The notes beneath the pieces are model-generated. The model worked only from the letters and a program-made list of their open reading frames with translations, was not told the DNA's origin and did no database searches. Shown here piece by piece: positions 1-64,000 of a stretch of 64,000 nt of DNA; the stretch's first letter is position 1, and each line of letters opens with the position of its first letter. The stretch covers positions 8,820 through 72,819 of IMG/VR virus record IMGVR_UViG_3300032038_000060, one strand, 5' to 3'. This DNA comes from a virus. Its lineage: Duplodnaviria > Caudoviricetes. Both the position numbers and the translations under genes were made by a program.

Positions 1-2
1 TG

Positions 3-2753
3 GCTCAGGCAGGCTTTACAGAGTGGGCTAAGCAGTTGCAGGGCGACGTATCTATGCAACAGGCTATGCTGGCACAGTTGCGCACGGCATACGAGGCGGT
101 ACAGGAGGCTATACGTAAAGAGGGTGCCCGCATAAAGAAGGATGCTGACATGATGTGGAAACTGGCTCTGACTCCTGACGGAAAGAATCTGAAGCAGGAG
201 ATTGATGCAGCAATGGTGAACATGACACAGCAGCAGGAGGCTGTAAGCAGAGCCAACTCCCTCATTGGTGCCGGAACGGCATCGGAGAATGTGGCTTCAA
301 GAGTAGCCATCAAACAGATGCAACTGCAGCTGAGTGTACAGCAGGCTCAGTTTGCCTTAATGAGAAAGATGGGCGACGAGAAGGCTCAGTACCTGGATCA
401 GCTGGCAGAGCAGTATGAAAAGGAAAATAAACTGAAGGAGGCTGAAAGGGCTCGTCTGGATGCTGAAAACGTAAGAAAGAGTCTTGACATTGCCATTACG
501 GAAGAGAAAAAGAAGCAGGCTGAGATTACAAAACATATTGCAAAGGAGCAGGAAGAAATACAGAATCGCCTGTATAAGGACTTGCGCGAACTGAGCGGTC
601 TCCTCACCAAAGGCTTGCAGGGTGTCTTTGAGGCGGTGAACTTCTACAACAGCAGCGACTATAATAATCTGGCTGTGACGCGGGCTGGTGGCTCGTATAA
701 CAAGAATACCACCAAGACGACTTCCTACAGCACCAGCAGTAAGGTGACGGACACGGGAAAGCATTCTACCTCGACGTCCGCTTCTTCTACCTCTACCAAG
801 ACGAACAAGACGGACTCGTCGGATGCATCACAGGCATCAAAGTCTTCTTACTCTGATACCAACCGCGACCAGAGTGTGAACCGTTCTGCTACGTCAGACA
901 CTCACTCTACCACCAACACGTCGCAGTCGAAGACCTCTACCACCACGACGGAGAAGATACAGAGCTACTACATCATCGACAATGCAGGTACGAAGGATGC
1001 TGTGGCCCGTGAGGTGGAGATGTCGGAGGAGGAGTATTACGAGAAGAAGATAGAACTCGACCGCGATAATGCCATCAAGGAAGCATGGAAGAATCTGCTC
1101 GACGAACTGAACATGAAGATGTCAGAGACCATCACTGATCAGATCAATGCCATGTTCCAGCAGGAGGCTATCGACACCAATACGGCTGCCCTCCGTCTGA
1201 ATACTGATGCCCTTACAGGACTGACAGCCGCACTGGGTGCTTCACCTGAAACCAGAAACCAGAAACCTGAAACCGGCGATTGGGCCCGCGACGCACAGGG
1301 CATGGCTTTGGATGACAGCGGCAACATCGTTTATCCAATCCATCCGACAGAGACGGAAAGTGCCAAGCCGCTATTCCCAACCTCTGCAGAAGATTGGGAA
1401 AAGACGAGGGAGCAGATGGGTGAAACCTTCCAGTTTGCCGGTGAGAAGATGATTGAGACCAACGAAATGCTCAACGAGGCAGGTGTCAAGCCGCTCTTCC
1501 CACAGCCAATGACCGACGACGAGGTGACGAAGACCATTGACAACTATGGCCTGATTCAAGACTCAATGGCAGAGAAGGTCATTGAGACAGGTCAGATGGT
1601 ACAGGATGCTGGCGTGCAGCCACTTACTCCGCAGATGATGTCGGACGAGGAGGTGCAGGCACAAATCGACCAGGCAAACACTCTGGCACAGGGTAAGATT
1701 GATGCCCAGAACGCGGTAGCTGCCAATAAGGTAAATACTGACCAGCAACAGGTGAAGAGCGAAACATCTACTGACCAGCAGATGACGACAAGTGCCAACA
1801 GCATGTATGCGAAGATGATACAGGCTGCAAATCTCTATGGTATTGCATATCAGGCAATGTCAAACGATAATTTGAATACGGCACAGAAATTCGAGATGAT
1901 TGCAGTGCAGGCAGCAGGTCAGGCTGCAATATCTGCCTTGACAGCTTCTATGTCGCAAAATGCTGCACAGGTCGCTGCTGACACTCCTGCCGTCGCATCT
2001 AAGACTTTTGCGCAACTTGGTCCTATCGGTGGACCTGCTGCCTTTGCTGCTATCACAGCTTTGCTTGGTGGTTTGCTTGGTGTTGCAGTCAGTAAGATTG
2101 CCAAAAGTAAGCAGGAAATCGCTCAGGCTACGGGTGTCAGTGCCTCTGGTACCAACGTCAGTGCCGGAAAGCTGATGACGGGTATGCTGACGTATGGCGA
2201 GGGTAACGTAAATGAGTTTACGGACCCAAGCAGTCTGACGCCGGGCAGGTCGTACAACGTTGACAGCGCGGACGGAAGGACGTACAGGGCAAGGTATATG
2301 GGGGCTGACCCGAAGACACACCTGACGAACGGACCGGAGTTCCACCTGGTAGGCGAACGTGGCAGAGAGGCTATCATCGACGCTCACACGACACGTCTGA
2401 TGCAGATGGACGATACGGGCATCTGGCAGGCTATACAGACGTTGTATAACGGCGGCTCACTGCGCCACAGCGTCATGCGCCGTAAGGGACGTGGCATGGC
2501 TGCCTTCGCCGACGGAAACATTGACGAGTTCGAGACGACGGCTGATGGCGGAGGTCTGATGGCTGGCGGTGCAGGGTTATCACCTGAACAGATGATGGCG
2601 CTGCAGGCGAGCATCGACAGACAGAGCGACTTGCTGGAGCGTGCTATGACGGACGGCATCCATGCATACTTCGACGTGTATGGCAGAGGCGGTCTGATTG
2701 ATAGCTACGACACTGGCAAGAAGACTGTCAACAGTCACGGGGAGAGGTACTAA
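3..2753 (+). CDS. Tail tape-measure protein, C-terminal part (5' end outside the window)
   Basis: Frame is open from base 3. Long Ala/Gln/Glu-rich helical protein with a hydrophobic segment (AAFAAITALLGGLLGVAV) and a C-terminal GEGN...FHLVGERGREAII motif typical of tape-measure C-termini. Confidence 0.7.
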   Translation, partial: AQAGFTEWAKQLQGDVSMQQAMLAQLRTAYEAVQEAIRKEGARIKKDADMMWKLALTPDGKNLKQEIDAAMVNMTQQQEAVSRANSLIGAGTASENVASRVAIKQMQLQLSVQQAQFALMRKMGDEKAQYLDQLAEQYEKENKLKEAERARLDAENVRKSLDIAITEEKKKQAEITKHIAKEQEEIQNRLYKDLRELSGLLTKGLQGVFEAVNFYNSSDYNNLAVTRAGGSYNKNTTKTTSYSTSSKVTDTGKHSTSTSASSTSTKTNKTDSSDASQASKSSYSDTNRDQSVNRSATSDTHSTTNTSQSKTSTTTTEKIQSYYIIDNAGTKDAVAREVEMSEEEYYEKKIELDRDNAIKEAWKNLLDELNMKMSETITDQINAMFQQEAIDTNTAALRLNTDALTGLTAALGASPETRNQKPETGDWARDAQGMALDDSGNIVYPIHPTETESAKPLFPTSAEDWEKTREQMGETFQFAGEKMIETNEMLNEAGVKPLFPQPMTDDEVTKTIDNYGLIQDSMAEKVIETGQMVQDAGVQPLTPQMMSDEEVQAQIDQANTLAQGKIDAQNAVAANKVNTDQQQVKSETSTDQQMTTSANSMYAKMIQAANLYGIAYQAMSNDNLNTAQKFEMIAVQAAGQAAISALTASMSQNAAQVAADTPAVASKTFAQLGPIGGPAAFAAITALLGGLLGVAVSKIAKSKQEIAQATGVSASGTNVSAGKLMTGMLTYGEGNVNEFTDPSSLTPGRSYNVDSADGRTYRARYMGADPKTHLTNGPEFHLVGERGREAIIDAHTTRLMQMDDTGIWQAIQTLYNGGSLRHSVMRRKGRGMAAFADGNIDEFETTADGGGLMAGGAGLSPEQMMALQASIDRQSDLLERAMTDGIHAYFDVYGRGGLIDSYDTGKKTVNSHGERY

Positions 2754-2781
2754 AGCCTCTCCGCCTTAGGCGGCGGGCTTT
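2752..2781 (+). terminator. Hairpin terminator after the tape-measure gene
   Basis: AAAGCC..CCGCC-TTA-GGCGG..GGCTTT directly at the stop codon. Confidence 0.6.
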
Positions 2782-2876
2782 GGTTTCAGGTTTCAAGGTT
2801 TCAGGTGGCTGGCGCATGGGCGGTGGGCTTTGGTTTCAGGTTTCAAGTTTCAGGTTTACCTCCGGTCTGGGCTTTG

Positions 2877-3064
2877 AAAAAAAACCGAGAAAACATCTTT
2901 CTTCGGTCTTGAAGCTCTTGCGAGCCTTTATGTTAAGCGTTACGCCTGTGTCATTGAAAGTACACTCTCATGCCACCGCATAACTCTTATCATATCCACC
3001 ACCGTGGTTACAAGCCCTCGAAAGCAAAAACCCCGGCCTGAGCTCATCGCCGGCCTGGAAAACC
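2877..3064 (-). ncRNA. GGTTTTT-bracketed structured module G (candidate ncRNA)
   Basis: Minus strand reads GGTTTT, hairpin CCGGC/GCCGG, GGGGTTTTT, a ~130-nt body, then GTTTTCTCGGTTTTTTTT. Same layout as modules A-E. Confidence 0.4.
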
Positions 3065-3143
3065 AGTTATACCATTTGACTCCCTCATGTTTTTACTTGT
3101 CAGTCTAATACAATATTTGGTTTTTCTGATTGTGAAAACAATC

Positions 3144-3314
3144 GGGGTTTTTTCTGACAAGGCACTGCCTTACTGTAAGGAAGGTGCAGAGGTTCAGGGA
3201 AGGGTGACATGGGAGCTCGCTCACGATGGCGCAATTACTTGAAGCACTGCAAGATCTTAACAAGACCAGTGCCGATGGCAGGGTTTTTTAGGTTTTTGTT
3301 TCCATACGCAAAGG
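3144..3314 (+). ncRNA. GGTTTTT-bracketed structured module C (candidate ncRNA)
   Basis: 130-nt body differs from the copy at 55588-55760 at 7 positions. Closing stem GGCACTG/CAGTGCC. Upstream GATTGT-GAAA-ACAATC GNRA hairpin. Tail GGGTTTTTTAGGTTTTTGTT..CGCAAAGG. Confidence 0.65.
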
Positions 3315-3378
3315 AGGGTTAAGGTTAGGGTTAACGTTAAGGTTGAATTAAATTAGAAACTTATATTTAACAATTTTT

Positions 3379-3879
3379 ATGAAGTGGTTCAGAAATTTAT
3401 TTAAGAAGAAATCTACCTCCCCTGAGGAGGCCGTACCTCTCACCATCGAGGGTGTAGAGCCTGCTCCTATGACACCGGAGCCTGACGATGCAGAACTGGC
3501 TGCACAAGCCATTCTTGAAACGCTGGCAGAGCCGAAGGCGGCAACGAAAACGAAGACGAAAACAAAAAAGAAAACCGTGAACCGTGAACCCTTAACCGAG
3601 AACCGTGCCTCTGCCGACCATTTTCGTGAGCTCGCGAAAAAGATACGCCAGGCACATGAGCAGTCACGGCAACGGACGCTGCGGTTTATATGTTACTGCG
3701 AGCAGGAACTGCAAAAGCCTGATCTGCCGGAGGTGGGTAAGGGCTCGCTCAGTCTGCTGGAGGCAGAACTGTATAAGCGCATCGACACGGTAGAGCGCGA
3801 GGGTGGCGACTTGAAACGCCGCTGGCAGCACTGCCTGGCCGAGGTTACAGTAAGGCGGATAGGAGTGGATAACGGTTAA
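3379..3879 (+). CDS. Hypothetical protein (166 aa)
   Basis: ATG after an AT-rich leader. Carries an in-frame ACCGTGA-type heptamer run (TVNREPLTENR). Confidence 0.65.
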   Translation: MKWFRNLFKKKSTSPEEAVPLTIEGVEPAPMTPEPDDAELAAQAILETLAEPKAATKTKTKTKKKTVNREPLTENRASADHFRELAKKIRQAHEQSRQRTLRFICYCEQELQKPDLPEVGKGSLSLLEAELYKRIDTVEREGGDLKRRWQHCLAEVTVRRIGVDNG

Positions 3880-3920
3880 CGGTTAGAGGTTAGAGAGGGC
3901 TGCGCGGTGGGCTCAGACCG

Positions 3921-4093
3921 AGGTTTTTCCATGATAGTATGCGGAAAACCTGTTAGGGTGTGTGATGTGAGGTGGGCGCTTTGGATGGATGCTTGCATAC
4001 AAGAAAAAGCGAATGCCTCGCATCATAAGGTGCTGCAGGCACTCGCATACTGTCATGGGGTTTTTTAGGTTTTTGTTAATACTCGCAAAGGGG
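3921..4093 (+). ncRNA. GGTTTTT-bracketed structured module B (candidate ncRNA)
   Basis: AGGTTTTT, then a 15-bp closing stem 3929-3943/4044-4058 (one T-G pair), then GGTTTTTTAGGTTTTTGTT..CGCAAAGGGG. Confidence 0.55.
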
Positions 4094-4261
4094 ATAGGGT
4101 TTTGTTTCCATACGCACCTCGTGCTTTTTCATTAGTATTCATGGGACTTGGAGACATAAAACGTGAAAGGCAAAACGCAATTAGAAACATGCGTTTAACA
4201 TTTATTATGTTTAAGGGAGTCAAGTACATTTCTGTGTTTTTTTAGCGACTGATGAAGGAGC

Positions 4262-4436
4262 GGGGTTTTTCCTGACAAGGCATAAACCTGACGCAAGGCA
4301 GGTGTAGAAGTTCAAGGACTGACGACATAGGAGCTTGTTCATAGTGACGGCAGAACTTGAATTGCGACATCAGTCTGTAAAGACTTTATGTCGATGGCAG
4401 GGGTTTTTTAGGTTTTTGTTTATCTTCGCAAAGGGG
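4262..4436 (+). ncRNA. GGTTTTT-bracketed structured module A (diverged paralog of C and D)
   Basis: Same ends as C/D (GGGGTTTTTCCTGACAAGGCA ... GATGGCAGGGGTTTTTTAGGTTTTTGTT). Compensatory stems GGCATAAA/TTTATGTC, TTCAAG/CTTGAA and AGTCT-GTAA-AGACT. Confidence 0.65.
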
Positions 4437-4439
4437 CAC

Positions 4440-4635
4440 AAAAAAGCGCCACCCCAATGAAAAGCTACAACATGGGATGGCGCGAGGGATGACACGAAAG
4501 TCATCCGCTGCATGGCTTTCTTAGGACAATTAATATACAAAAGCAGCACCTCACGGTGGTTATGGAAAAATGAGTGTAAGCAAATATCGCAGGAAACAGT
4601 CCTGACTCCAGAAAGAGTTCACAGAACTGATTTCT
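4440..4635 (-). ncRNA. Candidate small RNA H with its own promoter and intrinsic terminator
   Basis: Canonical TTTG-N20-TACCTTTG at 4672-4641. Internal CACC-GTGA-GGTG and GGATGAC/GTCATCC hairpins. Terminator GCGCCATCCCA/TGGGGTGGCGC plus T6. No convincing ORF. Confidence 0.65.
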
Positions 4636-4640
4636 GAGTG

Positions 4641-4672
4641 CAAAGGTACTACTTTTTTATGTATCTCGCAAA
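4641..4672 (-). promoter_or_regulatory. Bacteroidota-type housekeeping promoter (leftward)
   Basis: TTTG-N20-TACCTTTG matches the established -33 TTTG / -7 TAnnTTTG consensus. Confidence 0.75.
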
Positions 4673-5218
4673 TAATCAGTGAGTTATCTTCGCCGCCGCA
4701 AAAAATATTTTTAAGGAGTTCCGCCGTTCGCAGCATCTTATATTTTTGTAAAATACCGCGTAATGTATTGATTTACAATTATTTATAATATATTTTTGCG
4801 GTTATATATATTTTTTCCTTAATATAAAGTATAGTAAAAATAAATAAAAGTTATCTATATATTATATGTAATAGACTGATAATCAATCTTTTCTTTTCTT
4901 TGTTAAATCCTTTTTATATAATGAGGAGAGCGGGGAGTTCTTACCTTTCAGAGAAAGATATGATTTGTAGGAATATTTTATGTTTATAAAAGGTTTTGTC
5001 TAAAAACGGGGGTTTTTCGGGAACAGGGTGTTTTTAGGCTTGTAACTTGTTGATTTTCATATATGTTACATGTGCCCAGACGCTTTAGGAACTGAACAAG
5101 GCTAAAAGGGTGCGAAATTTGTCGTAACTTATTGATTATCAGGTGCGCCCCTAAATCGTACCAAAAGTGCCCAAATAAACATTTTTTCGGGGAATTAAAG
5201 ATAACTCGCAGATTATTT
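4671..5218. promoter_or_regulatory. Cluster of six IHF-consensus-like sites
   Basis: YAA-N4-TTGAT-W exact at 4759-4776, 5042-5059 and 5124-5141. One or two mismatches at 4671-4688 (minus), 4868-4885 and 5201-5218. Confidence 0.55.
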
Positions 5219-5247
5219 GTGAGGAATTAAAATAATGCGTACCTTTG
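5216..5247 (+). promoter_or_regulatory. Bacteroidota-type housekeeping promoter (rightward)
   Basis: TTTG-N20-TACCTTTG ending 16 nt before the ATG at 5264. Confidence 0.75.
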
Positions 5248-5263
5248 CAGAAAATTAAAACCG

Positions 5264-5863
5264 ATGACGAACAATACCTATACTATGCCGGCGATATGCT
5301 GGCTGAAGATTACTGACTACATGAGGCCGTGGATGGAGCATGAGCTTGGCGGCGAGGTGAGGGCTGGCGAACAGCGTGTGATATGCGTACAGCATCTTCC
5401 TGGGGCGCGTGAAATACTCCGGATGGAAACGAAGGAGGAGATGATGGAGCAGCGTATCGTCGGCAATACTATGTCGGCCACCTTACGCAACTGTATTGAT
5501 GCAGGCATGGTACTGGATGCTTCGGCAGTAGAAAGGATGTATGGTATTACAAAAGAGAATCTGAAAGCGTATATGCCAATAGAGTGTCCGAAGATGTGCC
5601 TGACGAAGGACGGCGTACTGCGCCCGTGGACTCAGGATGTGTATTTCGGACGACAGCAGGCTATAGATTTGCAAAGGCTGCTGAGAGTGGAATATTGGAA
5701 GGCGGTAGAGAGATTCAACGAAAGTTACAAGCGCAAAAAGAACGGACGCTGGTATCCTGCGGTCGAGATGATTGAGGACTTCTGCCAGGAGACGAACACT
5801 CCGGACATGTATATCGAGGCCATCAGGAGGGAGTGGCAGAGGAGGTGCAAATCAAAGGCGTAG
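5264..5863 (+). CDS. Hypothetical protein (199 aa), sole gene under the rightward promoter
   Basis: Clean ORF with promoter and A-rich leader. No motif recognised. Confidence 0.75.
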   Translation: MTNNTYTMPAICWLKITDYMRPWMEHELGGEVRAGEQRVICVQHLPGAREILRMETKEEMMEQRIVGNTMSATLRNCIDAGMVLDASAVERMYGITKENLKAYMPIECPKMCLTKDGVLRPWTQDVYFGRQQAIDLQRLLRVEYWKAVERFNESYKRKKNGRWYPAVEMIEDFCQETNTPDMYIEAIRREWQRRCKSKA

Positions 5864-5881
5864 GCTTTGATTTGGGTTTCA

Positions 5882-5990
5882 GGTTTGACTTCGTCGATAC
5901 TCCCAAGTTCTCCCAGTTCTGTCTAAGCCTCTTCGCAGAAGCAACATCGGCTTGACATCACTGGTCGCTTTGGGCGCATTCAGGTTTCAA
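5882..5990 (+). repeat. 109-bp dispersed structured element, copy 1
   Basis: Identical to 12761-12869. Diverged copy at 13238-13346. Confidence 0.9.
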
Positions 5991-6008
5991 GTTTCAGGTT
6001 TCAAGCCG

Positions 6009-6668
6009 TCAGCCGCGCATACTTTTGCCTTCAAAGACTATTACCTTCGTAATAGCTCTGAGGCGGTCGAGGGTGCGAAGGCCATAGCGGCCTTCGATGG
6101 AAGGTATGGCAGTGTCTGTGGCGCGAGTGGTACGCAGGTTGGTGGTAAGGACAAGCAGACCGCCGCGACGCTCGCAGCTGTCAACGATTTCGTTGAAGGG
6201 AATGTGACGGTTGCCATAAATGTTAACCTCCACGGGCTCGGTACCGATGTCGTCGATAAACAGGAGTGCGCCACACTTATCCTGTATTGTATCAAACTTC
6301 TGTGTCATGTCGATGGCCGTATAGCAGTTAGGGACTTTTCTGGCATAGCGGTTTATTAGCACCGGGATGATGTACTGACAGATTACTGTCTTACCCAGAC
6401 CGCAACTTCCCTGGCATAGCAGTCCCCTACCCTTGTTATCCGTTAGCCATTCAACCACCTTGTCATAGGCTGGGAGCCACTGATACTTCTCACCGAGATA
6501 ATATTGCAGGCCAGCACGCAGCTTTGCCTCTGCATCAGCGATGTGTATATGATGCTGCAGTTCTACTCGCGGTGTGTAGTTATACAACGCTTTACCATCA
6601 TGTCTGCTGGTGAGGTCGGCCACTCCGGCCCCGAAGTCATTCACGAGATTTTGATTTTCCATTACCAT
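6009..6668 (-). CDS. DnaC/IstB-like P-loop ATPase (helicase-loader type)
   Basis: Walker A GSCGLGKT, Walker B LLFIDDIGTE, TTNL and DRL motifs. Overlaps the rep stop codon. Confidence 0.8.
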   Translation of the reverse strand: MVMENQNLVNDFGAGVADLTSRHDGKALYNYTPRVELQHHIHIADAEAKLRAGLQYYLGEKYQWLPAYDKVVEWLTDNKGRGLLCQGSCGLGKTVICQYIIPVLINRYARKVPNCYTAIDMTQKFDTIQDKCGALLFIDDIGTEPVEVNIYGNRHIPFNEIVDSCERRGGLLVLTTNLRTTRATDTAIPSIEGRYGLRTLDRLRAITKVIVFEGKSMRG

Positions 6669-7951
6669 TCCTTCTGTCCTTTAAAATAATCTTCTGTCGT
6701 ATTCTGTATTATAGTGTCATTCCCACTACCCTTCTTCAGCGGCTGTGATGACACCTCTTGTGCGGAGGTGAAGCATTTGTTTTCCTCCTCACGGATATAA
6801 TCGTCTATGGCCTTATGAGTCCATGCTGCGATGTTACGGACATCGCTGTGTCTGCCTGCCATGAACTCGTCGTGCCACGTCTGCAGCTGTATGACAAACC
6901 CGGGCATGATAACGGGTGTTACACGACGGAGCAGGGCACGTGCCTGGTTGATGTGGAGTCGGAAAAATTCTATCATAAGTTTCTGACATAACTCACGGTT
7001 TGGGGCGTAATCATTTTCTTCTTGAATGGTTCGTCCGGCTTCTGTGGGCAATATAGTAAAGGCCACTGAATCAGGTCGTTTATATGGTGGCAGAGGTGTT
7101 CCATGTAATAATCCCTGGTAGGTGAAGGTGAAGTCAGAACCTCCACTCTCTGCAAGTTTATCAAGTTCTTTCTGGGCCTGATTGAGTACCTTTTCGCAGA
7201 ACTGACTCCATGAACCATAACGATTCTCACGTTCAGGATCGTCGCTATCCTTTACAAAACCAAGACGTGTGCGTAAATCGCGCATAGGTATAACAAACTG
7301 TTCACTCTTTAGCCGACGCCATTCTTCAGAAAGGTATATGTATAGGGGGTATGAAAAACTGCTACGCAGACGACCTGCTGTATATCCTATAAACCGAGTA
7401 TAGTTACTGAAGAGATTTATATCAAGAATATTTTCTGCCGTAAGTCGTGGAATGATAACTGTAAAATCAGTACCTATAAATTTTCCGCCCTCGCGCTTGC
7501 CATGTATCTGCATCAAATTCTCTGTACGGAAGGACCCCGGATTATTTTTGTCTGGGATAAAGCATTGCACATGAGTAAGGGACGCAAGAACAATTCGCGC
7601 CTCTTCATAATGTGTATCGTCGGCTATATCGGACATGTGAAGTTTGAAAAGGATATCGCCCTCGTTATAAATATCCCTCTTCTCCCTGACGACCTCAAAT
7701 TCATCCGTAATAAAGTTTAGGTATAATTGTCCGGTCTTGTCAGCCTGTGGCATCTTGGCAATGCGCCACAAACCTTGCAGACGCTGGAGCACGGCTATCA
7801 GCACACGGTAGCCAGTAACCTTATTCATCATCGGTAAGTGGGCCAACTGACGGGGCTGTGTAATCAAGTCCTGAAGACTTAGAGTAACGGCTTTTTTCTT
7901 CTTTTTCTTTGCCTTGGGTTTAGTTCCTTCGGCAGATTTCTTTGTAACCAT
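6662..7951 (-). CDS. Plasmid-type replication initiator (Rep_3/RepA winged-helix family)
   Basis: LRSSFSYPLYIYLSEEW..IPMRDLRTRLG..YGSWSQFCEKVLNQAQKEL matches the Rep_3 pattern. Start moved to the ATG at 7951 behind the promoter at 8010-7979. Iterons are adjacent. Confidence 0.8.
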   Translation of the reverse strand: MVTKKSAEGTKPKAKKKKKKAVTLSLQDLITQPRQLAHLPMMNKVTGYRVLIAVLQRLQGLWRIAKMPQADKTGQLYLNFITDEFEVVREKRDIYNEGDILFKLHMSDIADDTHYEEARIVLASLTHVQCFIPDKNNPGSFRTENLMQIHGKREGGKFIGTDFTVIIPRLTAENILDINLFSNYTRFIGYTAGRLRSSFSYPLYIYLSEEWRRLKSEQFVIPMRDLRTRLGFVKDSDDPERENRYGSWSQFCEKVLNQAQKELDKLAESGGSDFTFTYQGLLHGTPLPPYKRPDSVAFTILPTEAGRTIQEENDYAPNRELCQKLMIEFFRLHINQARALLRRVTPVIMPGFVIQLQTWHDEFMAGRHSDVRNIAAWTHKAIDDYIREEENKCFTSAQEVSSQPLKKGSGNDTIIQNTTEDYFKGQKEW

Positions 7952-7978
7952 AAGAGTATTTTTTGTTGTAGCTGGGTG

Positions 7979-8010
7979 CAAAGGTAAGTATTTAAATCGT
8001 AACCTCCAAA
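7979..8010 (-). promoter_or_regulatory. rep promoter
   Basis: TTTG-N20-TACCTTTG. Confidence 0.7.
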
Positions 8011-8194
8011 TTTTTTGAAAGATTTTTTTATTTTTAATTGCATTTTTATTTGTTTTGATATTCAGAGATTTACATTTCATGGCCTTATATTTTGGGCAAG
8101 CACAACTATAAATTCGGAAAACCTTTCCTTATATTTAGGGCAGTTCTGGCTGCTATTTCGGTAAATAAAATCTTCATTTTCGAGAAACTTCTTT

Positions 8195-8359
8195 ACCTAC
8201 CAATTCGGAAAACTACCACCTACCAACTCGGGAAACTGATTGTATTTTACCTACCAATTCGGGAAACTGTCACCTACCAATTCGGGCAATTATAACCTAC
8301 CATCAGAGGAAAATGATACCTACCAACACGGAAAACCACCACCTACCAATTCGGGAAAC
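8195..8359 (+). repeat. Iteron array (replication origin)
   Basis: Seven ~19-bp ACCTACCAATTCGGGAAAC-type repeats starting at 8195, 8218, 8249, 8272, 8295, 8318 and 8341 (mostly 23-bp period). Further copy at 8510, inverted copies near 8643, 8701 and 8750, IHF-like site at 8368-8385. Confidence 0.85.
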
Positions 8360-8850
8360 TTTCTCTTGTAACTTATTGATAACCAGTACGGATATCTGCC
8401 CATATATAGTATTTCTATATAATATTCTATATGGATTCTATAGGAAAAACGATTCGGGGAAAATCATATTTTTATGGGGAAAGGATATCTCGGACATATT
8501 TATAATTTTACCTACCAATTCGGAAAACCACCTCTTCCGGCAAATTACCGGCAAATAAAAACGCATTGATATACAAGCACTTACAGAGCGCATGGATTTC
8601 CTGCGCAAATAAAACAATCCTGAAGGTTTTCCGGAAACATAGGTTTCCCGAATACGTAGGCATTACGTGTACGCGCGTAAACACAAGCGCCTTGTGCAGG
8701 TTTCCCAAATTGGTAGGCGCATGTGCTCGCGCTATACAACGCCCACGAGTTTTCCGAAATAGTAGGTAAAGTTCCCGTTTTGTCCGAAAACAAAAATCGC
8801 CAGCAATCTGGATGACTGCTGACGAGATTGTTACATTTTGTAATTGTTTG

Positions 8851-9231
8851 TCACTTAGTGTATGTCGTGGTGAGCTGCGATGCCATTTCGCGGAAGCGCT
8901 TATAATCTTCGTCGCTGATCGTACCAGAGGAACGTAGGCCGTCAATAATGAACATATAGATAGCACGGTGCTTTGGGGTGTCGCTGTCCGTACAGTAATG
9001 CTGTAGAGCATTAAACACCTCCTTTGGCATAATGGTTGTTGCCTTCTTGGTAGGGAATGGCATTACTACCCCGCCCTGCTTATTCTGCACACTTTGTATA
9101 ACAGTCTGGGGGTGCTGCACTTGTTGTGGTTCAATATCCAAACCTGCTATTTGTGTATTCTCTTCGTTGGCTATTGCCGTGTCAATACGGCTCTGTAAAG
9201 AACGGCGCTGTGGTTGATTTTTAGTACTCAT
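8851..9231 (-). CDS. Small ParA partner, probable ribbon-helix-helix centromere-binding protein
   Basis: Directly downstream of parA. Flexible N-terminus then KATTIMPKEVFNALQHYC..HRAIYMFIIDGL (RHH-like), as in type Ib partition cassettes. Confidence 0.55.
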   Translation of the reverse strand: MSTKNQPQRRSLQSRIDTAIANEENTQIAGLDIEPQQVQHPQTVIQSVQNKQGGVVMPFPTKKATTIMPKEVFNALQHYCTDSDTPKHRAIYMFIIDGLRSSGTISDEDYKRFREMASQLTTTYTK

Positions 9232-9301
9232 AGTTAATTCATGTTATGCAACCGCACAAATATGCAAATGTGCAAATGCGTGGTTGCTGGTTAATATTTT
9301 T

Positions 9302-10165
9302 TTATTTACCCCATTTCTTTAAATATTCATTAGCGAGTGCAATGAAATCATCGGTAGCGCGTCCACGTCCTTTGCGATAAGAGAATATGTCATGACACAT
9401 ACCAGGCTGATTGTCAAAGTCTCTGTCTTGCGAGTTAGGAACATCGTTGGTTCTGCTGATAACGGTCTTAAACACATCGCCCTCTGCGCGTAGAGCTTCT
9501 TCATAACTCTTAGCGCTGTTCAGACGGGAATCCTTCTTGGTTAACAGAACACCATGTATCTGAAGGTTCGGATTAGAGACCTTCTTTATCTTCATTATCT
9601 TACCGATTGTCTCTACATAGCCATCCACTGCCAGCGGTTCAAGTTCTACTGGTATTATTATTCCCGTAGCTGCACACACGACATTAACGGTTACACGCGA
9701 CATCGCAGGCTGTGTGTCGATGAAGACAAAATCGAAAGCACTCTCCCACTCTTTCAGACCTTCGCCTGTATGGTCGTCAATAGGCTCGGCGAAAAGAGAT
9801 TTCAGAACACGTACAGGGTCTGTCACTTTTGTGCTGTTGAGATAGACATCTGCATCTGCCATATTCTTTGAGGATGGAGTAAAATACAGTCCTATTTCAT
9901 TACGATATACCGGAATGTTTGCACCAAGACAGATAGCATTGAAAATGGTGGGCTCTCCTGGATTGTCTTTCGTCCCCTCGCGAGCCATATCCCATCCTGC
10001 CGATACAGAGAGATTACATTGTGGGTCAGTGTCTATAATAAGCACCTTGTAACCTTGCTTACTGATGGCTGCTGCCAGATTAAGTGTTGTTGTGGTCTTT
10101 CCTGCCCCACCCTTACTGTTGCTCACGGCGACAATGTGCCTGAGATGTGTTTCTTTCTTTTTCAT
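9302..10165 (-). CDS. parA: ParA partition ATPase
   Basis: Deviant Walker A KGGAGKTT, IDTDPQCNL, FVFIDTQP. Confidence 0.9.
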   Translation of the reverse strand: MKKKETHLRHIVAVSNSKGGAGKTTTTLNLAAAISKQGYKVLIIDTDPQCNLSVSAGWDMAREGTKDNPGEPTIFNAICLGANIPVYRNEIGLYFTPSSKNMADADVYLNSTKVTDPVRVLKSLFAEPIDDHTGEGLKEWESAFDFVFIDTQPAMSRVTVNVVCAATGIIIPVELEPLAVDGYVETIGKIMKIKKVSNPNLQIHGVLLTKKDSRLNSAKSYEEALRAEGDVFKTVISRTNDVPNSQDRDFDNQPGMCHDIFSYRKGRGRATDDFIALANEYLKKWGK

Positions 10166-10224
10166 TGTTGTAGCTTTTAAAAATGAGTAAAATATTTTTT
10201 TAATAATAATATTTCCTTATTATT

Positions 10225-10720
10225 ATGCAACCGCACAACTGCATAATACCATAGTTCCATAACTGTGCAACTATTCAATTTTACCTATTCTAAAATATGC
10301 ATCTGCACATTTATGCATGTATGTAACTATGCGATTATGTAGCCGCACAGCTGCACAATAACGAACCCACACATATTTGCGGTTGCATAACCACACAAGT
10401 ACACAACTGCGCATATATGTAGTAATGCGGTTGCAGAAATGCCTAACTGTGCAAATGTGCAAATATGTAATTACTTGTCTGTATAGTTGCACACATGTGC
10501 AGTTATGCGGTTCTGCAAATTTAATATTGCGTGGTCGCATACTTGTGCTTTTGTGCAGTTGTGCAACTCTGCGATTACATAAACTATATTCCGATGATGG
10601 GAAATTATATTCCTTCGTCGTCCCTAAGCTGGGTATATCCATAGTGTTGTCTTATTTGTTGTAGCTGGTGCAAAGGTATGCATAATTTTGCAACTGCACA
10701 ACTTTGCAACTGCAAACGTG
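10225..10720. repeat. Tract of degenerate TGCACA/TGTGCA repeats, candidate parS centromere
   Basis: Many TGCA(A/C)-core units, often with an ~8-bp period (e.g. TGCAACTGCACAACTTTGCAACTGCA), upstream of parA. Smaller patch at 9246-9285. Confidence 0.55.
10671..10678 (-). promoter_or_regulatory. -7 element of the probable par promoter
   Basis: TACCTTTG followed by CACCAGCTACAACA, nearly the same 5' leader as rep. Confidence 0.55.
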
Positions 10721-10963
10721 TATAATTTTAAGTTTTTTTAATGATTCAGGTCTGCCCACTGGCTTTGCCGAGCGCGTTTTGATTTTACTTTGCCCACTGG
10801 CTGCGCCGAGCGCTATTCGCACCTCAGGAATAAATAACGGCAACCTTGCAGGTTTTACATCAATTCTTTAATCATCAACTGATGCGAGCATCGTTGAATG
10901 CTTCAAGATTTATTGTATTGTTGTTTCACAACATTGTCGTTATTTATTCCGTTCGGTTTGTCT

Positions 10964-10997
10964 GCCCTTGCATTGTGAAAGCTGCTATTGTATATTG
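10964..10997 (+). promoter_or_regulatory. Putative phage late promoter
   Basis: GCCCTTG-N20-TATATTG. Confidence 0.7.
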
Positions 10998-11024
10998 CAC
11001 GAAAAAACAAAAATCAGGTTTGAT

Positions 11025-12215
11025 ATGGTAGTTAAAATCGGAAATAGTGAATACCTGAAGCGGGTGAATAATATGACCGCTGTGGAGAAGGAAGAGTATC
11101 TGAGCAGGGTAGGGGAGTGGCTGAAGGAGCAGGCTCCGTTGCTTGTGCCTAAGATGGAGGAAGAGACTGCGCGGTTTCAGAACGTCATTCAGTGCAGTGT
11201 AGGATGGAACGATGCGGAGTGCAATGCTTGGACGGATGGTGTACGTCTGCTGACGGCGTATGCTGCTACTGGTGAGACTTGGCTGCCGGACATGCTGTAT
11301 GTGAAAGCGGCAAAGAGAAGCATCAGGAGGATGGTGGACATACTGCAAGCGGCTGTGATACCTCTTCGTGTGGTAAATGAAGTTGCAGAAGTTGATACCG
11401 GAAATGAGACAATTACCGAAGAACAGCGGCAACGCATTCTCCAGAAATACGGGGAGGCAAAAGAGGACCCTGCGGAGGAAACCAGCAAGGCAACGCAGGA
11501 TGTCGCTTCCTTTCAGGCTGATGCCAGTAATGGCGATATCGCTGGCGGGGATAAGGACGGAGAAGCGAAGGTAAACGATAACCTTAACGTTAACGATAAC
11601 AAACCTGAAACCAGGAACCTGAAACCAGAAACTAAGATGGTGCCGGTGCGTCCGAAGCACATTGACCAGTATGTGCATTTGTTGCCGAAGAAAACGCAGG
11701 AGAGGGCGGCGATGGTGCAGAGTTTATTGCGTGAACTTGATATGGCACGTGAAAATGAGCGTAAGCTGATGGATAACAATGCGCACCCTGACACTATAGC
11801 ACAGTGGGCTAAGATGGCTACCAATATCGACAATAAACTGAAGTCTATCTATCAGGAGCTGGACGACGAATGGGAACGTCTGGCAAAGAGCGGCAGGGTG
11901 ACTGTTGATGATTTTGGGAATGCGCACGTGGTTCCTGGCGAAAACGATAACGAAAACGATAACGAAAACGATAACGTTAACGAAAAGGCTGAGTTGACGC
12001 CGGAGCAGAGGGAGAGACGTCGTAATCTGAGAAAGTGGCTTACTGACACTCGCAGGGGTAATGGTGCTGCACGTGAGGAGCGTGTAAAGAAGTGGCGCGA
12101 GAACTTTGCGGAGTATCTAACTCTGGAGGGTGATACTGCCTTCAAGGATGAGAAGATTATCGAGGCGGCGGAGCATTATGGGATAGACATGGAAGATGTA
12201 AGAGGTAAGATGTAA
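11025..12215 (+). CDS. Hypothetical protein, first gene of the rightward morphogenesis/lysis operon
   Basis: Long ORF. Start moved to the ATG at 11025 behind the late motif. In-frame KPETRNLKPET and NDNE repeats. Confidence 0.75.
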   Translation: MVVKIGNSEYLKRVNNMTAVEKEEYLSRVGEWLKEQAPLLVPKMEEETARFQNVIQCSVGWNDAECNAWTDGVRLLTAYAATGETWLPDMLYVKAAKRSIRRMVDILQAAVIPLRVVNEVAEVDTGNETITEEQRQRILQKYGEAKEDPAEETSKATQDVASFQADASNGDIAGGDKDGEAKVNDNLNVNDNKPETRNLKPETKMVPVRPKHIDQYVHLLPKKTQERAAMVQSLLRELDMARENERKLMDNNAHPDTIAQWAKMATNIDNKLKSIYQELDDEWERLAKSGRVTVDDFGNAHVVPGENDNENDNENDNVNEKAELTPEQRERRRNLRKWLTDTRRGNGAAREERVKKWRENFAEYLTLEGDTAFKDEKIIEAAEHYGIDMEDVRGKM

Positions 12216-12243
12216 GAGGTAAGAACAACAACACAAACGAGAT

Positions 12244-12759
12244 ATGACTTTTGAGAGAATAGTTAGGAAATGGTGTAAACTGTACACCCCGATGCTTGAT
12301 AGTCCCAAGAACCGTAGATTCTTCTTTACGGATTCGAGGGAGAACATGATCGAGATGGTGAAGCAGTGGAACCCCAAGATGACGCCATGTGTGGTAATGG
12401 AGGGAGTTGCAGAGGGCGGAGGTCCGCTTAGACGTCCGTCGATGAACTATCCGATATACTTCTTTGTCAGAGCGAATGATATGAAAGACGGAGATTCAAC
12501 ATGGCTGGCTGTTCAGGATGCTCTGATGCATAAGGATAATTTCCTTGCCTGGCTGCTAAAAAAGCACGAAGAGGAATTGGATGAAGGGAAGAATGACGGT
12601 GACTTCGCACGTATAAACCTTGACGATGCACAGCAGGACATTATGACTATCGGTCCTATTGGTGACGGATGGTATGCAATTCTGCTGCAGATTGATCGTG
12701 AGGAGCCTCTGAATCTGTGTGTGGATCCGAATTTGTATATAGAAGAGGAGGAGTGTTGA
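12244..12759 (+). CDS. Hypothetical virion protein (possibly tail completion)
   Basis: 171 aa in the late operon. Function guessed from size and context only. Confidence 0.5.
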   Translation: MTFERIVRKWCKLYTPMLDSPKNRRFFFTDSRENMIEMVKQWNPKMTPCVVMEGVAEGGGPLRRPSMNYPIYFFVRANDMKDGDSTWLAVQDALMHKDNFLAWLLKKHEEELDEGKNDGDFARINLDDAQQDIMTIGPIGDGWYAILLQIDREEPLNLCVDPNLYIEEEEC

Positions 12760-12760
12760 C

Positions 12761-12869
12761 GGTTTGACTTCGTCGATACTCCCAAGTTCTCCCAGTTCTG
12801 TCTAAGCCTCTTCGCAGAAGCAACATCGGCTTGACATCACTGGTCGCTTTGGGCGCATTCAGGTTTCAA
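12761..12869 (+). repeat. 109-bp dispersed structured element, copy 2
   Basis: Identical to 5882-5990. Confidence 0.9.
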
Positions 12870-12893
12870 TTTTCAGGTTTCAAGTTTCAGGTT

Positions 12894-13046
12894 ATGAAGA
12901 AGAATTGTTTGAATTGTATGAGGGTAAAACCTCTGCTTGATGGAATTGCGAAGAAGGGTCACGGCTGTATAAATAATCCTGACATGCGTGTCAACGGACG
13001 TATGGTATGTGAGGAGTGGAAGTCGGGAGACGTGACAATAGTTTAA
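12894..13046 (+). CDS. Small Cys-containing protein (50 aa)
   Basis: MKKNCLNC..GCIN..VCEEWK. True ATG follows the heptamer run. Confidence 0.55.
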   Translation: MKKNCLNCMRVKPLLDGIAKKGHGCINNPDMRVNGRMVCEEWKSGDVTIV

Positions 13047-13079
13047 AGTTTAAAGTTTAAAGTTTAAAGTTAAAGAGTT

Positions 13080-13238
13080 ATGTATCACATGTTTAAGGAT
13101 GACCCGTGGGGAAACAAGATACCAATAATGTCGATTGCACACAAGAGTGTTGCTGATGATTTTCTTCAGAAGCACAAAGACATTATCACAAAGGTGGTGA
13201 ATGTTCCAAGCAATGTTCAATCTCTGATAGTGGTGTAG
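13080..13238 (+). CDS. Small hypothetical protein (52 aa), not in the ORF track
   Basis: ATG at 13080 to TAG at 13238 (MYHMFKDDPWGNKIPIM...), co-oriented in the operon. Confidence 0.5.
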   Translation: MYHMFKDDPWGNKIPIMSIAHKSVADDFLQKHKDIITKVVNVPSNVQSLIVV

Positions 13239-13346
13239 GTTTGACTTCGTCGATAATCCCAAGACTCCCTATAACGTCTAAGCCTCCCCACGGGGGTAAC
13301 ATCGGCTTGTCGCTATTCGGTCGCTTTGGGCTCATTCAAGTTTCAA
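13238..13346 (+). repeat. 109-bp dispersed structured element, copy 3 (diverged)
   Basis: Same length and ends. Inner hairpin CTTC/GAAG is replaced by CCCC/GGGG. Confidence 0.8.
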
Positions 13347-13356
13347 GTTTCAGGTT

Positions 13357-13704
13357 ATGGGTAGGAGGAAACAGCAGGAAGAGGAGAAGGCGCCGCAGAG
13401 TGTCACTGATATTGAGTCGCTGAAGAACAATGTCGATACGGCGGTGATGGACTTTGCGGAGAGGTATATGTCCGTGCCGAGGTTTACGGAGTTCTGCGAG
13501 GTGAAGGACCAGCGACAACTACGTGACGCTATGGGGCTGCGTGCCACAGATGCCGGAGACCCGTGGCCACAGGCAGAGAAACAGTTGTTGAGTCTGGGCT
13601 TCCATTGGCAATGGCTTGGTGGCAGCCGTGTGATGTTTCTGCAGGAGAGAGAGGACTACCAGCCTGACGACGGATGGCAGGAGGCGATACCGGTTAATGG
13701 TTAG
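13357..13704 (+). CDS. Hypothetical protein (115 aa)
   Basis: Clean ORF in the operon. Confidence 0.7.
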   Translation: MGRRKQQEEEKAPQSVTDIESLKNNVDTAVMDFAERYMSVPRFTEFCEVKDQRQLRDAMGLRATDAGDPWPQAEKQLLSLGFHWQWLGGSRVMFLQEREDYQPDDGWQEAIPVNG

Positions 13705-13748
13705 CGGTTTCAGGTTTTAAGTTTCAGGTTTCAAGTTTCAAGTGAGTT

Positions 13749-14177
13749 ATGACACCGAAAGAGAATTGCAAACGTTTTGTTTCTGCTGTGTCGAAGCGCA
13801 GCGGGATATGTAAGGCGACTGTCGAGCAGGTGCTGCCGGCAATATTTGACGAGATACGTTATCAGTTGGTAGAGGGTAAGATTCCACATGTGCCTATTGA
13901 TTCGTTCGGCACCTTTGCCATAAAAGAGATGCCGCAACGTCAGTATCACTATACTCGCGGCGGTAAGGATGAGTTGCGCATTCTGGAGGCAAAGAAGATA
14001 ATAAAGTTTGCTCCGGCACATAACCTTGCCAAAGAGGTGAAGTGTGGGGTATTTGACCCTACGCGAAGAGCATTCACCCGTCATCCTGACGACCCGATAA
14101 TCAGGCGTCGCAAGAACTTTAAGTATAAGCCTTTGATAGGAGATATACCGAAGGGGCAAGTAACGGTTATAGGTTAA
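13749..14177 (+). CDS. HU/IHF-like DNA-bending protein
   Basis: VSKRSGICKATVEQVLPAIFDEI..IDSFGTFAIKE..IIKFAPAHNL follows the HU/IHF pattern. Confidence 0.75.
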   Translation: MTPKENCKRFVSAVSKRSGICKATVEQVLPAIFDEIRYQLVEGKIPHVPIDSFGTFAIKEMPQRQYHYTRGGKDELRILEAKKIIKFAPAHNLAKEVKCGVFDPTRRAFTRHPDDPIIRRRKNFKYKPLIGDIPKGQVTVIG

Positions 14178-14209
14178 AGGTTAACGGTTAAAGATTAAAG
14201 ATATAGGTT

Positions 14210-14863
14210 ATGGAAGACAATGATTATCGCTATGATGGCGACGAACCTGTAAAGGAGATTATACGCAGATTCTTTTATGTTATGATTGTTTTTTTCTCAA
14301 CAATCATTGGGTGTCTGTTGATATGTTCGTTTTTCAGCAGCTGCAGCGCACCGAGGGAAACCTCGTACATAGAGCAGCATAAAATGGAGAGGATGATGGA
14401 ACGCATGGATTCTGTCATCAGCACAAAGACTATTATACAGCAGGATAGTGCTTGGCGTGAGTCTATCATGCGCCAGTTTGAGAGCATACGGGAAAAGAGT
14501 GACACGAGCCATACCATAGTGCTTGACTCCGCCGGAAATGTTATCAGGGAGAAAATAATTATAAACAATATCCGCGAGACAACCAGCGAGAAGGAGCGTA
14601 AGGAACGCGAAGGGATGATACACCGTATGGAGGTGATGGATTCTACTATGAATATCATGCGTCAGCAACTCAGCACTACTGACTCCCTTCTACGTTCGAG
14701 GGAAGATACAAAGATAAAGGAGGTAGAGAAAGACCTGTCATGGTGGCAACAGGCAAGGATATGGTTAGGTAATATGGTACTGATAGCACTTGTCATCGCG
14801 GCTGCGATATGGGTAGTTAAGAAGAGGACTTGGTGGCTGACGTTGATAAGGAAGATTATATAG
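14210..14863 (+). CDS. Lipoprotein with a C-terminal membrane anchor, probable spanin
   Basis: Hydrophobic signal ending FSSC (lipobox-like), coiled-coil middle, C-terminal TM (IWLGNMVLIALVIAAAIWVV). Lies upstream of the endolysin. Confidence 0.55.
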   Translation: MEDNDYRYDGDEPVKEIIRRFFYVMIVFFSTIIGCLLICSFFSSCSAPRETSYIEQHKMERMMERMDSVISTKTIIQQDSAWRESIMRQFESIREKSDTSHTIVLDSAGNVIREKIIINNIRETTSEKERKEREGMIHRMEVMDSTMNIMRQQLSTTDSLLRSREDTKIKEVEKDLSWWQQARIWLGNMVLIALVIAAAIWVVKKRTWWLTLIRKII

Positions 14864-14907
14864 TTTCAGGTTTCAGGTTTCTGGTTTCAGGTTTCAAGTT
14901 TTAGGTT

Positions 14908-15174
14908 ATGAAGACTTTAGCATTATCAGAATTGCGCCGTGTTGCTGAGCGCTTTGACGCTAAGCATGAGCGCATACCGTGGAAGGTTTGGTATGTGGCG
15001 GCCAGTAATGGCGACTGCATAAGGGGTGAGGCGTGTGTCACTATTGCAGTTGATGTTAATGGTCCGGGAGCTTTTCCTTCACGGCTGGTACAGTTTACCG
15101 CCAGCGGACAGACACGCCGCCTGCGCGACTGCTGCATACTGAGGGCGGACGATTTTATACTGAGGGTGTTATAA
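14908..15174 (+). CDS. Hypothetical protein (88 aa)
   Basis: Clean ORF between heptamer runs. Confidence 0.65.
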   Translation: MKTLALSELRRVAERFDAKHERIPWKVWYVAASNGDCIRGEACVTIAVDVNGPGAFPSRLVQFTASGQTRRLRDCCILRADDFILRVL

Positions 15175-15236
15175 CGGTTAACGGTTAAAGGTTAACGGTT
15201 AAAGGTTAGAGATTTTAAAAAAAAAATATAAAGACT

Positions 15237-15965
15237 ATGACTATCTACAAAGAGGGTTCAAGTAATCGAACCATAAATAAATTGATACAGAAAGCAGTGG
15301 GGGCTTATCCCGATGGTGTATGGGGGCCTATCACGACAGAATGTCTGAAGGCATGGCAGAGAGAAAATAATCTGACTCCAGATGGTATAGCGGGTCCGGC
15401 CACTTTAGCCAAGATGGGACTTGCGGCAACGAGCACATCTTCTTCCCAAAACTCTTCAACAATAAAGCATGCTGACCTTATACTGAAAAAATCGAAGCGA
15501 CGTATTGACTACATTGCCGTGCATTGTACCGCCTCACGTGAAGGTCAGGCAATGACGGTGGAGGAGATACGCAAGAACCATCGGGCACAAGGATGGAGTG
15601 ATATAGGGTATCACTACGTAATAACACTTGACGGCAGCGTACATCTGGGGCGCGACGTGGATATTGCAGGCTCTCACGTGAAGGGTTATAATGCCAATTC
15701 TATCGGCGTAGTATATGTCGGTGGACTTGAAAACAAAACCAATGTGCCGTATGTTCAGCTGAAGCCAAAGGATACACGCACAGAGGCGCAGAAGGCGGCG
15801 CTGCTGTCGCTGCTGATGGATTTAAGGAAGTTATATCCCAAGGCAAAGATACAGGGGCACAGGGATTTTTCGCCCGATAAAAACCATGACGGGATTATCT
15901 CTGCCGATGAATGGATAAAGGATTGTCCGTGCTTTGATGCGAAGAAGGAATATAGGGATGTTTAA
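15237..15965 (+). CDS. Endolysin: peptidoglycan-binding domain plus N-acetylmuramoyl-L-alanine amidase (Amidase_2)
   Basis: DGVWGPIT / DGIAGPAT PG-binding repeats; IAVHCTAS, DIGYHYVI, SIGVVYVGG, GHRDF, KDCPCF. Confidence 0.9.
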   Translation: MTIYKEGSSNRTINKLIQKAVGAYPDGVWGPITTECLKAWQRENNLTPDGIAGPATLAKMGLAATSTSSSQNSSTIKHADLILKKSKRRIDYIAVHCTASREGQAMTVEEIRKNHRAQGWSDIGYHYVITLDGSVHLGRDVDIAGSHVKGYNANSIGVVYVGGLENKTNVPYVQLKPKDTRTEAQKAALLSLLMDLRKLYPKAKIQGHRDFSPDKNHDGIISADEWIKDCPCFDAKKEYRDV

Positions 15966-15998
15966 TGGTTTCAAGTTTCAAGTTTCAGGTTTCAAGTT

Positions 15999-16649
15999 AT
16001 GGCACAGGTCAGTACTATACCGCAGCAGTTGATGACGTCGGCTCTGCTGCATTTCCAGAACGGCGTACCTATTGACGATTGCAACTGCCGGGCGGAGCAC
16101 AAGCGCCGTCTGGCAAGGGTGAGTCATGTATATTGGCAGTGGGTGAGAAACCCTTTCCTTGATGCGTTTGCTATGTTCAAGCAACTGTCGAAAGGTAAAT
16201 ATGCTGACGTACAGAGTGCATGGCGAGTGGCGCAGAAAGATAAGATTCTGTTTGACTTTGTGGTAGATAATGTTTCGCCGTCATCACGTAAGCAGGATGA
16301 AGCGAAGGTAAGGTTTGCTGCAGAGCAGGCTATGAGGATAGGTGCGGAGACGGACAACCCTGATGCACTCGTAAAAGGTGGCAGGTTATTGTCAGACGTA
16401 GCCCATTTGAAAGATCCTGAGAGCGAGAACAGGGATATGAGCAAGGCAGTGTTCCTACCACCTGTAGTTACAACGAGCGCACACGAGGTGGATGATACTA
16501 AGGAGGATATGAGTGACAAGCAGTCTTTGGCTATCATGGATAAGTATAATGCCTATGTCGATGAGAAGCGTAAGATGATTGATGACAGAGTGTCCGTCAT
16601 GGAAGCAGAATCGGTAGTGATTCTCCAGAATGACGACATAACGGAATAA
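15999..16649 (+). CDS. Probable terminase small subunit
   Basis: Helical 216-aa protein immediately upstream of terL. Positional inference. Confidence 0.45.
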   Translation: MAQVSTIPQQLMTSALLHFQNGVPIDDCNCRAEHKRRLARVSHVYWQWVRNPFLDAFAMFKQLSKGKYADVQSAWRVAQKDKILFDFVVDNVSPSSRKQDEAKVRFAAEQAMRIGAETDNPDALVKGGRLLSDVAHLKDPESENRDMSKAVFLPPVVTTSAHEVDDTKEDMSDKQSLAIMDKYNAYVDEKRKMIDDRVSVMEAESVVILQNDDITE

Positions 16650-16668
16650 CGATATAACGACAAGTATA

Positions 16669-18600
16669 ATGAGCCGCATTGGAACTAACATAAATGTCAG
16701 TTCAGACAATCTGGAGGCGAAGATGATGCCAGATATTGACGAGGAAAGACCCGAACCCGAAGAGGGTGGGGAAGTAGATTTGCTGGGTGACGGTCAGCAT
16801 AAGATATACATGCACCGTGGGCAGTTGGACATCTACAACTTTGGCTCATCTCATTCTATCGTCCGTGCGGCCCGTGGCTTCGGCAAGACCTCGCTCTTAG
16901 GCATCGACAGCATGAAGTGTGTGCTTGGCTTGCCGCGTCTGATAGGACTTTTCCTTGGTGCCAGTGCCAAGCAGCTGATGTGCCGCACCATGCCCAATGT
17001 ACTGAAGATATACGACATGCTGGGTTTTCAGGAGGGTGTCTTCTATTTTCGTGGGCAGGCTCCTGCCAAGCTGCGATGGGAGATGCCGTTAGCGAAGATA
17101 CGCAACTGGGAGAGTGCCGTGCATTTCCAAAATGGCGCAGTCATGCTTGGAATTTCAATGGCAGTGAAGGGTAGTTGTAACGGCATAAACGCCGGATGGA
17201 TGAGGGGTGACGAGACAAAGTATATGCCGTGGTCGAGAGTAAAGGAAGAAGCCTTCCCTACTGTGCGTGGTGAATATCTGCCTAAGGCCATGCGTAAAAC
17301 TGAGCAGAAGCGGTGGGGCTACGGCACTGATCCGAAGATGAACAACTATTATTGCTCCACCATGTTCGTCAGCGATGCCGGTCTGACTCAGAAGCAATGT
17401 GAGTGGGAGAAGGAGGAGATGTATGAGACTCACGACATTAACAAGCAAATTGCGGAAATGCTGGCAGACCTAAAGTATCTGGAACGTCACAATCCAAAGA
17501 TGGCGGTACAGCTGGCACAGAATGAAACGTTTTTGAAGAAGTTGCACCTGCTGCGCTCGCAGAGCGAGACATTCTGGAACTTCTCTTCCTTGGAGAACGC
17601 TGCTATGCTCGGCGGTGAGGCGTGGATACGCCAGATGAAACGGCAGTTGCCAGACCTGATGTTCCGTATCCAGATTCTCGGTCAGAAGAAAGGTGCCGCC
17701 AAGGATGGCTTCTATTCCAACTTCGACATAGACATCCACGGCTACACATGTGATGACTTTGAGACCTATAGCCTGATGGCCGACATGTTTACCGTGAAGC
17801 AGAAGGGTAAGGCGCTCGACGTGCAGAAGTGGCCGACCGCCTACGAGACGGAGAGCATTGACTACGACCGGTGTAAGGCTGCTGCCGACAACTGCAGCCT
17901 TGATACGGACGTGGACTATACAGAGCCGCTGCGTATTGCTATCGACTGCAATGCCAACCTGAACTGTATGATTATCGGACAGACAAGGAACTTCGAGGGC
18001 CGTCAGTCGCTGATGATACTGAAGAGCATATATGTTATGAACGAACGGAAGTTGCGTGCGCTTTGCCGTGACTTCACGGATTATTATAAACCCCATCTCA
18101 GACGTAACGGCAATGTGGTGTTTTATTTTACCAGCACGATTAAACAAGGCGCAGCAACTGCGTACGCCGTAGAAGGGGCGGAGGATAACCGTTTTGACAG
18201 GGTGGTTATTCAGGAGCTCTCGCAGATGGGCTGGGATGTGACGGACGTAGATATGGGCGGTGCGATGTTCCGTGAGGACAAGTATCAGTTTATCAACGAC
18301 GTGCTGGCTTTCCAGCAGACACCAGCACTGCGTATCAACCGCGAGGCTGGTCGTAACGACTACCTGATTACCGCCATCGAGAATGCCGGCATCCTGCCTG
18401 GCACGTTCAAGAAGGACAAGAGCAGGGAGAAACTGAAGAGTACCGACCCGGACTCTCTGGGCGGCGACCCCCGTGAGCGTACCGACGTGACGGACGCGCT
18501 GGATGATTTGCTCATAGGTGTGCGCTTCCACGGAGAGGGACGCCCGAAGATTGGCGGTGGACTGCGTGGCAGGTACAGAAATATCAGATTAGGGCATTGA
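16669..18600 (+). CDS. terL: Terminase large subunit
   Basis: Walker A AARGFGKTS, Walker B MRGDETKY, nuclease motifs IAIDCNAN and TDVTDALDDLL. Confidence 0.85.
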   Translation: MSRIGTNINVSSDNLEAKMMPDIDEERPEPEEGGEVDLLGDGQHKIYMHRGQLDIYNFGSSHSIVRAARGFGKTSLLGIDSMKCVLGLPRLIGLFLGASAKQLMCRTMPNVLKIYDMLGFQEGVFYFRGQAPAKLRWEMPLAKIRNWESAVHFQNGAVMLGISMAVKGSCNGINAGWMRGDETKYMPWSRVKEEAFPTVRGEYLPKAMRKTEQKRWGYGTDPKMNNYYCSTMFVSDAGLTQKQCEWEKEEMYETHDINKQIAEMLADLKYLERHNPKMAVQLAQNETFLKKLHLLRSQSETFWNFSSLENAAMLGGEAWIRQMKRQLPDLMFRIQILGQKKGAAKDGFYSNFDIDIHGYTCDDFETYSLMADMFTVKQKGKALDVQKWPTAYETESIDYDRCKAAADNCSLDTDVDYTEPLRIAIDCNANLNCMIIGQTRNFEGRQSLMILKSIYVMNERKLRALCRDFTDYYKPHLRRNGNVVFYFTSTIKQGAATAYAVEGAEDNRFDRVVIQELSQMGWDVTDVDMGGAMFREDKYQFINDVLAFQQTPALRINREAGRNDYLITAIENAGILPGTFKKDKSREKLKSTDPDSLGGDPRERTDVTDALDDLLIGVRFHGEGRPKIGGGLRGRYRNIRLGH

Positions 18601-19321
18601 TGATTGAACTCGATACGATATACAACGAGGACTGTCTGGAGGGTATGCGGCGCATGCCGGACGGGTGTGTGGATTTGGTTATTACAGACCCACCATATCT
18701 GATAGGCAATCAGGGTGGGGGATTCTGGAGCAAGGCAGCGGAGGGCAACCATTACAATGCTCGCGGTACTCGCAAGGGTATGGAGAAGCTGGGCAATATC
18801 AAAGACGGCTTTGATGATGCCATTCTTGACGAACTCTGCCGCGTGATGAAAAAGATAAACCTCTACGTCTTTTGTTCGCAGAAGCAGATACAGCGTTACC
18901 TCGATTACTTTGTCAACAAGAGAGGCTGCAACTGGAACCTGATATCATGGCACAAGACGAACCCGATACCAGCCTGCGGTAACAAATATCTGAGTGATAC
19001 GGAATTTATCCTGTTCTTCAGAGAGAAGGGCGTGAGGGTGTATGGCACCTACGAGACAAAGCGCACGTTCTATGTCACGCTGCGTAACCAGGAGGATAAC
19101 GTGCGCTATAACCATCCCACAGTGAAGCCGCTGAATATCATCCGCAACCTTATCATCAACAGCAGCGAAATGGGGGGGTAATTTTAGACCCTTTCATAGG
19201 AACGGGCACTACTGCCGTCGCTGCAATGCAGGAGGGTAGGCGATATATAGGCTTCGAGATAGACAAAGGATATTACGAGACGGCGAAGGGACGAGTCTCT
19301 GCCCTTGCAAATCACGTGTGA
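18600..19321 (+). pseudogene. N4/N6 DNA methyltransferase split by a frameshift at a G7 tract (19172-19178)
   Basis: DLVITDPPY and HPTVKP lie in frame 0, which stops at 19181. The SAM motif VILDPFIGTGTT..YIGFEID continues in the -1 frame to TGA at 19321. Confidence 0.85.
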
Positions 19322-19335
19322 GCACCTTATTTTGG
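19301..19335 (+). promoter_or_regulatory. Putative phage late promoter (portal)
   Basis: GCCCTTG-N20-TATTTTTG; this variant also fits TAnnTTTG. Confidence 0.65.
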
Positions 19336-19362
19336 GGATAAAATAAAAACACAAACACAGCT

Positions 19363-21165
19363 ATGAGTAAGAAGAATAGCAATAAGGGTAATGGCGTTAC
19401 TATCCACCGCCCATCGACCTATAATGAGTTTTCCAAAATTCACAGTTCACTGCTGTCGAGACGCTTTGCTGCTATTGACACGCTAAAGCCCGGCACAGTG
19501 CGTGACATATCACTGGCACTGGGCGATGCTGCCAATGCCGGTGCTGAGCAGATGGCAGCCGGCATGGGCTGCGGTGCATGGAGTACTGGGCCGTTGTCAA
19601 AGGTGGCATGGGCGTTCGACGGTCGCGACAATACTGTTCATTCCGTCAAAGACAAAGACGGCAAGGATATGGGCCTTGGCTATGTGGACTGGGGTGCCGG
19701 CAATAATGTTCCGTCGGTCATACCGCCGTTGGCGATGTCAAGCCCTTATACTGCCGCACCTTTGAGGTATATCGCCGACCTGATATCCGGACTGGGTGTC
19801 AGACTGATGTACCGCTTTCCTGACGACAAGCTGGTGCAATATAAGTATGCAGGTGAGATACTGAAGCAAAAGGTGCGTGAATTGGAGAAGCAGAACCCCG
19901 TAGAAGATGTCATCGACGAGGTAAACGGTGTAGTTGCTATGGCTACAGGCTCAGAGCAACAAGCCCGTAAGGAAAACCCTGAACTGAAAGATGCCAAGGA
20001 GGCGTTGGATAAGTGGGAGAGGGTATGGTATGGCTATGAGGAAAAGGACGAGATTTTGGGTAGTACTCACATCCCCGGTGCCAAGGAATTCCTGGAGGAC
20101 AATAACCTCGACCTACACCTGTCACAGTGCATGCAGGACCACGTGATGCTGGACATCCACTTCCCGACGGTGGGTCTGGAACGCGGGCACAAGGGGTCTT
20201 GGAATCCCAAGGTGATACAGGTGGGACATATAAGCGCTGCTACGATGCGCATTGAGAAACAAAATGAACATGGGCACTCAAACCACTGTTACCGTTCAGA
20301 GCAGTGGCGTACCCTCGGCATAGGTTCCAAGGTTGTCACCGACCCAGATAATCAGAAGATTGTGATGTACCCTGCGTGCATGCCGCAGCATCTGCTCAGT
20401 GACTTGAAATATATCGTGAAATCGAACCAGAAGACACGCATAAAGGCACGTCCTACGTGGGTGGTATGCCCTACGTTCTATCCGTCACTCAACAAGCCGT
20501 ATTACCCACAGCCTGCATGGTGGAGCGTCTTTACGAGTAAGGCGTTTGATTTCTCGGCGACCATTTTGTATGACAAGTATAAGGCCCGCGAGAACTCTAC
20601 CTCGTGGGGTAAAATTATATACATCAGCCTTGACTACCTGAACATGGTGTTCGGCGACATGGGCATTGCGGGCAACAAAGAGGAGCAGGACAAGTATGTC
20701 GAAGAGCTTGATCAGGAAATCGAACGGTTCCTGCAGCAGCGCGAGAACAACGGCAAGATGATGCGCCAATTTATGTGGGAAGGGAAGGACAGTAAGCAGA
20801 ATAAGAACATTGAGATTGTCGATGTTGCAGAGACCGTGAAGGATGCCGTGCAGGCCGGCAAGGACGAGTTGGAACTGGCTACCTCTCCTATATTTCTGGC
20901 GTTAGGAATAGATCCGCGCCTGGTCGGTGTGCCGATGGTAAAGTCAAGCAACGGCGGTACGGCTGTCAGGGAGTTGCACCTGCTGAAGCAGCAGCAGCTG
21001 AACATTCATCAGAGGCTATACCTGAACTGGCTCAATACGGCTGTCTGTGCCTTCAACGGCTGGACCGAAGGCAATGCAGAGTTCCATATTGTGCAGCAGA
21101 CGCTAACCACGCTTGACAACAGCAAGACCGGCACGGTAGAGACCATCGCCGGCGAAGAGGCGTAG
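19363..21165 (+). CDS. Portal protein
   Basis: 600 aa after terL. YVDWGAGNNVP..SPYTAAPLRYIADLISGLG, LALGIDPRLVG and SNGGT..RE motifs resemble Bacteroidota phage portals. Confidence 0.7.
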   Translation: MSKKNSNKGNGVTIHRPSTYNEFSKIHSSLLSRRFAAIDTLKPGTVRDISLALGDAANAGAEQMAAGMGCGAWSTGPLSKVAWAFDGRDNTVHSVKDKDGKDMGLGYVDWGAGNNVPSVIPPLAMSSPYTAAPLRYIADLISGLGVRLMYRFPDDKLVQYKYAGEILKQKVRELEKQNPVEDVIDEVNGVVAMATGSEQQARKENPELKDAKEALDKWERVWYGYEEKDEILGSTHIPGAKEFLEDNNLDLHLSQCMQDHVMLDIHFPTVGLERGHKGSWNPKVIQVGHISAATMRIEKQNEHGHSNHCYRSEQWRTLGIGSKVVTDPDNQKIVMYPACMPQHLLSDLKYIVKSNQKTRIKARPTWVVCPTFYPSLNKPYYPQPAWWSVFTSKAFDFSATILYDKYKARENSTSWGKIIYISLDYLNMVFGDMGIAGNKEEQDKYVEELDQEIERFLQQRENNGKMMRQFMWEGKDSKQNKNIEIVDVAETVKDAVQAGKDELELATSPIFLALGIDPRLVGVPMVKSSNGGTAVRELHLLKQQQLNIHQRLYLNWLNTAVCAFNGWTEGNAEFHIVQQTLTTLDNSKTGTVETIAGEEA

Positions 21166-21247
21166 TCTGTTGGAAACAGGATGGTTTCTGGTTTCTGGTT
21201 CCAGGTTTTAAGTTTCAGGTTTCAAAAAATACAAAACAGGAAGTAAG

Positions 21248-21305
21248 TTTTTTTCATACATGTTTTTTGGTGCAGCTGGCCGTGACGGTTCGCTGCATTT
21301 TTTAT
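21248..21305 (+). terminator. Terminator with an upstream TTTTTTCATA motif and inner CCGTGA hairpin
   Basis: TGCAGC..CCGTGACGG..GCTGCA plus T6. An opposite-strand terminator GGGTGG/CCACCC follows. Confidence 0.6.
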
Positions 21306-21369
21306 GCAAAAAGGGTGGGGGCTTAGCGCCTCCACCCACCATCACACGGCAATGTAATGGTCGTTCCGG

Positions 21370-21861
21370 TCAAACACCGAAGTACTTACGGATGTTATAC
21401 ACGCCATCCTTGTCCTTCAGGTTCTTCAGTGCCAGCTTATAGCAGGCGGTGATGATATCCTTGTCGGTAGGAACAAGTGTCTTGCCTATAAGCTCTGCAA
21501 TGTTTTCTCCGAAATCAGAGTAAATCTTGTTCATTTCCACCCAGAGTGCGCAACGATTGTAGGCAGGCTGTTCTTCAAGCGGCAGACCGAAAGATTCCAT
21601 AGTATTCTTCCATGCCTCACGCTTCCAAGGAGCTGACGGGTCCATCTTTGAGACGATAGCTTCTGCCTCCTTCGGAGTGAGATACTGTTTCCACTTGATA
21701 GCCTCCAACTTGTCAATCATCTCTTCTGCCTCTGCAGGCATCTTCTGGATCATGACGTCCATCATTTCGGTCATGACATTGCCAAAGACCTTCATGTTCT
21801 TCGGGTTCTGGCTCTGAGCCATCATATTGTACAGCTCAGAATACTTTTCCTTTAAATTCAT
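21370..21861 (-). CDS. Conserved-looking phage protein, last gene of the seven-gene operon
   Basis: Met-rich helical 163 aa; YLTPKEA..YNRCALWVEMNKIYSD..ALKNLKDKD motif. Confidence 0.7.
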   Translation of the reverse strand: MNLKEKYSELYNMMAQSQNPKNMKVFGNVMTEMMDVMIQKMPAEAEEMIDKLEAIKWKQYLTPKEAEAIVSKMDPSAPWKREAWKNTMESFGLPLEEQPAYNRCALWVEMNKIYSDFGENIAELIGKTLVPTDKDIITACYKLALKNLKDKDGVYNIRKYFGV

Positions 21862-21906
21862 TTCTTTGTACGTTTTGTGCGGAGGTTCCCCGCTGGTTTA
21901 TTACAA

Positions 21907-22260
21907 TTAGGACACGGTGCCTGCGGTATTACCGCTGTCGGCATCTGCGGCAGGCGTGTCGTTCTCGGTGTTTGGATAATTCTTCTCATAAAGCCACAAG
22001 TATAAAGTGTCGACAAATCCTTCTAACAGTTCAAGCCACAAGGCCAGATAGGCGCACAGGAAAGATATTGCAAGCAATAGTGGTATGTCGGAAAAACCGA
22101 CTACCCACACTTCGTATATCAGGACAGACCAGAAGGTGAAGCACTTTGGGCAGTTGATGATGGGAATCTCTATGTCCACCACTTTTTCTGCTGCCTTGAC
22201 AAGTCCGAGGTGGTTTGCCGTGACGCAGACGAAGACTATGCTTGCAATATCAATCCACAT
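21907..22260 (-). CDS. Membrane protein with a CPKC motif
   Basis: Three hydrophobic segments; INCPKCFTFW. Confidence 0.7.
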   Translation of the reverse strand: MWIDIASIVFVCVTANHLGLVKAAEKVVDIEIPIINCPKCFTFWSVLIYEVWVVGFSDIPLLLAISFLCAYLALWLELLEGFVDTLYLWLYEKNYPNTENDTPAADADSGNTAGTVS

Positions 22261-22262
22261 GG

Positions 22263-22721
22263 TTACGCTCCTGTTGCCACGTTAAGCGTTACGGTGATGG
22301 CAATGCAGTTGGTTACATTGCAGCAAGGCTGTACGTTTGTAGGAGCTGCAACAGCCGTTCCTACTATCACTGTAGGCGTTGTAGCCGCAGAGCATGGCAC
22401 GCATACTGTGCAGTAGATGTTCTCCGTCCGTGGGCACTGGTTGCACTGACAGCCGCAAGTGTAAGGCATGTAGGTGCAGGTGCCGGAGATAAGCACTTCC
22501 TGACAGTATTCCGTTGTACCATTGACTGTCTGTGCGACGGGCAAGCCGAGGGGTGTTGCCTTCAGGTCAGCCGAAACTGGATAGGTTTCAGAAGTACAGA
22601 GTTTCTTGTTGCCACATGTGTAGTGGTCCAACTGAAGCAGATAGTTAGCATCTGCTGCAGTGCCTCCGGGATAAGGCGTGAGCGATAGCACGAAGGTCTT
22701 TCCGTTGTTGTTACAGTTCAT
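22263..22721 (-). CDS. Cys-rich protein (15 Cys in 152 aa)
   Basis: CGCQCNQC, CTVCVPC and CCNVTNC clusters. Confidence 0.75.
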   Translation of the reverse strand: MNCNNNGKTFVLSLTPYPGGTAADANYLLQLDHYTCGNKKLCTSETYPVSADLKATPLGLPVAQTVNGTTEYCQEVLISGTCTYMPYTCGCQCNQCPRTENIYCTVCVPCSAATTPTVIVGTAVAAPTNVQPCCNVTNCIAITVTLNVATGA

Positions 22722-22756
22722 AGTGTTTGTGTTGTTGATTGTTTAGGGAGTCTATT

Positions 22757-23047
22757 TTATTCGCCGCTTCCCATTTGCGATATTTCGTTGGCAGGAAAAA
22801 TCGGCATTTCCGATTTTGCTTCTGTGTCTATCGCAACAGCCTCACTGTTCTGGATGTCATCTATCTTTTCGGACAGTCCCTTAATAGTGCCTTGCATGCT
22901 TACGATTGACATTTGCATTGCCTCCATCATACGCATGGAGTTGTAGGTGTGTTGTGCTGCGCAATACTGCCACTGCACCTTACGGTCTGTAATCGCCCTA
23001 CAGTTCAGGCAATCGCCGTTACATTGGAATTTCTGTGTTTCGTCCAT
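22757..23047 (-). CDS. Small protein with CxxxCxxC..C and a coiled coil
   Basis: MDETQKFQCNGDCLNC..YCAAQ. Start moved to the ATG at 23047. Confidence 0.65.
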   Translation of the reverse strand: MDETQKFQCNGDCLNCRAITDRKVQWQYCAAQHTYNSMRMMEAMQMSIVSMQGTIKGLSEKIDDIQNSEAVAIDTEAKSEMPIFPANEISQMGSGE

Positions 23048-23052
23048 AGCTC

Positions 23053-23277
23053 TTACGGTATTTGAAAATATTGTATAATCTGTTTCTTGACGAGATAGTT
23101 CTTGTCCCAATTCCTAAGGGCCTGCGTCACTTTCCTTGCGGTGACTGCGCGGCACTGTGAGGCTTGGAAACCGATGAAGGTGATGATGGCCTGGCGGCAT
23201 TCTTCTACCTCCTGTTCATTCTCCGCATAGATATTGAAGGAGAGCGGAAATCCTTTGAGTTGTTTCTGTGCGTCCAT
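23053..23277 (-). CDS. Hypothetical protein (74 aa)
   Basis: Tightly packed in the operon. Confidence 0.65.
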   Translation of the reverse strand: MDAQKQLKGFPLSFNIYAENEQEVEECRQAIITFIGFQASQCRAVTARKVTQALRNWDKNYLVKKQIIQYFQIP

Positions 23278-23292
23278 ACTATTGCCGTGTTA

Positions 23293-23658
23293 TTAGTTGA
23301 TTTCTGGTAATGGTTCTTCTTCTGCAGCTTCTGCCACGTCTTCGCCTATTGACGGCAGTGCGCCCCTGTTGGCGATTATCGAGCGTATGAAATCATAGCC
23401 GCTGATGATATCGTTCTTATTGTTTTTGATGAACGAGAAGAAGTCTGACGTACCACTCTTCATCTGATCCATGAAAGTTGGCGGCACTGGGTCGAAGTCG
23501 GGCAGCTTCATATTCTTGTTATAGAAGTCCACCATCTCTTGTGCCTTCTGCATATCACCTTTATGATACCACATGGCAACCTGTATAAGTTGCGCCTTGC
23601 TTGTGGGTATGTATGACTGAATAAATTCCATACGCTTTTTGTCTTTAAACCATAACAT
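23293..23658 (-). CDS. Hypothetical protein (121 aa)
   Basis: Tightly packed in the operon. Confidence 0.7.
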   Translation of the reverse strand: MLWFKDKKRMEFIQSYIPTSKAQLIQVAMWYHKGDMQKAQEMVDFYNKNMKLPDFDPVPPTFMDQMKSGTSDFFSFIKNNKNDIISGYDFIRSIIANRGALPSIGEDVAEAAEEEPLPEIN

Positions 23659-23725
23659 TTTTGCCGTGTATTAAATGAAAAAGGGAAGGTGCCGAAACCG
23701 ACACCTTGTCCCAAAGGTTGTGCCT

Positions 23726-24280
23726 TTACATGCCACATCCGCAGCCGCTTGCAGGGCAAGCACATGGCTTAGCATCCTGATACAGTGCTACACGCTGTGG
23801 ATTCTCAGAGTAACGGCCTGTCATAAGACCTGTCATTACCTGCTGTGTTGCCACTTGCGATGCAGCAAGCTCTGCCTGCTGTTGTGCTGTGAGAGAGGAT
23901 GTCTGCTGACCTGAGATGGTATCAGTTATTGTCTGACTGATATTCAAATCACCTTGCAGACGCTCCTGGCGCTCTGCTGCGAACAAGTTGGTGAGCTGGT
24001 CAAGCTGACGCTGAGAAGCAGCAATCTGTGCATTGGCGAGTTCCTTTGCAGCGATAGCAGCCTCACGTGCCTGGTTGGCTTTGGCATTACCATACAGAGG
24101 AGCGAAGATCCAGGCTGTCACGCCTGCAACCGTCCCGACAATACCTGTTACAAGGCCTGTCACTGCGATGCCGGAGGTGTGTCCTTTGGCCTGCATGTTC
24201 TGAGTCTTGAACTGCTCATAGGGTGACATGCCGCTTTCGAGGCTCTTCAATGTCATAAGGTCATTCAATTCGAGTGCCAT
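23726..24280 (-). CDS. Membrane/coiled-coil protein with a C-terminal CACPASGCGCG tail, first gene of the operon
   Basis: Gly-rich TM (GIAVTGLVTGIVGTVAGVTAWIF), Gln/Ala coiled coil, Cys-Gly tail. TACTTTTG -7 element at 24347-24340. Confidence 0.75.
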   Translation of the reverse strand: MALELNDLMTLKSLESGMSPYEQFKTQNMQAKGHTSGIAVTGLVTGIVGTVAGVTAWIFAPLYGNAKANQAREAAIAAKELANAQIAASQRQLDQLTNLFAAERQERLQGDLNISQTITDTISGQQTSSLTAQQQAELAASQVATQQVMTGLMTGRYSENPQRVALYQDAKPCACPASGCGCGM

Positions 24281-24406
24281 AGTTGAAAAGTTTTAAGAGT
24301 GAATAAATTAGGTTACACGTCAAAGCGCTTTTGACAATGCAAAAGTAGTAACCTTTTTACCCTTAAAACAGAGGTAAAACACTCTTTCAGACTTCACAAA
24401 ATGAAG

Positions 24407-24600
24407 TCATTTAACATCTTGACCGAGCCTGCGGATTATCCGTTGTATCCTGGATTTGTTGATGCCATGTGCCAAAGAGAGTCGCATAATAACAAAACGG
24501 TATTTGAAGCCTTTCCGTCGCATTTCCAGTTACTCTCCTTGGCACCATAATCTGACATCGTTTTTAACATAATCCTTGCTAATTCTTTCAAAACTTGCAA
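24407..24600 (-). pseudogene. Frameshifted paralog of the HTH gene at 42678-42911
   Basis: LKTMSDYGAKESNW, then after a 31-nt deletion relative to the paralog, MRRKGFKYRFVIMRLSLAHGINKSRIQRIIRRLGQDVK-stop in another frame. Confidence 0.8.
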
Positions 24601-24793
24601 GCGCTCGGCATCCCGAAGGGTGACGCTTGCTACCAACGGGACGCAAGAATTGGAAAGAAATAAGCAGATTTAAACCTGCTTAATCGGCAAGGTATAGTTA
24701 ATTATTGCAAATAAATAAACTTTTTCGGGGTTTTATATTGCATATATTATATTTTCTTATTACCTTTGCACTCGAAAAGATAACCGAAACGAC

Positions 24794-24991
24794 ATGAAAC
24801 GAAATAAAGGAGGCCGCCCAGAGACTGACCGCAAGAACGCCATCACCATTCGCATCAGCGATGAAGCGCAGCGCATCTTGGACGGCGAACACAATAAGAG
24901 TGAGTTAATAGATGCCCTCATTCGAGGCAAAGCAGCACGCCTGCAATGCCCGAACTGTGGCACAGTGATTACGATTAAAACGGAGGACTGA
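24794..24991 (+). CDS. Small DNA-binding protein (RHH-like plus CPNC zinc knuckle)
   Basis: GGRP..ITIRISDEAQRIL..NKSELIDALIR..QCPNCG. TACCTTTG at 24761-24768. Confidence 0.65.
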   Translation: MKRNKGGRPETDRKNAITIRISDEAQRILDGEHNKSELIDALIRGKAARLQCPNCGTVITIKTED

Positions 24992-25170
24992 TGATGGCAA
25001 AGGATTTACTTGACATCGGAATAGAGTTTCTTAGGGAGTACATAAATGCGACGCCCGAAGAACGACAGCAGTTTGCCCATAGAGTTAGTACGATGGGGTG
25101 TAGTGCCGATGAACTCTTAGAGGCTTCTGAGAGAATCAGAGAAATAGCAAAAACAATTAAGGAGGAATGA
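24991..25170 (+). CDS. Small helical protein (59 aa), paralog of 61376-61522
   Basis: EYINATPEERQQF..GCSADEL..EIAKTI. Overlaps the previous stop codon. Confidence 0.6.
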   Translation: MMAKDLLDIGIEFLREYINATPEERQQFAHRVSTMGCSADELLEASERIREIAKTIKEE

Positions 25171-25173
25171 ACT

Positions 25174-25635
25174 ATGGGAGCATATATTGCAAGACAGCCA
25201 AACGGCCTGCTGTGCCGGTTCTCGTCAGTTGTGGATGCCGTGACGCACTACAACTACAGCGAGGAAGAGTATATAGAACTTTGTGCGGAGAAGGCGAGAG
25301 AAGAAGCACGTCGCAATCTGCAAGACCCGCACTTCATCGAGCCGTTTGACCGCGTGGTGGATGATGTCCGCTTTGACAACATCACTTACGAGGAATGGGT
25401 GAAGCAAGCGGGCGAAATGGGTTACACGGAGCCCGACTGGAAGTTCAAGCCTGGCGACTGGGTGATAGTCCACAGCGACAAGGACAATACGGACGGTCAC
25501 GAGGGCGAGGTGTGGAAATCGTCAAAGGATAAGGACGGCAGGATAAGGGTCGAAGTGTTCATAGAAGAGTTGGGAGGTTCGTGGCTATTTGACGAATCGG
25601 AACTAACGAAGACAAATAATGGAGCCACCGCTTGA
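25174..25635 (+). CDS. Hypothetical phage protein with a C-terminal SH3/KOW-like segment
   Basis: IARQPNGLLCRFSSVVD N-terminus; FKPGDWVIV..GEV..IRVEV. Confidence 0.65.
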   Translation: MGAYIARQPNGLLCRFSSVVDAVTHYNYSEEEYIELCAEKAREEARRNLQDPHFIEPFDRVVDDVRFDNITYEEWVKQAGEMGYTEPDWKFKPGDWVIVHSDKDNTDGHEGEVWKSSKDKDGRIRVEVFIEELGGSWLFDESELTKTNNGATA

Positions 25636-25665
25636 CGATAAGGAATTGTTGAAGGAGGACTGAAT

Positions 25666-25998
25666 ATGGAAGACTGGAAAATCAAGGTTGGTCTATGGGA
25701 GTGCAAGAACATGTACGGCTTGACCGAAGAGGAAGAAATGCTGCCGTTCCTGCCGAGAGTGAACGACGTGTTTTGGATGTCTGATGCCTGCGAGGAAAGG
25801 CTTAGGAAAAGGCTGCGCAAATGTTTGAAAGAGCATGGATGTGGCGACGGGTGCCCGTTCACCAACGAGAAGGGCAAGACGGACATCAAGGACGAGGTGA
25901 TGGTACACGAGGTTTTTTTCAAGGTCGAAGACCACGAGGTCGAGCTGACGTTGAGAAAGGAAGGCGATGTTGTATGGGACCAGTACAAAATAGATTAA
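25666..25998 (+). CDS. Hypothetical protein (110 aa)
   Basis: Co-oriented ORF with a GGAGG leader. Confidence 0.65.
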   Translation: MEDWKIKVGLWECKNMYGLTEEEEMLPFLPRVNDVFWMSDACEERLRKRLRKCLKEHGCGDGCPFTNEKGKTDIKDEVMVHEVFFKVEDHEVELTLRKEGDVVWDQYKID

Positions 25999-26002
25999 GA
26001 CT

Positions 26003-26362
26003 ATGCCGCATAAGATAGCACTCAACGGATTCGGAAGGCTGGGCAGGCTTGCGCTGATGGCGCAGACGTTGCCGCTCATGCCACCGGTGGCGAAACGGGT
26101 ATTTGAGGATGGCATAGAATCGCTGAAAGACGTGATTAACGAGAAGGACAATCGGAATGTCAGCCTGCGGATGTACCCGACACCAACCAGCAGGGAGTTC
26201 AAACTGAGACCGCCTGAGTCTGTCGTGACGGATGCTGTGGTCGATACGTCGGGCATACCAAATCCACGATATCACGACCGCACGTTCCCGAAGGACTACT
26301 ACAAACGGAAGAAGGCGAAACGTCGTCAGCAGAAGCAATCAAAGAAGAGGAGCCGTAAGTGA
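26003..26362 (+). CDS. Hypothetical protein with a basic C-terminus
   Basis: Co-oriented ORF followed by a terminator. Confidence 0.6.
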   Translation: MPHKIALNGFGRLGRLALMAQTLPLMPPVAKRVFEDGIESLKDVINEKDNRNVSLRMYPTPTSREFKLRPPESVVTDAVVDTSGIPNPRYHDRTFPKDYYKRKKAKRRQQKQSKKRSRK

Positions 26363-26373
26363 CTCCTCTTCTT
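26342..26373. terminator. Hairpin terminator between convergent units
   Basis: AAGAAGAGGAG/CTCCTCTTCTT 11-bp inverted repeat. Confidence 0.6.
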
Positions 26374-26521
26374 GTTTCGCAGGGCGTGGTTGGCGTTACC
26401 CAACTCTCGACGTTCTGTGCGGTGTCGCTGGTCAGCCACGTGTTCGGCTGTGCTTCCTGCGGAAGTGTAAGCAGAACGTGTTAATCTTCTACGGACATAC
26501 CGAACGCCCCGATGGTTTATT

Positions 26522-27085
26522 CTATCCCGCCATTGTTCTCGCCTCCGGCGTGGGCGTTTCGTCCTCCGGGAAAAGTTCCTCGTAGGGTGCCCAGTCGATG
26601 CCGTCCTTCTCAGCCCAGCCTGCCTGCTGACAGGCGAGCACGTGGTTGGTGGTGGCGACGCAGATGGCGTGCATCTCACTGGCGTCGGCAAACTCCTCAT
26701 ACACGGGTGTGTTGTCAGACAGCTCGCCAATCTTGTAGCGCAGGGGGAACGTCAGGTCGTCGGCCTGCTGGTGCATGGCGTGGAAGTCGCTCTGGTTCTC
26801 CTTCGAGAGCCATACCTTTACCGCCGTGCCTGCCTGCCCGCCGTGCTTCACGGTGTAGGCAAAGCCGCTGATGATGCGTTCGGTGGTGCGGGCGTTGATG
26901 TCGCCGATGATGGCATCCTTCACCGTTTGCAGATTCAGCTGCGATGTCTGCTTCTTCGGCAGATACACCTCCAGCCACTCGTACAGGTCTTTACTCAGTT
27001 TCTTCAAGCCGTAGCAGATGGTGATACGGCTGCCGTCTTCGCGTACTGGTGCGAAGGAGGCTTGTGTTCCGTTTACTTTGTTCAT
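26522..27085 (-). CDS. Probable tail-fibre assembly/chaperone-type protein
   Basis: 187 aa after the DGR; IDWAPY C-terminus; has its own late motif upstream. Function inferred from context. Confidence 0.5.
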   Translation of the reverse strand: MNKVNGTQASFAPVREDGSRITICYGLKKLSKDLYEWLEVYLPKKQTSQLNLQTVKDAIIGDINARTTERIISGFAYTVKHGGQAGTAVKVWLSKENQSDFHAMHQQADDLTFPLRYKIGELSDNTPVYEEFADASEMHAICVATTNHVLACQQAGWAEKDGIDWAPYEELFPEDETPTPEARTMAG

Positions 27086-27128
27086 TGCTGTTTTTAATTT
27101 TAAAATTGTTTGTGTTGAACTTTTTCCG

Positions 27129-27162
27129 TAAAATATATCTTTTTTGCTTCCGCGTCAAGGGC
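27129..27162 (-). promoter_or_regulatory. Putative phage late promoter
   Basis: GCCCTTG-N20-TATTTTA (one mismatch), just past the RT stop codon. Confidence 0.55.
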
Positions 27163-27167
27163 GCATG

Positions 27168-28418
27168 TCATGCCACTAAAGGTTTACATTTTAACATATC
27201 GGCATCGAACTCTATAATCTGTGAGATGTCGTTCGTATCAAAAATCTCGCGGCGAAGGTTATAACTGGCTGTGTGAGAGAGTATTCCAAGATAGCTGCTG
27301 ATAGTGAGGTTTGCGGATTTGACATTGCGAAGATCTATTTCCTGCATTCTAACCTTTATACGCTCCAGCGTCTTGTTACTCACATAATCACGGTACGGTT
27401 TCACAAAAGTACCCAGAAACTCTACTCCCTTATGCACCTCCTGTATATGTAGCTTGCCCATAAGTAATTCCAGCCCAAGTTCATCATATAAAAACTCTCG
27501 CACCTTTGGCACTTGGGCCAAAAGCCATTCCTTGTCAGGGTCAATCATATTGCTGTCATCAACATATCTGCCATAATGTCTGCACAAAAGGATACGCTTT
27601 ACGTATTGGTCGAACACATTCAGATAGACATTACTGAAGAGTTGTGAGGTAAGATTGCCGATTGGCAGAGCCAATCCTTTCTCGACAAAGCGCATGCACT
27701 TAGCATGGTCAATATCATCCCAGTCAGAGGGGTCGCCTACTATCTGGCAATTTTCCATCGGGTCAAGCATCACAATCTGCTCGGTGAGCCACAAGATAAA
27801 ATCGAAGTCACGTATGTCTGCCCATGTGGTTTCAGAAGTCAGTAGCACACCAGAAGGTATTGACACCTCATCGGACACACCTACTTTGTGTGTTGCCATT
27901 TTCTTTAACGAGGCCGTCGCTATCTTCAGTAACTTCTCGCGATTTATGTGCATAAAATAACCGCGAATATCAAGGCTCATAGCGTATGCTTCCTCCTGCC
28001 AATTAAGCGACGCCTCACGCACATGTTTACGAATACGTTCTATTCCATAGCCTGTTCCACGTCCCTCTATGCAAGAATAGGAGTCGGCAATAAAGGTGCG
28101 TTCAAACAGTTGGTGCGTATAGTTGAAATACAGGTGATGCACGATGCGGTCACGAAAAATTGCAGCGAACACTTCGCGTTTCTTAGGATATGTAACAACA
28201 AAGCACTTTGATGGAAGTGCTTTGTATCTGCGCATTAGCAGGTCATCACAAAGAGAATTTAGATTCTCTGCCAGATTGCGCTCGAACTTCTGCACGTACG
28301 ACATCTTGTGCTTATGCCTTGCGGCATCATAAAATGCTACATATAGGTCGTAAAGAAGTTGCTGGCGGGTAAGATGATACGTATGGCTAAGAGAGGAATT
28401 GACTGACTCGTATGTCAT
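27168..28418 (-). CDS. DGR reverse transcriptase
   Basis: KREVFAAIFRDRIVHH, LDIRGYF, LPIGNLTSQ, YGRYVDD. ATG at 28418 just after the TR. Confidence 0.95.
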   Translation of the reverse strand: MTYESVNSSLSHTYHLTRQQLLYDLYVAFYDAARHKHKMSYVQKFERNLAENLNSLCDDLLMRRYKALPSKCFVVTYPKKREVFAAIFRDRIVHHLYFNYTHQLFERTFIADSYSCIEGRGTGYGIERIRKHVREASLNWQEEAYAMSLDIRGYFMHINREKLLKIATASLKKMATHKVGVSDEVSIPSGVLLTSETTWADIRDFDFILWLTEQIVMLDPMENCQIVGDPSDWDDIDHAKCMRFVEKGLALPIGNLTSQLFSNVYLNVFDQYVKRILLCRHYGRYVDDSNMIDPDKEWLLAQVPKVREFLYDELGLELLMGKLHIQEVHKGVEFLGTFVKPYRDYVSNKTLERIKVRMQEIDLRNVKSANLTISSYLGILSHTASYNLRREIFDTNDISQIIEFDADMLKCKPLVA

Positions 28419-28430
28419 CGTAGATAAGGG

Positions 28431-28610
28431 CTGGACTGGACGCACAGGGAAACCGTTGTACCGGTTGTTGTTGTTCTGTGGATTGACACCACCACTGTTG
28501 AAGTTCAGGTTGCGGGCATTACGACTGCTGTTGAACGTAGAAGACCAGTAGTTCCCGTTTGAACCGCGATTATTGCGAGACGTACCATTACCGTTGCCAG
28601 AGCAGGCAAT
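28431..28610 (-). repeat. DGR template repeat (TR)
   Basis: 180 bp aligning without gaps to 29508-29687; 17 mismatches, all at TR adenines of the coding strand; 17 Asn (AAY) codons. Confidence 0.95.
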
Positions 28611-28819
28611 CGGGAAAATATACCTCAAAACAAAACCTGCATACGTCCTGAGTAATGCGTCGGTTGTTACCTATATGGCAGCAAGGAAGAACACTGGGAG
28701 CCACCTTGCGTCTTTACTTTTTCCCACATCCTACGGATGGAGGACGAACAACCTATGAACTTGTCTAATTCCTGACATCGGACTTTCCTTGTCTTTTTAT
28801 CACTTTACGTATCTTATAG

Positions 28820-29395
28820 TTACAATATTGCAGAGACCTGCTGTTTAAGCGATTGAATAAACTGGATATTGTCAACTGCCGTCCGTTCACTAAGGGGATA
28901 AGACATAATTTGCGAAAGCATACCACCCGACGGCTTTTGTTCCTGCTGGTGCGTGATTTCCACTATTTTCCCCTTTTTCTTTTCAGTAACTTTTATACTT
29001 TCTTTCCAACTCCCAAAATTATTAACGAGGCTGTCTTCTGTGAGCTCGCTACCTTCATCTGGTTGGGGCAAGGCAACAGTTATGATAATATGGCTATCAT
29101 CAATGCTCTCAAAATTCTGGCGATTCGGAATGAATTTCTCAATCGAACGAAGCGGAAAGCCAACACTGCAGTATGTACCATTTTCGTCAGCCAGGTTCAT
29201 TCTGGAAACCTTTAGCGGCCTCCGTGATTTTGTATTCATCCTGGCCTCTTCGGTATAGGTGACAGTAGCAATGAGCCAAGCGCTCCATTCATACGCTTTC
29301 CAGAAATCACCTTGCTTGAACAAATGGATTTTATTCCATGTTGACGATTCTTTGCGTTCGCTTTCGATCGCCAAGCACTCTGTAAGTTGCGCCAT
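28820..29395 (-). CDS. DGR accessory protein, MutS-N-like (MSL) type
   Basis: IHLFKQGDFWKAYEWSA resembles the MutS mismatch-recognition domain. Lies between the target gene and the TR. Confidence 0.7.
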   Translation of the reverse strand: MAQLTECLAIESERKESSTWNKIHLFKQGDFWKAYEWSAWLIATVTYTEEARMNTKSRRPLKVSRMNLADENGTYCSVGFPLRSIEKFIPNRQNFESIDDSHIIITVALPQPDEGSELTEDSLVNNFGSWKESIKVTEKKKGKIVEITHQQEQKPSGGMLSQIMSYPLSERTAVDNIQFIQSLKQQVSAIL

Positions 29396-29423
29396 ATTTT
29401 TTTCTTTTGTTATTTACACGTCG

Positions 29424-29494
29424 CTCACACTTTCACCCACACCGCGCCGCGCCTTGTGGGGGCGCGACATAGCGCGGTGGGATAAAAGTGTGAG
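29424..29494. promoter_or_regulatory. Long hairpin/cruciform downstream of the VR (DGR target-recognition element)
   Basis: Nested inverted repeats CTCACACTTT/AAAGTGTGAG, ACCGCGC/GCGCGGT and CGCGCC/GGCGCG, 10 nt past the target stop codon. Confidence 0.75.
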
Positions 29495-29504
29495 AATTGA
29501 CAAG

Positions 29505-31664
29505 TTACTGGACTGGACGCACAGGGAAACCGTAGTACCGGTAGTTGTTGTTCTGTGGATTGACACCACCACTGCTGAAGGACAGGCCGCGGGCACTACG
29601 ACTGCTGTAGAACGTAGAAGACCAGTAGTTCCCGCCTGAACCGCGAACATAGCGAGACGTACCACTACCGTAGCCAGAGCAGGCAAAGAACAATCGCGCA
29701 CCATTTATCTTGCTCTCAATGTAAAGACCTCTAATGCCATTAACTATTACACGCTTATCGGTTTTGGTTGTATCTACTTCTGTTCCATCAGCGTTTATAT
29801 AGATGATATTGTTGAAGAGCTCAACAAATTCTTCTCTGGTAGGCATACGCCAAGGAGCACCGAGATTGGCACGTGCTGCATCAAACTCTTCTCCGACAGC
29901 GATATTACCTGTTAGGGTATTACCCTTGGTGCTGCCATACACCTGTCCTTCATAGTAAGGTTCAGCATCGTTAACTCCTCCCCAATTCCAAGGACTGAAG
30001 GAACTGTCACTTGTCGGATTGTGACCATCAATGTTTCCCCAACTGAAGAATGTCTTCTCATATACAAAAGGTGTATCACAAAAACCACCTGGCTTTGTAA
30101 TATCTATATCTCTTGCAGCCCATTTCACTCCACTTGGTAAACCCATATCAACAATCAATGCGGCTGGGTCAAAGGATGCATCAGGACAGAACATATTGAC
30201 AATATTCCACGCTGTGCCGGCGTACACCAATGTTACGTAGGTTTGTGCTTTGATGACACCGGCAGGCAATTTCTGCCCAAGAATATGGATAGGTTTCGCA
30301 CCTGTCATGCTCACGTTGAGCGTTGCGTTCTCTGTGTTGATTGGCGTGGTGAAGAGTACATTTATAGTACCGTTCTCCAATAGCACAAATTGAGGGATAG
30401 CAACCATCTTTGCTGCATCATAGGTGCCGGTCGAGCAGATGCCGTAGCCGAGACTGACGGCAGCGGCAGAAGTGCGCAGCACGTTCAGACGGGGAGCGGC
30501 ATTGGCCAGCGAATCGGCGACGTTCTGTGCATATTCGCAGATGAAGGTGGCCTCGCCTTCTGCACCCTCCTTCATTTCCACGCCCACATCGTTCAGCGCA
30601 TAGTCGCTGGAGAGGTTGACGGTGGCAATGGCAGGGATTTCCTTCTCATAGCGCACAGCACCGCTGATGGCAGTAGCGTTGGTGTCGCTGTAGCTGACGG
30701 TCGTACCATTGACTGACAGTGCCTGCTCTGAACCTTCAATCATGGCTGAGCCAGAGGCGGCAATGCCGCTGATAACCAGCGAGTGTGTGTAGGTCTGTGT
30801 CTCACCTTCCTCCACCTCGTCGGGGGTGTCGGTCCATACAGGCGAAGCGATGCGTGCAATCGGATCGGTAATCTGCCACTGGCTTGCACTGATGCGCTCT
30901 GCGACGGTCTTGGCACGTCCGCAAACGAGGAACTTGCCTGTGCCATTAGGTGCTGCAGCGAACAGTGCGCTCAGGCTCAGGCTGCCGCCGAGGTCGTCTT
31001 CTGCCGTAGGACTGATAAACTTGTTGTACCAATCCTCCCAGGCGATGCGGGCACAAGTCTCGGCATAGATGATGCCGCTGACGATGATATAGCCAGGGCC
31101 GCTGGTGGTATATACCTTATAGGTGTTGCCGTTATAGGTAACTGTCTGAGGCGTGAGGGCAATGCCGTCGTTTACGGCTGTAGGTACACCACTTTCGGGA
31201 GCCTTGAAATAGATGGTGGCATTCTGGATATTCGAGCCGTCCTGAGCCACGAGAATCATTCCGTTGTTCTCGTCGGTCGTTCCGAAGGTGCCGAGTGTCA
31301 GCTTAGGCACGGGGAAATACCAACCGGCACCCACGGCCACCGCACCGCCTCCGTTTGTCTTCAGGCGCAACTGGTTCTCAGCTGTTGCCAACAGTCCTGT
31401 ACACTTGAAGTCAGTGACAGGCACGATGCTCTTCAGCACACCGCCATCATCGCTGTTGATGGGGTCGTTGCCAGCCGTCGTGCGGACGGTATCGTCGAAA
31501 TCGTTCTCTACAGGGAGGTTCTCCTCCGCCCACGATTCGAGATTACCAGCATTCAGGTCGGGGTAGGACCCGTCTGTGCTCGCCTTCTTAGGCATTTCTG
31601 TTTTCATCAACTCATCATGGTAAGCACCAAGCAAGCCTTCATTGATTAAATCTGTCTGTGCCAT
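29505..31664 (-). CDS. DGR target: receptor-binding/adhesin protein with a C-terminal CLec-like domain
   Basis: VDMGLPSGVKWA..FFSWGN..WRMPTREEF..GNYWSST..GFPVRPVQ, with the VR at the C-terminus. Confidence 0.9.
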   Translation of the reverse strand: MAQTDLINEGLLGAYHDELMKTEMPKKASTDGSYPDLNAGNLESWAEENLPVENDFDDTVRTTAGNDPINSDDGGVLKSIVPVTDFKCTGLLATAENQLRLKTNGGGAVAVGAGWYFPVPKLTLGTFGTTDENNGMILVAQDGSNIQNATIYFKAPESGVPTAVNDGIALTPQTVTYNGNTYKVYTTSGPGYIIVSGIIYAETCARIAWEDWYNKFISPTAEDDLGGSLSLSALFAAAPNGTGKFLVCGRAKTVAERISASQWQITDPIARIASPVWTDTPDEVEEGETQTYTHSLVISGIAASGSAMIEGSEQALSVNGTTVSYSDTNATAISGAVRYEKEIPAIATVNLSSDYALNDVGVEMKEGAEGEATFICEYAQNVADSLANAAPRLNVLRTSAAAVSLGYGICSTGTYDAAKMVAIPQFVLLENGTINVLFTTPINTENATLNVSMTGAKPIHILGQKLPAGVIKAQTYVTLVYAGTAWNIVNMFCPDASFDPAALIVDMGLPSGVKWAARDIDITKPGGFCDTPFVYEKTFFSWGNIDGHNPTSDSSFSPWNWGGVNDAEPYYEGQVYGSTKGNTLTGNIAVGEEFDAARANLGAPWRMPTREEFVELFNNIIYINADGTEVDTTKTDKRVIVNGIRGLYIESKINGARLFFACSGYGSGTSRYVRGSGGNYWSSTFYSSRSARGLSFSSGGVNPQNNNYRYYGFPVRPVQ
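29508..29687 (-). repeat. DGR variable repeat (VR)
   Basis: 3' end of the target gene. 12 of the 17 TR Asn codons are changed to Y/S/G/V. Confidence 0.95.
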
Positions 31665-31703
31665 AATTCAATATGTTTTTGTTGTTAATAAAATTGTCGA
31701 TGT

Positions 31704-32144
31704 CTATGCGCTTGGAGTATAGTTCTTCACTATATTCCTTACGTTACTTTCTGTTGCTACGGCTGGCAGTTCTGCCGTCACCACAGCGTCGAGTGCAGCC
31801 TGTGCCGCTTCATTAGCTGCCTGAGCAGCACTGTTAGCGCCTTGCGCCGCCGTGTTAGCCTGGCCTGCCTTGTCGCTGGCAAGGGTGGCCGCACTTCTGG
31901 CATCAGCGGCAGCGGCGTCGGCATCGGCAGCAGCCTGCGTGGCCACCTTGCCATTGAGAGCCTTATGCCACTTGGTAGCGCTGTCTGAAGGTGTTTCAGT
32001 GTTCTGGTTGTCAAGGCTTATCCAGTAGCAGTTGTCTTTTGTCACGCCGTCCAGATACTCGTAGCCCTGACCGCTGTTGTAGGATGCCGACCAGTCACCC
32101 CTGTCGGTATATCCTATCTTTCCAAAGTCTAAATCTGTTCCCAT
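31704..32144 (-). CDS. Small fibre-region protein
   Basis: DFGKIGYTDRGDW, Ala-rich coil, C-terminal ATESNVRNIVKNY. Confidence 0.7.
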   Translation of the reverse strand: MGTDLDFGKIGYTDRGDWSASYNSGQGYEYLDGVTKDNCYWISLDNQNTETPSDSATKWHKALNGKVATQAAADADAAAADARSAATLASDKAGQANTAAQGANSAAQAANEAAQAALDAVVTAELPAVATESNVRNIVKNYTPSA

Positions 32145-32171
32145 ATATTCTATGTCATTTAAATGTTATTA

Positions 32172-32417
32172 CTACGTCGTCTGGTGCATGATGAGGTGGC
32201 CGTTCACCACCTCGAACGTGCCGTCGGCAGGGTTTCGACCCTTCAGGTGCATGTCGGCAGGGTCAACGTAAAGTCTGAACATCGACGCCAGCGCCATGTT
32301 GTCTACCTCCGCTTTAGTATAGGTGTCCTGCTTGGTGGCGAACTCGTCTTCCAGTTTCTCCTTGAACCGCCCGAGCCGTCGGGTGGTTACATACTTTGTG
32401 GGATTCGTTATTGCCAT
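32172..32417 (-). CDS. Small fibre-region protein
   Basis: N-terminal AITNPTKYVTTRRLGRF. Start at the ATG at 32417. Confidence 0.7.
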   Translation of the reverse strand: MAITNPTKYVTTRRLGRFKEKLEDEFATKQDTYTKAEVDNMALASMFRLYVDPADMHLKGRNPADGTFEVVNGHLIMHQTT

Positions 32418-32500
32418 AATCTTTTTCAAATTGAAAATTGAAAATTAAAAATTGAAGCTCCGTGGGGAGTCGAACCCCACGAAGCCAATGAGAAAGAGAT

Positions 32501-33388
32501 TTAGCTGAAGATGCTGTCGATGTCGTCGTCAGAGCACTCGTTGATACCAGCGAGCTTTTCAGCCTGAGCAGCGGTCATAAGACCGTTGTTGCCACCTACG
32601 CCAGAGGTGGAAGCAGAAACGACCTTCACACCCTTCTTGGTAGCGGTGATGACACCGTTAGCGTCCTGACTGATAGAGTCGATGAACTCGTCGTCAGTAC
32701 CGTCAGCAGATGGGTCGTTGACAGCTGTCTGCACGGTCTTGTAGTTACCAGCAGCCTGGAAGTCAGAAGGCTTGCAGCTACCATCGACAGGGTTGCCGTT
32801 CTCGTCGAACACAGCGAAGTTGCCAGTAACGGCGTCGGTGTCCTTGTCGGCCTTGCCAGAGATATCCTGGTGCTCAACAACTACGCGCTGAGTCAGACCA
32901 CTCTTCAGGGTGATGTCCTTCTTGGTGCTGTCGCCAGAAACGGCTTCAACAGCCATCTCACTCTTCAGAGCGTAGCCTGAGAGGTCGTACATACCCTGGA
33001 AGATGTCGTACTTGTAAGAAGGCTCAGCAGCTGTGCCTACGTTTGCCACGTAGATGTTTGCACCTGCAGGGATGCTCTTGCCAGCACCTTCTGCAAAGTC
33101 AGCAGTTGTTGTGAACGCATCGCTGATGTTCCACATAAAGCCCAGGTTACCGGCAGCGAGGTCGGTAGAAGGAGCAAGTTGCGAGAACGTGCGAGTTCCC
33201 TTTGGAATGATAGCAGAAGGGATAGCTTGAATCTTGCCAAGGAGTTCAGCAAGAGCAGCCTCTACGGTTTCTGCATTAAGACCTGTGATGGCGGTAATCG
33301 CCTGTGTCTGATACTTAGCGGCGAGCTTGGACTCGAAACGGCTAAGCCTTTGTACGCTAACGTACTTTGTAGGATTTGTTAATGCCAT
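32501..33388 (-). CDS. Fibre-like virion protein
   Basis: N-terminal ALTNPTKYVSVQRLSRF; ISGKADK, GLMTAAQAEKL and C-terminal DDDIDSIF. Confidence 0.75.
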   Translation of the reverse strand: MALTNPTKYVSVQRLSRFESKLAAKYQTQAITAITGLNAETVEAALAELLGKIQAIPSAIIPKGTRTFSQLAPSTDLAAGNLGFMWNISDAFTTTADFAEGAGKSIPAGANIYVANVGTAAEPSYKYDIFQGMYDLSGYALKSEMAVEAVSGDSTKKDITLKSGLTQRVVVEHQDISGKADKDTDAVTGNFAVFDENGNPVDGSCKPSDFQAAGNYKTVQTAVNDPSADGTDDEFIDSISQDANGVITATKKGVKVVSASTSGVGGNNGLMTAAQAEKLAGINECSDDDIDSIFS

Positions 33389-33515
33389 AGTGGTAAACAA
33401 ATTTTGAGGTTAATAATTGAGTAAACAAAATATCTGGGGGCGGTAGTTATCCGCCAATACAGATTATTTCCAAGCGGCAGGGAATTGTGCGGAGTAAATT
33501 CTTAACTCTTCACTT

Positions 33516-33776
33516 TTAACTCTTAACTCCCTCTGCCTCTCCTGCCTGTACTTTGGCAGGAACCTTCATTGCGACGAACAGTTGTCCGTCAGCATCCTGC
33601 ATCAGCATCTGCTTCTGCCCGCTTTCCTCGCAGTAGTCGTTGAAGAACTTCGTGAACATCGTCATGATGTCATTGCCCGTGAGCTTGTAGGCTCCCTTTG
33701 CGGGCTTACCGTTCTTACACATGCGGCCTACATAGAAGCCGTCTTCCTGCTGAAAAATGTCTAATGCCTGTGCCAT
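33516..33776 (-). CDS. Hypothetical protein (86 aa)
   Basis: In the leftward late operon. Confidence 0.65.
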   Translation of the reverse strand: MAQALDIFQQEDGFYVGRMCKNGKPAKGAYKLTGNDIMTMFTKFFNDYCEESGQKQMLMQDADGQLFVAMKVPAKVQAGEAEGVKS

Positions 33777-33784
33777 AGTTTTTT

Positions 33785-34015
33785 TTATTGTTTATTGTTG
33801 AAGATGCTGTCGATATCATCCTCGGCAGCCTCGATGTCAGGAGAAAGGTCTTCCTGATGAACACCTCCGTCGATAATCTCCTCTGTGCCCACGCTGTCGG
33901 GACCAGGCTTGCCGCCCTCATGGTCTTCCGGCCAGATAACCGGCACCTGACGTATGCCCCAGCCAAACTCGCGGAGGTCAATCCAAATCTTCTCGAATCT
34001 GTCTTCCTTGTCCAT
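33785..34015 (-). CDS. Small acidic protein ending AAEDDIDSIF
   Basis: 76 aa; shares the C-terminal motif. Confidence 0.65.
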   Translation of the reverse strand: MDKEDRFEKIWIDLREFGWGIRQVPVIWPEDHEGGKPGPDSVGTEEIIDGGVHQEDLSPDIEAAEDDIDSIFNNKQ

Positions 34016-34020
34016 AGTCG

Positions 34021-34704
34021 TTATGAATTAAAGATTTCGTCGATGTCCTCGTCTGTGGCCTCGTTGTCCTGGTCGTGTTCTTCGATGTCCTGCTGAATCT
34101 TCTGAGGGATGGTCTCGTCATCGCTTATTCCCTGTGCAGCATCGAGCATTTCGGGAACAGTGTCGATGACACCGTTAGGGTCACGGCCTTCCCATTTCTC
34201 CAGGAACTCGTCGCCAGTCATCTTCATTCTTATTTTTCCCATATCTTCTATCTGTTGTGATTTGTCTGAATGAAAACATATGCGCTTGCCGTCACTTGTC
34301 AGTATATACTTTCCGTCACAGTCGCAGAGGTATTCGTCACCATCGACGCTTACCGTCCACACCTGCTCATACTGCACCACGTGCTCGCATTTGCAATGGC
34401 ACGTCTTACCGAGGTAGCCCACACGGCACAGCTCCTGCGCATCGGTGAAGTCGCGCCGCTGGTCGTCGTAGTCCTCGTCCTCATAGCGCCCGTGAAAGTA
34501 GGCGTAATAGATACCTCGCTTGACATTATCCATCACGAAATACCAACTGCCCTCATCATCCCAAAAGCAGTCGCTCTTCGTCAAGTTATACCTCACACGT
34601 CCGCACTGGTCCTTAATCTTTATCTCGAAGTTATCCTCCGAAAGATTAAAGTCCGGCTGCGTCGTGGTGATACGGAACTTTAGGTCAGTACCGGGGTAAA
34701 TCAT
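34021..34704 (-). CDS. Virion protein with a beta-rich N-domain, ending ATDEDIDEIF
   Basis: YPGTDLKFRI..DNFEIKIKD resembles the N-terminus of 36471-36887. Confidence 0.7.
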   Translation of the reverse strand: MIYPGTDLKFRITTTQPDFNLSEDNFEIKIKDQCGRVRYNLTKSDCFWDDEGSWYFVMDNVKRGIYYAYFHGRYEDEDYDDQRRDFTDAQELCRVGYLGKTCHCKCEHVVQYEQVWTVSVDGDEYLCDCDGKYILTSDGKRICFHSDKSQQIEDMGKIRMKMTGDEFLEKWEGRDPNGVIDTVPEMLDAAQGISDDETIPQKIQQDIEEHDQDNEATDEDIDEIFNS

Positions 34705-34740
34705 TTTTCAAGTTGAGAGTTGAAAGTTGATAGTTGACAG

Positions 34741-35031
34741 TTACTCACCGGATTCCTCTTCTTCCTCTTCCGGTTCGGGTTCAAGCTCTGGTTCAGCGTC
34801 TGGACTCCAATTCTTCACGATGCCACGAACTCCCTCTTCGCTGGCCATCTTTAGGTTCTCCTTGGCTACATAACTGCCCAGCGCTTCATGTACTGCACCA
34901 CTACTAATCATGTTACCACTCTCTGCTGTTGGCTCAGCATCGGCGTTGTTTACCTTGTCGAGTAATGCCTCTACCTCGTCTTTGGTCCTGTACTTCATGT
35001 AGCGAGGATCTACTGTTACGTTGTTTCCCAT
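34741..35031 (-). CDS. Small fibre-region protein
   Basis: ASEEGVRGIVKNW motif and acidic tail. First gene behind the late motif. Confidence 0.7.
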   Translation of the reverse strand: MGNNVTVDPRYMKYRTKDEVEALLDKVNNADAEPTAESGNMISSGAVHEALGSYVAKENLKMASEEGVRGIVKNWSPDAEPELEPEPEEEEEESGE

Positions 35032-35063
35032 ACTTCAAAAATTTTGCGTTTGTGTTTTTGTTT

Positions 35064-35097
35064 CAAAATAGGATTTTACCTCCCCGAAGTCAAGGGC
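35064..35097 (-). promoter_or_regulatory. Putative phage late promoter
   Basis: GCCCTTG-N20-TATTTTG. Confidence 0.75.
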
Positions 35098-35131
35098 AGA
35101 GAATTTGTATCAGTTTTATGCTGACGACCCT

Positions 35132-35165
35132 GCCCTTGACCTCGCACATGTTTGGCGCTATTTTG
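35132..35165 (+). promoter_or_regulatory. Putative phage late promoter
   Basis: GCCCTTG-N20-TATTTTG, back-to-back with 35064-35097. Confidence 0.75.
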
Positions 35166-35188
35166 CGGAAAAAAGAAACAGCAAAAAT

Positions 35189-36397
35189 ATGTTTATTACA
35201 AGAGAAAGTGAAATCATATCGCTCATGCCAACGGCACGATGGAAAAAACCGGAACAGCTGAAAGGTTATCTGGAGGAAGAGGAACGTGTTGCACTCGAAC
35301 CATTACTTGGCACTCCCCTGTATGAATATCTGTGTGAAGAATACGAAAGGCTTATAGGTGTATATGGCGATATCACTTCTTCAACGATAACGCCGACAAA
35401 GAAGGCAAAGGATGATCCAGAAGTACCGTATGTTGACGTTACGGAAATTCACGAGAATACTCGTCGTAAAGATGCACACGTTCCATGTGCAATATGCGAA
35501 GACACATTCTCTGAGGTCCCGGATAAAGATATGGTTACAATCTGCCTTCTCCGCATCTGCCAGCGCATCGAGTTTTATAAGATGCTTTCGCACAAGGCTG
35601 GTCTGCTGGCTGTCAGCTTCAATGAGGGTGGCGGCATGAACGTTGTCAGTGCCGATGGCTACGACCCTGCGTCGGACAAGGACCGCGACGAAGCAAGAAA
35701 GGATGCCTTTATGTCAGCCGGACGCGCTGTGGATGACCTGCTGATTTATCTTGAAACAGACGCAAAAGGCAAAAAGTATTTTACTGAACTCTGGCAGCAG
35801 GCGGATGCTTACTACCTCCATAAGGATCTGCTGTTCCAAACGGCTCGCATCCTTAACGAATACCTTGACATCAAGGGTGATAGGATGGCATACGTGGCAT
35901 TGGTACGTGACATTCGCTTCTGTCAGAACACATACCTGAAACCACGCATAGGTAGCAAACTGCTAAAGGCGGTGGTGGAGTTTGAGAATGACGGGGCGGC
36001 TTCTCAGGATGACAGAATTACGGAATCTCGATATAACGAAATAATGACTGAATTGGCCGTTCTCCTCCGCACCGCTTTGGCATTCTACGTAGAAAGCCGA
36101 AAAGTTGAGATTGGACCTAAGCAGGAGAAGTTGGCACGCCGTGACTCCATGACCGATGCACAGCAGGCAATGGCAATGGCATGCCAGTATATCGAAGAAA
36201 ATCTCGATGACCTGGGAGATGCAGCCGTAGGCACACCTATATATAACGCGATACGTACACGCGAGGAGCAGGCAGCGAAAGACGCTGCCAGCGTTCAGGC
36301 CGCCTGTGACCGCCGCCGCAAAGAGGCGTGTGAGACAAGCCGTAAGAAACTGTTTACGGCTTTTCCGGCAACGCATAGAATACCGGAATATAAATAG
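35189..36397 (+). CDS. Virion protein, possibly a head-tail adaptor
   Basis: Start moved to the ATG at 35189 behind the late motif. Helical ~400 aa upstream of the head genes. Function from context. Confidence 0.5.
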   Translation: MFITRESEIISLMPTARWKKPEQLKGYLEEEERVALEPLLGTPLYEYLCEEYERLIGVYGDITSSTITPTKKAKDDPEVPYVDVTEIHENTRRKDAHVPCAICEDTFSEVPDKDMVTICLLRICQRIEFYKMLSHKAGLLAVSFNEGGGMNVVSADGYDPASDKDRDEARKDAFMSAGRAVDDLLIYLETDAKGKKYFTELWQQADAYYLHKDLLFQTARILNEYLDIKGDRMAYVALVRDIRFCQNTYLKPRIGSKLLKAVVEFENDGAASQDDRITESRYNEIMTELAVLLRTALAFYVESRKVEIGPKQEKLARRDSMTDAQQAMAMACQYIEENLDDLGDAAVGTPIYNAIRTREEQAAKDAASVQAACDRRRKEACETSRKKLFTAFPATHRIPEYK

Positions 36398-36409
36398 CAG
36401 AAAAAGTCT

Positions 36410-36443
36410 GCCCTTGACTGTGGCGAGGTAAAATCCTATTTTG
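36410..36443 (+). promoter_or_regulatory. Putative phage late promoter (head operon)
   Basis: GCCCTTG-N20-TATTTTG. Spacer closely resembles that of the 35064-35097 copy (both end GAGGTAAAATCC). Confidence 0.75.
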
Positions 36444-36470
36444 CAATCAAAAACACAAATACAAAAAATT

Positions 36471-36887
36471 ATGGCACAAGCAAACGTATTCTTCAAAGGC
36501 GAAGAGAAGAAGTTCGCCATCAACATCGAAGCTGCTGGCTTCAGCATGGACGATAACGACTTCGAGATCGAGGTAACTAACGGCAAGGAGAGTATCTCAG
36601 CCTTAAAGGCAGGCGAGCCTACTGCGTCAGGCATCTGGACTAACGAGGACGGTTCGCTGGTCATCTTCTACGAGGAAGAGACAGTCACCATACCTCCTGT
36701 AGAAGAAGGCGGAGAGCCTACCGCTAACACCGTTAAGAACTGGTTCGCCATCATCGACACACAATACTTTGAAAAAACAGGTGAGCTGAAGGTTATCGGA
36801 ACGGCCTACATCGTTGATTCGAAGGCTTACGACGGCGTGCGCAAGTCTATCGACGTGGCTACACTTGGAACACTAAAAAGCAAGTAA
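36471..36887 (+). CDS. Beta-rich virion protein
   Basis: FFKGEEKKFAINIEAAGFSMDDNDFEIEV. Start at the ATG at 36471. Confidence 0.7.
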   Translation: MAQANVFFKGEEKKFAINIEAAGFSMDDNDFEIEVTNGKESISALKAGEPTASGIWTNEDGSLVIFYEEETVTIPPVEEGGEPTANTVKNWFAIIDTQYFEKTGELKVIGTAYIVDSKAYDGVRKSIDVATLGTLKSK

Positions 36888-36890
36888 ACT

Positions 36891-37214
36891 ATGGGCTGCA
36901 TAAATATCACCGTAAATCCCGTTGCTCCTACCGTGCTCGGTATTACTCCACAAGAGGGTGCCAGCATGGATATGAGCCCCGTGGCCGGTGCGTCGCTCGA
37001 AGCTACTCCTGCAGAACCTGCCTTGATTGGTGTAACTCCTGCAGCGCCGTCTGCACTACAGGTTATACCGCAAAATGGCTGCACGTTAACTATCGGCGAG
37101 ATATGCAGTGTCAGTGGTGGTACTATTGTCGTACTTGCCGCAGCAGATGGGCCTCTGCGCCTAAGGGATGGAGGATATCTTCTGTTGGACCCAGAGGCAA
37201 ACCCACCTGAATAG
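36891..37214 (+). CDS. Small Pro/Ala-rich virion protein
   Basis: MGCINITV..CSVSGG..LRLRDGGYLLL. Confidence 0.65.
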   Translation: MGCINITVNPVAPTVLGITPQEGASMDMSPVAGASLEATPAEPALIGVTPAAPSALQVIPQNGCTLTIGEICSVSGGTIVVLAAADGPLRLRDGGYLLLDPEANPPE

Positions 37215-37239
37215 AAACAACACAAGAACAATAAGTAAT

Positions 37240-39210
37240 ATGAATATCGGACTATTATCAATTTTGCACAACAAAATATGGGACTTCCGCCCAGATATGG
37301 CACAGACCTATGCCAATGCGCTGAAGAATGCCATTGAGTTGCAACTTGACAATGACATCGAGAAGCAGCATGGCTACTTCCTTTCAAAGAAGGGTTATAA
37401 GGACAAGGATGGCAAGATTGTTGGTGCCAACTTCGAGGATAAGTTGTATGTCGGCAATATCTATCGTGTAGAGGATCACCTTTACTGGGACGGCGAGGAA
37501 CTGGCCGACGATGACCAGATTATTGATGTCGTTGTAGTTGACGGCCCTATCACCCGTGACGGTGGTGGCTGTTCTTATGGCTCAAAGGACTGGCGTGACC
37601 AGGTGTTATATGCTAACACTATTCCGCAGGTGGTGGGCCATCTGTTCATCATTAACACTCCAGGCGGAGAGGCTGCAGCCCGTAACGACTATGAGATGAT
37701 GATTAACGACTGCCGTGAGAAAGGTAAGCCCACTGTTGCCTTCGTGGATGGCATGTGTGCATCATCAGGCGTTAACCTTGCTTGTCGCTGTGACCGTGTG
37801 ATTGTGATGAACCCTAAGGATGAGTTTGGCTGTATCGGCACGATGGCTGCCTTTTGGGCAGTAGCTCACGATACTGTTGACCAGGACGGCTACCGCTATG
37901 TCGAACTTGTCGGCAAGGATTGTCCTGAGAAGAACGCCTGGTGGCGTGAAGCTGCCAAAGGTGAGTATGAGAAACTGCAGGCAGACCTCGACAAGGACAC
38001 AGTGGAGTTCCATCAGACTGTCCGTGAGAATCGCCCATTGGTTACTGACGATATGCTTTCAGGGAAGGTGTTCGAGGCACAGGAGGTCATCCCTGCACTC
38101 GTAGATGAGATAGGTAGCATGGAGCGTGCCATTGAATGTATCTTCGCACTTGCCAACGAGGAGATGCAGGCTGCACGCTTTATGACTGCACCAGAGCCTA
38201 ACGGAGAAGGCGGTGAACCGGAGCCCGGAAACGAACCGGAGGAACTGGCTAAGCTCAATGCACAGCAGAAGGCTGCCATCAATAAGGAAAAAGGAAATCT
38301 TACAGTTGTTGACGACGGCCATGTCTCCGCCGAGAGACAAGGAATGTTTGGTCCACACATGGAAGAAATAGCAACCCCTAAAAACGATAAAGAAATGACA
38401 GACGAAGAGAAGAAGGCCCAGGAGGCTGCAGCAGCCCAGGCCGCAGAAAAGAAAGAAGAAGCAGCACAGGCAGAAACCCAAGGGGCTGAAGCTCCCGCTG
38501 CTGATGGAACCGATGAAGGTACACAGGAAGGTGCCGGAAATGGTTCAGGCGAAGGTGCAGGCACTGAAGGTGCAGGCACTGAAGGTACTGGCGAAGGTAC
38601 TGGAGAAGGTGCTGGTACAGGAGGAACAGGCGAAGGCACTGGTTCTGAAGGTACTGGAGAAGGTGCTGGTTCCGAGGGTACTGGTTCCGAGGGTACTGGC
38701 GAAGGAACAGGTACAGAAGGGACTGGCGAAGGTGCCGGAGAGGGCGCAGGCTCTGACGGTGCAACTATCGAGAACGCTCAGGCCGAAATCGACAAGATCA
38801 GCGAGACCCTGCACAACGCAGAGCAGATGATTGCCGACAAGGACAAAGAGATTGCTGAACTGAAGGCTGCTGCCGAAGAGAAGGAGACAGACTTTAAGGC
38901 AAAGGAAGTAGCTATCGAAACACTTACAAAGGAGCGTGACGATGCTAACTCTCAACTCTCAACTCTTAACTCTCAACTCTCAGAGAAGGACGCTACTATC
39001 GAGACACTCACCAAGCAGGTCGCTGATCTTCAGGCAGAAGTCAAGGAGTTGGCGGGCAAGCCAGGCTCTATGACTAACGAGCAGGCAGGCATCCCAGCCG
39101 GCAACGGCATAGGCGACGCTCCGAAGGTACACCAGAAGCGCATCACCCGCGAGAACATGACCTACGAGCACTGTCGCGAGGTAGCCAAGGAACGCCAGGC
39201 ACAGAAGTAA
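37240..39210 (+). CDS. S49 prohead protease fused to a scaffold-like C-terminus
   Basis: INTPGGE, VAFVDGMCASSG, GCIGTM; Gly/Glu/Thr repeat linker, then a coiled coil. Confidence 0.85.
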   Translation: MNIGLLSILHNKIWDFRPDMAQTYANALKNAIELQLDNDIEKQHGYFLSKKGYKDKDGKIVGANFEDKLYVGNIYRVEDHLYWDGEELADDDQIIDVVVVDGPITRDGGGCSYGSKDWRDQVLYANTIPQVVGHLFIINTPGGEAAARNDYEMMINDCREKGKPTVAFVDGMCASSGVNLACRCDRVIVMNPKDEFGCIGTMAAFWAVAHDTVDQDGYRYVELVGKDCPEKNAWWREAAKGEYEKLQADLDKDTVEFHQTVRENRPLVTDDMLSGKVFEAQEVIPALVDEIGSMERAIECIFALANEEMQAARFMTAPEPNGEGGEPEPGNEPEELAKLNAQQKAAINKEKGNLTVVDDGHVSAERQGMFGPHMEEIATPKNDKEMTDEEKKAQEAAAAQAAEKKEEAAQAETQGAEAPAADGTDEGTQEGAGNGSGEGAGTEGAGTEGTGEGTGEGAGTGGTGEGTGSEGTGEGAGSEGTGSEGTGEGTGTEGTGEGAGEGAGSDGATIENAQAEIDKISETLHNAEQMIADKDKEIAELKAAAEEKETDFKAKEVAIETLTKERDDANSQLSTLNSQLSEKDATIETLTKQVADLQAEVKELAGKPGSMTNEQAGIPAGNGIGDAPKVHQKRITRENMTYEHCREVAKERQAQK

Positions 39211-39269
39211 CAACAGACAAACAACACAATTAACAGTTTTTATTCACTCATTCAAACACAAACACAACT

Positions 39270-40556
39270 ATGGCTTACGCACTAAACATTTCTGACATCC
39301 AGCATGTCAAAGAGCAAATCCATGAGGAACTGGTGGCCAAGGCTTACCTGCTCGACGATGCCATGTTCGGTAATCTCGGTATCATGGTGACAACAGACGT
39401 TGAGAATATCGACGTTTGTCAGATTTTCAACCGTAAGGGCCTTGTGGCACGTCCTTATCGTGTGGGCAACGTGAAGAACTCACAGCTTGCTAAGATTGTG
39501 GACAACCCTGCAAAGGTTGAGCCTTACTACATCAAGGCAGAGGACTCTATCGAGCGCTACCGTGAGAAGGGCCCATTCAACGTGGTTAACGCCGCTGACG
39601 AGGCAGTCATGTCTCGTAAGAACATGGAGGAGATTGCAGGTCGTGCCGCAGAGGACGTCCGCTTCAATATCTTCTTCGGTAACAAGGCTAACCGTAACCT
39701 GCAGGACATTCCTGCAAATCAGGTGAAGCTGGGTCTCTCTCTGTTCGATGGTTTCTACACTCTCATTGCACAGAAGCGTACAGACGGTACTATCAGCGTT
39801 GCCAACCGCAACCTGATAATGACCGGTGGTTTGACAAAGATCGTTGGCGGCAATACTGTTGCCCTGACTCCTGTAGAGGTTTACGAGTTGCTGACAAAGT
39901 TCTACGCTGCTCTTCATCCTCACATGAAGAAGCCAGAGAACAAGCTCACTATCCTCGCTTCTGACGAGTTCTGCCGCTTGGCTGTGAAGGGTTACATGCT
40001 TACCTTCCCACAGATTTCTCCGACTATCCTGGAGAATAACTGGAAGTTTGCCGAGATGCCTAACCTGACGCTGAAGACTTCAGCTGCTATGGGTACCGGC
40101 GGTCAGCTCATTGCTACCTGCCGCGAGGACATCCTGGAGTTCATCTGTGACGTTCGCGAGGGTAAGGCAAACATCCGTATCGGCCAGACCAACGACGACC
40201 TGTCAATCATTGGCTACCAGATTAACTCTGCTGCCACAACACGTATCCGTGATTACGACCCAATGTACTTCGCCTGCAACGACGCAGTCAACACTTACGA
40301 CTGGACTCCTGGTCAGTACATTGCTGACATCTTCACTGTCACCAGTGCTGACGAGAACGAGGGTACTGTTGCTATCACCAGCGGTCAGAAGGACCTTTAC
40401 GCTGACGGCGACATCATTCAGGTTACTGCTACTCCACAGACTGGCTTCAAATTCGTGGGCTGGAGCGACGGTCAGAAGAACTTCACTGACAACCCACTTA
40501 ACTACGAGTTCGGCGGCGGCGTGAAGAACCTCGTCGCACAGTTCGAGACTGCGTAG
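39270..40556 (+). CDS. Major capsid protein with a C-terminal Ig-like (InlB B-repeat type) domain
   Basis: Follows the protease; strong codon bias; FNIFFG. C-terminus GTVAIT..VTATPQTGFKFVGWSDG..LVAQF. Confidence 0.75.
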   Translation: MAYALNISDIQHVKEQIHEELVAKAYLLDDAMFGNLGIMVTTDVENIDVCQIFNRKGLVARPYRVGNVKNSQLAKIVDNPAKVEPYYIKAEDSIERYREKGPFNVVNAADEAVMSRKNMEEIAGRAAEDVRFNIFFGNKANRNLQDIPANQVKLGLSLFDGFYTLIAQKRTDGTISVANRNLIMTGGLTKIVGGNTVALTPVEVYELLTKFYAALHPHMKKPENKLTILASDEFCRLAVKGYMLTFPQISPTILENNWKFAEMPNLTLKTSAAMGTGGQLIATCREDILEFICDVREGKANIRIGQTNDDLSIIGYQINSAATTRIRDYDPMYFACNDAVNTYDWTPGQYIADIFTVTSADENEGTVAITSGQKDLYADGDIIQVTATPQTGFKFVGWSDGQKNFTDNPLNYEFGGGVKNLVAQFETA

Positions 40557-40667
40557 TTCTCTCGCATCGGAGGTGCTGCGGGGTGAGTAAGAAGGCCCCT
40601 GAAAGCCCTGCCCTCTGACTTTTCTTACTGATTATTTTTCACAACAACACAAACACAAATTAGAATT

Positions 40668-41261
40668 ATGGCTTGCAATTTTAATTCCGTCCTGAAAGGC
40701 GCAAACGCCTGTAAGGAAAACCCCGCTGGCGTATCGAACTATTGCATGATTGTTCCTTTCGCCAACGCTGTCGATATGACAAGTGAGGACGGCTTCATTG
40801 ATAGCGTGGAGATCAATGAGGAGAAGAACCAGTACAACATTATTCCAACAGGCTCTGGCACAACTTTGAAGGGCTACCGCGTGGACTTCAAGAATCAGAC
40901 TGGTCAGGTGACTTCTGAGGACAACGGTTCTGGTAAGGGTAACACCGTCACTGGTACTGGCCGTGTAGAGATAGGCATCGACGAGATGGCCGTACTCTCT
41001 CGCACACTGTCTAACCTCGACGGTAACTTCCTCGCTTTCTTCCCAACTGGTATCAAGAAGGATCCAACAGGTGGCAGTAATCCTGTCACAGAGTGGTTGG
41101 TTGTCGGCAACCCACAGGGCGACATCTCTTGGAGCCGCGCTTCCGACACGGGCGCCGCACGTCAGGACGATCACGGTGTAACTTTTACTGTTTCCTGTGA
41201 TTTCCAGGTTTATGATACCGTTAAGTTCTACGGCGAAATCAATCAGGCTGACGCTCAGTAA
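40668..41261 (+). CDS. Probable tail tube protein
   Basis: 197 aa, beta-rich, after the capsid gene; VVGNP..SDTGAARQDDHGVTFTV. Confidence 0.55.
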   Translation: MACNFNSVLKGANACKENPAGVSNYCMIVPFANAVDMTSEDGFIDSVEINEEKNQYNIIPTGSGTTLKGYRVDFKNQTGQVTSEDNGSGKGNTVTGTGRVEIGIDEMAVLSRTLSNLDGNFLAFFPTGIKKDPTGGSNPVTEWLVVGNPQGDISWSRASDTGAARQDDHGVTFTVSCDFQVYDTVKFYGEINQADAQ

Positions 41262-41282
41262 GCATCACCACAATCTTTATAA

Positions 41283-41319
41283 AACCGAGGCTCGGGCTTA
41301 GGTAGCCTGAGCCTCGGTT
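41283..41319 (+). terminator. Terminator after the tail tube gene
   Basis: AACCGAGGCTCGGGCT/AGCCTGAGCCTCGGTT long stem. Confidence 0.7.
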
Positions 41320-41362
41320 ATTAGTTTACAATTTACAGTTTATAGTTTAGAGAAATCGAGTT

Positions 41363-41968
41363 ATGCACTTGATTGAACCTTGTTGCTCACAGAGACATTT
41401 ACGAGAGTTGCGCAACGCCATTGCGAAAGGCGGCACGATGGACTTCAAGGGCTACGGCGACCTGAGTCTAACGGAGTTGCTGGGGCCACTGCTGGCACGA
41501 TACAACGGTGTAGAGATGATGATTATAGCACCGACATTACCTGACCAGGCTGCGGAGATTATTGACAGATGGATGCGCAAGAAATGGGCAAGAATGGATG
41601 GTAGGGGAGAGGTGGATGCTATCAGTCACCTTACCATCATTGCCAAACTGGAGAAGGAAAAGTCTGACTATATCTTCGCATGGCTGAAGAATAAACCTTT
41701 TGGCGACCGTCTGACGCTCATAGACATTGAGCAGGAAGATACGGCAATACTGCTGCCGGACTTTGCCATTACCGGACCTGTGAATATGCGCTATGGCAAT
41801 AACTTTGTGGCAACGGCAACGACCATGCCGGAGAAGATTAAGGAGTTGTGGGAGCGATTTCGTAATTACGAGGGCGGCGCTCGTAATAACAAAATAACGG
41901 AGTCGCGGGATATCGAAAAAAAGAAAGCCGCCACAAAGAAAAAGAGAACCCCAAAACAAAAGAAGTAG
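41363..41968 (+). CDS. Hypothetical protein (201 aa)
   Basis: Clean ORF. Confidence 0.7.
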   Translation: MHLIEPCCSQRHLRELRNAIAKGGTMDFKGYGDLSLTELLGPLLARYNGVEMMIIAPTLPDQAAEIIDRWMRKKWARMDGRGEVDAISHLTIIAKLEKEKSDYIFAWLKNKPFGDRLTLIDIEQEDTAILLPDFAITGPVNMRYGNNFVATATTMPEKIKELWERFRNYEGGARNNKITESRDIEKKKAATKKKRTPKQKK

Positions 41969-41972
41969 CGCT

Positions 41973-42473
41973 ATGACTAATTGTAAGGAATTTGTTCTCG
42001 ACGACCTTATGGCCATTACTGCCATACCCGTCAGCGATATATCAGCAGGCGACCCTGACTCGCCTGTCAACAGACTCACGCCTACCATTCCTGCAGAATA
42101 CTTCAATCCAACTATGGACAATGCCATTGTCATTGGTAGGCAGCCAGCAACGACAGACGGTGTACTCATCCCCATCAAGCGTATGTCAGGTAAGGCGAAG
42201 GACGATGTGTCTGACAGCGTGGCAGGTCGGCTGCATACAGTCAGCGTATCCTGTGAGGTTGATGACCGCGATGCAGAAGTGTGGAACCATCTGCTTACAC
42301 TGGAACGCACACCAAGTCATCTGCTGCTGATGTTTCGTGGCGGCAACAGGGCTTTCGTTCCTGTCACCGAAGATACATACCAATGCAGCGTAGAGCGTGA
42401 CGGGGCCAAGACATCCGCCAGCTTCAAAATACAATGCCTTATGGGCATGCAACTTATCGTGCCTATGAGTTGA
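41973..42473 (+). CDS. Hypothetical beta-rich protein (166 aa), possibly tail-related
   Basis: Clean ORF. A truncated paralog lies at 42915-43025. Confidence 0.7.
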   Translation: MTNCKEFVLDDLMAITAIPVSDISAGDPDSPVNRLTPTIPAEYFNPTMDNAIVIGRQPATTDGVLIPIKRMSGKAKDDVSDSVAGRLHTVSVSCEVDDRDAEVWNHLLTLERTPSHLLLMFRGGNRAFVPVTEDTYQCSVERDGAKTSASFKIQCLMGMQLIVPMS

Positions 42474-42492
42474 TTTCCATGTCGGGGTGGAA

Positions 42493-42630
42493 ATAAAAAA
42501 TCCCCCGACATTACAATAAGAAGTACCACCAACTTATTATATTAAAAGCCTAACCGCAGCTGTCGGGGGAGATAATTTCCCTTTATCGCTGTGATTAGGC
42601 TAATTATATTTATTCTAAAGTAGTGGTACT
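42493..42630 (-). ncRNA. Candidate structured small RNA with alternative pairings
   Basis: Canonical TTTG-N20-TAATTTTG at 42667-42636. Stems AGTACCAC/GTGGTACT, AGCCTAA/TTAGGCT and TCCCCCGACA/TGTCGGGGGA plus T6. Confidence 0.5.
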
Positions 42631-42677
42631 GGGTGCAAAATTAGTTATTTTATTTCAAACAAACAAATTTTTGCACG

Positions 42678-42911
42678 ATGAAAATTGTAAAAATTATCAG
42701 ATTCGGTAAAGAAGTGTTAAAAACGATGTCAGATTATGGCGTCAAAGAGGGTGACTGGAGGTACATCGACCTGTACGAGGAATACAGGGAGATGCGCCGG
42801 AAGGGTTTTAAGTACAGATTTGTCATCATGCAACTCTCCATGACACACTGCATCAGCAAATCCAAGGTAGAAAGGATAATCCGCCGCCTCGGACAGGATG
42901 TGAAATGTTAG
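42678..42911 (+). CDS. Small HTH protein (Mor/C-activator-like C-terminus)
   Basis: YIDLYEEYREM..LSMTHCISKSKVERIIRRL. Confidence 0.7.
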   Translation: MKIVKIIRFGKEVLKTMSDYGVKEGDWRYIDLYEEYREMRRKGFKYRFVIMQLSMTHCISKSKVERIIRRLGQDVKC

Positions 42912-42914
42912 TCG

Positions 42915-43025
42915 TTAGGAAACAAAAAGCCCTATATCGTACTCGGACATAGGGCTGTGGTCTGTTACCGGAATGGCGGTAATCGCCATCAGGTCGTCGA
43001 GGATAAATTCTTTACAGTTGTTCAT
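42915..43025 (-). pseudogene. Truncated 36-aa paralog of the 41973-42473 N-terminus
   Basis: MNNCKEFILDDLMAITAIPVTD versus MTNCKEFVLDDLMAITAIPVSD; differences are mostly synonymous. Confidence 0.7.
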
Positions 43026-43085
43026 ATATTATATTGTTGTTTTTTTGCGTGAAAAAGATTTATGGAAAAATATAAAAGAATAAAA

Positions 43086-46000
43086 TTATTGTTTGTAATA
43101 TCCAAACATTGTTCTGGATTCTCTGAATTTAACTATATTGTCGCTATCGACATATATATAGCCCATAGGAACAAGTTGACTGCCGTTATGCTTAACCATG
43201 CGTACATAAGAATTTTTATGAATGTCAAAAGTATCTTTGGAAAAGTCAAACCACGTACCAGAACCCCCGTAAGCATCCCCTATATGAATCTTTCTCCCAA
43301 TATTAGCACTTTGAATTGTTCCAGACTCGAAGTAACAAAAATCCCCTCTTATGTCACCATTAAAATCGCCATAAGCGTTGTTAAGCGCGGTTTTTCCGTT
43401 GTCACCATTGACAGCGAAGTTGGGCAAGAAATAACATGTATTTAATTTAAACCAAGCAACGTAGCAACTATTTGCATCATTGGATTTGTCAAATCTTATT
43501 CTATATTCTCCCTCATCCCTTACTGCGAACTGGCAAGACGCTCGTTGATAACCTTGTGTGTCCGGTGAAAATATTGTGGTTAATTCTACAGGGTAGTCAA
43601 CATCGTCTGGGGCAATTACTTTGCATAAATTCACTTTTGCACAATCCTTGCACCTTGCAGTAATTGTAAGTATGGTGTTAGCAGGTAGTGTTATAGGTGG
43701 GAAATCTTCCGAATCCTCTCCGTATGGAAAATATATAGGCTGTGTACGAAGAGTTTCATCATCTATTAAAGATTCTCCGCTTATGCTTGGATTGTCGTTT
43801 ATAAACGTTAGGATGGGGGCGTTATTTATTTTGTCTGCATACCCCGTTAGACCTTCCCAGTAGCACAAATCGTAGTTAATGGTAGAATCAACATCGGCAG
43901 ATTCCCCCTTCCATTGTCCCGACTTGGAAAACAACCAAGGGTCGTTTATAATAAATGCCCCAAAATTAGCAAATTTACCAAATATAGCTTCGGTAATAAG
44001 GTACTTGAACTTGCTCTGCATTTGTTCCCAATTAGGATTTGATGTGCTCGGCGTTCCCATATCGTGCATGGAAATGGAATCATTCACATCTCCTACAGGG
44101 TTGTAAACGTAATACTCTCCCAAATACTCAAAATATGGGGCTACCGAATCATTGACAAGATAAGCAAAAGAATCATTTTCCCACGGCTGTGCGTAATAGT
44201 ATGAGCGGCCACGCTTACCGCGAGAGCCAGGCGCTCCGTCTGTTCCATAAACCCCTTTCGGAATGTTAGCGTCGGCCACCTGCTTACCGTCTATTTTCAA
44301 AATAGCAAGGAAAGTTTTCTCACCGTTCCATGCGCGACCATTACGATTGTTTGTGGAGAAGGCTCCATTGTTAATAGTAATAATGTCTGGATTAGGATCG
44401 ATTCTCTCTCGATTGCCATTTTCTAACACAAAGTATAGTTCCAGCATTTCCATAGTTAGCCCCGTAAACACCGTGGTATTACCTCCGTCAGCCTTATAGA
44501 CAATGCCTCGGATGTCAACAATATTTCTTGCCGTATTCGGGTTATATGCAAAGGTGCTGTCGGTGAACTCTATCTTATATACCACAGCATTGTCGCCCTT
44601 GAAGCGGCCTTCATCTTGCCAGCCGTTGGCAGTGGCGCGATAGAGGTGGTTGTCTAACCTGCAGACAAACATTGTGCCGTCAGGATAATCGTTTTCGCCA
44701 TAACCCTTCCATACGTAGCCGCTGGAGCCATCAGTTTCGCAGACGGCAATTCTGTACTGACTACTGCTGTTATAGGAAAGGAGGTCTATCTTCCCCAGCA
44801 GGCTTGCCGATGCAGCAGGGCGATTATTGCCCTGGTCATCCTTGCTGTACAAGTAGTCGGCATATCCCCTTATGGCATCCATGCCTTTTTCGCCTGTCAG
44901 CCGGATATAACTTGTGCTACTTGCAGTACCGCTTCCATCCTTTTTCACAACCTTTGACCACAGGTATGGCTTGGCAGTAGTTACTTCTATAGGGCTGTCA
45001 CTCCATGTGGTAATATCGCTTGGTGCGGTCTCTGCGTTGGTTGTAGTCTTATATTGCGAAATGCCAAATGAGTAGTCTGTTTCACTTCCGTTCTCTCCGA
45101 CAATCTTCATGGCAGCACCCCATGTCGTACCATCTTCAGATGTGCGCATCCAGACATCGCCAGTCTGGAAAGGTGAATGCCAGTTGGAGCCGTCAGCACT
45201 ATACTGCGCAATGATGCTTGTTCCGTCGGTGCCGTCGGTGACAACAGGGATAGTCTCTTTGTCAACGAGTACTCCGCTCGTATTTGGCACATACAGCTCA
45301 TACACTATGCCGGTATTTACATCGGCAGGGTTAACAGGGCCGTTCATTCTGAGAACGCCGTCAACGTATGTCTTCAGCACAAAACCTGTTGTGACCGCTG
45401 TCCTGCTGTTGCCATCGGTTTTGATGACGGAGCAAGTGATGTTGCTGTTTGGTTCTGTGCCGCCGTTTTTCTTTTTGACAATCTCCGAAGCCGACGGGTT
45501 AAGGCTATACAATACGGCATTGGTTCCATCGGCTCCAGGTCGAACACCGTTAACAGTAAACGTCAGTTGCTTTGATTCGCCTCCTGCACTTGCATTGATA
45601 GTGAAGTGCTCGACATTATTAACACTTTCACCTTCGTCATTAAGGAATCTGAAGATAATGGTGGCTCTGTTGTTTTCATACGACACTTTAATTTTCAGGC
45701 TTGACATATCCCTACATTCAGCCCAAGTGCTGCCGCCATAGTAATCAGCGGTAAAGGTTTCTTCTGTATCCTCTCTGACAATAGATGTGATTGATAAACC
45801 TGTCATCAGGGTATTGCCTCTGAACATGCTCACATGGGTTTCTACATCCTGTTCACTAACAACAAAGCCTTCTTTGTCACATGCCACAGAATCCATTTCA
45901 TTGTCGATGTCGGCGAAGACAGGACTTGTTCCGTCCTTACCGTCTTCGCCTGTCATGCGGAAATATTTCGGTGTGCCTACGGTTTCGCTGCCGCCGGTGA

Positions 46001-49000
46001 AGGAATGCTTTACCTGCTTGCACCACAGGTAAGGCATAGCGTTCGTTGTTGGTACGGGTCCATCCTGCCACTGCTGATAGCCCAGATGAGACGATGGCGT
46101 TGAACCATCAACGCCTGTAAGCAGGTCACTGATGTTGAACGATGAATCTATATAGTCGCCGTTCTCACCATCACTGCCATTCTCACCATCCTTACCGTCC
46201 TCTCCGACAATCTTCTGCCATGCACTCCATGAGCCACCAGTAGTGCGGGTGCGCATATACTTATCTCCTGTCTGAAAAGTGGTATGTATATCTTGGGCAG
46301 ACGGGCTACTGTTGGGCGCATACTGTGCCTCTACGCTCGTTCCGTCTGTGCCCGCATAGCCTATCTGCTGGACATCGGTATAGGTGGTTGGTGGTGCGCC
46401 ATTTACCCATGTGATAATTTCATAGTTCCACAGGTATTGCCCCTGCCCTGGAGCGACAGGGCTGTTTCTCCAGCCAGTTCCACCCTCATGCTCACGGTCT
46501 GGGGGGGTGTCGTTGCTGTCAGTCACCTTATACTTGTTTACTATAGTATCAATACCACGGCCTGCTGCGCCGTCCTTCGTCCATATAGCGAGTATCTGTG
46601 GTGTAGTGCGCTCAACAGTAACACCGCTGCTGTATTCTACCTTCTCATAATTCCACAGATATTTATTGGCTTCATTCCATCGCTCGGCAGCAGGCTTGTC
46701 AGCAAGATTAGGATCGGTACTCCAGCCTTGTGCAGACTCCTGTCCGTCAGCAGGTGCTGTTTCACTGTGCTGCGCATCGCTGCCATCAAGATTGCTTGCC
46801 TTGTAATACTCCGTAACTCTAACAATGCTCCTACCATCCTTGCCGTCTTTGCCGTCTTTGAGGGTCAGGGCACCATTGGCTACATACGCTGCCAGTTCTA
46901 CAACGTCAGTATAGGCCCCAATGTTACGCATCCTTGTGTGGCCATTTCCTTTGCCGAGGTTCTTGTATCCTATGAACAGGAATGGATAGCGGCCTGCAGC
47001 GGTGTATGGCAAGTCGCTCATACCATAGCCTTGAAGGGCTGTGATAAGAGGATATGTGCCTGCTGTCACATCTGCCGGACGCTGCCAGCCAATAGCATCA
47101 AAGCTCACAAGACATACAAATACACTATCGTCAAGACTGTTAAGTCTCGCTATAAGGTCGGTTATGCCTGGATTCAACGCCTGCTGGCTGCCCACCGCTT
47201 CTCCGTAGGTGTCGTAATGTGCTTCTTCAACCTTTGCCAGTGTCTGCCTGTTAATAGTGACAAGGTTAAGTCCACGCTGATATAATGTGACAAGATTACT
47301 TCCACCGTTTACCTTTACTTCACATGGCTGAGTATCGGTCTCAGCAGAATTGATGTCACGCGCTGTACCCTTTAGGTATATGTATTGCGCGTTCTCGCCA
47401 TCCGTGCCGATGTATGATACGTTATAGTTGACAGAAGAACCAGCGCTTCCTGAGCCATCAGCCTTTTTGTAGTTTGTCGTTGCCTGACTCCACAGCCATT
47501 TGCCTGGAACAATTTGCGACTTGATATTATCGTAGTCAAACCATTGAGTAGGTCGAACGGCGTTGCTATCGCTTACAGCATACTTCATCACGGTAGCACC
47601 ATCGACGATAATATCCTGACCAGGCTGACCGTCATTAGGGTTACGCTCTGAGGAGTATAGGTTGGTCTTGCTGTTGTCGCTCCATGTGATGATGGTCTTC
47701 GTCCAGAAATATCTGCCTGCAGTCCATAGCGGCAATACCCTGTCTTTGCTCTCGTACCATTTACTGAGGTCAGCATCTCCTGTCGGGCTGCCGTCCTGAA
47801 TAGGCTGTACTGTGTCGATAGTTACAGCATAGCGATACTCTTCGCTTTGCTTTGTTATGCTTTCGCCATCCTTTGCCCACTTCGACCATAGTCCCAGTTT
47901 GCCGAAGCCACCCCATGTGCCGTTTATCCTTTGTATTACTGAGCAATAGCAGAATGGCATTTCCTCTGTCGGAGCCAATGGGTCGTCATCCCAACCGTCG
48001 CATTCCCACTCTTTTGTGGTGTCATTGAATGTTGCGCCGGACGGTTTAAGGCTGTCTCGTTCAGAATCGGTAAGTTCGTGGTTGAACAGTTTATACAGAT
48101 ATTGCACGCCGTCACCGTCAGCGCCCTGTACTCCCCAGTTGGTCCACAGCACAGGAGAAGAGAACGCGCCCCATTGCTGCCCAGATTCTTTGATACGGAT
48201 AGAGATGTACACATATTTCTCGCTGCTCGTTGCAGGCATAGCAGTGTCGCTCCAGTCGTCGGGCACCCAGTCATTCTTTGTCTTGTCGTTACTGCTGATG
48301 CGCTGGCCCTGATGCTCAGGGTCGGGAATTGTACCCGTATTGATGCTTGCAGGGACGGTTCCGCTAAACGGATAAGTATTCAGTCTCTTATAGATATACT
48401 CCCTGTCTTCCGCATCTGCGCCAGGCTCTCCCTTAATGCCACTGATACAGACCGGGCCGCTCCATGCATCGCGTGTATTGTCACCATGACGTATGCTGCT
48501 GCACATCCACAGCAGCCACTCGCCCGTAGAAGGACGGTCAGGAACGGTGCTGCTCCAATTGCCGAGAGGAGATACTTTGTCTGCACCGCTATGGTCGGTC
48601 TCTGCAGGGGCCGGTTCGTCGCTGTCGGTGGCTGTAGGCTTTGCTGGTGTAAGGCCCTCTTTGTACCACCTGTAGCAGTTGATAGGGGTGTCGCCTTTTG
48701 CGCCAAAACGTATATAGGTAATGGTACGGTTAGTGAGGATGATGTTATCGCCCTCTTCTTCTGGTTCTGGCTGCCATTCGCCTACTTGCAGCCATGTGTT
48801 TACCCCCTTGCCTGCAAGGAATGGGGCAGAAGGCAGAGTGCCGCTACCATTAGTTAGGTCGAGCTCTGTTGGATCATTGGTGTCATCTATCGGTTGGTAA
48901 TAGACGTGCAGGTCAATAGCCTTGATCTGTTCATTGGTTGGGTAAAAGATATTGCCGTCAGCATCTTTGGCCCTGACACGTACTGTCACGCCAGAGTCTG

Positions 49001-50054
49001 TGGAATACGTTTGCGTCTGCTCGTCGTATTCAATGGCTGGTACATATTCCCCCGTCTGAGGATTATACGTTACGGTTTCTGATGACACCTCCAGCTCGTA
49101 ACTCTCCACTGGCTCTGCCATTACAGAGAAGGTACTGGAGATGAGAGGTATGTATTGTGGCAGTTCCGAACCTTCAGTATAGTCAGGATTTTTCTCATAC
49201 GCCGTAAAGGTAAAGATAGCAGAGAACATTCCGTTAAAGTCATCACCCTGGCCGCGAGTGTGAGCAAGATATAAATCCGTTTCTGTCGTCCTGATGTCTG
49301 TATGCGCTGCATTCCAAGTGTTATCTGCATCGCTGCCGGTATTGCGGGTTATCTCCCAATGGTGGAAGTGTGTAATGTCTGTTCCCGTCCAACCTTCTAT
49401 AAGTTTTGCATTGACATGAAGCACCTGTTCCCAGCGCACATAGCGTACATCGGCAGTCCATTCCTCGCCGAGGATAGTGCCAAGCATATAATTCATGTCT
49501 ATCCTCAGCGGCAGGGCATCGGGGTTGAGAGCCCACTCAGAGTTCCACTGGTCAGTGCCAAGGATACCGGTATCGAGGTCAACGGCACGCTGGTTGGTAC
49601 TGTCTGCAGCGCTTACTTCGCCCAGCTTCACGTACCAGTATGTGTCGTTATCCACTACTCCGGGCTCGCTGCCTGGGACGCTTGGGTTATAGCTTATGCT
49701 GAGTCCGTCTTTGGTGATGTAACTGTACTTGTCGTACCACTCGTTGTTGTATTGCTGCTTGGGAGTGAATACGATGTAGCCGTCTCTGATGTCGGTCTTA
49801 GAGAGGCGGGCATAGATGGTGTGGGGCTTTGTGCTCGCATAGCTTTCTATGCTGTCGGCAAGACGGCGGTTCCTGCCATACAGTTGCCATACGCTATAGG
49901 TGCCGTTGGCAGTGCCTATCCCAAGACGGGGGCAATAGACCTTGATGTCTGTCACAGGTGCTATATATACTGCGAGGTCGTTATACGAGTTATTGGCATT
50001 GGGTGTAATCTCAATGCTCGATGGAGTAATGTAGTGAGTTGGTGAAGTGCGCAT
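43086..50054 (-). CDS. Large modular tail fibre/adhesin (2322 aa)
   Basis: Repeated GxDG collagen-like hinges, repeated YLW-containing modules, and an ILEI-like segment (RGLNLVTIN..YDTYG..VCLVSFDA..FLFIG). Confidence 0.8.
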   Translation of the reverse strand: MRTSPTHYITPSSIEITPNANNSYNDLAVYIAPVTDIKVYCPRLGIGTANGTYSVWQLYGRNRRLADSIESYASTKPHTIYARLSKTDIRDGYIVFTPKQQYNNEWYDKYSYITKDGLSISYNPSVPGSEPGVVDNDTYWYVKLGEVSAADSTNQRAVDLDTGILGTDQWNSEWALNPDALPLRIDMNYMLGTILGEEWTADVRYVRWEQVLHVNAKLIEGWTGTDITHFHHWEITRNTGSDADNTWNAAHTDIRTTETDLYLAHTRGQGDDFNGMFSAIFTFTAYEKNPDYTEGSELPQYIPLISSTFSVMAEPVESYELEVSSETVTYNPQTGEYVPAIEYDEQTQTYSTDSGVTVRVRAKDADGNIFYPTNEQIKAIDLHVYYQPIDDTNDPTELDLTNGSGTLPSAPFLAGKGVNTWLQVGEWQPEPEEEGDNIILTNRTITYIRFGAKGDTPINCYRWYKEGLTPAKPTATDSDEPAPAETDHSGADKVSPLGNWSSTVPDRPSTGEWLLWMCSSIRHGDNTRDAWSGPVCISGIKGEPGADAEDREYIYKRLNTYPFSGTVPASINTGTIPDPEHQGQRISSNDKTKNDWVPDDWSDTAMPATSSEKYVYISIRIKESGQQWGAFSSPVLWTNWGVQGADGDGVQYLYKLFNHELTDSERDSLKPSGATFNDTTKEWECDGWDDDPLAPTEEMPFCYCSVIQRINGTWGGFGKLGLWSKWAKDGESITKQSEEYRYAVTIDTVQPIQDGSPTGDADLSKWYESKDRVLPLWTAGRYFWTKTIITWSDNSKTNLYSSERNPNDGQPGQDIIVDGATVMKYAVSDSNAVRPTQWFDYDNIKSQIVPGKWLWSQATTNYKKADGSGSAGSSVNYNVSYIGTDGENAQYIYLKGTARDINSAETDTQPCEVKVNGGSNLVTLYQRGLNLVTINRQTLAKVEEAHYDTYGEAVGSQQALNPGITDLIARLNSLDDSVFVCLVSFDAIGWQRPADVTAGTYPLITALQGYGMSDLPYTAAGRYPFLFIGYKNLGKGNGHTRMRNIGAYTDVVELAAYVANGALTLKDGKDGKDGRSIVRVTEYYKASNLDGSDAQHSETAPADGQESAQGWSTDPNLADKPAAERWNEANKYLWNYEKVEYSSGVTVERTTPQILAIWTKDGAAGRGIDTIVNKYKVTDSNDTPPDREHEGGTGWRNSPVAPGQGQYLWNYEIITWVNGAPPTTYTDVQQIGYAGTDGTSVEAQYAPNSSPSAQDIHTTFQTGDKYMRTRTTGGSWSAWQKIVGEDGKDGENGSDGENGDYIDSSFNISDLLTGVDGSTPSSHLGYQQWQDGPVPTTNAMPYLWCKQVKHSFTGGSETVGTPKYFRMTGEDGKDGTSPVFADIDNEMDSVACDKEGFVVSEQDVETHVSMFRGNTLMTGLSITSIVREDTEETFTADYYGGSTWAECRDMSSLKIKVSYENNRATIIFRFLNDEGESVNNVEHFTINASAGGESKQLTFTVNGVRPGADGTNAVLYSLNPSASEIVKKKNGGTEPNSNITCSVIKTDGNSRTAVTTGFVLKTYVDGVLRMNGPVNPADVNTGIVYELYVPNTSGVLVDKETIPVVTDGTDGTSIIAQYSADGSNWHSPFQTGDVWMRTSEDGTTWGAAMKIVGENGSETDYSFGISQYKTTTNAETAPSDITTWSDSPIEVTTAKPYLWSKVVKKDGSGTASSTSYIRLTGEKGMDAIRGYADYLYSKDDQGNNRPAASASLLGKIDLLSYNSSSQYRIAVCETDGSSGYVWKGYGENDYPDGTMFVCRLDNHLYRATANGWQDEGRFKGDNAVVYKIEFTDSTFAYNPNTARNIVDIRGIVYKADGGNTTVFTGLTMEMLELYFVLENGNRERIDPNPDIITINNGAFSTNNRNGRAWNGEKTFLAILKIDGKQVADANIPKGVYGTDGAPGSRGKRGRSYYYAQPWENDSFAYLVNDSVAPYFEYLGEYYVYNPVGDVNDSISMHDMGTPSTSNPNWEQMQSKFKYLITEAIFGKFANFGAFIINDPWLFSKSGQWKGESADVDSTINYDLCYWEGLTGYADKINNAPILTFINDNPSISGESLIDDETLRTQPIYFPYGEDSEDFPPITLPANTILTITARCKDCAKVNLCKVIAPDDVDYPVELTTIFSPDTQGYQRASCQFAVRDEGEYRIRFDKSNDANSCYVAWFKLNTCYFLPNFAVNGDNGKTALNNAYGDFNGDIRGDFCYFESGTIQSANIGRKIHIGDAYGGSGTWFDFSKDTFDIHKNSYVRMVKHNGSQLVPMGYIYVDSDNIVKFRESRTMFGYYKQ

Positions 50055-50117
50055 GCTTCTGAAGTTAAGAATTAAGAGTGAAGAGTGAAGAATTATATTC
50101 TCCTATAAACTTAACCC

Positions 50118-50151
50118 CAAAATACGTTCGCGTCTCTTTAAAATCAAGGGC
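50118..50151 (-). promoter_or_regulatory. Putative phage late promoter (tail fibre)
   Basis: GCCCTTG-N20-TATTTTG. Confidence 0.75.
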
Positions 50152-50158
50152 AACTACT

Positions 50159-50192
50159 GCCCTTGCAAACGCGAGGTGCGCACACTATTTTG
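50159..50192 (+). promoter_or_regulatory. Putative phage late promoter (tail tip genes)
   Basis: GCCCTTG-N20-TATTTTG, back-to-back with 50118-50151. Confidence 0.75.
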
Positions 50193-50207
50193 CAGAATAA
50201 AAAACTT

Positions 50208-52799
50208 ATGGAAAATAATCTTGCTCTCGAAATATTTGACCTCGAAGGCACAGGCAGTCAGTTCGCCACTCTTGACGAGGGCGCAAGCATCAGCATCACC
50301 GACACCAGCGAGATATTCGCCAGCGGTGACGTATGGAGCTTCTCGTTTACGCTGAATGTCTTTGCCAATGCCCACATCTTCGGCACTACGGGAGATATAC
50401 ACGGAGGCCGTCTGCATGAGCAGATCGATCACCGCCGCGCCCGTCTGTGGGTAAAGGGTCTGCCAATATATCTGGGCTACCTGAAACTCGGTGACGAGGT
50501 GGACGTGAAGGAGAACGGTGATGTGTCTGTCAGTCTGGAGAGCGGCCACAAGACTTTCGACGATATGATTGAGGGCATGAGTGCTCAGGATGTCAGCGTA
50601 GGCGACGTGGTGATAGGCATTGCGCTGAACCGTAAGAGGACAATAAGTGCCCAAGCATCAGGTAAGATAACTTTTAGATCAATGTCTGTCAAAACAGATA
50701 ACAAGCATATTGTCGAAGAAGGATGGGCTGATTTTTCGGGTAGCATAGATTCAAGTTCTTATACTGCACGGTGGCCGAAACTGGTATTGTCAAAGGGCGT
50801 TGTTACAGATTCATCAGGTATGAGAGTTGAAATAAACCGCACCAACGTGGATCATCCTTACGATGCTGCCTACCCGTGCTGTAACATCAATGTGTGTTAT
50901 CAGAAAAAGGTTCTTAATGCAGATAAACAAGAAGAAAAAGTACGCGGTTATTATCTCCGTCTTGGAAGCGGATTAAACACAACGAATGGCGGCGACGTGG
51001 AGACACGCTATAATAATGCTCCTAACTTTTTCCTCCTTTACTGGCTTGACCGCCTATTCTTGGACAAAGGTATTCACGTAGAGGAAAACCAGATGATGAA
51101 TGTTGAAGGTCTGCGACGCGTGTTCCTTGCCAACCTCGGTTGCTTCTATGAAGAAATGGATACCGACAACGACAAGGACGAACTTGCACCTGGTACTCCT
51201 GAACGTGAACACTATGGAATGTATTCTTTTCCCAATAATTTTCTTATAAATGATGGTGAAATTTTTCCATACGATAGTGACGGTGGCTTAGTACGATTGG
51301 ATGAAATAAAAATGAATGGCCAGAGAACGCAAGAGGTATATGCCGAAGTTTCCATAGGGGATGTTTCTTATACATACAAATCACCTTTAACCGGTTACAA
51401 GGCTTATGCTACAGGAGAGAACTATCCCAAGGTTGATGCCTCGGAGATAATCAAGTCTGTAGAAGCGGCTTTTGGCGTGAGGTTTCTGTTCGACAAAGAC
51501 TATACAAAAGTGCGCATAATTCTTTTGCGTAATATCTTTCAAAACAAAGAGGTGCAGAACATAGAGTGCGAGGTGATAGAAGAGCAGAAAACGGAAAACA
51601 AGATAAGAGGTTTCGTGATGACATACGGCGGCAGCGATGATGACACCACCTATAACTACAGTGACTGGAGTCGTCTCGACACCTCCAAGACCTATCAGCA
51701 AATAAAGGATAGGTGTGTAACATCGTTTAACAAGACGTGTTACCTCACTCCTAACAATGGCAACGCCTACCGCATAAAGATTGACGAAGATGAAGCCGTT
51801 CTGTATCCAGTACTGATGGAAGTCGCAGGCTTTGCAGATGCTAAAGACGGTAACTGCGACGGAGAGGACGATACCATACAGACCGTCACCATACCCGCCA
51901 AACCACTTATCATGAACGACGTTGATGGCACATACGCAGTATTATTCAGCGGCGATATGAAAGTACCAGGTGAAGAAGTTCCTATAGCATGTCATACTTC
52001 AACAACAAGGTTTACTGTAAATTCTGGGATAGCCGTCTGGACTTATGCCGCTGGCAGGCAAGAAACAGAAAACAAATTGGATGAACTTTATAATATGCTA
52101 CATAATGCTTGGAGTGAACAGGTTGAAAAATATGCCAAATCAGAAATAGATAAACTCGAATTAACCATAAATCAAGAGTTTTATCGTATTGAAGCGAGCG
52201 GAGAAGTGTTTCTCAAAGAAGGCTACAAAGCCTCTCTTCAGGACAATTATAGTTTTGAGGGCAATGACGGTACTCCTTTTGACAAAGCGGAGATAGGACT
52301 ACAATTTGGCGTAATGCGTAGCAGCGGATTTGATTCCTTTATATACTACAATAATGACAACGAAGAAAATGAGGGTAATGACTATTGGGAGACTGTGCCC
52401 GGAAATAGTGTTGTTGACCATCCTGACACCTGTGACAACTACGGCAACAGTTGGGGTGTCAATCTCTCTCTAAAACTACGTGCGGAGAAGCAAAACCCGG
52501 ACTTCGACCCAAAGAAGCCGGAGAGTGCAAGCAATCCGCGCTTCGTAGCGGACATCACCAACCCGAATCTGCGGCGCAGGGGACTGATGGATCAGTTCTA
52601 TAAGGAATACTCTTACTGGATTCGTAATGCCCGCATCGTTACCAAGAAGGTGAACATGACGCTGGCGCAGCTGCTCTCCATCGACAAGACCAAGCGCATA
52701 CGCATCGGCGATGTGACGGGCTATGTCCGCAAGATACAATACACAGTCAGCAAAAAGACGGGCCTCGGACCCGTCACGCTGGAGATAATGTATATTTGA
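50208..52799 (+). CDS. Tail tip/hub-type structural protein
   Basis: Start at the ATG at 50208; WSFSFTL..NAHIFG..IYLGYLKL N-terminus and VRKIQYTVS C-terminus. Function from context. Confidence 0.6.
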   Translation: MENNLALEIFDLEGTGSQFATLDEGASISITDTSEIFASGDVWSFSFTLNVFANAHIFGTTGDIHGGRLHEQIDHRRARLWVKGLPIYLGYLKLGDEVDVKENGDVSVSLESGHKTFDDMIEGMSAQDVSVGDVVIGIALNRKRTISAQASGKITFRSMSVKTDNKHIVEEGWADFSGSIDSSSYTARWPKLVLSKGVVTDSSGMRVEINRTNVDHPYDAAYPCCNINVCYQKKVLNADKQEEKVRGYYLRLGSGLNTTNGGDVETRYNNAPNFFLLYWLDRLFLDKGIHVEENQMMNVEGLRRVFLANLGCFYEEMDTDNDKDELAPGTPEREHYGMYSFPNNFLINDGEIFPYDSDGGLVRLDEIKMNGQRTQEVYAEVSIGDVSYTYKSPLTGYKAYATGENYPKVDASEIIKSVEAAFGVRFLFDKDYTKVRIILLRNIFQNKEVQNIECEVIEEQKTENKIRGFVMTYGGSDDDTTYNYSDWSRLDTSKTYQQIKDRCVTSFNKTCYLTPNNGNAYRIKIDEDEAVLYPVLMEVAGFADAKDGNCDGEDDTIQTVTIPAKPLIMNDVDGTYAVLFSGDMKVPGEEVPIACHTSTTRFTVNSGIAVWTYAAGRQETENKLDELYNMLHNAWSEQVEKYAKSEIDKLELTINQEFYRIEASGEVFLKEGYKASLQDNYSFEGNDGTPFDKAEIGLQFGVMRSSGFDSFIYYNNDNEENEGNDYWETVPGNSVVDHPDTCDNYGNSWGVNLSLKLRAEKQNPDFDPKKPESASNPRFVADITNPNLRRRGLMDQFYKEYSYWIRNARIVTKKVNMTLAQLLSIDKTKRIRIGDVTGYVRKIQYTVSKKTGLGPVTLEIMYI

Positions 52800-52949
52800 T
52801 GGATGAAAGGGGAATGGTGATATGGAGGAAGGAAGAAGGACGAAGGAATAAGGTTTATTTGTGGGGATGTTGGTATTAAACTTTCACCCTTCATCCATAA
52901 ACCTTTTACCCCAAAACAATATTTAATTTTCAATGTTCAATGATTTAAG

Positions 52950-54152
52950 ATGGCAAACGTAGTAACAGTTTCGGGAATGTTCGGCAAGGGTCACACCTAT
53001 TTCGCCGACGCACCGGTAGTGATAGATATCAGTGGACTGTACTGGGGCGACCCTGTCAGTAGTCCGTTTACGGTAGTCCGCGTAGAGGTGGTATGGCTGA
53101 AGGACACAGGCGGTCAGGAGCCAGAGAAGATAACGGTGGGTGACTTCCGTGCCGACACGGGCGGACAGACCTCCATCAGCTTCGACATATCGTCGGCGCT
53201 GCATACCATCTGGAGCGGATATGACTTCAGCAAGGAGGTGGCTGCAGCACAGGAGGCGGCAGACGCAAACGACTATGCCGGACACGTGGCAACAGAGGGA
53301 GGCGACATCGGCAGCGAGGGTTACAGAAAGTACCGTGCCTATATCCTGCGTATATGGACAGAATACCTGGCAAGCGACGGGAATTTCGTACAGACGCAGT
53401 GTGAGGACTCTCTCGGTAATACCGACATCCCCGGAGGTCAGTGTTTGATAGGCGGACTGACAGAGTGGGAGAGGAGTATGGTTATAGAGGCTAAGCATGA
53501 CAAGAAGTATGCCGACGCCTCTTATTGGGAACACAAAGGCCCTCGTAACGGTGATGCCAGCACCAAGCCGACAAGCTCTCCGGAACGGGTGGGGAGCAAC
53601 AGCATAACGTCATGGGCTGACGTAGCAAAAGAGGGTACAAAGAGCATCTTCTATCCGGCTGGAGTATTCCCTGCCCCAGACGATCCGGAAAACAGTCTGA
53701 ACCCTCGCTACTACAAGGGTCATGCGCCACTCGTGCTGCGCGACAGCCAGCCGTATATAGACTTCCTGTTCGTCAACCGACGTGGAGCAGTAGAGACATG
53801 TAGCGCACTGATGAAGGAGGCATTGAGCATTACTGCCGAGACAACAGAGTATTCCCGTGTGGAGCGGCCTACGTTCAAGCCGTCACGCTCGCTGATGACA
53901 ATATCGGCAGGCGGCAGGAGGAGTTGGAGTATGTCATCAGGCAAGCAGACACGCGAATGGTTGGAGTGGTGGACAATAGAGTTTCTGCCTGCTCGTCAGA
54001 AGTGGATGCTCTACAGGGGCCCGGGCGCTGACAAGGCTATGTTCGTACCTGTAACGGTTACGCCTGCAAAAAAAAGTGTCAGCATCTATGACCGGAGCAA
54101 ACAGCAATTAGAGAGTGTAGAGTTCACCGTCACCCTTGGACTGGAAGGATGA
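52950..54152 (+). CDS. Probable distal tail/baseplate protein
   Basis: FLFVNRRGAVET..MSSG..W..EFL..VPVTVT..VEFTVTL pattern. Confidence 0.5.
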   Translation: MANVVTVSGMFGKGHTYFADAPVVIDISGLYWGDPVSSPFTVVRVEVVWLKDTGGQEPEKITVGDFRADTGGQTSISFDISSALHTIWSGYDFSKEVAAAQEAADANDYAGHVATEGGDIGSEGYRKYRAYILRIWTEYLASDGNFVQTQCEDSLGNTDIPGGQCLIGGLTEWERSMVIEAKHDKKYADASYWEHKGPRNGDASTKPTSSPERVGSNSITSWADVAKEGTKSIFYPAGVFPAPDDPENSLNPRYYKGHAPLVLRDSQPYIDFLFVNRRGAVETCSALMKEALSITAETTEYSRVERPTFKPSRSLMTISAGGRRSWSMSSGKQTREWLEWWTIEFLPARQKWMLYRGPGADKAMFVPVTVTPAKKSVSIYDRSKQQLESVEFTVTLGLEG

Positions 54153-54201
54153 AACGATTTTTAATTCATAATTCACAATTCATAATTCATAATTATCTTT
54201 T

Positions 54202-54235
54202 GCCCTTGAAGTTGGAAAGATGAAACACTATATTG
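54202..54235 (+). promoter_or_regulatory. Putative phage late promoter (holin)
   Basis: GCCCTTG-N20-TATATTG. Confidence 0.7.
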
Positions 54236-54256
54236 CAGGCAAACAAGATAGAAACG

Positions 54257-54826
54257 ATGGTTATAAAACTCTTGGCGGCTATTGCCGCATCATACAATGA
54301 ATTTATGCAAGCGATGGCAGGCGTGACATGGACAGAGTGGATATGCCTTACCTTAGGAGGTCTCCTCGGATGGGTGATAGGCGAGTTTGCCCCCGCATTC
54401 CCGCTGCTGGCAGTAGCATTCCTCTTTGTGTTATACGATGCTTGGTCAGCTTTCGAGTTAGACAAGCGAGTACATAAGGTCTATCCCGACAAGGTAAAGC
54501 GCGAGCAGGCGAAGTTCGTCAGTTATAAATTCAGGTCCGTCATACCTACGCTCATCGAGCGCATGATAATCATCATCCTGGCATTCTGCTGCGAGCGTTG
54601 GGTCTTCGTACACGTCAGCGTACCATTCAGCTATATTGCAGCTGCCGTAGTCTGCGCGGAGCAGGCACTGAGCATTGCAGAGAACAAGGCATCATGCCGT
54701 CTGCCGGGCGACAAGCACGCAAGGCTGTGGAAGATGCTGGCGAAGGTGCTGATAGACAAGACGGAGAGGCACTTCGACATAGACCTCGGCCCTGAAGTCC
54801 ATAAAGAAGAATTTAAAGAGCAGTAA
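54257..54826 (+). CDS. Holin
   Basis: Three hydrophobic segments and EQALSIAEN. Start at the ATG at 54257. Confidence 0.7.
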   Translation: MVIKLLAAIAASYNEFMQAMAGVTWTEWICLTLGGLLGWVIGEFAPAFPLLAVAFLFVLYDAWSAFELDKRVHKVYPDKVKREQAKFVSYKFRSVIPTLIERMIIIILAFCCERWVFVHVSVPFSYIAAAVVCAEQALSIAENKASCRLPGDKHARLWKMLAKVLIDKTERHFDIDLGPEVHKEEFKEQ

Positions 54827-54845
54827 AGATTTTACAGCAGTTAGT

Positions 54846-54958
54846 TTTTTTCATACATGTTTTTGAAGGTTTTAGCCTTTTAAAGGTATTTAGGTTAGTT
54901 TTTTGGTTAGATTAGAAACGAAGAAGACCGCAGTCCGTGAGGATAGCGGTCTTTGCTT
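54846..54958 (+). terminator. Terminator with an upstream TTTTTTCATACATG motif and TCC-GTGA-GGA inner hairpin
   Basis: AAGACCGC..TCCGTGAGGA..GCGGTCTT. Shares TTTTTTCATACATGTTTTT with 21248. Confidence 0.55.
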
Positions 54959-55001
54959 TAAGGCTCATGTGCCAGCCTACCTGAGACATGGAGCCTGAAA
55001 C

Positions 55002-55322
55002 TCAAAATCCAAAGGCTTTGTCTATCTCCTCCTCGGTCTCGTCACGCTCCTCGGAACGTAAGTACTTCGGCGGCGGTATTGGGGTCAGCAGGAAGTCCGG
55101 CAGCCATGCCTCTTCATGCAGCCCGCCAAGACTATCGCAGAAATGTAACAGGACAAAATTGTTCTTGATGCCTATGCCCTCACCTTCACGGCCATGCCAG
55201 CGGTTAAGGAGCAGACGCACGGCATCGCGGAACTGATACTTTGTCTCAAACCCGTGTTCGAGGTGGTCACGCAGTGGCACGGAGTCCATGTTCTCCGCCA
55301 CGCGGTAATAATGCTTACTCAT
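55002..55322 (-). CDS. Hypothetical protein (106 aa)
   Basis: Start at the ATG at 55322 (MSKHYYR), directly behind module E. Confidence 0.65.
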   Translation of the reverse strand: MSKHYYRVAENMDSVPLRDHLEHGFETKYQFRDAVRLLLNRWHGREGEGIGIKNNFVLLHFCDSLGGLHEEAWLPDFLLTPIPPPKYLRSEERDETEEEIDKAFGF

Positions 55323-55337
55323 AATTTTTTCTTTTAT

Positions 55338-55517
55338 AAACAAAAACCAAGAAAACCCTTTTTGAAAGTTTCAGCACTGTCGTGCTTATACTCTGCTATC
55401 GTCATGAATGTGGTCGTAAGTAAACTTCCACCATCTTCCTGCCGATATCACGACCTATCCTAACGGAAGTTTAAACTTTCCAAAAGAAAAACCCTGCTGA
55501 CGCAGAAAAAACCTCTG
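55338..55517 (-). ncRNA. GGTTTTT-bracketed structured module E (candidate ncRNA or leader)
   Basis: GAGGTTTTT, hairpin CTGC/GCAG, GGTTTTT, closing stem GAAAGTTT/AAACTTTC, then GGGTTTTCTTGGTTTTTGTT. Confidence 0.5.
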
Positions 55518-55587
55518 CTTGCGTTCTTTCATTCTACTGTTGAGTCAGTCTGATGCACAATCTGTTTTTTTAGCGACTGGAAGGAGC

Positions 55588-55760
55588 GGGTTTTTCCTGA
55601 CAAGGCACTGCCTTACTGTAAGGAAGGTGCAGAGATTCGAGGAAGGGTGACATGGGAGCTCGCTCACGATGGCACAATTACTTGAAGCGCTGCAAGGTCT
55701 GAACAAGACCAGTGCCGATGGCAGGGGTTTTTTAGGTTTTTGTTTTCATTCGCAAAGGGG
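55588..55760 (+). ncRNA. GGTTTTT-bracketed structured module D
   Basis: Near-identical to module C at 3144-3314. Confidence 0.65.
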
Positions 55761-55762
55761 TC

Positions 55763-56176
55763 TTACTCATAAGGGATAAATTCAAACTTATCGTGCCACA
55801 TCCACAGCTTCCACCACACGTGACGGCGGGAGAGGTGCAGAGTATAGACAAGATCATGAGGATGTTCTTCCTTCACCACATGCAGGGCAAAGGGCTTTAG
55901 GAGATATTCGTAACCATCCTGCTGTCTCCAGCCGCAGTAGGTGCGTATGTGGCGTACCACCTTGGCAATGTCCTGCAGGCGCTTAACACTGGCAGGCAGA
56001 CTGTTGTCGTAGAGATTAGTGTCTTCACCCCATGCGAGGGTGTAGAGAGCAGCACGGGTGATGTATGCCTCATGTTCCTTGGGTCTCACCTCCAGGTAGC
56101 CACTCTCCTGATACTTCTGCAGCACCTTGAAGTAATCCAACCACGGCTGCAGGTTTTTGTGCTTTCTTCCAAACAT
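55763..56176 (-). CDS. Hypothetical protein (137 aa)
   Basis: Clean ORF in the leftward early block. Confidence 0.65.
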   Translation of the reverse strand: MFGRKHKNLQPWLDYFKVLQKYQESGYLEVRPKEHEAYITRAALYTLAWGEDTNLYDNSLPASVKRLQDIAKVVRHIRTYCGWRQQDGYEYLLKPFALHVVKEEHPHDLVYTLHLSRRHVWWKLWMWHDKFEFIPYE

Positions 56177-56258
56177 TTATTTAATTGAAAATTGATAATT
56201 GAGAATTGAAAATTATTCTATAACCTTTAACCGTTAACCGTTAACCTTTAACCATAAG

Positions 56259-56570
56259 TCACCATATCTCCATGATATCCGTATCCTTTGTGGGCGGTGG
56301 TGTTGCGATAGTGTCGTTGGCAGGTTGAGGGGTAGGGGACTCTATCGGTGTCGTATCATCTTCCCAGCGGTGGCCGTTGAGATAGCCCTGTGGGTAGCAC
56401 ATGCGTATGCCGTCGCGCTGACAAACGTTGCGGTATGCCCCGATGCCGTCGAGTGCCGCACGCTGGTCTTTTACTGACAGACGCTTCCAGGCACGTTCTG
56501 CCGCCATCTTGTCACGTTTCAGGGCGTAGGCATTCCAAAAGGTATTAAAGTCGCAAATTGATTCTTTCAT
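56259..56570 (-). CDS. Stand-alone domain resembling the C-terminus of phage replication organiser proteins
   Basis: FNTFWNAY..KMAAERAWKRL..YPQGYLNGHRWED. Confidence 0.6.
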   Translation of the reverse strand: MKESICDFNTFWNAYALKRDKMAAERAWKRLSVKDQRAALDGIGAYRNVCQRDGIRMCYPQGYLNGHRWEDDTTPIESPTPQPANDTIATPPPTKDTDIMEIW

Positions 56571-56639
56571 TTTCTCATTTCTTCATTCTTTCATTTCTCT
56601 AAAAAAACATTTTTCATTACTCTTTGTCAAGGGAGGATT

Positions 56640-56993
56640 TCATTTGTTAAAGTGAAATCCGTAGCGTTCCTGAAACATCTGGTCTATATGGTCGGGCACG
56701 CGGTCTTCACGCTGCTGCATGAGTTCGAGCTGACTGACATACGACTGGAGCAGGGCGGTAAAGTCGGGGTCGGGACTTTCGCTACCCTCGATATGGAACC
56801 GCTTCTGTGCATAACGCAGTTCGCAGACAAGGCGGTGGTGATGTGTGAACATTTCATGATTGCCCCATACCAGGAGCATAGCGCAGATGATGGCGCACTT
56901 CTCACGGCTAACAACAGATAGCCCTGCTTTAAGCGCAGCGTCGTACATAGCCTCGCGCTGCTTGAATTGTGGATTGTCTAATAGTGATTCCAT
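56640..56993 (-). CDS. Hypothetical protein (117 aa)
   Basis: Clean ORF. Confidence 0.65.
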   Translation of the reverse strand: MESLLDNPQFKQREAMYDAALKAGLSVVSREKCAIICAMLLVWGNHEMFTHHHRLVCELRYAQKRFHIEGSESPDPDFTALLQSYVSQLELMQQREDRVPDHIDQMFQERYGFHFNK

Positions 56994-57061
56994 TTTCTTC
57001 TTTTAGTTAAACTTTCGGAGGTCCCACGCGGGGAGGGCTCTGCGGCCCCTCCCGTGTAGTT

Positions 57062-57793
57062 TTACTTTCTGAGTTGTGTTACTTTGTACCTTTCCCATAA
57101 GCAATCCAAATTTAATTGTTCAACATCTATTTTAACAGGTTTTACCAGCCTATGCCAGTATTCGCCATATTTTCCTTTCTTCTTTATGTCGGTCATAATC
57201 TTCTTGCAAAACCTCTCGTAGTTATATATGCACTGGCCATTCATAATGCACTCATAGAAGTAACCGACGGCTTCCTCTGCGGTGTCCATGCTTTTGCGCT
57301 CACCCATCTGCAGGGTCTTCATACCGTACTGCATCAGGCAGGGATAGAGATACGTCTTCACGTGCTCGTTGATTTCCTGCATATCGGCAGTCTCAAAGTA
57401 GTGCTTTGTCATCAGCGCCTGGTCTGCTACGAGTTGGAGTTTCTTCTTACGCTCCTCCAGTGTGTCGGGCTTCATGCTGCTGTTGCGCTGCATGTAGTGC
57501 CAGTAGCCGCTCTTGTCTGTCAGCGTGAGGTTGTCGGCGGTGATATTATGGCAGTTGCCGTCCTTGTAAGTGATATAGTCCGTAGCCTTGTAGCCGCACT
57601 TCCACGTCTCTGCCACCAGTTTTGCAGCCTGCCAGTAGTGCATCCTCTTGTTTTGCATTATGTTAATGCGCACTGTTGCCTTGCGGCCATTCACAGTGGT
57701 AGCATATATAGCCTTCTTCGGCTTGCCGTTGTAGCGAAACTCAGCATCTGCGGACACCTCCAAACCAGGAACGCTCTTTACTTGTCGAAACAT
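57062..57793 (-). CDS. Degenerate NUMOD4/HNH-like N-domain fused to a helical C-domain
   Basis: AKLVAETW..YITYKDGNCHNITADNL; the catalytic His position carries Tyr. Confidence 0.6.
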   Translation of the reverse strand: MFRQVKSVPGLEVSADAEFRYNGKPKKAIYATTVNGRKATVRINIMQNKRMHYWQAAKLVAETWKCGYKATDYITYKDGNCHNITADNLTLTDKSGYWHYMQRNSSMKPDTLEERKKKLQLVADQALMTKHYFETADMQEINEHVKTYLYPCLMQYGMKTLQMGERKSMDTAEEAVGYFYECIMNGQCIYNYERFCKKIMTDIKKKGKYGEYWHRLVKPVKIDVEQLNLDCLWERYKVTQLRK

Positions 57794-57831
57794 AATCTCT
57801 TAATCTTTTAATCCCTTAATATCTTAATCCT

Positions 57832-59604
57832 TTAATCCCCCTTCACTCCTGCACTCCTGTGATAACCCTGTTTCAGATGGGGACGCACCCAGACTTCCTT
57901 GATAAACTTCTCCTTGCCTGAGCCACACCAGCGATGACTGATATAACCTCGGACGGGAATGATTCGATTTACGGTGATATCCGTGTACCAGTTTTCGTCG
58001 CGTATCACAATGTCCTTATCGTTTGCCGTGTCTATTTCCTCCTTCTCTGAATAATGCTGTTCCTGTGGCGAACCCTTACCTTCCTCTATAAGATGGTTGA
58101 CGGTAAGTTCCATGTCCTGTTCCATAGCAAGGAAGGAGACAACAATATTCCTAATGTGCGCAAACAGAACAGCACTGTCTGTACCAGACTCTTTCAGGGA
58201 GTGACACATGAAGTAATCTGTTCGGGGCATACTGACTATCTCCTGTGTGGAGTACGATTCATAGAACATCAGGCGTCCTTCACGTATGTATGCTACCACG
58301 ATTGTCAGCTGCTCACGCTTTCTGATATGATAGAGAATGGTGTCTTCGTGACCCTGGTTAGGAAATACCAGTACTCCGGTAACGAGGTCATCCTCCTTCA
58401 CCATGTTTTCTATCTTCTTGTTGCCGCGATAATAGTTCCTGCCACGGTTGATGAGCTCCTGGTAATACCCCTCTGTCATCACATAGGTCAGGGCCTTACC
58501 CTTGTGCAGCATCTTCATCAGTCGTGCAATGTTGCCCATCAGCCTATACCGCAGCCACGGCTCGTAGTCGTCGTCTATCATGGGCCAGTTCATTGTCAGC
58601 ATCTTGCGCTTGCCGCGAAGATATGGCAGGTGGGTATAACGCTGTTCTGCCTCGGTATCGAGGTCCAGTCCCTCCATCGGCTCATAGTCCTCGGCCACGT
58701 GTTCCTCAGGATTGGTGTACCGGGCTCTCTCTGCCTGTGCCTGACGTAAATCCTCGTTCAGCTTTGCCAATGTCTGCCCCAATGCCTGCAACTCGTCTGT
58801 ATGTGTTTCGGCGGGAGTCAGCTTTTGTTCAAGTTCTATTATCTCCGTTTCAAGGTTCTTTATCTCATCGCCCTCTGTTATGTCGGCATTCTTCACCACT
58901 TTCTCTGCCGCCTCTATGTCGTCGGCATACTTGTCTGCCAGCTGCCGCATATAGCGCTCCTCGAACTTGGAGGCTTTCTTCAGCACTACGTTCTTCGGCC
59001 AGATACCCTCGAATGTTCCGTCTGGATTCTCGTCAAGTATTGTGGTGCAGTTGTCTTCGTTGTTTGTATTGCCATACATATCGACGGCAAGGTAGTAGTG
59101 GTTCTCATCTCTGCATAGTGCCACGCCGTCCATTTCCTCTGCCCCCTTGATAGATGGCACATGGAAATGTACCACATCCATTTTCTCAGGGCGTATGCCG
59201 TTGAAGTGGAAGAGGGTTTGCCGTGCTGCTTTGAGGTGACTGAAGTCGTTATACTTGTTGCGGATTTCGCTTTTCTTTTCGAGATATGCCTTCCGGGCTT
59301 TCTTCTTCTGCAGTTCCTGATAGGCGCCTTTTATCTCATCCCTCTGTCTGCATAGCTCGTCAGACTGCGCCTTAGTCTGTTCTATCTCACTCTCTAATGC
59401 GGCAATCTTCCTGTCGATACCTGCTATTATCACTTCGCGGTTATGCTGTTCCTCACGCTGCCGCGACTCCAGTATCATCCGTTCCCGGTTTGCCTTACGC
59501 TCCTCACGCGGCAACCTTTCAGGTCTTGTGGGTTTGTTCACTGCTTCCAGGTCCACCTCACCCACCGGCTGCAGACCCAATGCTTGTTTCATTTTTTCTA
59601 ACAT
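57832..59604 (-). CDS. Hypothetical protein (590 aa) with coiled coils
   Basis: Long ORF with C-terminal VRGY..RW..G..VWVRPH. Confidence 0.75.
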   Translation of the reverse strand: MLEKMKQALGLQPVGEVDLEAVNKPTRPERLPREERKANRERMILESRQREEQHNREVIIAGIDRKIAALESEIEQTKAQSDELCRQRDEIKGAYQELQKKKARKAYLEKKSEIRNKYNDFSHLKAARQTLFHFNGIRPEKMDVVHFHVPSIKGAEEMDGVALCRDENHYYLAVDMYGNTNNEDNCTTILDENPDGTFEGIWPKNVVLKKASKFEERYMRQLADKYADDIEAAEKVVKNADITEGDEIKNLETEIIELEQKLTPAETHTDELQALGQTLAKLNEDLRQAQAERARYTNPEEHVAEDYEPMEGLDLDTEAEQRYTHLPYLRGKRKMLTMNWPMIDDDYEPWLRYRLMGNIARLMKMLHKGKALTYVMTEGYYQELINRGRNYYRGNKKIENMVKEDDLVTGVLVFPNQGHEDTILYHIRKREQLTIVVAYIREGRLMFYESYSTQEIVSMPRTDYFMCHSLKESGTDSAVLFAHIRNIVVSFLAMEQDMELTVNHLIEEGKGSPQEQHYSEKEEIDTANDKDIVIRDENWYTDITVNRIIPVRGYISHRWCGSGKEKFIKEVWVRPHLKQGYHRSAGVKGD

Positions 59605-59618
59605 AGTTATTGGTTTAT

Positions 59619-60101
59619 TTAATTTAACACTACATATTTTCCTTCAATGCCAGAGCATTTCAGGCGTCTATCACACTCTTCGCCCCATGCTACGAGACAG
59701 GAACCAAAAAACGGAGAACCAGACCGTCCGTCGGGGCGCAGGAATTTTACACGGCGGCGCATGAATATCATGGACTTTGCCGTAGGGAATATCACCTCCT
59801 GAAAGAGGAGGTTATCAACCTGATTCTTCAGGAGCGCTATGCCATTATCATGTGCTGCCATCTTCTCACAGAATTTGCGTAGGGGAGCGCGACTGTACGG
59901 AGGGTTCATCCATACCACGCCTCGCCAAGTGTGTTTCAGACCATCCTCTTCGATGTTATATGTCAGGGGCGCAATAGGGTAGGGCGGCTCCAATGGCGCA
60001 CACGGGTCGGTGTCAAAAGGACCAAGCTCGTCAATAATCCACCTCGGAGTGTACCATTCGTCAGAACTCACCACGGCATTATGTTGTGTCCTTGTGTCCA
60101 T
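59619..60101 (-). CDS. Phage N6-adenine methyltransferase (Dam-like)
   Basis: DEWYTP..FDTDPCA..WMNPPYS. Confidence 0.85.
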   Translation of the reverse strand: MDTRTQHNAVVSSDEWYTPRWIIDELGPFDTDPCAPLEPPYPIAPLTYNIEEDGLKHTWRGVVWMNPPYSRAPLRKFCEKMAAHDNGIALLKNQVDNLLFQEVIFPTAKSMIFMRRRVKFLRPDGRSGSPFFGSCLVAWGEECDRRLKCSGIEGKYVVLN

Positions 60102-60505
60102 TACTTACTTATCAGTTCCGGGTTATCGTGGATGTTGCCGATGACTTCTTTTTTCCAACCGTCTATCCAATGTTGAAAGAGTGGTGTTTCTGCATAGTCG
60201 CCTGTCATTGCGTCTTTTATGACTGTTGATACTCCTGCGAACAATGCGCCTTTTTCCAAATATTTTACAACGTGCCTAATTGAATTACTTTCCAGGATAT
60301 CCCCCTCGTAAATCTCCTTGCCATTCTTATCTAACAGCCCCGTAAACTGTCCGACGGTTTCAGGGTCCACCTGATAGTCATCCCAACTCTTGTTCGTAGC
60401 AAACTCATCCGGGCATACGAAATGCCATCCCCTGTTCTGCAGGTAAAAACCATGCAGCCACTCATTGTTCTTGCGGTTATATCCGCGAAATTTAATTGTT
60501 CTCAT
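60101..60505 (-). CDS. YopX-family protein
   Basis: IKFRG..VGQFTGLLDKNGKEIYEGDIL..EVIGNIHDNPEL. Confidence 0.9.
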   Translation of the reverse strand: MRTIKFRGYNRKNNEWLHGFYLQNRGWHFVCPDEFATNKSWDDYQVDPETVGQFTGLLDKNGKEIYEGDILESNSIRHVVKYLEKGALFAGVSTVIKDAMTGDYAETPLFQHWIDGWKKEVIGNIHDNPELISK

Positions 60506-60511
60506 AGTTTG

Positions 60512-61357
60512 TTATAGTTTTACATTAAAATACTTCTCAATGAATTCCTTGTAATTGGGGGGGGGTAAGAATTGGATTACTGTCTTGTGGTCATCCCATG
60601 CGTTTTGTTTGTCGAAGAATATTTCACGGACAAACCACTCATAGACATCGGCATATTTTTTCCACGTCTTGTTAGCAGGGTGACTGTCAATAAACCGCTG
60701 TGCCGCACGGATATACCCTTTGACCATACCAGGCATAGCACGAAAACTTTCACGTCGCCTGCGGTAGTACATCATAGGGCAGCACATACAGCCCAAACGG
60801 CGTTTCGGGTCTATGGTACCATCTTCGCGATAGTAAAGCGGATGTACCATGATACCGCGAGCCTCAATAAACTCTACAACGTCTTCGTCCGTCCAGTTAA
60901 GAATAGGATAGAAGGCTTCCACACCCTCCTTCTTTTTTCCTCGTCCATAGACACGGCACTCCGTAGGTTCCTCGTAGCGTTTGTTGCGATCAGTACTCTC
61001 AGCCTTACGAATGCCCATGATGCTACGGTCGAGTACCTTGTATTCCTTCAGCACCTTACAGCATGAGCGCTGAAAACGATTGGGGAATCCTACGCGGCCC
61101 ATGAACTGAAAGAAAGTCTCTTTGGGCCGTATCATTTCGGCCCCATTTTCCTGTGCATGTTTGATAGTGCCAGGTGGGTCAATGGTGGTATTCTTGTATA
61201 TGGCTCGATACTTTATGCCCGCCATACGAGCCAGCTCCAGTATCACGTCACTATCCTTACCGCCAGAATAGGCCACCTCCACGACGTGCCCATCCTTACC
61301 TGTAGCCTGTATCAGCTTGACGGCCTGGTTTACTTTATTCTGTAATTCTTCTGTCAT
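60512..61357 (-). CDS. PAPS-reductase-family (CysH/DndC-like) PP-loop protein
   Basis: AYSGGKDS, SCCKVLKE, GIRKAES, PILNWT, RLGCMCCP. Confidence 0.85.
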   Translation of the reverse strand: MTEELQNKVNQAVKLIQATGKDGHVVEVAYSGGKDSDVILELARMAGIKYRAIYKNTTIDPPGTIKHAQENGAEMIRPKETFFQFMGRVGFPNRFQRSCCKVLKEYKVLDRSIMGIRKAESTDRNKRYEEPTECRVYGRGKKKEGVEAFYPILNWTDEDVVEFIEARGIMVHPLYYREDGTIDPKRRLGCMCCPMMYYRRRRESFRAMPGMVKGYIRAAQRFIDSHPANKTWKKYADVYEWFVREIFFDKQNAWDDHKTVIQFLPPPNYKEFIEKYFNVKL

Positions 61358-61375
61358 AGTCTCAATCTTTAATAT

Positions 61376-61522
61376 TCAAATACTCTTTGCAATCTCACTC
61401 AGCATACTGGCAGCCTTTGTAAGTTCCTCTGCAGACACACCTGCAGAAGCCGCTCTTCTGCAAAACTCCTTGCGCTCATCGTCAGACGCATTGATAAATT
61501 CATGTATAAGTCTGTCTATCAT
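61376..61522 (-). CDS. Small helical protein (48 aa), paralog of 24991-25170
   Basis: EFINASDDERKEF..GVSAEEL..EIAKSI. Confidence 0.55.
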   Translation of the reverse strand: MIDRLIHEFINASDDERKEFCRRAASAGVSAEELTKAASMLSEIAKSI

Positions 61523-61560
61523 AGTTCTTTTTAAACTTTTCAATGTTCAATGCTCAATGT

Positions 61561-62073
61561 TCAATCTTCAATGTCTTCCGGGCATGGCGCAAGCCACTTG
61601 CCAATTTTCTCAAACACATCCAACGGTGTCGCGCCTGCATAGATGGGCTCACACTCCTTGCCGAAGAACATCCAGGCGCAGGCCCCGAGATTGATGTTCT
61701 CAACACAGAAAGGCGAATTATAGCCGTAATCTTCCGGAGTAGCAGGCCTGTGCTCATTGTCTATGCTGATGTTCAACACGAGGACGGTATGCTTCACGTA
61801 CTGCCACTTGCCATCCTTGTCCTTGTAACTCGTATGATCGTATGGCCAGCCAGCATTGCAGTCGTACGGAGCATCGTCCCAGTCGTCACCCCACTGCTTT
61901 TTCAGATCAGCCTCAGTGAAGAACAGCCTCCAGCCAGAGTGTGTCGTTTCTTTGTCCTCGTCAAGAATGTCAAGACGTTCGCACCGCTCCACGTAGCAAA
62001 GCGCAAAACCCTTTGCCGTATAGTCCGACAGCTCGTCAGCCGTCAGTTTCAAAAAGTCTTTTTTGATGTACAT
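61561..62073 (-). CDS. Hypothetical phage protein (170 aa)
   Basis: FFT..LKKQWGDDWDDAPYDCNAGWPY. Confidence 0.7.
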   Translation of the reverse strand: MYIKKDFLKLTADELSDYTAKGFALCYVERCERLDILDEDKETTHSGWRLFFTEADLKKQWGDDWDDAPYDCNAGWPYDHTSYKDKDGKWQYVKHTVLVLNISIDNEHRPATPEDYGYNSPFCVENINLGACAWMFFGKECEPIYAGATPLDVFEKIGKWLAPCPEDIED

Positions 62074-62075
62074 GA

Positions 62076-62300
62076 TTATTCTCCTTTAATTTGTTTCTTC
62101 AAATTCTCAACAAGTTTCGTGATATTGCTGCAATCCATATCCCCATGAAGGAGACTGTCGTACAGAAAATCCTCCACCTTCTTGACGAACACATCAGTTC
62201 GGATATATTCATCATATTCATCAGAATTTGGTTTTGTTTTCCTTATCCTATCAGAGACTAAAGATGTGTGTATAATCTTTGGAGCTTCGTCTATTGCCAT
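62076..62300 (-). CDS. Hypothetical protein (74 aa)
   Basis: Packed in the early block. Confidence 0.6.
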   Translation of the reverse strand: MAIDEAPKIIHTSLVSDRIRKTKPNSDEYDEYIRTDVFVKKVEDFLYDSLLHGDMDCSNITKLVENLKKQIKGE

Positions 62301-62302
62301 GT

Positions 62303-63409
62303 CTATTCCTCCCTTAGTTTCTTTAATTGTTTTTCCAGTTCTACAAGTACATCTGACAATGTGGGGTTTTCGTCAAAATCATCTGTAACAAAAGACCTTG
62401 CAAGCCGTACTGCTTTAATCTGCTCTTCGCTTGGTTTCCACTGGTTCTGTGGCTGCACGCGGTCTTTGAGGGATTTAAGCCAATCAATTTCTGCCTTATA
62501 GGCTGGCTTAACATTTACTATATCACCGCCTAAACGTTTTAAATCACGAATAATTGTGTCCTTCATATCCTCATCTTCCTCACTCCAAGCGGGGTTCTGT
62601 CCAATCTTCGTCAATTCCTTCTTCTCTGCATCCCATTTATATCCTGCATCCGTCATTTTAGCAAAAAGAGTATCACGCTGTTCTTTGGTTGCTGGTTTTA
62701 CATCTTCATCATTAGGTGCAAGACAACCTTTTTCAGAATCAGACTCAAAATGAGGATACATAATGTTATAATAACAGTAGTAACTTAAAACACAATGTTT
62801 CTTTGGCATACCTTTTAGTATGAATACAATCTTTGGTTCACCGCATTCATAAGTACAAAGCACATCACCATCCTTTGCATCTTGGATTGTCCAAGAACGA
62901 ATGTTTTTTGGACTTGTTGATAAGCAGCTAAATTCCAAATCAATATCGGCAAGATCTTTAGTACATTCAATAATTATACCAATCCTATCACCAACAACGA
63001 CCCAATCACCAACCTTAAACTTTGATTCAACCTTATCGGTAGGCTTCTGCTCACCTTGCTTTTCAAGTTCTTGCTTTGCATCACATATACCTTTGAGATA
63101 AGCATCATCTACATCTTTCTTGGTAAAAGTTTCACCTTGCTTTTCAAACCATCCAAGCCAACGTTTATAATCTTCACTATTTCCCGCTGGTTCATATCCA
63201 TCAGCGCCTTCTTTCAGGTGCTTAAACAACTCCTTCCTCACCCTCTCATCCTCGCTCTCTTTGAGTTCGGGGAGAATTTTTCTTACATCATCTGCAAAGA
63301 TAGTTCCGCTTTCCTTAACAGTATCCAAATTAAGTATTACATCAAATTTTTCAATAGCCACGTCATAGCGTTTTGCTTTTTCTTCGATTGATAAATTTTC
63401 CATCGTCAT
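62303..63409 (-). CDS. Mosaic hypothetical protein (368 aa)
   Basis: ELKESEDERVRKEL, PKFKVGDWV-like, WTIQDAKDGDVL, PATKEQRD and WSEEDE modules. Confidence 0.7.
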   Translation of the reverse strand: MTMENLSIEEKAKRYDVAIEKFDVILNLDTVKESGTIFADDVRKILPELKESEDERVRKELFKHLKEGADGYEPAGNSEDYKRWLGWFEKQGETFTKKDVDDAYLKGICDAKQELEKQGEQKPTDKVESKFKVGDWVVVGDRIGIIIECTKDLADIDLEFSCLSTSPKNIRSWTIQDAKDGDVLCTYECGEPKIVFILKGMPKKHCVLSYYCYYNIMYPHFESDSEKGCLAPNDEDVKPATKEQRDTLFAKMTDAGYKWDAEKKELTKIGQNPAWSEEDEDMKDTIIRDLKRLGGDIVNVKPAYKAEIDWLKSLKDRVQPQNQWKPSEEQIKAVRLARSFVTDDFDENPTLSDVLVELEKQLKKLREE

Positions 63410-63636
63410 TTCTCCTTCAATTTAATTCCCAATTCTTTCAATTCCTTTTGCTTGCGCTCTTTGCAGAAACGGCAGTTGCCATGATGAATATAAACCCAAC
63501 CTAAGAGGTCTTTTATTATCCGCATATCCCTTTCTTCGTTTTCAATACAAAAGACAAAGTAGAAATAGAGGTAAGCCTCTACGCAGAAAGCAAGATAAAA
63601 GGTAAAAAGGTATAACATATCTATTCTTTGTAGCAA
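63406..63636 (-). CDS. Small hydrophobic hypothetical protein
   Basis: Overlaps the next start codon; true start uncertain. Confidence 0.4.
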   Translation of the reverse strand: MLQRIDMLYLFTFYLAFCVEAYLYFYFVFCIENEERDMRIIKDLLGWVYIHHGNCRFCKERKQKELKELGIKLKEK

Positions 63637-63667
63637 TCAATTTTTACGATGGCATTTTTCTTCTGCC

Positions 63668-63871
63668 TTACTCATCTTTTATTGTTCTTTTATAACCACA
63701 CCTTTCTGCTAAATAGTCACATCTATTATCGAGTATTTTCCTTACACCATCGTAGGCACACATTAGTACATCCTCTGGTATCAGTAATTCCTCGGTATTT
63801 CTACAAAATCTACTTGGCATAAAGCGTATTTTGTATTTCACTTCGGTCTTCACATCTGCGACAAGAAACAT
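63668..63871 (-). CDS. Hypothetical protein (start uncertain, may extend upstream)
   Basis: Short ORF at the window end. Confidence 0.4.
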   Translation of the reverse strand: MFLVADVKTEVKYKIRFMPSRFCRNTEELLIPEDVLMCAYDGVRKILDNRCDYLAERCGYKRTIKDE

Positions 63872-64000
63872 TCTATCTTCGTCTTTATGACCTATTCGTC
63901 TGCACGCTTGTAAGTATCCTACAGTCTTACGGATTTCCGTAGCAAGAGGTATTTCTATCTCAAATACGGTGTTAGCATACTGAATAAGTTTAAAGATTTC

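Follow-up and report, generated by a model that had tools for sequence, protein, structure and literature searches.

Six modules bracketed by T-tracts occur in the window, that is, in the whole 64,000-nt stretch of phage DNA analyzed here, and they raise the question of what kind of element they are and what they do in a phage genome. A first-pass annotation had described six modules with stem-closed bodies of about 130 nt, four of them arranged in the divergent pairs G(−)/C(+) and E(−)/D(+). All six were recovered in place, both pairs are divergent, and the bodies are stem-closed and 128–130 nt in length (Table 1). All six modules belong to one repeat family: G and C form one head-to-head dimer, E and D form another, and B and A are solo copies. 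A possible diverged seventh copy retains a four-way-junction body without T-tract brackets; this match is weak and was excluded from the member count.

Table 1. Members of the repeat family and dimer spacers in the phage window.
Feature	Position	Strand	CM R1 (bits)	E value	Description
Module G	2877..3032	−	36.4	3e-7	Left half of head-to-head dimer G/C, full-length match; 5′ T-tract, four-way-junction body, variant tail ATGTTTTCTCGGTTTTTTTT
Spacer of G/C	3033..3145	.			113 nt (family median gap, 112); small 5′ hairpins and first T-tracts of G and C
Module C	3146..3300	+	39.8	4.6e-8	Right half of dimer G/C
Module B	3922..4077	+	71.4	7e-16	Solo, after gene 3379–3879
Module A	4264..4420	+	39.5	5e-8	Solo; paralogue of C and D
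Possible diverged seventh body copy	10827..10950	−	25.4	1.6e-4	Model positions 7–133 only
Module E	55339..55493	−	53.8	1.6e-11	Left half of dimer E/D
Spacer of E/D	55494..55588	.			95 nt; sequence contains both small hairpins
Module D	55589..55744	+	46.5	1e-9	Right half of dimer E/D; faces 3′ end of gene 55763–56176(−)

The bodies of B, E, and G had been regarded as unrelated to those of A, C, and D. However, they share one homologous fold: a single model (CM R1), the seed of which comprised 16 metagenomic sequences and none from the phage window, matches all six modules over their full length with E values from 7e-16 to 3e-7. All six have the same P1–P4 four-way junction and the same apical motif, which reads GGATG-CTTG-CATAC in B, GGAAG-TTTA-CTTAC in E, and GGGAG-CTNG-CTCAC in A, C, and D. 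Module C covaries with module A, and module G is one of 17 members of a sequence subfamily. The element is about 150 nt long and adopts a cloverleaf-like fold, a 125-nt four-way junction in which a long stem, P1, closes the structure. P2 and P4 form short hairpins, many of them with C-GNA-G triloops, and the long P3 arm carries a G·A mismatch and a G(CUUG)C tetraloop as its cap. MAFFT and RNAalifold, applied across mixed subfamilies, misaligned P3 and P4, and the alignment was resolved with a single-subgroup seed.

Among 147 distinct members, 93.5% of the cells are paired (60.1% after shuffling), both sides change in 41 of the 42 pairs, and the covariation score is 0.817, compared with 0.209 for shuffled alignments and at most 0.085 with slid partners; these counts were taken from the model-fitted alignment, which favors the structure. 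The minimum free energy shape [[][][]] was obtained for 110 of 131 bodies. In the stems, G·U (4.5%) is more frequent than A·C (0.9%), and the fold forms on the T-tract strand only. Very divergent copies retain the fold and recent copies tend to retain the pairing, which is also compatible with a functional RNA. No match in the window reached the gathering thresholds of Rfam 15, and only chance-level matches (E ≥ 0.8) were observed in 2600–5200. ARAGORN found no tRNA or tmRNA genes in the window, and the large catalogues of structured RNAs do not name the family. The modules represent a large, strongly covarying structured-repeat family without an Rfam entry, and no description of it was found in the searchable literature.

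The bracket plan itself is real. The exact 20-base tail GGGTTTTTTAGGTTTTTGTT occurs four times, and once more in E with two mismatches, where 0.00 occurrences are expected. The motif GGTTTTT is found 27 times compared with 9.7 expected, and 17 of the 27 lie inside modules; it is therefore not equally common elsewhere. An orthologue of module B in a related phage contig (L072:9408-9563(−), 96.8% identical) keeps its T/U-tracts together with the body, and the brackets are kept family-wide, even in about 60 members that were found by the model and fail the search pattern. The family 5′ bracket consists of GTTTT, an optional small GC hairpin, and GGTTTTT, and the 3′ bracket is GGGTTTTNNNGGTTTTTGTT. 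The possibility that the brackets are target-site duplications was rejected because, within one module, the variable NNN differs between the 5′ bracket and the tail. Two smaller motifs reported earlier were only partly borne out. CGCAAAGG is present after A–D, but it is not a family feature: it follows 4 of 319 distinct tails, all from this phage lineage. The antisense promoter proposed from the reversed tail end is unsupported because it relies on this lineage-specific sequence. Similarly, AACAAAAAC is present in the leaders of genes 35031 and 31664, but these are the only two sites outside modules in the whole window, where 0.8 are expected. The suggested pairing of the tails with A-rich ribosome-loading sites has no specific support.

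The modules had been read as a phage feature; the element is instead a dispersed repeat of host chromosomes, abundant in rumen Prevotellaceae. At least 120 metagenome stretches carry the family, and 116 stretches are in Prevotella, Prevotellaceae, and Bacteroidales genomes. Four genomes gave at least 27, at least 26, at least 3, and at least 32 model matches. Xylanibacter brevis has at least 27 copies, which sit between TonB, M16 peptidase, GH43, and SusE genes. Chromosomal copies are intergenic, lie between ordinary genes, and occur in either orientation. A Prevotella sp. MAG (L229) has a chromosomal copy that matches module E at 89.7% identity. The native setting of the family is the chromosomes of rumen and gut Prevotellaceae, whose phages carry it too; because it is common to both, it provides a host link for this uncultured phage.

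Within the phage lineage, presence is variable. Modules G, C, and B are missing from the closest relatives, L008 and L009, with B absent at the equivalent site, and these module-less sites contain other filler sequence and not a clean excision. L007, a relative identified by way of the tape-measure protein, has no modules, and a blastn search of phage GenBank sequences with 2700–4500 gave no match. In IMG/VR, a broader bracket pattern retrieved one true relative, and a scan for the 5′ body motif retrieved none. Two other sets of IMG/VR matches were discarded: the exact tail had a single chance occurrence in a coding region, and the 61 loci of the first bracket pattern were judged to be chance matches, being AT-rich and lacking closing stems.

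The arrangement of the copies follows a dimer rule, and their boundaries are sharp. Adjacent modules are head-to-head in 95 of 105 cases, tail-to-tail in 2, and tandem in 8. The outward tails of a dimer form imperfect terminal inverted repeats, AACAAAAACCNNNAAAACCC ... GGGTTTTNNNGGTTTTTGTT, with about 17 of 20 positions matching, and in solo modules the end motifs are direct, not inverted. Two X. brevis dimers are approximately 97% identical precisely from tail to tail, and the similarity ends at the tails. Dispersed copies on several X. brevis contigs form one set of 7 at 90–99% identity and another of 5 at 91–97%. The family therefore shows the many near-identical, gene-less copies at unrelated loci that are typical of MITEs, and the dimers alone also have terminal inverted repeats; the inverted doublets and the inverted flanking of a gene (see below) are the arrangement of REP/BIME-RAYT systems. 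We found neither a transposition event nor a clean empty site. Target-site duplications were likewise not found, and none was evident at two X. brevis copies; the 30 X. brevis relatives compared for empty sites were too distant.

Long-spacer dimers enclose a gene for a GxxExxY (PF13366/TIGR04256) nuclease of the PD-(D/E)XK type. The enclosed ORFs match only PF13366 (E = 1.8e-32) and TIGR04256, and they do not match an IS200/IS605-like Y1 transposase. The encoded protein has 145 aa and, in the module-associated ORF, which lies outside the phage window, the features of PD-(D/E)XK enzymes; the triad D81, E91, and K93 is invariant in 26 sequences. A single-sequence AlphaFold model was too poor (pLDDT 51), and an alignment-based model reached a pLDDT of 91.7. 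About 24 close homologues are all located within 260 nt of a module. When the search started from the protein, loci with at least 51% identity were flanked by modules in 6 of 6 cases and those with at most 48% identity in 0 of 24. Some four copies of the gene have no dimer enclosing them. The association between nuclease and module is thus strict for one GxxExxY clade, and it offers a testable context for a widespread nuclease family that is listed as of unknown function; no functional study of GxxExxY, PF13366, or TIGR04256 was found in the literature.

Our preferred explanation, held with moderate confidence, is that the modules are host-derived structured repeats, non-autonomous in a REP/RAYT-like or MITE-like manner, which are passengers in the phage and probable transcription stops. 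On this reading, the family multiplies as discrete units that end at the tails, with the head-to-head dimer as the usual unit. Because the complete dimer carries the GxxExxY gene, with the downstream module in the gene direction, dimers without the gene and solo copies, among them the six phage modules, are most simply explained as non-autonomous derivatives, like REP/BIME with RAYT or MITEs. The phage copies come from the host. We infer that mobility would proceed through the nuclease. More tentatively, and with real doubt, the modules and GxxExxY may together constitute a previously unrecognized selfish element of Bacteroidota, in which the nuclease recognizes the four-way junction of the end modules, as ssDNA or RNA, and uses it in copying or moving the element. 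If so, the TIGR04256/PF13366 family would gain its first function, the conservation of the fold rather than the sequence would be explained, and phages would be vehicles for non-autonomous copies.

The same association may be read differently: module RNA or ssDNA could be the working partner of the nuclease, much as ωRNA is for TnpB, and could serve as a scaffold, as a substrate for recognition, or, encoded at the 3′ end of the gene, as an antitoxin-like regulator, with solos and dimers as orphaned partners. In about 20 of 24 cases, the downstream module is co-directional with the gene and follows it at a distance of 25–105 nt, and the same gene clade is flanked by modules of different subfamilies. 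PD-(D/E)XK enzymes also include four-way-junction resolvases; here, however, the Foldseek matches are weak and generic (Cas4, E = 1e-3; Hjc, E of about 0.05; restriction-endonuclease-like folds). Modules far outnumber genes, a variable guide-like segment was not identified, and the 72.8-kb phage record (61% complete) has six modules and no GxxExxY gene. We regard such a partnership as rather unlikely.

The structural conservation bears on another alternative, which is unlikely as well: the modules may be multi-copy paralogous genes for trans-acting sRNAs, each driven by its own spacer promoter, protected by a 5′ hairpin, and ended by an intrinsic terminator, with the P3 apex or the U-tracts binding a host or phage protein. 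The fold and the apical motif are conserved far beyond the needs of a terminator, pairing is retained among recent copies, the 3′ end is terminator-like, module orientation is independent of the neighboring genes, and divergent promoters would suit head-to-head pairs. However, the host-type promoter TAnnTTTG gave no signal at a fixed distance (6 scattered matches in 123 upstream regions), and some dimer spacers are just 55–59 nt. The exact loss of similarity at the tails of near-identical copies and the strict tie of one nuclease clade to the modules also stand against sRNA genes. The CsrB-like sponge suggested earlier belongs to this alternative and has no specific support; the GGA loops of CsrB/RsmY-type sponges were not found, since the module loops are CUUG and GNA, and the RsmY match was at chance level (14 bits, with a gathering score of 57). 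A role of the tape-measure protein as a virion RNA polymerase using hairpin promoters was also considered and was dropped because this protein matches PF10145.

With regard to transcription, the modules have GC-containing stems followed directly by U-runs, as in intrinsic terminators. P1 is followed by GGGUUUU in all members, and the small hairpin of module C (3124–3147) with its TTTTTT was flagged as terminator-like in a consensus scan. If transcribed, the small hairpin with its U-run and P1 with its U-runs would act as intrinsic terminators and provide stable RNA ends, so each copy, including those in the phage, is probably a transcription stop between gene blocks. It is far less plausible that the modules are purely terminators and insulators selected by host or phage, bidirectional as dimers and immobile. 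Their strictly intergenic location and the hairpin and U-run at both ends agree with this, and dimers would block transcription from both sides. However, dimers are found between divergent genes at the expected frequency (8 of 63), and the head-to-head order puts the terminator on the far side. The GH43 neighbor in X. brevis has its own simple hairpin and T-run terminator, as read by eye. Termination needs neither a conserved junction nor an apex, and the copies act as dispersed repeats.

A cis-acting leader role had been proposed from the positions of C and E, which precede genes 3379 and 55322 by 79 nt and 17 nt, respectively, on the same strand. Across the family, however, orientation is random: of the solo modules between co-directional genes, 37 share the sense of these genes and 41 are antisense to them, and module pairs are spread over co-directional, convergent, and divergent intergenic regions in roughly the usual ratio. 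None of D, G, A, and B has a same-strand downstream gene. A role as ssDNA signals that prime replication was considered together with leaders, as A–C are close to a plasmid-type replicon and C-GAA-G triloops are stable in DNA too; dozens of copies per host chromosome are unlike origin signals. Both roles appear very improbable. A puzzle specific to one phage becomes a family-level picture, and annotators should mask or name the elements and not list them as phage regulatory RNAs.

Several known systems resemble the modules in part. Intrinsic terminators share the combination of a stem with a U-run immediately after it, which the modules have at both the small 5′ hairpin and P1, whereas the modules add a conserved multi-branched body with a conserved apical motif, U-runs that are doubled at either end, and repeat dispersal. 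Integron attC sites are likewise diverse in sequence, with a conserved one-strand fold and short end motifs; however, attC has inverted R′/R″ core sites, while the modules have direct T-tracts and neither cassette arrays nor a nearby integrase. As in the ωRNA of TnpB/IscB, a structured non-coding element lies beside a small transposon-borne nuclease gene, co-oriented with it and overlapping the element end. No guide segment was seen in the modules, and their associated 145-aa protein has a different fold, PD-(D/E)XK.

MITEs are also small, gene-less, multi-copy, and intergenic, and those common to Prevotella and their phages have been described (PMC11602168), as the modules are common to host and phage. 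The dimers have imperfect terminal inverted repeats of roughly 20 bp, and the longer form carries a candidate mobilizing gene. Unlike MITEs, solo modules have direct end motifs, and their deep covariation suggests that the fold of one strand is under selection in addition to the inverted repeats. In the REP/BIME-RAYT systems (REPINs) of Proteobacteria, many-copy structured intergenic repeats often form inverted doublets, the structure is strand-specific, and two inverted repeats flank a small gene of nuclease type (PMC2817692), as here. Doublets may join two repeat types, such as the Y and Z REPs in BIMEs. In contrast to the 35-nt REP hairpin with GTAG ends, the module is a 125-nt four-way junction with T-tract doublets at its ends, and the two halves of its dimer are not mutually complementary. 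Its associated protein is a PD-(D/E)XK GxxExxY nuclease and not a Y1 (HUH) transposase, and its hosts are Bacteroidota, with copies also in phage genomes. If the nuclease mobilizes the modules, they would be a Bacteroidota counterpart of REP/RAYT that differs from it in both the enzyme and the nucleic-acid fold.

The six modules of the window, repeats of approximately 150 nt with a four-way-junction body between T-tract brackets, were all found where the first-pass annotation had placed them, with stem-closed bodies of 128–130 nt. The window contains four perfect matches to the tail GGGTTTTTTAGGTTTTTGTT and a fifth with two mismatches (0.00 expected), and 17 of the 27 GGTTTTT occurrences (9.7 expected) lie within modules. 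A covariance model of the family (R1; 151 positions, 42 pairs), built from one metagenomic subgroup (16 sequences, none from the window), matched all six modules over their full length with filters off (E 7e-16 to 3e-7). Therefore, modules B, E, and G, whose cargos had been taken as unrelated, are diverged members of the fold of A, C, and D.

A metagenome scan with the pattern GGTTTTT-N120-140-GGGTTTTNNNGGTTTTTGTT gave at least 120 matching stretches, and 148 modules with 136 distinct bodies were extracted by script from the matches listed. The same four-way junction was the minimum-energy fold in 110 of 131 bodies, and almost all of them contain a central hairpin of the GGRWG-CUYG-CWYAC-AAG type, the stem of which covaries. 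Among 147 distinct members, standard pairs occupy 93.5% of the pair cells (60.1% when shuffled), and both sides change in 41 of the 42 pairs. The covariation score is 0.817; shuffling lowers it to 0.209, and sliding the partners gives no more than 0.085. These figures are inflated because the alignment was fitted to R1, although the margin remains very large. The stems contain 4.5% G.U and 0.9% A.C; therefore, the T-tract strand is the folded strand. The brackets are kept in approximately 60 R1-found members outside the search pattern, and the 5′ bracket without its small hairpin is GTTTTCTTGGTTTTTC, nearly identical to the tail. Recent copies in Xylanibacter brevis vary less in the stems than in the loops, and the pair is kept in most departures.

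The same pattern matched 116 stretches in species-representative genomes, all from rumen or gut Prevotella, Prevotellaceae or Bacteroidales and including the isolates X. brevis ATCC 19188 and Prevotella sp. tf2-5. With 150 of approximately 1100 candidates scored per genome, R1 gave lower bounds of 27, 26, 3, and 32 copies for four of these genomes. The X. brevis copies are flanked by ordinary genes of the chromosome (TonB, M16 peptidases, GH43, SusE). The family thus extends beyond phage genomes into bacterial chromosomes. Module E shares 89.7% identity with a copy from a Prevotella sp. MAG, a likeness that fits host–phage exchange and suggests the host.

An nhmmer profile derived from the R1 alignment found 396 modules in 1.7 Mb of fetched sequence. 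Neighbors less than 400 nt apart are arranged head-to-head in 95 cases, tail-to-tail in 2, and in tandem in 8, with a median gap between neighboring modules of 112 nt. The window pairs G(−)/C(+) and E(−)/D(+), correctly described as divergent in the first-pass annotation, therefore represent the standard dimer of the family. Some dimer spacers span no more than 55–59 nt. Two X. brevis dimers, 5 kb apart, share approximately 97% identity over exactly the stretch that runs from AACAAAAACCTCAAAAACCC to GGGGTTTTNNNGGTTTTT, with unrelated sequence beyond it, and further copies on several contigs (90–99% identical) have their left boundary in common. These sharp limits indicate that the dimer is a discrete repeat unit, approximately 480 bp long, whose terminal inverted repeats are imperfect. 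Upstream of the 5′ bracket, many modules have an additional GC-rich hairpin (CCCTCCC-loop-GGGAGGG) and then a G-rich run with a T-tract; in X. brevis, each half of a dimer reaches to this palindrome.

Of the dimers, 46 lie between co-directional genes, 9 between convergent genes, and 8 between divergent genes. Where co-directional genes flank a single module, it is in their sense in 37 cases and antisense in 41, which argues against a general cis-leader role, considered possible in the first-pass annotation for C and E, and against a terminator role for neighboring genes. No TAnnTTTG promoter box was found at a fixed distance upstream of the modules. The CGCAAAGG sequence 3′ of the tail is present but limited to the phage's own lineage (4 of 319 tails); therefore, the suggested antisense promoter would be local at most. 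The leaders of genes 31664 and 35031 do contain AACAAAAAC; two occurrences, however, are too few to support a pairing model. The earlier observation is partly confirmed and its interpretation partly supported: the brackets matter, the cargos are related, and the cis-leader reading fails for the family as a whole.

G, C, and B are missing at the same sites in L008 and L009, the closest phage relatives, where no clean empty sites were found at these positions but other filler. In L008, the start of another module (GTTTTTCTGCGAAGCAGGTTTTTTCC...) lies at 4720–4802, approximately 150 nt beyond the B-less homologous site, and module content varies among near-identical phages. Four modules are present on L072, a related phage contig of 56.7 kb, among them an orthologue of B that is 96.8% identical and retains the brackets. 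Positions 15456–20423 of L072 form a one-directional block of approximately 14 small genes, with ArdA last and two near-identical modules antisense between the genes.

The 72.8-kb IMG/VR virus record (window, bases 8820–72819) was judged 61% complete, and the window has tailed-phage gene content. Its products include a protease for head maturation as well as a tail or virion protein of 2322 aa. Tape-measure homologues of 2881–3797 aa match PF10145, which was found in a full-length homologue, and their length implies a very long tail. Homologues of the 166-aa protein occur on contigs of up to 120–130 kb (Prevotella-type phages); in relatives, two paralogues flank the tape-measure gene. The very AT-rich stretch is probably the plasmid-type origin region; relatives have a ParA gene in the homologous region. 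Many of the short gaps between genes, directly 5′ of start codons, are filled with runs of 7-nt repeats such as GGTTTCA, GGTTAAC, and GTTTAAA, mostly on the strand of the adjoining gene, and comparable low-complexity 7-nt runs precede modules of relatives (ATTGAAA/ATTGATA in L072). These runs may act either as leaders without structure or as arrays for protein binding.

Table. Features of the window and related loci
Feature	Position	Strand	Remarks
Module A	4264-4420	+	R1 39.5 bits
Module B	3922-4077	+	R1 71 bits
Module C	3146-3300	+	R1 40 bits
Module D	55589-55744	+	R1 46.5 bits
Module E	55339-55493	-	R1 54 bits
Module G	2877-3032	-	R1 36 bits
Weak bracket-less candidate	10827-10950	-	R1 25 bits
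Open-ended 916-aa ORF	3-2753 and upstream in record	+	C-terminal part of giant tape-measure protein
166-aa protein	3379-3879	+	between modules C and B; >400 homologues, no Pfam domain
AT-rich ORF-less stretch	4680-4980		between module A and gene 5264
Replication initiator	6662-8080		phrog_4402, weak match; adjoins AT-rich stretch
Reverse transcriptase, 486 aa	27168-28628	-	phrog_1423, E 1.9e-76
7-nt repeat runs	2832-2860, 3316-3340, 13041-13074, 13706-13741, 14165-14192, 14863-14909, 15176-15208, 15960-16000, 21183-21225	+	
7-nt repeat runs	56219-56253, 11570-11632, 11940-11981	-	
GC-rich hairpin	fetched loci L314:4400-4470, L078, L108, L110, L116, L124, L179		upstream of 5′ brackets

Head-to-head pairs with spacers of 540–940 nt enclose an ORF of 145–147 aa that matches PF13366 (PDDEXK_3, E 1.8e-32) and TIGR04256 ("GxxExxY protein"). 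In the fetched loci, approximately 24 distinct close homologues (≥63% identity) all lie 19–260 nt from a module, and approximately 20 of these fit nesting in a dimer, the downstream module being co-oriented with the gene; distant homologues lie kilobases from modules. Because these loci had been selected for containing modules, a protein-first test was run, in which 61 X. brevis relatives were searched with the protein and R1 was run on 30 loci. Flanking modules were present at all six loci with ≥51% identity (five genomes; three loci fully nested), and R1 found none at the 24 loci with ≤48% identity. The D-E-K triad is invariant. A confident alignment-based structure model (pLDDT 91.7) gave weak, generic matches to solved structures (Cas4, E 1e-3; Hjc, about 0.05). 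The protein family has been described as being of unknown function (PMC3424549), and no later functional study was found in the literature searched. The gene is absent from the phage record, as judged 61% complete.

The simplest account is a nuclease-bearing dimer with non-autonomous derivatives. The complete element would consist of a (−) module, the GxxExxY gene, and a (+) module; gene-less dimers and solo copies would be its non-autonomous derivatives, six of which the phage would carry. We infer that the modules are mobile through the nuclease and have terminator activity; one small hairpin with its T-run was flagged as terminator-like. The T-tracts may plausibly have two mutually compatible roles, as element ends and as intrinsic-terminator U-runs. 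However, the fold and the apex of the long arm P3 are conserved far beyond the needs of a terminator; therefore, a functional RNA encoded by the modules, which would act in trans or together with the nuclease, is a serious rival.

As a nuclease-bearing dimer with derivatives, the module family would work like REP/BIME with RAYT (PMC2817692). However, it is not a member of that system, as it has a different enzyme and a different repeat fold. MITEs common to Prevotella and its phages have been reported (PMC11602168), and the family would work in a similar manner; membership is incomplete because neither a target-site duplication nor an empty site was found for the module copies. The modules are dispersed structured repeats with an associated nuclease, a known kind of element. 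Both the fold and the protein partner are undescribed, and the copies are distributed over phages and their hosts.

Follow-up and report, generated by a model that had tools for sequence, protein, structure and literature searches.

What is a short element doing when it recurs in a phage genome with a conserved branched fold and a freely changing sequence? The case considered here lies in a window of 64,000 nt from a rumen Prevotella phage, in which an earlier note had described three dispersed copies (A, C and D) of an element with a covarying multi-stem fold. The three named copies are real, but the total is six, on both strands, with B, E and F as further members of a ~135-base element family that is undescribed so far. 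With roughly even confidence, and judging from sequence, we favour a lineage-restricted mobile cassette the arms of which would be strand-specific structured RNA and terminator modules.

A shared four-way junction

Trained on A, C and D and nothing else, a covariance model (R1) picks up B, E and F (Table 1), together with one ortholog in another rumen phage contig, L120. The covariance-model search that the earlier note had proposed extended the family within the window and to L120, but matched 0 of 35 related phage records. The positions previously assigned to A, C and D are correct, as is the count of seven body positions that differ between C and D, the only near-identical pair among the copies; A is diverged, as described (about 73% identity to C; its ortholog, L120:10850-10998(-), scores 115 bits).

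All seven sequences (the six copies and the ortholog) share a four-way junction composed of P1, a closing helix of 15–17 bp; P2, a small hairpin; P3, a long arm; and P4, a hairpin. A, C and D each reach the multi-stem fold when folded singly, and the minimum-energy folds of B, E and F, each computed alone, put the helices at the same positions (B, −66.1 kcal/mol, z −7.5; E, −50.1 kcal/mol, z −4.4, with the helix layout of the others; F, z −2.9). In counts made from model-fitted alignments, paired cells amount to 89.6% of pair cells across the seven sequences versus 37–48% with slid partners, and 36 of 47 pairs have changed on both sides, which 0 of 500 shuffles reach, bearing out the covarying fold. 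Helix lengths and layout are constant although member sequences are unrelated. The P1 arms differ completely from member to member, the junction strands vary and the P3 apical motif is partly conserved. We located the closing-stem replacement (GGCACTG/CAGTGCC versus GGCATAAA/TTTATGTC), the TTCAGG, TTCGAG and TTCAAG segments opposite CTTGAA and the 3′ hairpins quoted previously.

Pairing on the named strands includes 31 G-U against 5 A-C combinations, and the P4 loops are GUAA, GCAA and GACA, with GUGA replacing GUAA in the ortholog; the assignment of the plus strand as the folded strand of A, C and D, made from G-U pairs and GNRA loops, agrees with these counts and with GNRA-type P4 loops. On its own strand, each arm runs from a small hairpin through GGGGUUUUU, the four-way junction, GGGGUUUUUU and GGUUUUUGUU to the end motif, GGTTTTTGTT-N6-CGCAAAGG, of which the window holds 4 exact copies (0.08 expected). 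A T-run follows P1 on the G-U-bearing strand in all seven copies (P1, then GGGG and the T-run). The 5′ U-run and the 3′ G-run pair by G-U, so that P1 extends right to the U-tract, and the geometry of an intrinsic terminator, with P1 (15–17 bp, G-U extended) abutting 4–6 T, is present in 7 of 7. From sequence we infer that the folded strand is RNA and that P1 with its U-tract terminates transcription. The conserved two-state fold proposed in the earlier note did not hold up: the 3′ arm pairs with its internal partner no better than with shuffles of the internal sequence (a fraction of 0.06–0.84 of these do as well or better), the position of the internal partner differs between copies and the CGACAT partner is lost in the L120 ortholog.

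Table 1. Positions of elements, end motifs, cassettes and target copies in the window
Feature	Position	Strand	Description
E/C composite cassette	2857..3317	.	461 bp; two arms facing outward, ~100-bp centre
Element E	2887..3034	-	Four-way junction; 5′ GGGGTTTTT bracket; T-rich 3′ tail; R1 35.7 bits, R2 111.6 bits
E/C centre	3035..3143	.	GAGTCA-like boxes ~45-51 nt ahead of each arm; P0 small hairpins directly before 5′ brackets
Element C	3144..3290	+	Bracketed four-way junction; 163 bits
End motif of C	3291..3314	+	GGTTTTTGTT-N6-CGCAAAGG
Element B	3921..4066	+	Fold as others, primary sequence unrelated; 46.1 bits from model without B
End motif of B	4068..4116	+	Full 4068-4091, then partial second copy 4095-4116 (repeat family D19)
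A module	4117..4433	+	Leader with plain minus-strand hairpin, element A, end motif; absent as block in other strains
Element A	4262..4410	+	Bracketed four-way junction
End motif of A	4411..4434	+	
Left target copy	55314..55323	.	TATGAGTAAG on minus strand; contains ORF106 start codon
F/D composite cassette	55324..55761	.	438 bp; between gene137 stop and ORF106 start
Element F	55349..55495	-	Bracketed four-way junction; R1 34.6 bits, R2 107.7 bits
Element D	55587..55734	+	Bracketed four-way junction; 173.6 bits
End motif of D	55735..55758	+	Cassette end 3 nt further on
Right target copy	55762..55771	.	Contains gene137 stop codon

Arms of small non-coding cassettes

The earlier description captured the fold, but its picture of separate dispersed copies was incomplete: it overlooked that the elements form the arms of small non-coding cassettes. 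E/C and F/D are back-to-back arm pairs, which relatives lack at the corresponding sites. In DNA contigs from runs X1 and X4, position 2856 is followed directly by 3318, so that exactly E/C is skipped; in those from runs X2 and X3, 4116 is followed by 4434, with the A module skipped; and run contigs also connect the brackets of C and B. L110 and L111 have no E/C in the interval from the tape-measure gene to the ORF166 homolog. At the other site, TATGAGTAAG occurs once in L116, as the 10-mer on which gene137 and ORF106 overlap, and the two genes are spaced by 75–180 nt in L120, L117 and L118; in the window, TATGAGTAAG borders F/D on both sides, forming a 10-bp target duplication that is clean at F/D only. 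The two ends of the composites share a subterminal inverted repeat of 22–24 nt; the outermost 14–16 nt differ, and the extreme termini are not inverted repeats. E and C, like F and D, have brackets and fold in common and no complementary sequence. At the place of E, L120 carries a plain hairpin and GGGGTTTTTGTT, an ‘empty site’ that could equally be a deletion between brackets.

Pfam and PHROG scans of the 51 window ORFs detected no transposase or integrase families, and HUH, Y1 or RAYT-like genes were not found in the window. At a 40-aa cutoff, F/D contains just two ORFs, of 43 aa and 53 aa (TTG starts), both overlapping the junctions; E/C has none of at least 80 aa, the cutoff of that listing. 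With relatives that do not carry the cassettes and one 10-bp duplication, the reading as a mobile element is at least as strong as that of a free-standing RNA gene.

The family is narrowly distributed. Among 35 related IMG/VR phage records (14 at least 90% complete) there were no matches, and the same search applied to the window’s own record recovers six copies. No homolog was found in the relatives L006, L110–L119, L134 and L135, in IMG/VR motif scans or by blastn against phage and plasmid collections, and every match in metagenome-contig and species-genome scans failed the model. The carriers are one other contig set and, among gut runs of bovine and sheep origin, near-identical strains, a range that limits the generality of the family.

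On the basis of these arrangements, we propose that the element forms a single arm within a small transposon-like, non-coding cassette (about 310–460 bp) that would be confined to one lineage of ~120-kb rumen Prevotella tailed phages. A full cassette would comprise a ~100-bp centre and two arms pointing outward. As P1 up against the U-tract has intrinsic-terminator geometry, the arms are read as RNA-level modules that would halt transcription at the cassette borders and leave as their product a compact, stable four-way-junction RNA end. Cassettes would enter between genes or where genes overlap, duplicating 10 bp of target, and arms may later be lost or swapped by recombination at the direct bracket repeats. 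Both the function and the mobility mechanism are deduced from such patterns. If true, the proposal would mean that Bacteroidota phages of gut and rumen contain a family of structured elements that is as yet undescribed. Two features usually seen apart would be combined in it: strong selection for a branched single-strand fold, as known from functional RNAs, and MITE-like insertion with target duplication. The family would suggest that intergenic ‘junk’ in phages can be a mobile transcription-insulating module; it could also supply a compact natural terminator or RNA-end part for Bacteroidota.

Transcription context and rival readings

E, A, D and the L120 copy sit at convergent gene or RNA junctions, a context that suits terminators, and for the most part the copies do not precede a gene. 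The tail of F lies only 26 nt from the ORF106 start codon, so efficient termination there would sever ORF106 from its operon. The four-way junction is more than a terminator needs, which counts against the cassette-with-terminators reading. So do the lack of a canonical host promoter ahead of any arm, P1 arms that differ completely, near-identity limited to C and D, extreme termini that are not inverted repeats, a single clean target duplication and the failure to find a transposase or integrase in the window. A variant that we regard as quite unlikely treats the four-way-junction RNAs as the active cargo of the cassette, with shape kept, sequence diversified and recognition by a phage or host protein. 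Such RNAs might act as decoys for a host defence nuclease, associate with the phage HU-like protein (13749-14177) or assist the insertion of their own cassette as an RNA cofactor, a role for which IS110 and IS605 elements, with RNAs encoded at their ends, offer a parallel; were this correct, phages would harbour a new kind of RNA-bearing mobile element. The cassette reading, if it holds, raises the testable question of what recognises a four-way junction with freely varying sequence.

The persistence of layout and helix lengths despite unrelated sequence, the GNRA-type P4 loops and partly conserved P3 apical motif, and the presence of six paralogs in one genome would also suit free-standing, trans-acting small RNAs, each with its own leader (the GAGTCA box region), ending at P1 and the U-tract and acting as a sponge, decoy or scaffold whose shape is read by a protein; cassette behaviour would then be mere gene transport. 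We consider this unlikely. The GAGTCA leader does lie 45–51 nt upstream in five of six copies, in a pattern that is unused elsewhere in the genome, but no recognisable promoter precedes the arms: the canonical host promoter (TTTG ... TAnnTTTG) is found ahead of none of them, occurring only at 4672-4641 (-) and near 5240 (+). Moreover, in C, the P0 hairpin (3124-3147, a terminator-like call) and a T-run stand between leader and junction and would stop the transcript. Complementary targets in the window are no better than chance, no partner protein was found, and the family, being absent in 35 related phages, is therefore not a core phage function.

The mobility evidence serves equally well a reading in which the fold acts as single-stranded DNA, as structure-recognised ends or recombination sites of the kind seen in REPIN/RAYT, IS200/IS605 ends or integron attC, with the compensatory changes reflecting what a DNA enzyme requires. 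DNA hairpins, too, tolerate G-T pairs and GNA/GNRA-type loops, which favours this view. A precedent is offered by REPIN inverted doublets, which have conserved ends and keep a variable-middle hairpin through compensatory changes (PMC3116915). The constant T-run after P1 on the folded strand, however, fits an RNA terminator and not a DNA site; the paired arms are not mutually complementary and therefore form no REPIN-like long hairpin; and the window yielded no HUH, Y1 or integrase gene. Furthermore, 10 bp are duplicated at F/D, whereas Y1 transposases are not known to leave a target duplication. We judge it distinctly improbable. Less probable still, and in our view very unlikely, is that the arms are elaborate but ordinary immobile intrinsic terminators or insulators, with strain differences produced by deletion and homologous exchange at shared terminator tails. 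Their terminator-like geometry and positions at unit borders accord with this, and the breakpoints do lie in repeats common to both sides: the join of 3145 to 3922 has 7 letters in common, and that of 4116 to 4434 links two motif copies. Yet the duplicated gene-overlap sequence around F/D is no terminator tail and could not arise by deletion, selection for termination alone would not keep the inner junction, and absence of the family from the 35 relatives speaks against it as well.

Relation to known systems

Like bacterial MITEs that act in RNA (Correia/NEMIS, ERIC and RUP), which are transcribed to structured RNA and may carry terminators or promoters, the cassettes are small and non-coding, with a target duplication (at F/D) and end regions that hold a subterminal inverted repeat. 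They differ in that no parent insertion sequence is known here (no transposase or integrase family appeared among the 51 window ORFs), the termini are not clean inverted repeats, and members are nearly wholly different in sequence yet keep the branched fold, a combination that MITE copies would not reach by simple decay. MITEs of this kind are reviewed in PMC10969869. REPINs, which are REP doublets in inverted arrangement mobilised by RAYT transposases, are likewise short, non-coding and extragenic inverted pairs with conserved ends and a compensated variable middle (PMC3116915). Here, by contrast, each arm folds separately as a four-way junction and the arms do not pair together, there is a 10-bp target duplication, only six copies occur, and these in a phage, and no RAYT-like (Y1 transposase) gene was found in the window; the doublet forms no single long hairpin. 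Integron attC was considered and set aside. The mycobacteriophage MPME elements carry a small ORF. MPME1 and MPME2 are ultra-small mobile elements with identical copies that add 6 bp of unknown origin; at ~440 bp and with differing sites in otherwise near-identical phage genomes they resemble the present cassettes (PMC3029335). The latter have a target duplication in place of the 6 bp, and no structured arms are described for MPME. Intrinsic (rho-independent) terminators, single or stacked, share the G+C-rich helix base, the immediate U-tract and a location at transcription-unit borders, but in place of a simple ‘loop’ the elements have a conserved domain of 100 nt with three hairpins, and the unit has flanking direct repeats and appears to move as a cassette.

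Established RNA classes were searched for as well. In agreement with the earlier note, which could assign the element to no RNA family, Rfam 15 returned no match at gathering thresholds in the 64 kb; the best permissive match, Clostridiales-1, is a multi-stem sRNA and so similar in kind, but scores 19.7 bits against a gathering threshold of 48 (E 0.21). ARAGORN finds no tRNA or tmRNA genes in the window. A coding role was discarded: frames from the P3-apex ATG are not conserved (A lacks the ATG, and in D the frame closes after 16 codons), changes are compensatory and not codon-like, and no ORF of at least 80 aa is present there. The same applies to an antisense regulator, the longest complementary words elsewhere in the window being 12–14 nt, about chance, and to a riboswitch or ligand-binding leader, given the variable junction strands, an alternative pairing equal to shuffles and the location of most copies away from gene starts. 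The end-to-end closing helix (a1/a2-like), small 5′ hairpin and long hairpin recall retron msr-msd, but no reverse transcriptase gene adjoins any of the six copies, and a retron non-coding RNA was rejected. The only reverse transcriptase (RVT_1 match, 27168-28628) is 22 kb or more from all copies (22.8 kb from A, 26.7 kb from F) and adjoins a 179-nt repeat pair (28431-28609 / 29508-29686) of the template/variable, diversity-generating type.

Six copies of one branched fold

The earlier note had described three dispersed + strand copies (A, C and D) of a multi-stem element. Their positions are as it gave them, as are the seven body differences between C and D, the strong divergence of A (about 73% identity to C) and the compensatory stem replacements that it quoted, and each of the three folds alone into the same branched structure. 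The total was short, as a covariance model trained on A, C and D only, with a four-way-junction structure, also finds B (46 bits), E (35.7 bits) and F (34.6 bits) in the window. Outside the flanks, these copies have almost no primary sequence in common with A, C and D; their minimum-energy folds have the same parts in the same places as A, C and D, with a closing helix P1 (approximately 8–24/125–141), a small hairpin P2 (approximately 26–40), a long arm P3 (42–108) and a hairpin P4 (110–124). A model rebuilt from the six copies together identifies one ortholog of A on another rumen phage contig (L120:10850–10998, 115 bits); the identical piece is also present in L121.

When these seven sequences are aligned, standard pairs occupy 89.6% of pair cells, compared with 37–48% when partners are slid by 1–3 columns, and both sides change in 36 of the 47 pairs, values reached by none of 500 shuffles and flattered by the fitting of the alignment itself to the covariance model. 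Independently predicted single-sequence folds argue the same way. The alternative pairing of the 3′ arm with an internal segment, which had been taken for a conserved two-state fold, did not hold up: the best such duplex is matched when the internal sequence is shuffled, differs in position among the copies and is lost in the L120 ortholog. Rfam returned no family match, in agreement with the earlier note. No tRNA was found, direct reading of the sequence gave no conserved reading frame between copies and, for an antisense regulator, complementary targets were no better than chance.

Inside pairs, G–U exceeds A–C by 31 to 5. The P4 loops are GUAA in A, GCAA in E and GACA in F; that of the A ortholog is GUGA, which preserves the GNRA type. 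GGGG and a T-run lie directly 3′ of P1 in every copy on the G–U-bearing strand, and U's of the 5′ flank GGGGTTTTT pair with these G's and carry the P1 helix on to the U-tract. Fold z-scores alone do not tell the strands apart. The choice of the + strand as the likely RNA for A, C and D is supported by the agreement of G–U excess, GNRA-type P4 loops and T-run side, with z-scores neutral; good but indirect evidence points to RNA on the + strand for A–D and on the − strand for E and F. No canonical Bacteroidota promoter was detected ahead of any copy.

Paired layout, probable insertion and distribution

Five copies are preceded, 45–51 nt upstream, by a leader that is conserved, contains a GAGTCA-like box and has no use elsewhere in the genome. 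A–D are followed by the invariant motif GGGGTTTTTT-A-GGTTTTTGTT-N6-CGCAAAGG (four copies versus 0.08 expected), of which only the first half is kept in E, F and the L120 copy. E with C, and F with D, form back-to-back pairs with 5′ ends about 100 nt apart. The ends of these composites share a 22–24-nt subterminal inverted repeat, which corresponds to the bracket (the flanking direct repeat) plus the GGTTTTTGTT motif in reverse, and their outermost 14–16 nt are unlike each other.

Contigs from other rumen samples omit exactly the E/C cassette, omit exactly the A module, or join the bracket of C to that of B. A contig from one metagenome run (X2) keeps E and ORF166, with the intervening 270 nt swapped for 271 unalignable nt, and several runs covering the region have diverged copies. 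E/C is missing from L110 and L111, the nearest relatives at the tape-measure locus. L120 has a 311-bp version there, the right arm of which is an A-type junction and the left arm only a plain hairpin and GGGGTTTTTGTT; the difference is therefore the E core plus one bracket.

At the second cassette, the flanking genes gene137 and ORF106 are adjacent in relatives and overlap in one (L116) by TATGAGTAAG. This 10-mer occurs twice in the window, on either side of the 438-bp insert, one copy retaining the gene137 stop codon and the other the ORF106 start codon, which looks like a target-site duplication. Among 51 ORFs, no transposase or integrase family was recognized. The P2 hairpin shared by D and C (CTTACTG-TAAGG) and the duplicated target beside D (CTTACTCATAAGG) are both near-palindromes; the likeness could be chance, and C, at another site, has the same P2. 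Cassette insertion sites are inside or beside arrays of tandem 6–7-nt units (GGTTTCA, GGTTAAC, GGTTAGA and AATTGAA types), which occupy many intergenic spaces directly before starts and after stops and are also found in related phages (L110, L117 and L120).

Searched with the model, the source record of the window yields six copies. No copy turned up in 35 related IMG/VR phage records, of which 14 are at least 90% complete, or in the remaining relatives retrieved, and scanning IMG/VR, metagenome contigs and species genomes for the motifs produced chance matches only. Being found in so few genomes, the family is young or narrowly spread, a distribution more in keeping with an invading element than with a core phage function.

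A proposed mobile cassette and its alternatives

Judged from sequence, there is an even chance that these are small mobile non-coding cassettes, both arms of which are strand-specific RNA modules, each a four-way junction whose closing helix also serves as an intrinsic terminator. Transcripts arriving from either side, or begun in the centre, would in that case be halted at the edge of the cassette and keep a compact RNA end, and the direct bracket repeats would allow arms to be readily lost or exchanged. Against this reading, the four-way junction exceeds a terminator's needs, F would be polar on ORF106, the start of which is 26 nt past F's tail, and classical inverted repeats are lacking at the termini. 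A trans-acting RNA family recognized by its shape is unlikely, a recombination structure formed by single-stranded DNA somewhat more so, and we consider it improbable that the copies are elaborate terminators that do not move.

For the mobile cassette, RNA-active MITEs such as Correia and ERIC are close comparisons. So are the MPME elements of mycobacteriophages (approximately 440 bp; PMC3029335). The nearest analogues are REPINs, inverted doublets whose ends are conserved and whose middle carries compensatory changes (PMC3116915). Unlike any of these, each phage arm here has its own branched fold, members are nearly wholly different in sequence, there is a 10-bp duplication and a linked transposase was not found among the 51 ORFs. 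Because of these differences, we file the elements as a kind of structured mobile repeat outside any named family.

Genome setting

The source record (IMG/VR, 72.8 kb), of which the window takes up bases 8820–72819, has an estimated completeness of 61%. Parts of the element region are carried by 20 bovine and sheep gut DNA runs, and homologs of neighbouring proteins are labelled Prevotella by their sources. The large ORF ending at 2753 is the 3′ part of the gene for a tape-measure protein (PF10145, 2992 aa) typical of 100–145-kb relatives. ORF166, which separates C from B, is a member of a large family of unannotated proteins, whose >400 clusters all derive from gut or rumen assemblies, with contigs reaching 110–135 kb where long ones assembled; in L110 and L111 it comes shortly after the tape-measure gene, and in L113, L114 and L134 a homolog lies upstream of that gene.

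Positions of elements and neighbouring features in the window
Feature	Position	Strand	Remark
Copy B	3921–4066	+	
Copy E	2887–3034	−	
Copy F	55349–55495	−	
E/C cassette	2857–3317		E, centre, C
A module	4117–4433		leader, A, motif
TATGAGTAAG copies	55314–55323, 55762–55771		flank F, centre, D
P2 hairpin of D	55610–55622		
Duplicated target beside D	55762–55774		
Tape-measure ORF	ends at 2753		
ORF166	3379–3879		
Plasmid-like maintenance region	6009–10642		
ParA	9302–10165		
23-bp iterons	8194–8383, also 8507–8532		
HU-like DNA-binding protein	13749–14177		PF00216, E 2e-12
RVT_1 reverse transcriptase	27168–28628	−	
179-nt repeat pair	28431–28609, 29508–29686		91% identical
Putative diversity-generating retroelement	27168–31664		
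Tandem 6–7-nt arrays	2769–2856, 3318–3350, 3866–3897, 12858–15227, 21186–21228, 56176–56262		
124-nt direct repeat	5882–6005, 12761–12884		99% identity
Partial, diverged third copy	13265–13309		
Host-type promoter	4672–4641	−	
Hairpin and T-run	4483–4440	−	

The phage-encoded HU-like protein is a candidate partner of the element, because HU proteins bind four-way junctions. The plasmid-like region comprises ParA, iterons, a STAND-like NTPase and a 472-aa ORF with a weak PHROG match to a replication initiator; a neighbouring ORF in a relative matches Rep3_C. This region makes a phage–plasmid lifestyle possible. Beside the reverse transcriptase lies the 179-nt repeat pair, the second copy of which lies at the 3′ end of an ORF of 719 aa that has a lectin-like domain at its C terminus, and the region looks like a diversity-generating retroelement. 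On the − strand, a non-coding stretch of about 195 nt lies between a canonical host-type promoter (TTTG ... TACCTTTG) and a strong hairpin with a T-run; this terminator abuts the end motif of A. The 124-nt direct repeat, each full copy of which follows a different + strand ORF, may be another movable intergenic module.

Follow-up and report, generated by a model that had tools for sequence, protein, structure and literature searches.

The CI RNA of the satellite phage-plasmid P4 and a related small RNA in N15 are immunity RNAs, which pair with repeated boxes on replication or early transcripts and cause premature transcription termination inside their own operon. In P1 and P7, matched changes in an antisense RNA and its target define immunity types. 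This RNA, C4, belongs to the immI operon c4-icd-ant (Citron & Schuster 1990, as cited in PMC8198154). It is excised from the very operon transcript that it regulates and acts on an antirepressor module. The counter-transcribed copy-control RNAs include CopA/CopT of R1, RNA I/RNA II of ColE1, Inc RNA of ColIb-P9 and RNA I of the MRB plasmids (PMC3035462). They are dose-dependent negative regulators of replication and incompatibility determinants that recognise their targets through exposed loops, and each is encoded opposite a single target to which it is fully complementary. Finally, in the E. coli sRNAs SdsR, RseX and ArrS the terminator loop is the functional determinant in the regulation of fepA; these loops are reported to act 'likely without base-pairing', with a requirement for Hfq and RNase E (PMC11979758).

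The locus described here belongs to a phage-plasmid of rumen Bacteroidales, and the DNA runs containing the window (the whole 64,000-nt stretch analysed) are from ruminant gut samples. Like C4, its predicted small RNA (sRNA) belongs to a plasmid-living phage and would recognise the start regions of its targets in trans by means of short exposed sequences. Unlike C4, it is a separate unit 3.3–6 kb away, uses a terminator loop and is directed at rep, parA and accessory genes. With the counter-transcribed RNAs it shares exposed-loop recognition, a putative role in dose-dependent negative control of replication and in incompatibility and, in some relatives, a target that itself lies in a hairpin loop. 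In contrast to theirs, its gene lies elsewhere on the same strand; it has just 8–13 nt in common with its targets, and these are several and unlinked, partition genes among them. As in SdsR, RseX and ArrS, the determinant would be an intrinsic terminator loop, but the evidence here points to direct Watson–Crick pairing, which differs from the mode reported for those sRNAs. To our knowledge, Bacteroidetes are without Hfq. The P4 and N15 RNAs likewise set a short RNA sequence against repeated boxes on replication or early transcripts; the boxes here, however, belong to separate operons, stand at their 5′-ends and start codons, and are followed by no terminator.

The initial annotation had outlined a unit of ~195 nt between a canonical promoter (4672–4641) and an intrinsic terminator (4483–4440) with a 16-nt loop, and each of these elements was recovered in place. 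We infer that this stand-alone minus-strand gene (4636–4436, with an inferred transcription start) produces a non-coding RNA of ~200 nt. Its promoter, read directly, consists of a −33 element TTTG (4672–4669), a 20-nt spacer and a −7 box TACCTTTG (4648–4641). We take its class to be the Bacteroidetes −33/−7 consensus type and not sigma-70 −35/−10. Seventeen relatives, all from metagenome or virus collections, were reached through Rep and through the gene neighbouring the sRNA, giving 18 lineages with the window's own element, and a TAnnTTTG box lies 92–470 nt upstream of the loop in every one. The folding of a 209-nt stretch beats 200 of 200 shuffles (z = −3.9), and no Rfam family, the C4 model included, matched the sRNA. 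Outside the loop core and one small hairpin, homologues do not align and differ by large insertions and deletions, which makes a conserved ORF in the sRNA unlikely. The hairpin (4547–4559, minus strand; CCACC-GUGA-GGUG, with a GNRA tetraloop) is found in 12 of the 18 lineages, and its stem covaries from CACC/GGUG to CGCC/GGCG.

The terminator, predicted by folding and RNAalifold, comprises a 5′ arm (4483–4473), the loop (4472–4457), a 3′ arm (4456–4446) and a U6 tract (4445–4440). Its 11-bp stem is worth about −22 kcal/mol when folded; the stem sequence is G+C-rich and different in every lineage, and RNAalifold finds both-sided changes at 7 of 10 consensus stem pairs among 14 homologues. A consensus terminator scan left the hairpin at 4440–4483 uncalled because it accepts only loops of 3–8 nt. 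Against that range a loop of 16 nt is unusually large for an intrinsic terminator, and this size, far beyond what is typical, counts against the reading preferred below. The loop seed UGUUGUAGCUUUUCAU (4457–4472, minus strand) holds the core GUUGUAGC, the complement of plus-strand positions 4464–4471. The core is the sole invariant block of the RNA among homologues; the loop of every lineage holds either GUUGUAGC or GUUGUAAC, i.e. GUUGUARC. Opening the loop costs 0.4–1.2 kcal/mol.

The rarity of the 10-mer AGCTACAACA, first judged by eye, was borne out by an exact-match count: four copies occur in the window against 0.18 expected, none of 100 shuffles reaches four, and no further copy exists across the whole 72.8-kb record. 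One copy (4463–4472) is on the plus strand and therefore antisense in the sRNA; the other three (7964–7973, 10166–10175 and 10657–10666) are on the minus strand and sense in mRNAs. Over the whole records, nearly all sense copies are in leaders, and the loop supplies the single antisense copy of each record.

The first target (7964–7973, minus strand; AGCUACAACA, 10 bp with the loop) stands 13 nt before the ATG of rep at 7951 and is predicted to be fully unpaired. The rep gene (6662–7951, minus strand; 429 aa) encodes a putative replication initiator with a weak match to phrog_4402 (replication initiation protein; E 2e-4). It adjoins an iteron array of ten copies of TTCCCGAATTGGTAGGT (8195–8767; seven on the minus strand and three on the plus strand, 0.16 copies expected by chance), and a DnaC-like helicase loader gene lies 3′ of it (6009–6668, minus strand; phrog_3277, E 1.9e-23). 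An alternative rep start at 8080 was rejected because it is upstream of the rep promoter (7979–8010, minus strand; TTTG at 8010–8007, 20-nt spacer, TACCTTTG at 7986–7979). The partition ATPase gene parA (9302–10165, minus strand) matches Pfam AAA_31 (E 1.2e-34) and CbiA as well as the ParA-like phrog_164 (E 6.8e-48). Its ATG is directly abutted by the second target, AAAAGCUACAACA (10166–10178, minus strand), which pairs with the loop over 13 bp. The third, again AGCUACAACA with 10 bp (10657–10666, minus strand), follows the −7 box TACCTTTG of the par promoter (10671–10678, minus strand); the homologous site of relatives stands 22–58 nt before parA. The rep and par copies begin 5–6 nt past their −7 boxes and are therefore at about +1 of their transcripts. 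All three complementarities agree with those noted in the initial annotation, and a fourth box, weaker at 8 bp, stands ahead of a small gene that lies immediately beyond the window edge.

Between the par promoter and parA is a centromere-like array of TGCA(C/A)AACTGCACA-type repeats (10222–10727), with an identical layout in lineage L013. A 123-aa ORF inside it (10271–10642) has an odd, Cys-rich translation and no family match in Pfam or phrog, and is probably not a gene. The small ORF 3′ of parA (8851–9231, minus strand) also lacks a Pfam or phrog match; its position and translation make it a possible centromere-binding adaptor (the 'RHH protein' of the initial annotation).

The whole arrangement of sRNA promoter, RNA of variable length, terminator loop and complementary rep and parA leaders is shared by 18 of 18 lineages, with an exact match between the loop core and its complement in the leaders of rep and parA. 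Rep is 77–82% identical in nine relatives, and two Rep types share only 22–24% identity, with boxes retained before both; the same is true of the ParA proteins, which are 35–74% identical. Near-identical modules of sRNA and neighbouring gene are joined to either Rep type. Where the loop core is GUUGUAAC (L008, L018 and L045), 7 of 7 leader boxes are GUUACAAC; in all other lineages a loop G faces a target C. The three lineages with a loop A and target U are scattered in the trees of Rep and of the neighbouring gene. The base 3′ of the core covaries as well: a loop U is matched by a target A, a loop C by a target G and, in one case, a loop A by a target U. Cognate loops and targets pair over 9–13 contiguous bp, and a test in which loops are randomly reassigned among loci returns p = 0.00055. 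A wobble asymmetry is also apparent: A-loops lose 6–9 kcal/mol on C-type targets, G-loops keep U-type targets through G-U pairs, and no C-type box occurs in an A-loop genome. The suggestion of a trans-encoded RNA, 3.3–6 kb from its targets, whose loop pairs with the rep and par leaders thus gains co-conservation and compensatory changes across 17 relatives.

The targets, like the loop, are predicted to be accessible. In short leaders, predicted to be unstructured, the box is at the free 5′-end. In the long leaders of type-2 rep genes it forms the apical loop of a hairpin (P(unpaired) 0.97–0.99), whose stems vary among GAACG/CGUUC, GGUA/UACC and CACCAAUG/CGUUGGUG; with covarying stems around the box, this is a predicted kissing-loop layout. 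Beyond rep and par, the regulon of the relatives reaches small HTH-like and other accessory genes. Boxes stand 3–10 nt before the ATG in L018, L019 and L022 and before accessory genes, and in L040 an intercistronic box sits 3 nt ahead of an ATG and has no promoter close by. A duplex scan of 465 start regions ranks parA 2nd, rep 6th and the par 5′-end 7th. Against the preferred reading, several G+C-rich intragenic sites equal the rep and par 5′ boxes on duplex energy alone, pairing is limited to 9 bp in L019 and L013 with a mismatched flanking position in L019, and a second, degenerate ATG-side box (GCUACAC) pairs over only 6–9 bp.

In Bacteroidetes mRNAs, ribosome loading requires an unstructured leader. 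The reading we prefer, with a probability of roughly 0.7, is that a trans-encoded antisense RNA acts as a translational repressor of rep, parA and a small number of accessory genes, and would thereby be a copy-number and incompatibility determinant. An RNA of ~200 nt, made from a host-type promoter, would expose the seed GUUGUAGC(U) in its unusually large terminator loop and pair in trans, over 10–13 contiguous bp, with AGCUACAAC(A) boxes: those of the rep and par-operon mRNAs at the very start of the transcript, and that of parA immediately ahead of its start codon. Silencing is suggested by the position of the boxes, about 1–36 nt 5′ of start codons. Given the need for an unstructured leader, pairing there would most likely keep translation from initiating and may make the mRNA less stable as well. 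As the dose of RNA rises with element copy number, it could hold back replication by negative feedback, in addition to the iterons, and likewise limit expression of the partition genes.

The initial annotation had also placed the sRNA promoter divergent from a neighbouring gene and proposed a plasmid-to-lytic switch. The first point holds: gene 5264–5863 (plus strand, 199 aa; 5183–5863 with its promoter region, −7 box TACCTTTG at 5240–5247) adjoins the sRNA in all relatives, and the two promoters lie in a 66-nt inverted repeat (4640–4705/5183–5248, 71% complementary). Both copies contain AGATAACTC-N-C-N-GATTATTTG and border an A+T-rich region in which TGATTATCAATAAGTTAC-type boxes recur. Being inverted copies of one architecture, the two promoters are suggested to be under one regulator. 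The gene product yielded no assignable family and no confident fold in Pfam, phrog and structure prediction. On these grounds the RNA could mainly be a life-cycle switch or immunity factor that shuts off plasmid-prophage functions at lytic entry or silences superinfecting relatives. The seed variants resemble immunity specificities, and the HTH-like and other accessory genes in the regulon would fit. Such evidence for a switch is circumstantial, no repressor or antirepressor was identified, and the sRNA, rep and par share one host-type promoter class and hence show no sign of lytic-phase timing. As the main function this is doubtful, and it overlaps the antisense-repressor reading, being compatible with a copy-number role.

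Pairing with the same boxes might instead activate or protect the targets, for example by shielding the 5′-ends of the rep and par mRNAs or remodelling leaders, so as to promote maintenance. Several boxes are at the very 5′-end of an mRNA, where pairing could block 5′-end-dependent nucleases, and those of long leaders, 35–45 nt from the ATG, are outside a simple ribosome-occlusion window. Many others, however, overlap the start region, as in the window's parA (1 nt before the ATG), L018, L019 and L022, and the short leaders, predicted to be unstructured, offer no inhibitory fold for an RNA to open. Every characterised plasmid or phage-plasmid antisense RNA of such a layout that we know of is a repressor, and activation seems improbable.

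It is very improbable that the motif is a double-stranded DNA operator through which a protein of the element or host represses the rep, par and accessory promoters, with the loop copy an extra or incidental site. A box starting 4–7 nt past the −7 box, as in many leaders, could block RNA polymerase; several leaders have two direct copies, and a shared double-stranded motif predicts within-genome covariation equally well. Yet some boxes are intercistronic or ATG-adjacent, far from promoters, and their distance to the −7 box varies from 4 to 21 nt while that to the ATG stays short. They are always sense relative to the gene, irrespective of genome strand, and the lone antisense copy is always unpaired, enclosed by G+C-rich arms that covary and have a U tract behind them. 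The hairpin-loop targets with covarying stems and the deviations obeying G-U wobble rules are likewise features of RNA, and the motif differs from both iteron and centromere repeat. Chance complementarity is effectively refuted: 10-nt matches do arise randomly and the duplex-energy scan gives comparable scores elsewhere, but chance does not account for the motif count against its expectation and shuffles, nor for an arrangement recurring in 18 lineages with coordinated changes.

The RNA is thus most likely a regulator of plasmid maintenance. If the antisense-repressor reading is correct, it would also determine incompatibility with, or immunity to, related elements.

A promoter and an intrinsic terminator bounding a minus-strand RNA of about 195 nt, as proposed in the initial annotation, can both be read in the sequence, at 4672–4641 and 4483–4440. 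The promoter of this predicted small RNA (sRNA) comprises TTTG (4672–4669), a 20-nt spacer and TACCTTTG (4648–4641), and the arrangement TTTG-N20-TACCTTTG corresponds to the −33/−7 promoter type established for the Bacteroidetes. About 195 nt downstream, an 11-bp G+C-rich stem (4483–4473 paired with 4456–4446) encloses a 16-nt loop, UGUUGUAGCUUUUCAU (4472–4457), and is followed by a U6 tract (4445–4440). The 209-nt sRNA stretch folds better than 200 of 200 shuffled sequences (z = −3.9), and opening of the loop has a computed cost of 0.4–1.2 kcal/mol. The consensus terminator scan accepts only loops of up to 8 nt, and neither supports nor contradicts this hairpin. No Rfam family, the C4 model included, reached its gathering score anywhere in the window, and a search of 4200–4800 with permissive thresholds returned only chance-level matches to unrelated families (SNORD58, RsmY).

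The window contains four copies of the 10-mer AGCTACAACA, where 0.18 would be expected, and none of 100 shuffles reaches four. One copy is the complement of the sRNA loop. The remaining three are minus-strand copies that read in the sense direction of mRNAs, where they form the candidate target boxes. The rep box (7973–7964) starts 5–6 nt past the −7 box TACCTTTG of the rep promoter (7986–7979), and the box near the start of the par-operon transcript (par-5′; 10666–10657) starts 5 nt past the par −7 box (10678–10671). At parA, the match extends to 13 nt and abuts the ATG (10178–10166). The sites that had been claimed, with 13 nt of complementarity directly 5′ of the parA AUG and 10 nt in the rep leader and at the par transcript 5′-end, are all present, and exact counting bears out the claim that the 10-mer is found nowhere else, as the whole 72.8-kb virus record holds no further copy. 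The rep and par transcripts are predicted to begin at the A of AGCUACAAC, and three of the record's strong host-type promoters, of which there are about eight, carry the box. The targets belong to other operons, 3.3–6 kb from the sRNA, and their complementarity to the loop is limited to 10–13 nt. In a crude duplex scan, the start regions of parA, rep and par-5′ rank 2nd, 6th and 7th of 465 candidates. Duplex energy alone fails to single out the targets genome-wide, with G+C-rich coding sites scoring similarly, and the analysis therefore relies on comparative evidence. A fourth candidate target lies outside the window, where a TACCTTTG box followed by AGCTACAAG (positions 657–665 of the virus record, minus strand; 8 bp with the loop) precedes a 116-aa gene (644–297, minus strand) about 8.1 kb before the window start. 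A homologue of this gene in the related lineage L045 is 66% identical and has a perfect box.

The rep gene starts at ATG 7951, as in all relatives. Its longest ORF opens at 8080, a start that was rejected because it lies upstream of the rep promoter (7979–8010), which falls inside that ORF. The 429-aa product weakly matches a replication-initiator family (phrog_4402, E = 2e-4), and ten iterons, TTCCCGAATTGGTAGGT, are found upstream of rep (8195–8767); a repeat array adjoining an initiator gene is the layout of an iteron-controlled theta replicon, though the Rep family match is weak. A DnaC-like helicase loader (phrog_3277) is encoded at 6009–6668. The ParA ATPase (9302–10165; Pfam AAA_31, E = 1.2e-34, and CbiA; phrog_164) is accompanied by a centromere-like array of TGCAnAACTGCACA-type repeats (10222–10727) between the par promoter and parA. 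A ParA/MinD-family ATPase with a nearby repeat array corresponds to Type I (ParA Walker ATPase) partition, the adaptor protein being putative. A 123-aa ORF within the parA 5′ leader (10271–10642, minus strand) has an implausible translation full of TGCAnAACTGCACA repeats and is most likely the centromere, not a gene; the same repeat-filled layout occurs in the parA leader of lineage L013. Elsewhere in the window are a reverse transcriptase (27168–28628, minus strand; Pfam RVT_1) and a prohead protease (37168–39210, plus strand; phrog_53, E = 7.6e-37), the sole virion gene found in PHROG and Pfam scans of the large ORFs, most others of which had no family match. The virus-collection record is rated 61% complete, and the records of four relatives, of 122–145 kb, are rated 100% complete, one of them having direct terminal repeats. 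All sequencing runs listed for the stretch are DNA runs, from gut metagenomes of cattle and sheep, with no RNA run among them; no close DNA relative was found among deposited phage genomes, and no Rep relative among isolate or MAG genomes. Given the rep-iteron-parA module, the virus-collection record, the prohead protease and the gut origin of the runs, the element is probably a phage-plasmid of rumen Bacteroidales.

Searches with Rep and with the product of gene 5264, the divergent neighbour of the sRNA (5264–5863, plus strand), yielded 17 further lineages. The promoter box and the hairpin are present in 18/18 lineages, with a TAnnTTTG box 92–470 nt upstream of the loop in every one. The sRNA body is variable, with large insertions and deletions among homologues, and is alignable only at the loop core and at one small hairpin, the GNRA hairpin CCRCC-GYGA-GGYGG found in 12 of the 18 lineages. 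The terminator stem is G+C-rich and 10–14 bp long but differs in sequence in each lineage, and the loop, of 13–22 nt, holds GUUGUAGC or GUUGUAAC in all of them. RNAalifold finds compensatory changes at 7 of 10 consensus stem pairs around an invariant loop core. An exact loop complement is found in the rep leader and in the leader upstream of parA in every lineage, and cognate loop–box pairs form 9–13 contiguous base pairs. In L013, a tRNA-Met gene (9641–9713) lies within the sRNA unit, between the promoter and the seed-bearing terminator, together with a second tRNA-like stretch that ARAGORN does not call, which hints at release of the sRNA by tRNA-processing enzymes in that lineage.

The compensatory changes between loop and leaders that the initial annotation proposed to look for in related phages were found. 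The loop carries an A in lineages L008, L018 and L045, and 7/7 of their boxes carry a U; every other lineage combines a loop G with a box C. The base 3′ of the core also covaries: a loop U faces a target A in the window and in lineages L018 and L022, a loop C faces a target G in L006, L007, L013 and L024, and a loop A faces a target U at the rep gene of L008; L019 and two sites of L008 are mismatched. When loops were shuffled among loci, the observed match had p = 0.00055, a statistic that ignores shared ancestry. Neither in the Rep tree nor in the gene-5264 tree do the three U-type lineages form a group, and the L045 hairpin is nearly identical, apart from the seed base, to that of the G-type L022, which points to more than one switch of the seed. 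Resolution in the trees is poor, however, and the Rep tree leaves it undecided whether L008 is the sister of L018; the number of independent switches is therefore put at one to three. Co-conservation and covariation across the 18 lineages support the proposal of a trans-encoded RNA that pairs with the rep and par leaders. The unit has its own promoter and intrinsic terminator without a conserved ORF, and an accessible, conserved seed that covaries with complementary distant targets, as do trans-encoded base-pairing sRNAs.

The loci found via gene 5264 have a second Rep type, only 22–24% identical to the Rep of the window, and ParA is 35–74% identical to the window ParA among the compared loci. 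In the gene-5264 tree, nearly identical sRNA/gene-5264 modules are joined to either Rep type (L019/L057, L052/L006/L007 and L049/L046–L048), reflecting extensive exchange of modules within the phage-plasmid family. The box is kept in all leaders of both Rep types and of diverged ParA, and its retention through this exchange argues that selection acts on the box itself, not on linked sequence. In the rep or parA leaders of L006/L007, L013, L024 and L046–L052, the perfect box near the 5′-end is joined by a second, degenerate box, (A)AAGCTACAC, which lies 2–5 nt upstream of the ATG and pairs with the loop over only 6–9 bp. The Rep ORF of L022 (2604–4859) has 751 aa, compared with about 400–430 aa elsewhere; fusion to the loader gene downstream, or a frameshift introduced in sequencing, may account for this length.

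In the relatives, boxes also precede accessory genes encoding a 46-aa HTH-like protein, proteins of 82, 96 and 120 aa, a coiled-coil protein, a lipoprotein, a conserved 170–182-aa protein (L008 and L056) and a 116-aa protein with a helix-hairpin-helix-like C-terminus (L045). All boxes lie 1–36 nt upstream of a start codon. The host phylum is not known to have Shine-Dalgarno-led initiation or Hfq, and the sRNA mechanisms described in it are very few. On the most economical reading, loop pairing would keep ribosomes from loading on leaders without a Shine-Dalgarno sequence. The dose of sRNA would report the copy number of the element, and could thereby place Rep and ParA under negative feedback and confer incompatibility.

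A role in life-cycle switching or immunity, which overlaps with this copy-number control, has some support from the organization of the region between the sRNA and gene 5264. The two promoters are inverted copies of each other (4640–4705 and 5183–5248; 66 nt, 71% complementary), both reading AGATAACTC-N-C-N-GATTATTTG-YGAG ... TACCTTTGCA, and they flank an A+T-rich region with TGATTATCAATAAGTTAC-type boxes. The shared architecture suggests that one regulator acts on both. The TGATTATCAATAAGTTAC-type boxes (4760–4777, 4876–4887, 5042–5059 and 5124–5142, with a further one inside the iteron region at about 8372–8390) have similar counterparts in L008 and L026, and could be operators or origin elements. 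Gene 5264 has no Pfam or PHROG family and no significant match in a solved-structure profile search, and a protein atlas returned only viral hypothetical clusters; its AlphaFold model (4-sequence alignment) has a mean pLDDT of 49.8, too poor for a fold search. Activation by the sRNA, or protection of the 5′-ends of its targets, appears unlikely.

The motif might instead be a double-stranded DNA operator. Since an operator would likewise yield covariation among the copies within one genome, other features must decide between RNA and DNA. Each record has one antisense copy only, invariably unpaired between covarying arms that are followed by a U tract. In four long leaders of the second Rep type (L048, L050, L052 and L056), the box is presented in an apical hairpin loop, with P(unpaired) of 0.97–0.99, on stems that differ by lineage (GAACG/CGUUC, GGUA/UACC, CACCAAUG/CGUUGGUG); short leaders have the box at a free 5′-end, and the window targets are linear 5′-ends or start regions. 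Boxes also occur away from promoters: that of parA in the window is about 500 nt from the nearest strong promoter, and an intercistronic box in L040 lies 3 nt before an ATG, right after the previous stop, with no promoter nearby. The box is always oriented sense to its gene, on either genome strand. Finally, the tolerated deviations obey wobble rules: G-loop genomes have some U-type or G-U sites and A-loop genomes have no C-type box, and in computed energies A-loops lose 6–9 kcal/mol on C-type targets, with G-loops keeping U-type targets. These five features all point to RNA, and the operator is therefore considered very improbable.

Control of plasmid replication by antisense RNA is a textbook mechanism, and in nearly all cases the RNA is encoded in cis and acts on a single gene. 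The sequence comparisons support the sRNA as a case of such control in a plasmid or phage-plasmid, here trans-encoded, multi-target and with its seed in the terminator loop. CopA, RNA I and MRB RNA I (PMC3035462) are countertranscribed RNAs encoded opposite their targets. The sRNA does not belong with them, because it is not encoded opposite its targets: it shares the strand of rep, 3.3 kb further downstream, and its complementarity is only 10–13 nt. Loop–loop (kissing) recognition of the kind used by countertranscribed RNAs may be available to the four long leaders with a hairpin-presented box. In function, the nearest analogue is C4, an antisense RNA of the phage-plasmids P1 and P7 (PMC8198154, citing Citron and Schuster, 1990). 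C4 is processed from the operon that it controls, upstream of icd/ant, whereas the sRNA is a separate unit with its own promoter; membership in the C4 family was rejected on this ground, on the different targets and on the absence of a covariance-model match. In E. coli, terminator loops were recently reported as the functional determinant of Hfq-dependent sRNAs acting on fepA, likely without base-pairing (PMC11979758). Literature searches found no description of this sRNA or of riboregulation in Bacteroidales phage-plasmids.

Taken jointly, these observations raise the possibility, to which we assign a probability of roughly three in ten, that a whole mosaic family of phage-plasmids in rumen Bacteroidales uses the loop seed as its master code for incompatibility and immunity. 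If so, a single RNA would coordinate replication, partition and a set of accessory genes while Rep and Par modules are interchanged, and one G-to-A change in the seed, with C-to-U in every leader, would give rise to a new specificity whose cross-reactivity runs one way only. Through G-U wobble, G-loop RNAs would still silence U-type elements, A-loop RNAs could not silence C-type elements, and a dominance hierarchy among co-infecting elements would follow. At the level of the single element, one trans-encoded RNA appears to link replication, partition and accessory genes in one regulon via 8–13 nt of its terminator loop. Natural variation of the seed, and the mosaic exchange of Rep and Par behind a constant box, supply compensatory pairs that are ready for experimental use, and offer a simple explanation of inclusion and exclusion among related rumen phage-plasmids. 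If the system is confirmed, seed and box, both short, would also give Bacteroidales genetics a compact and portable switch that acts post-transcriptionally.
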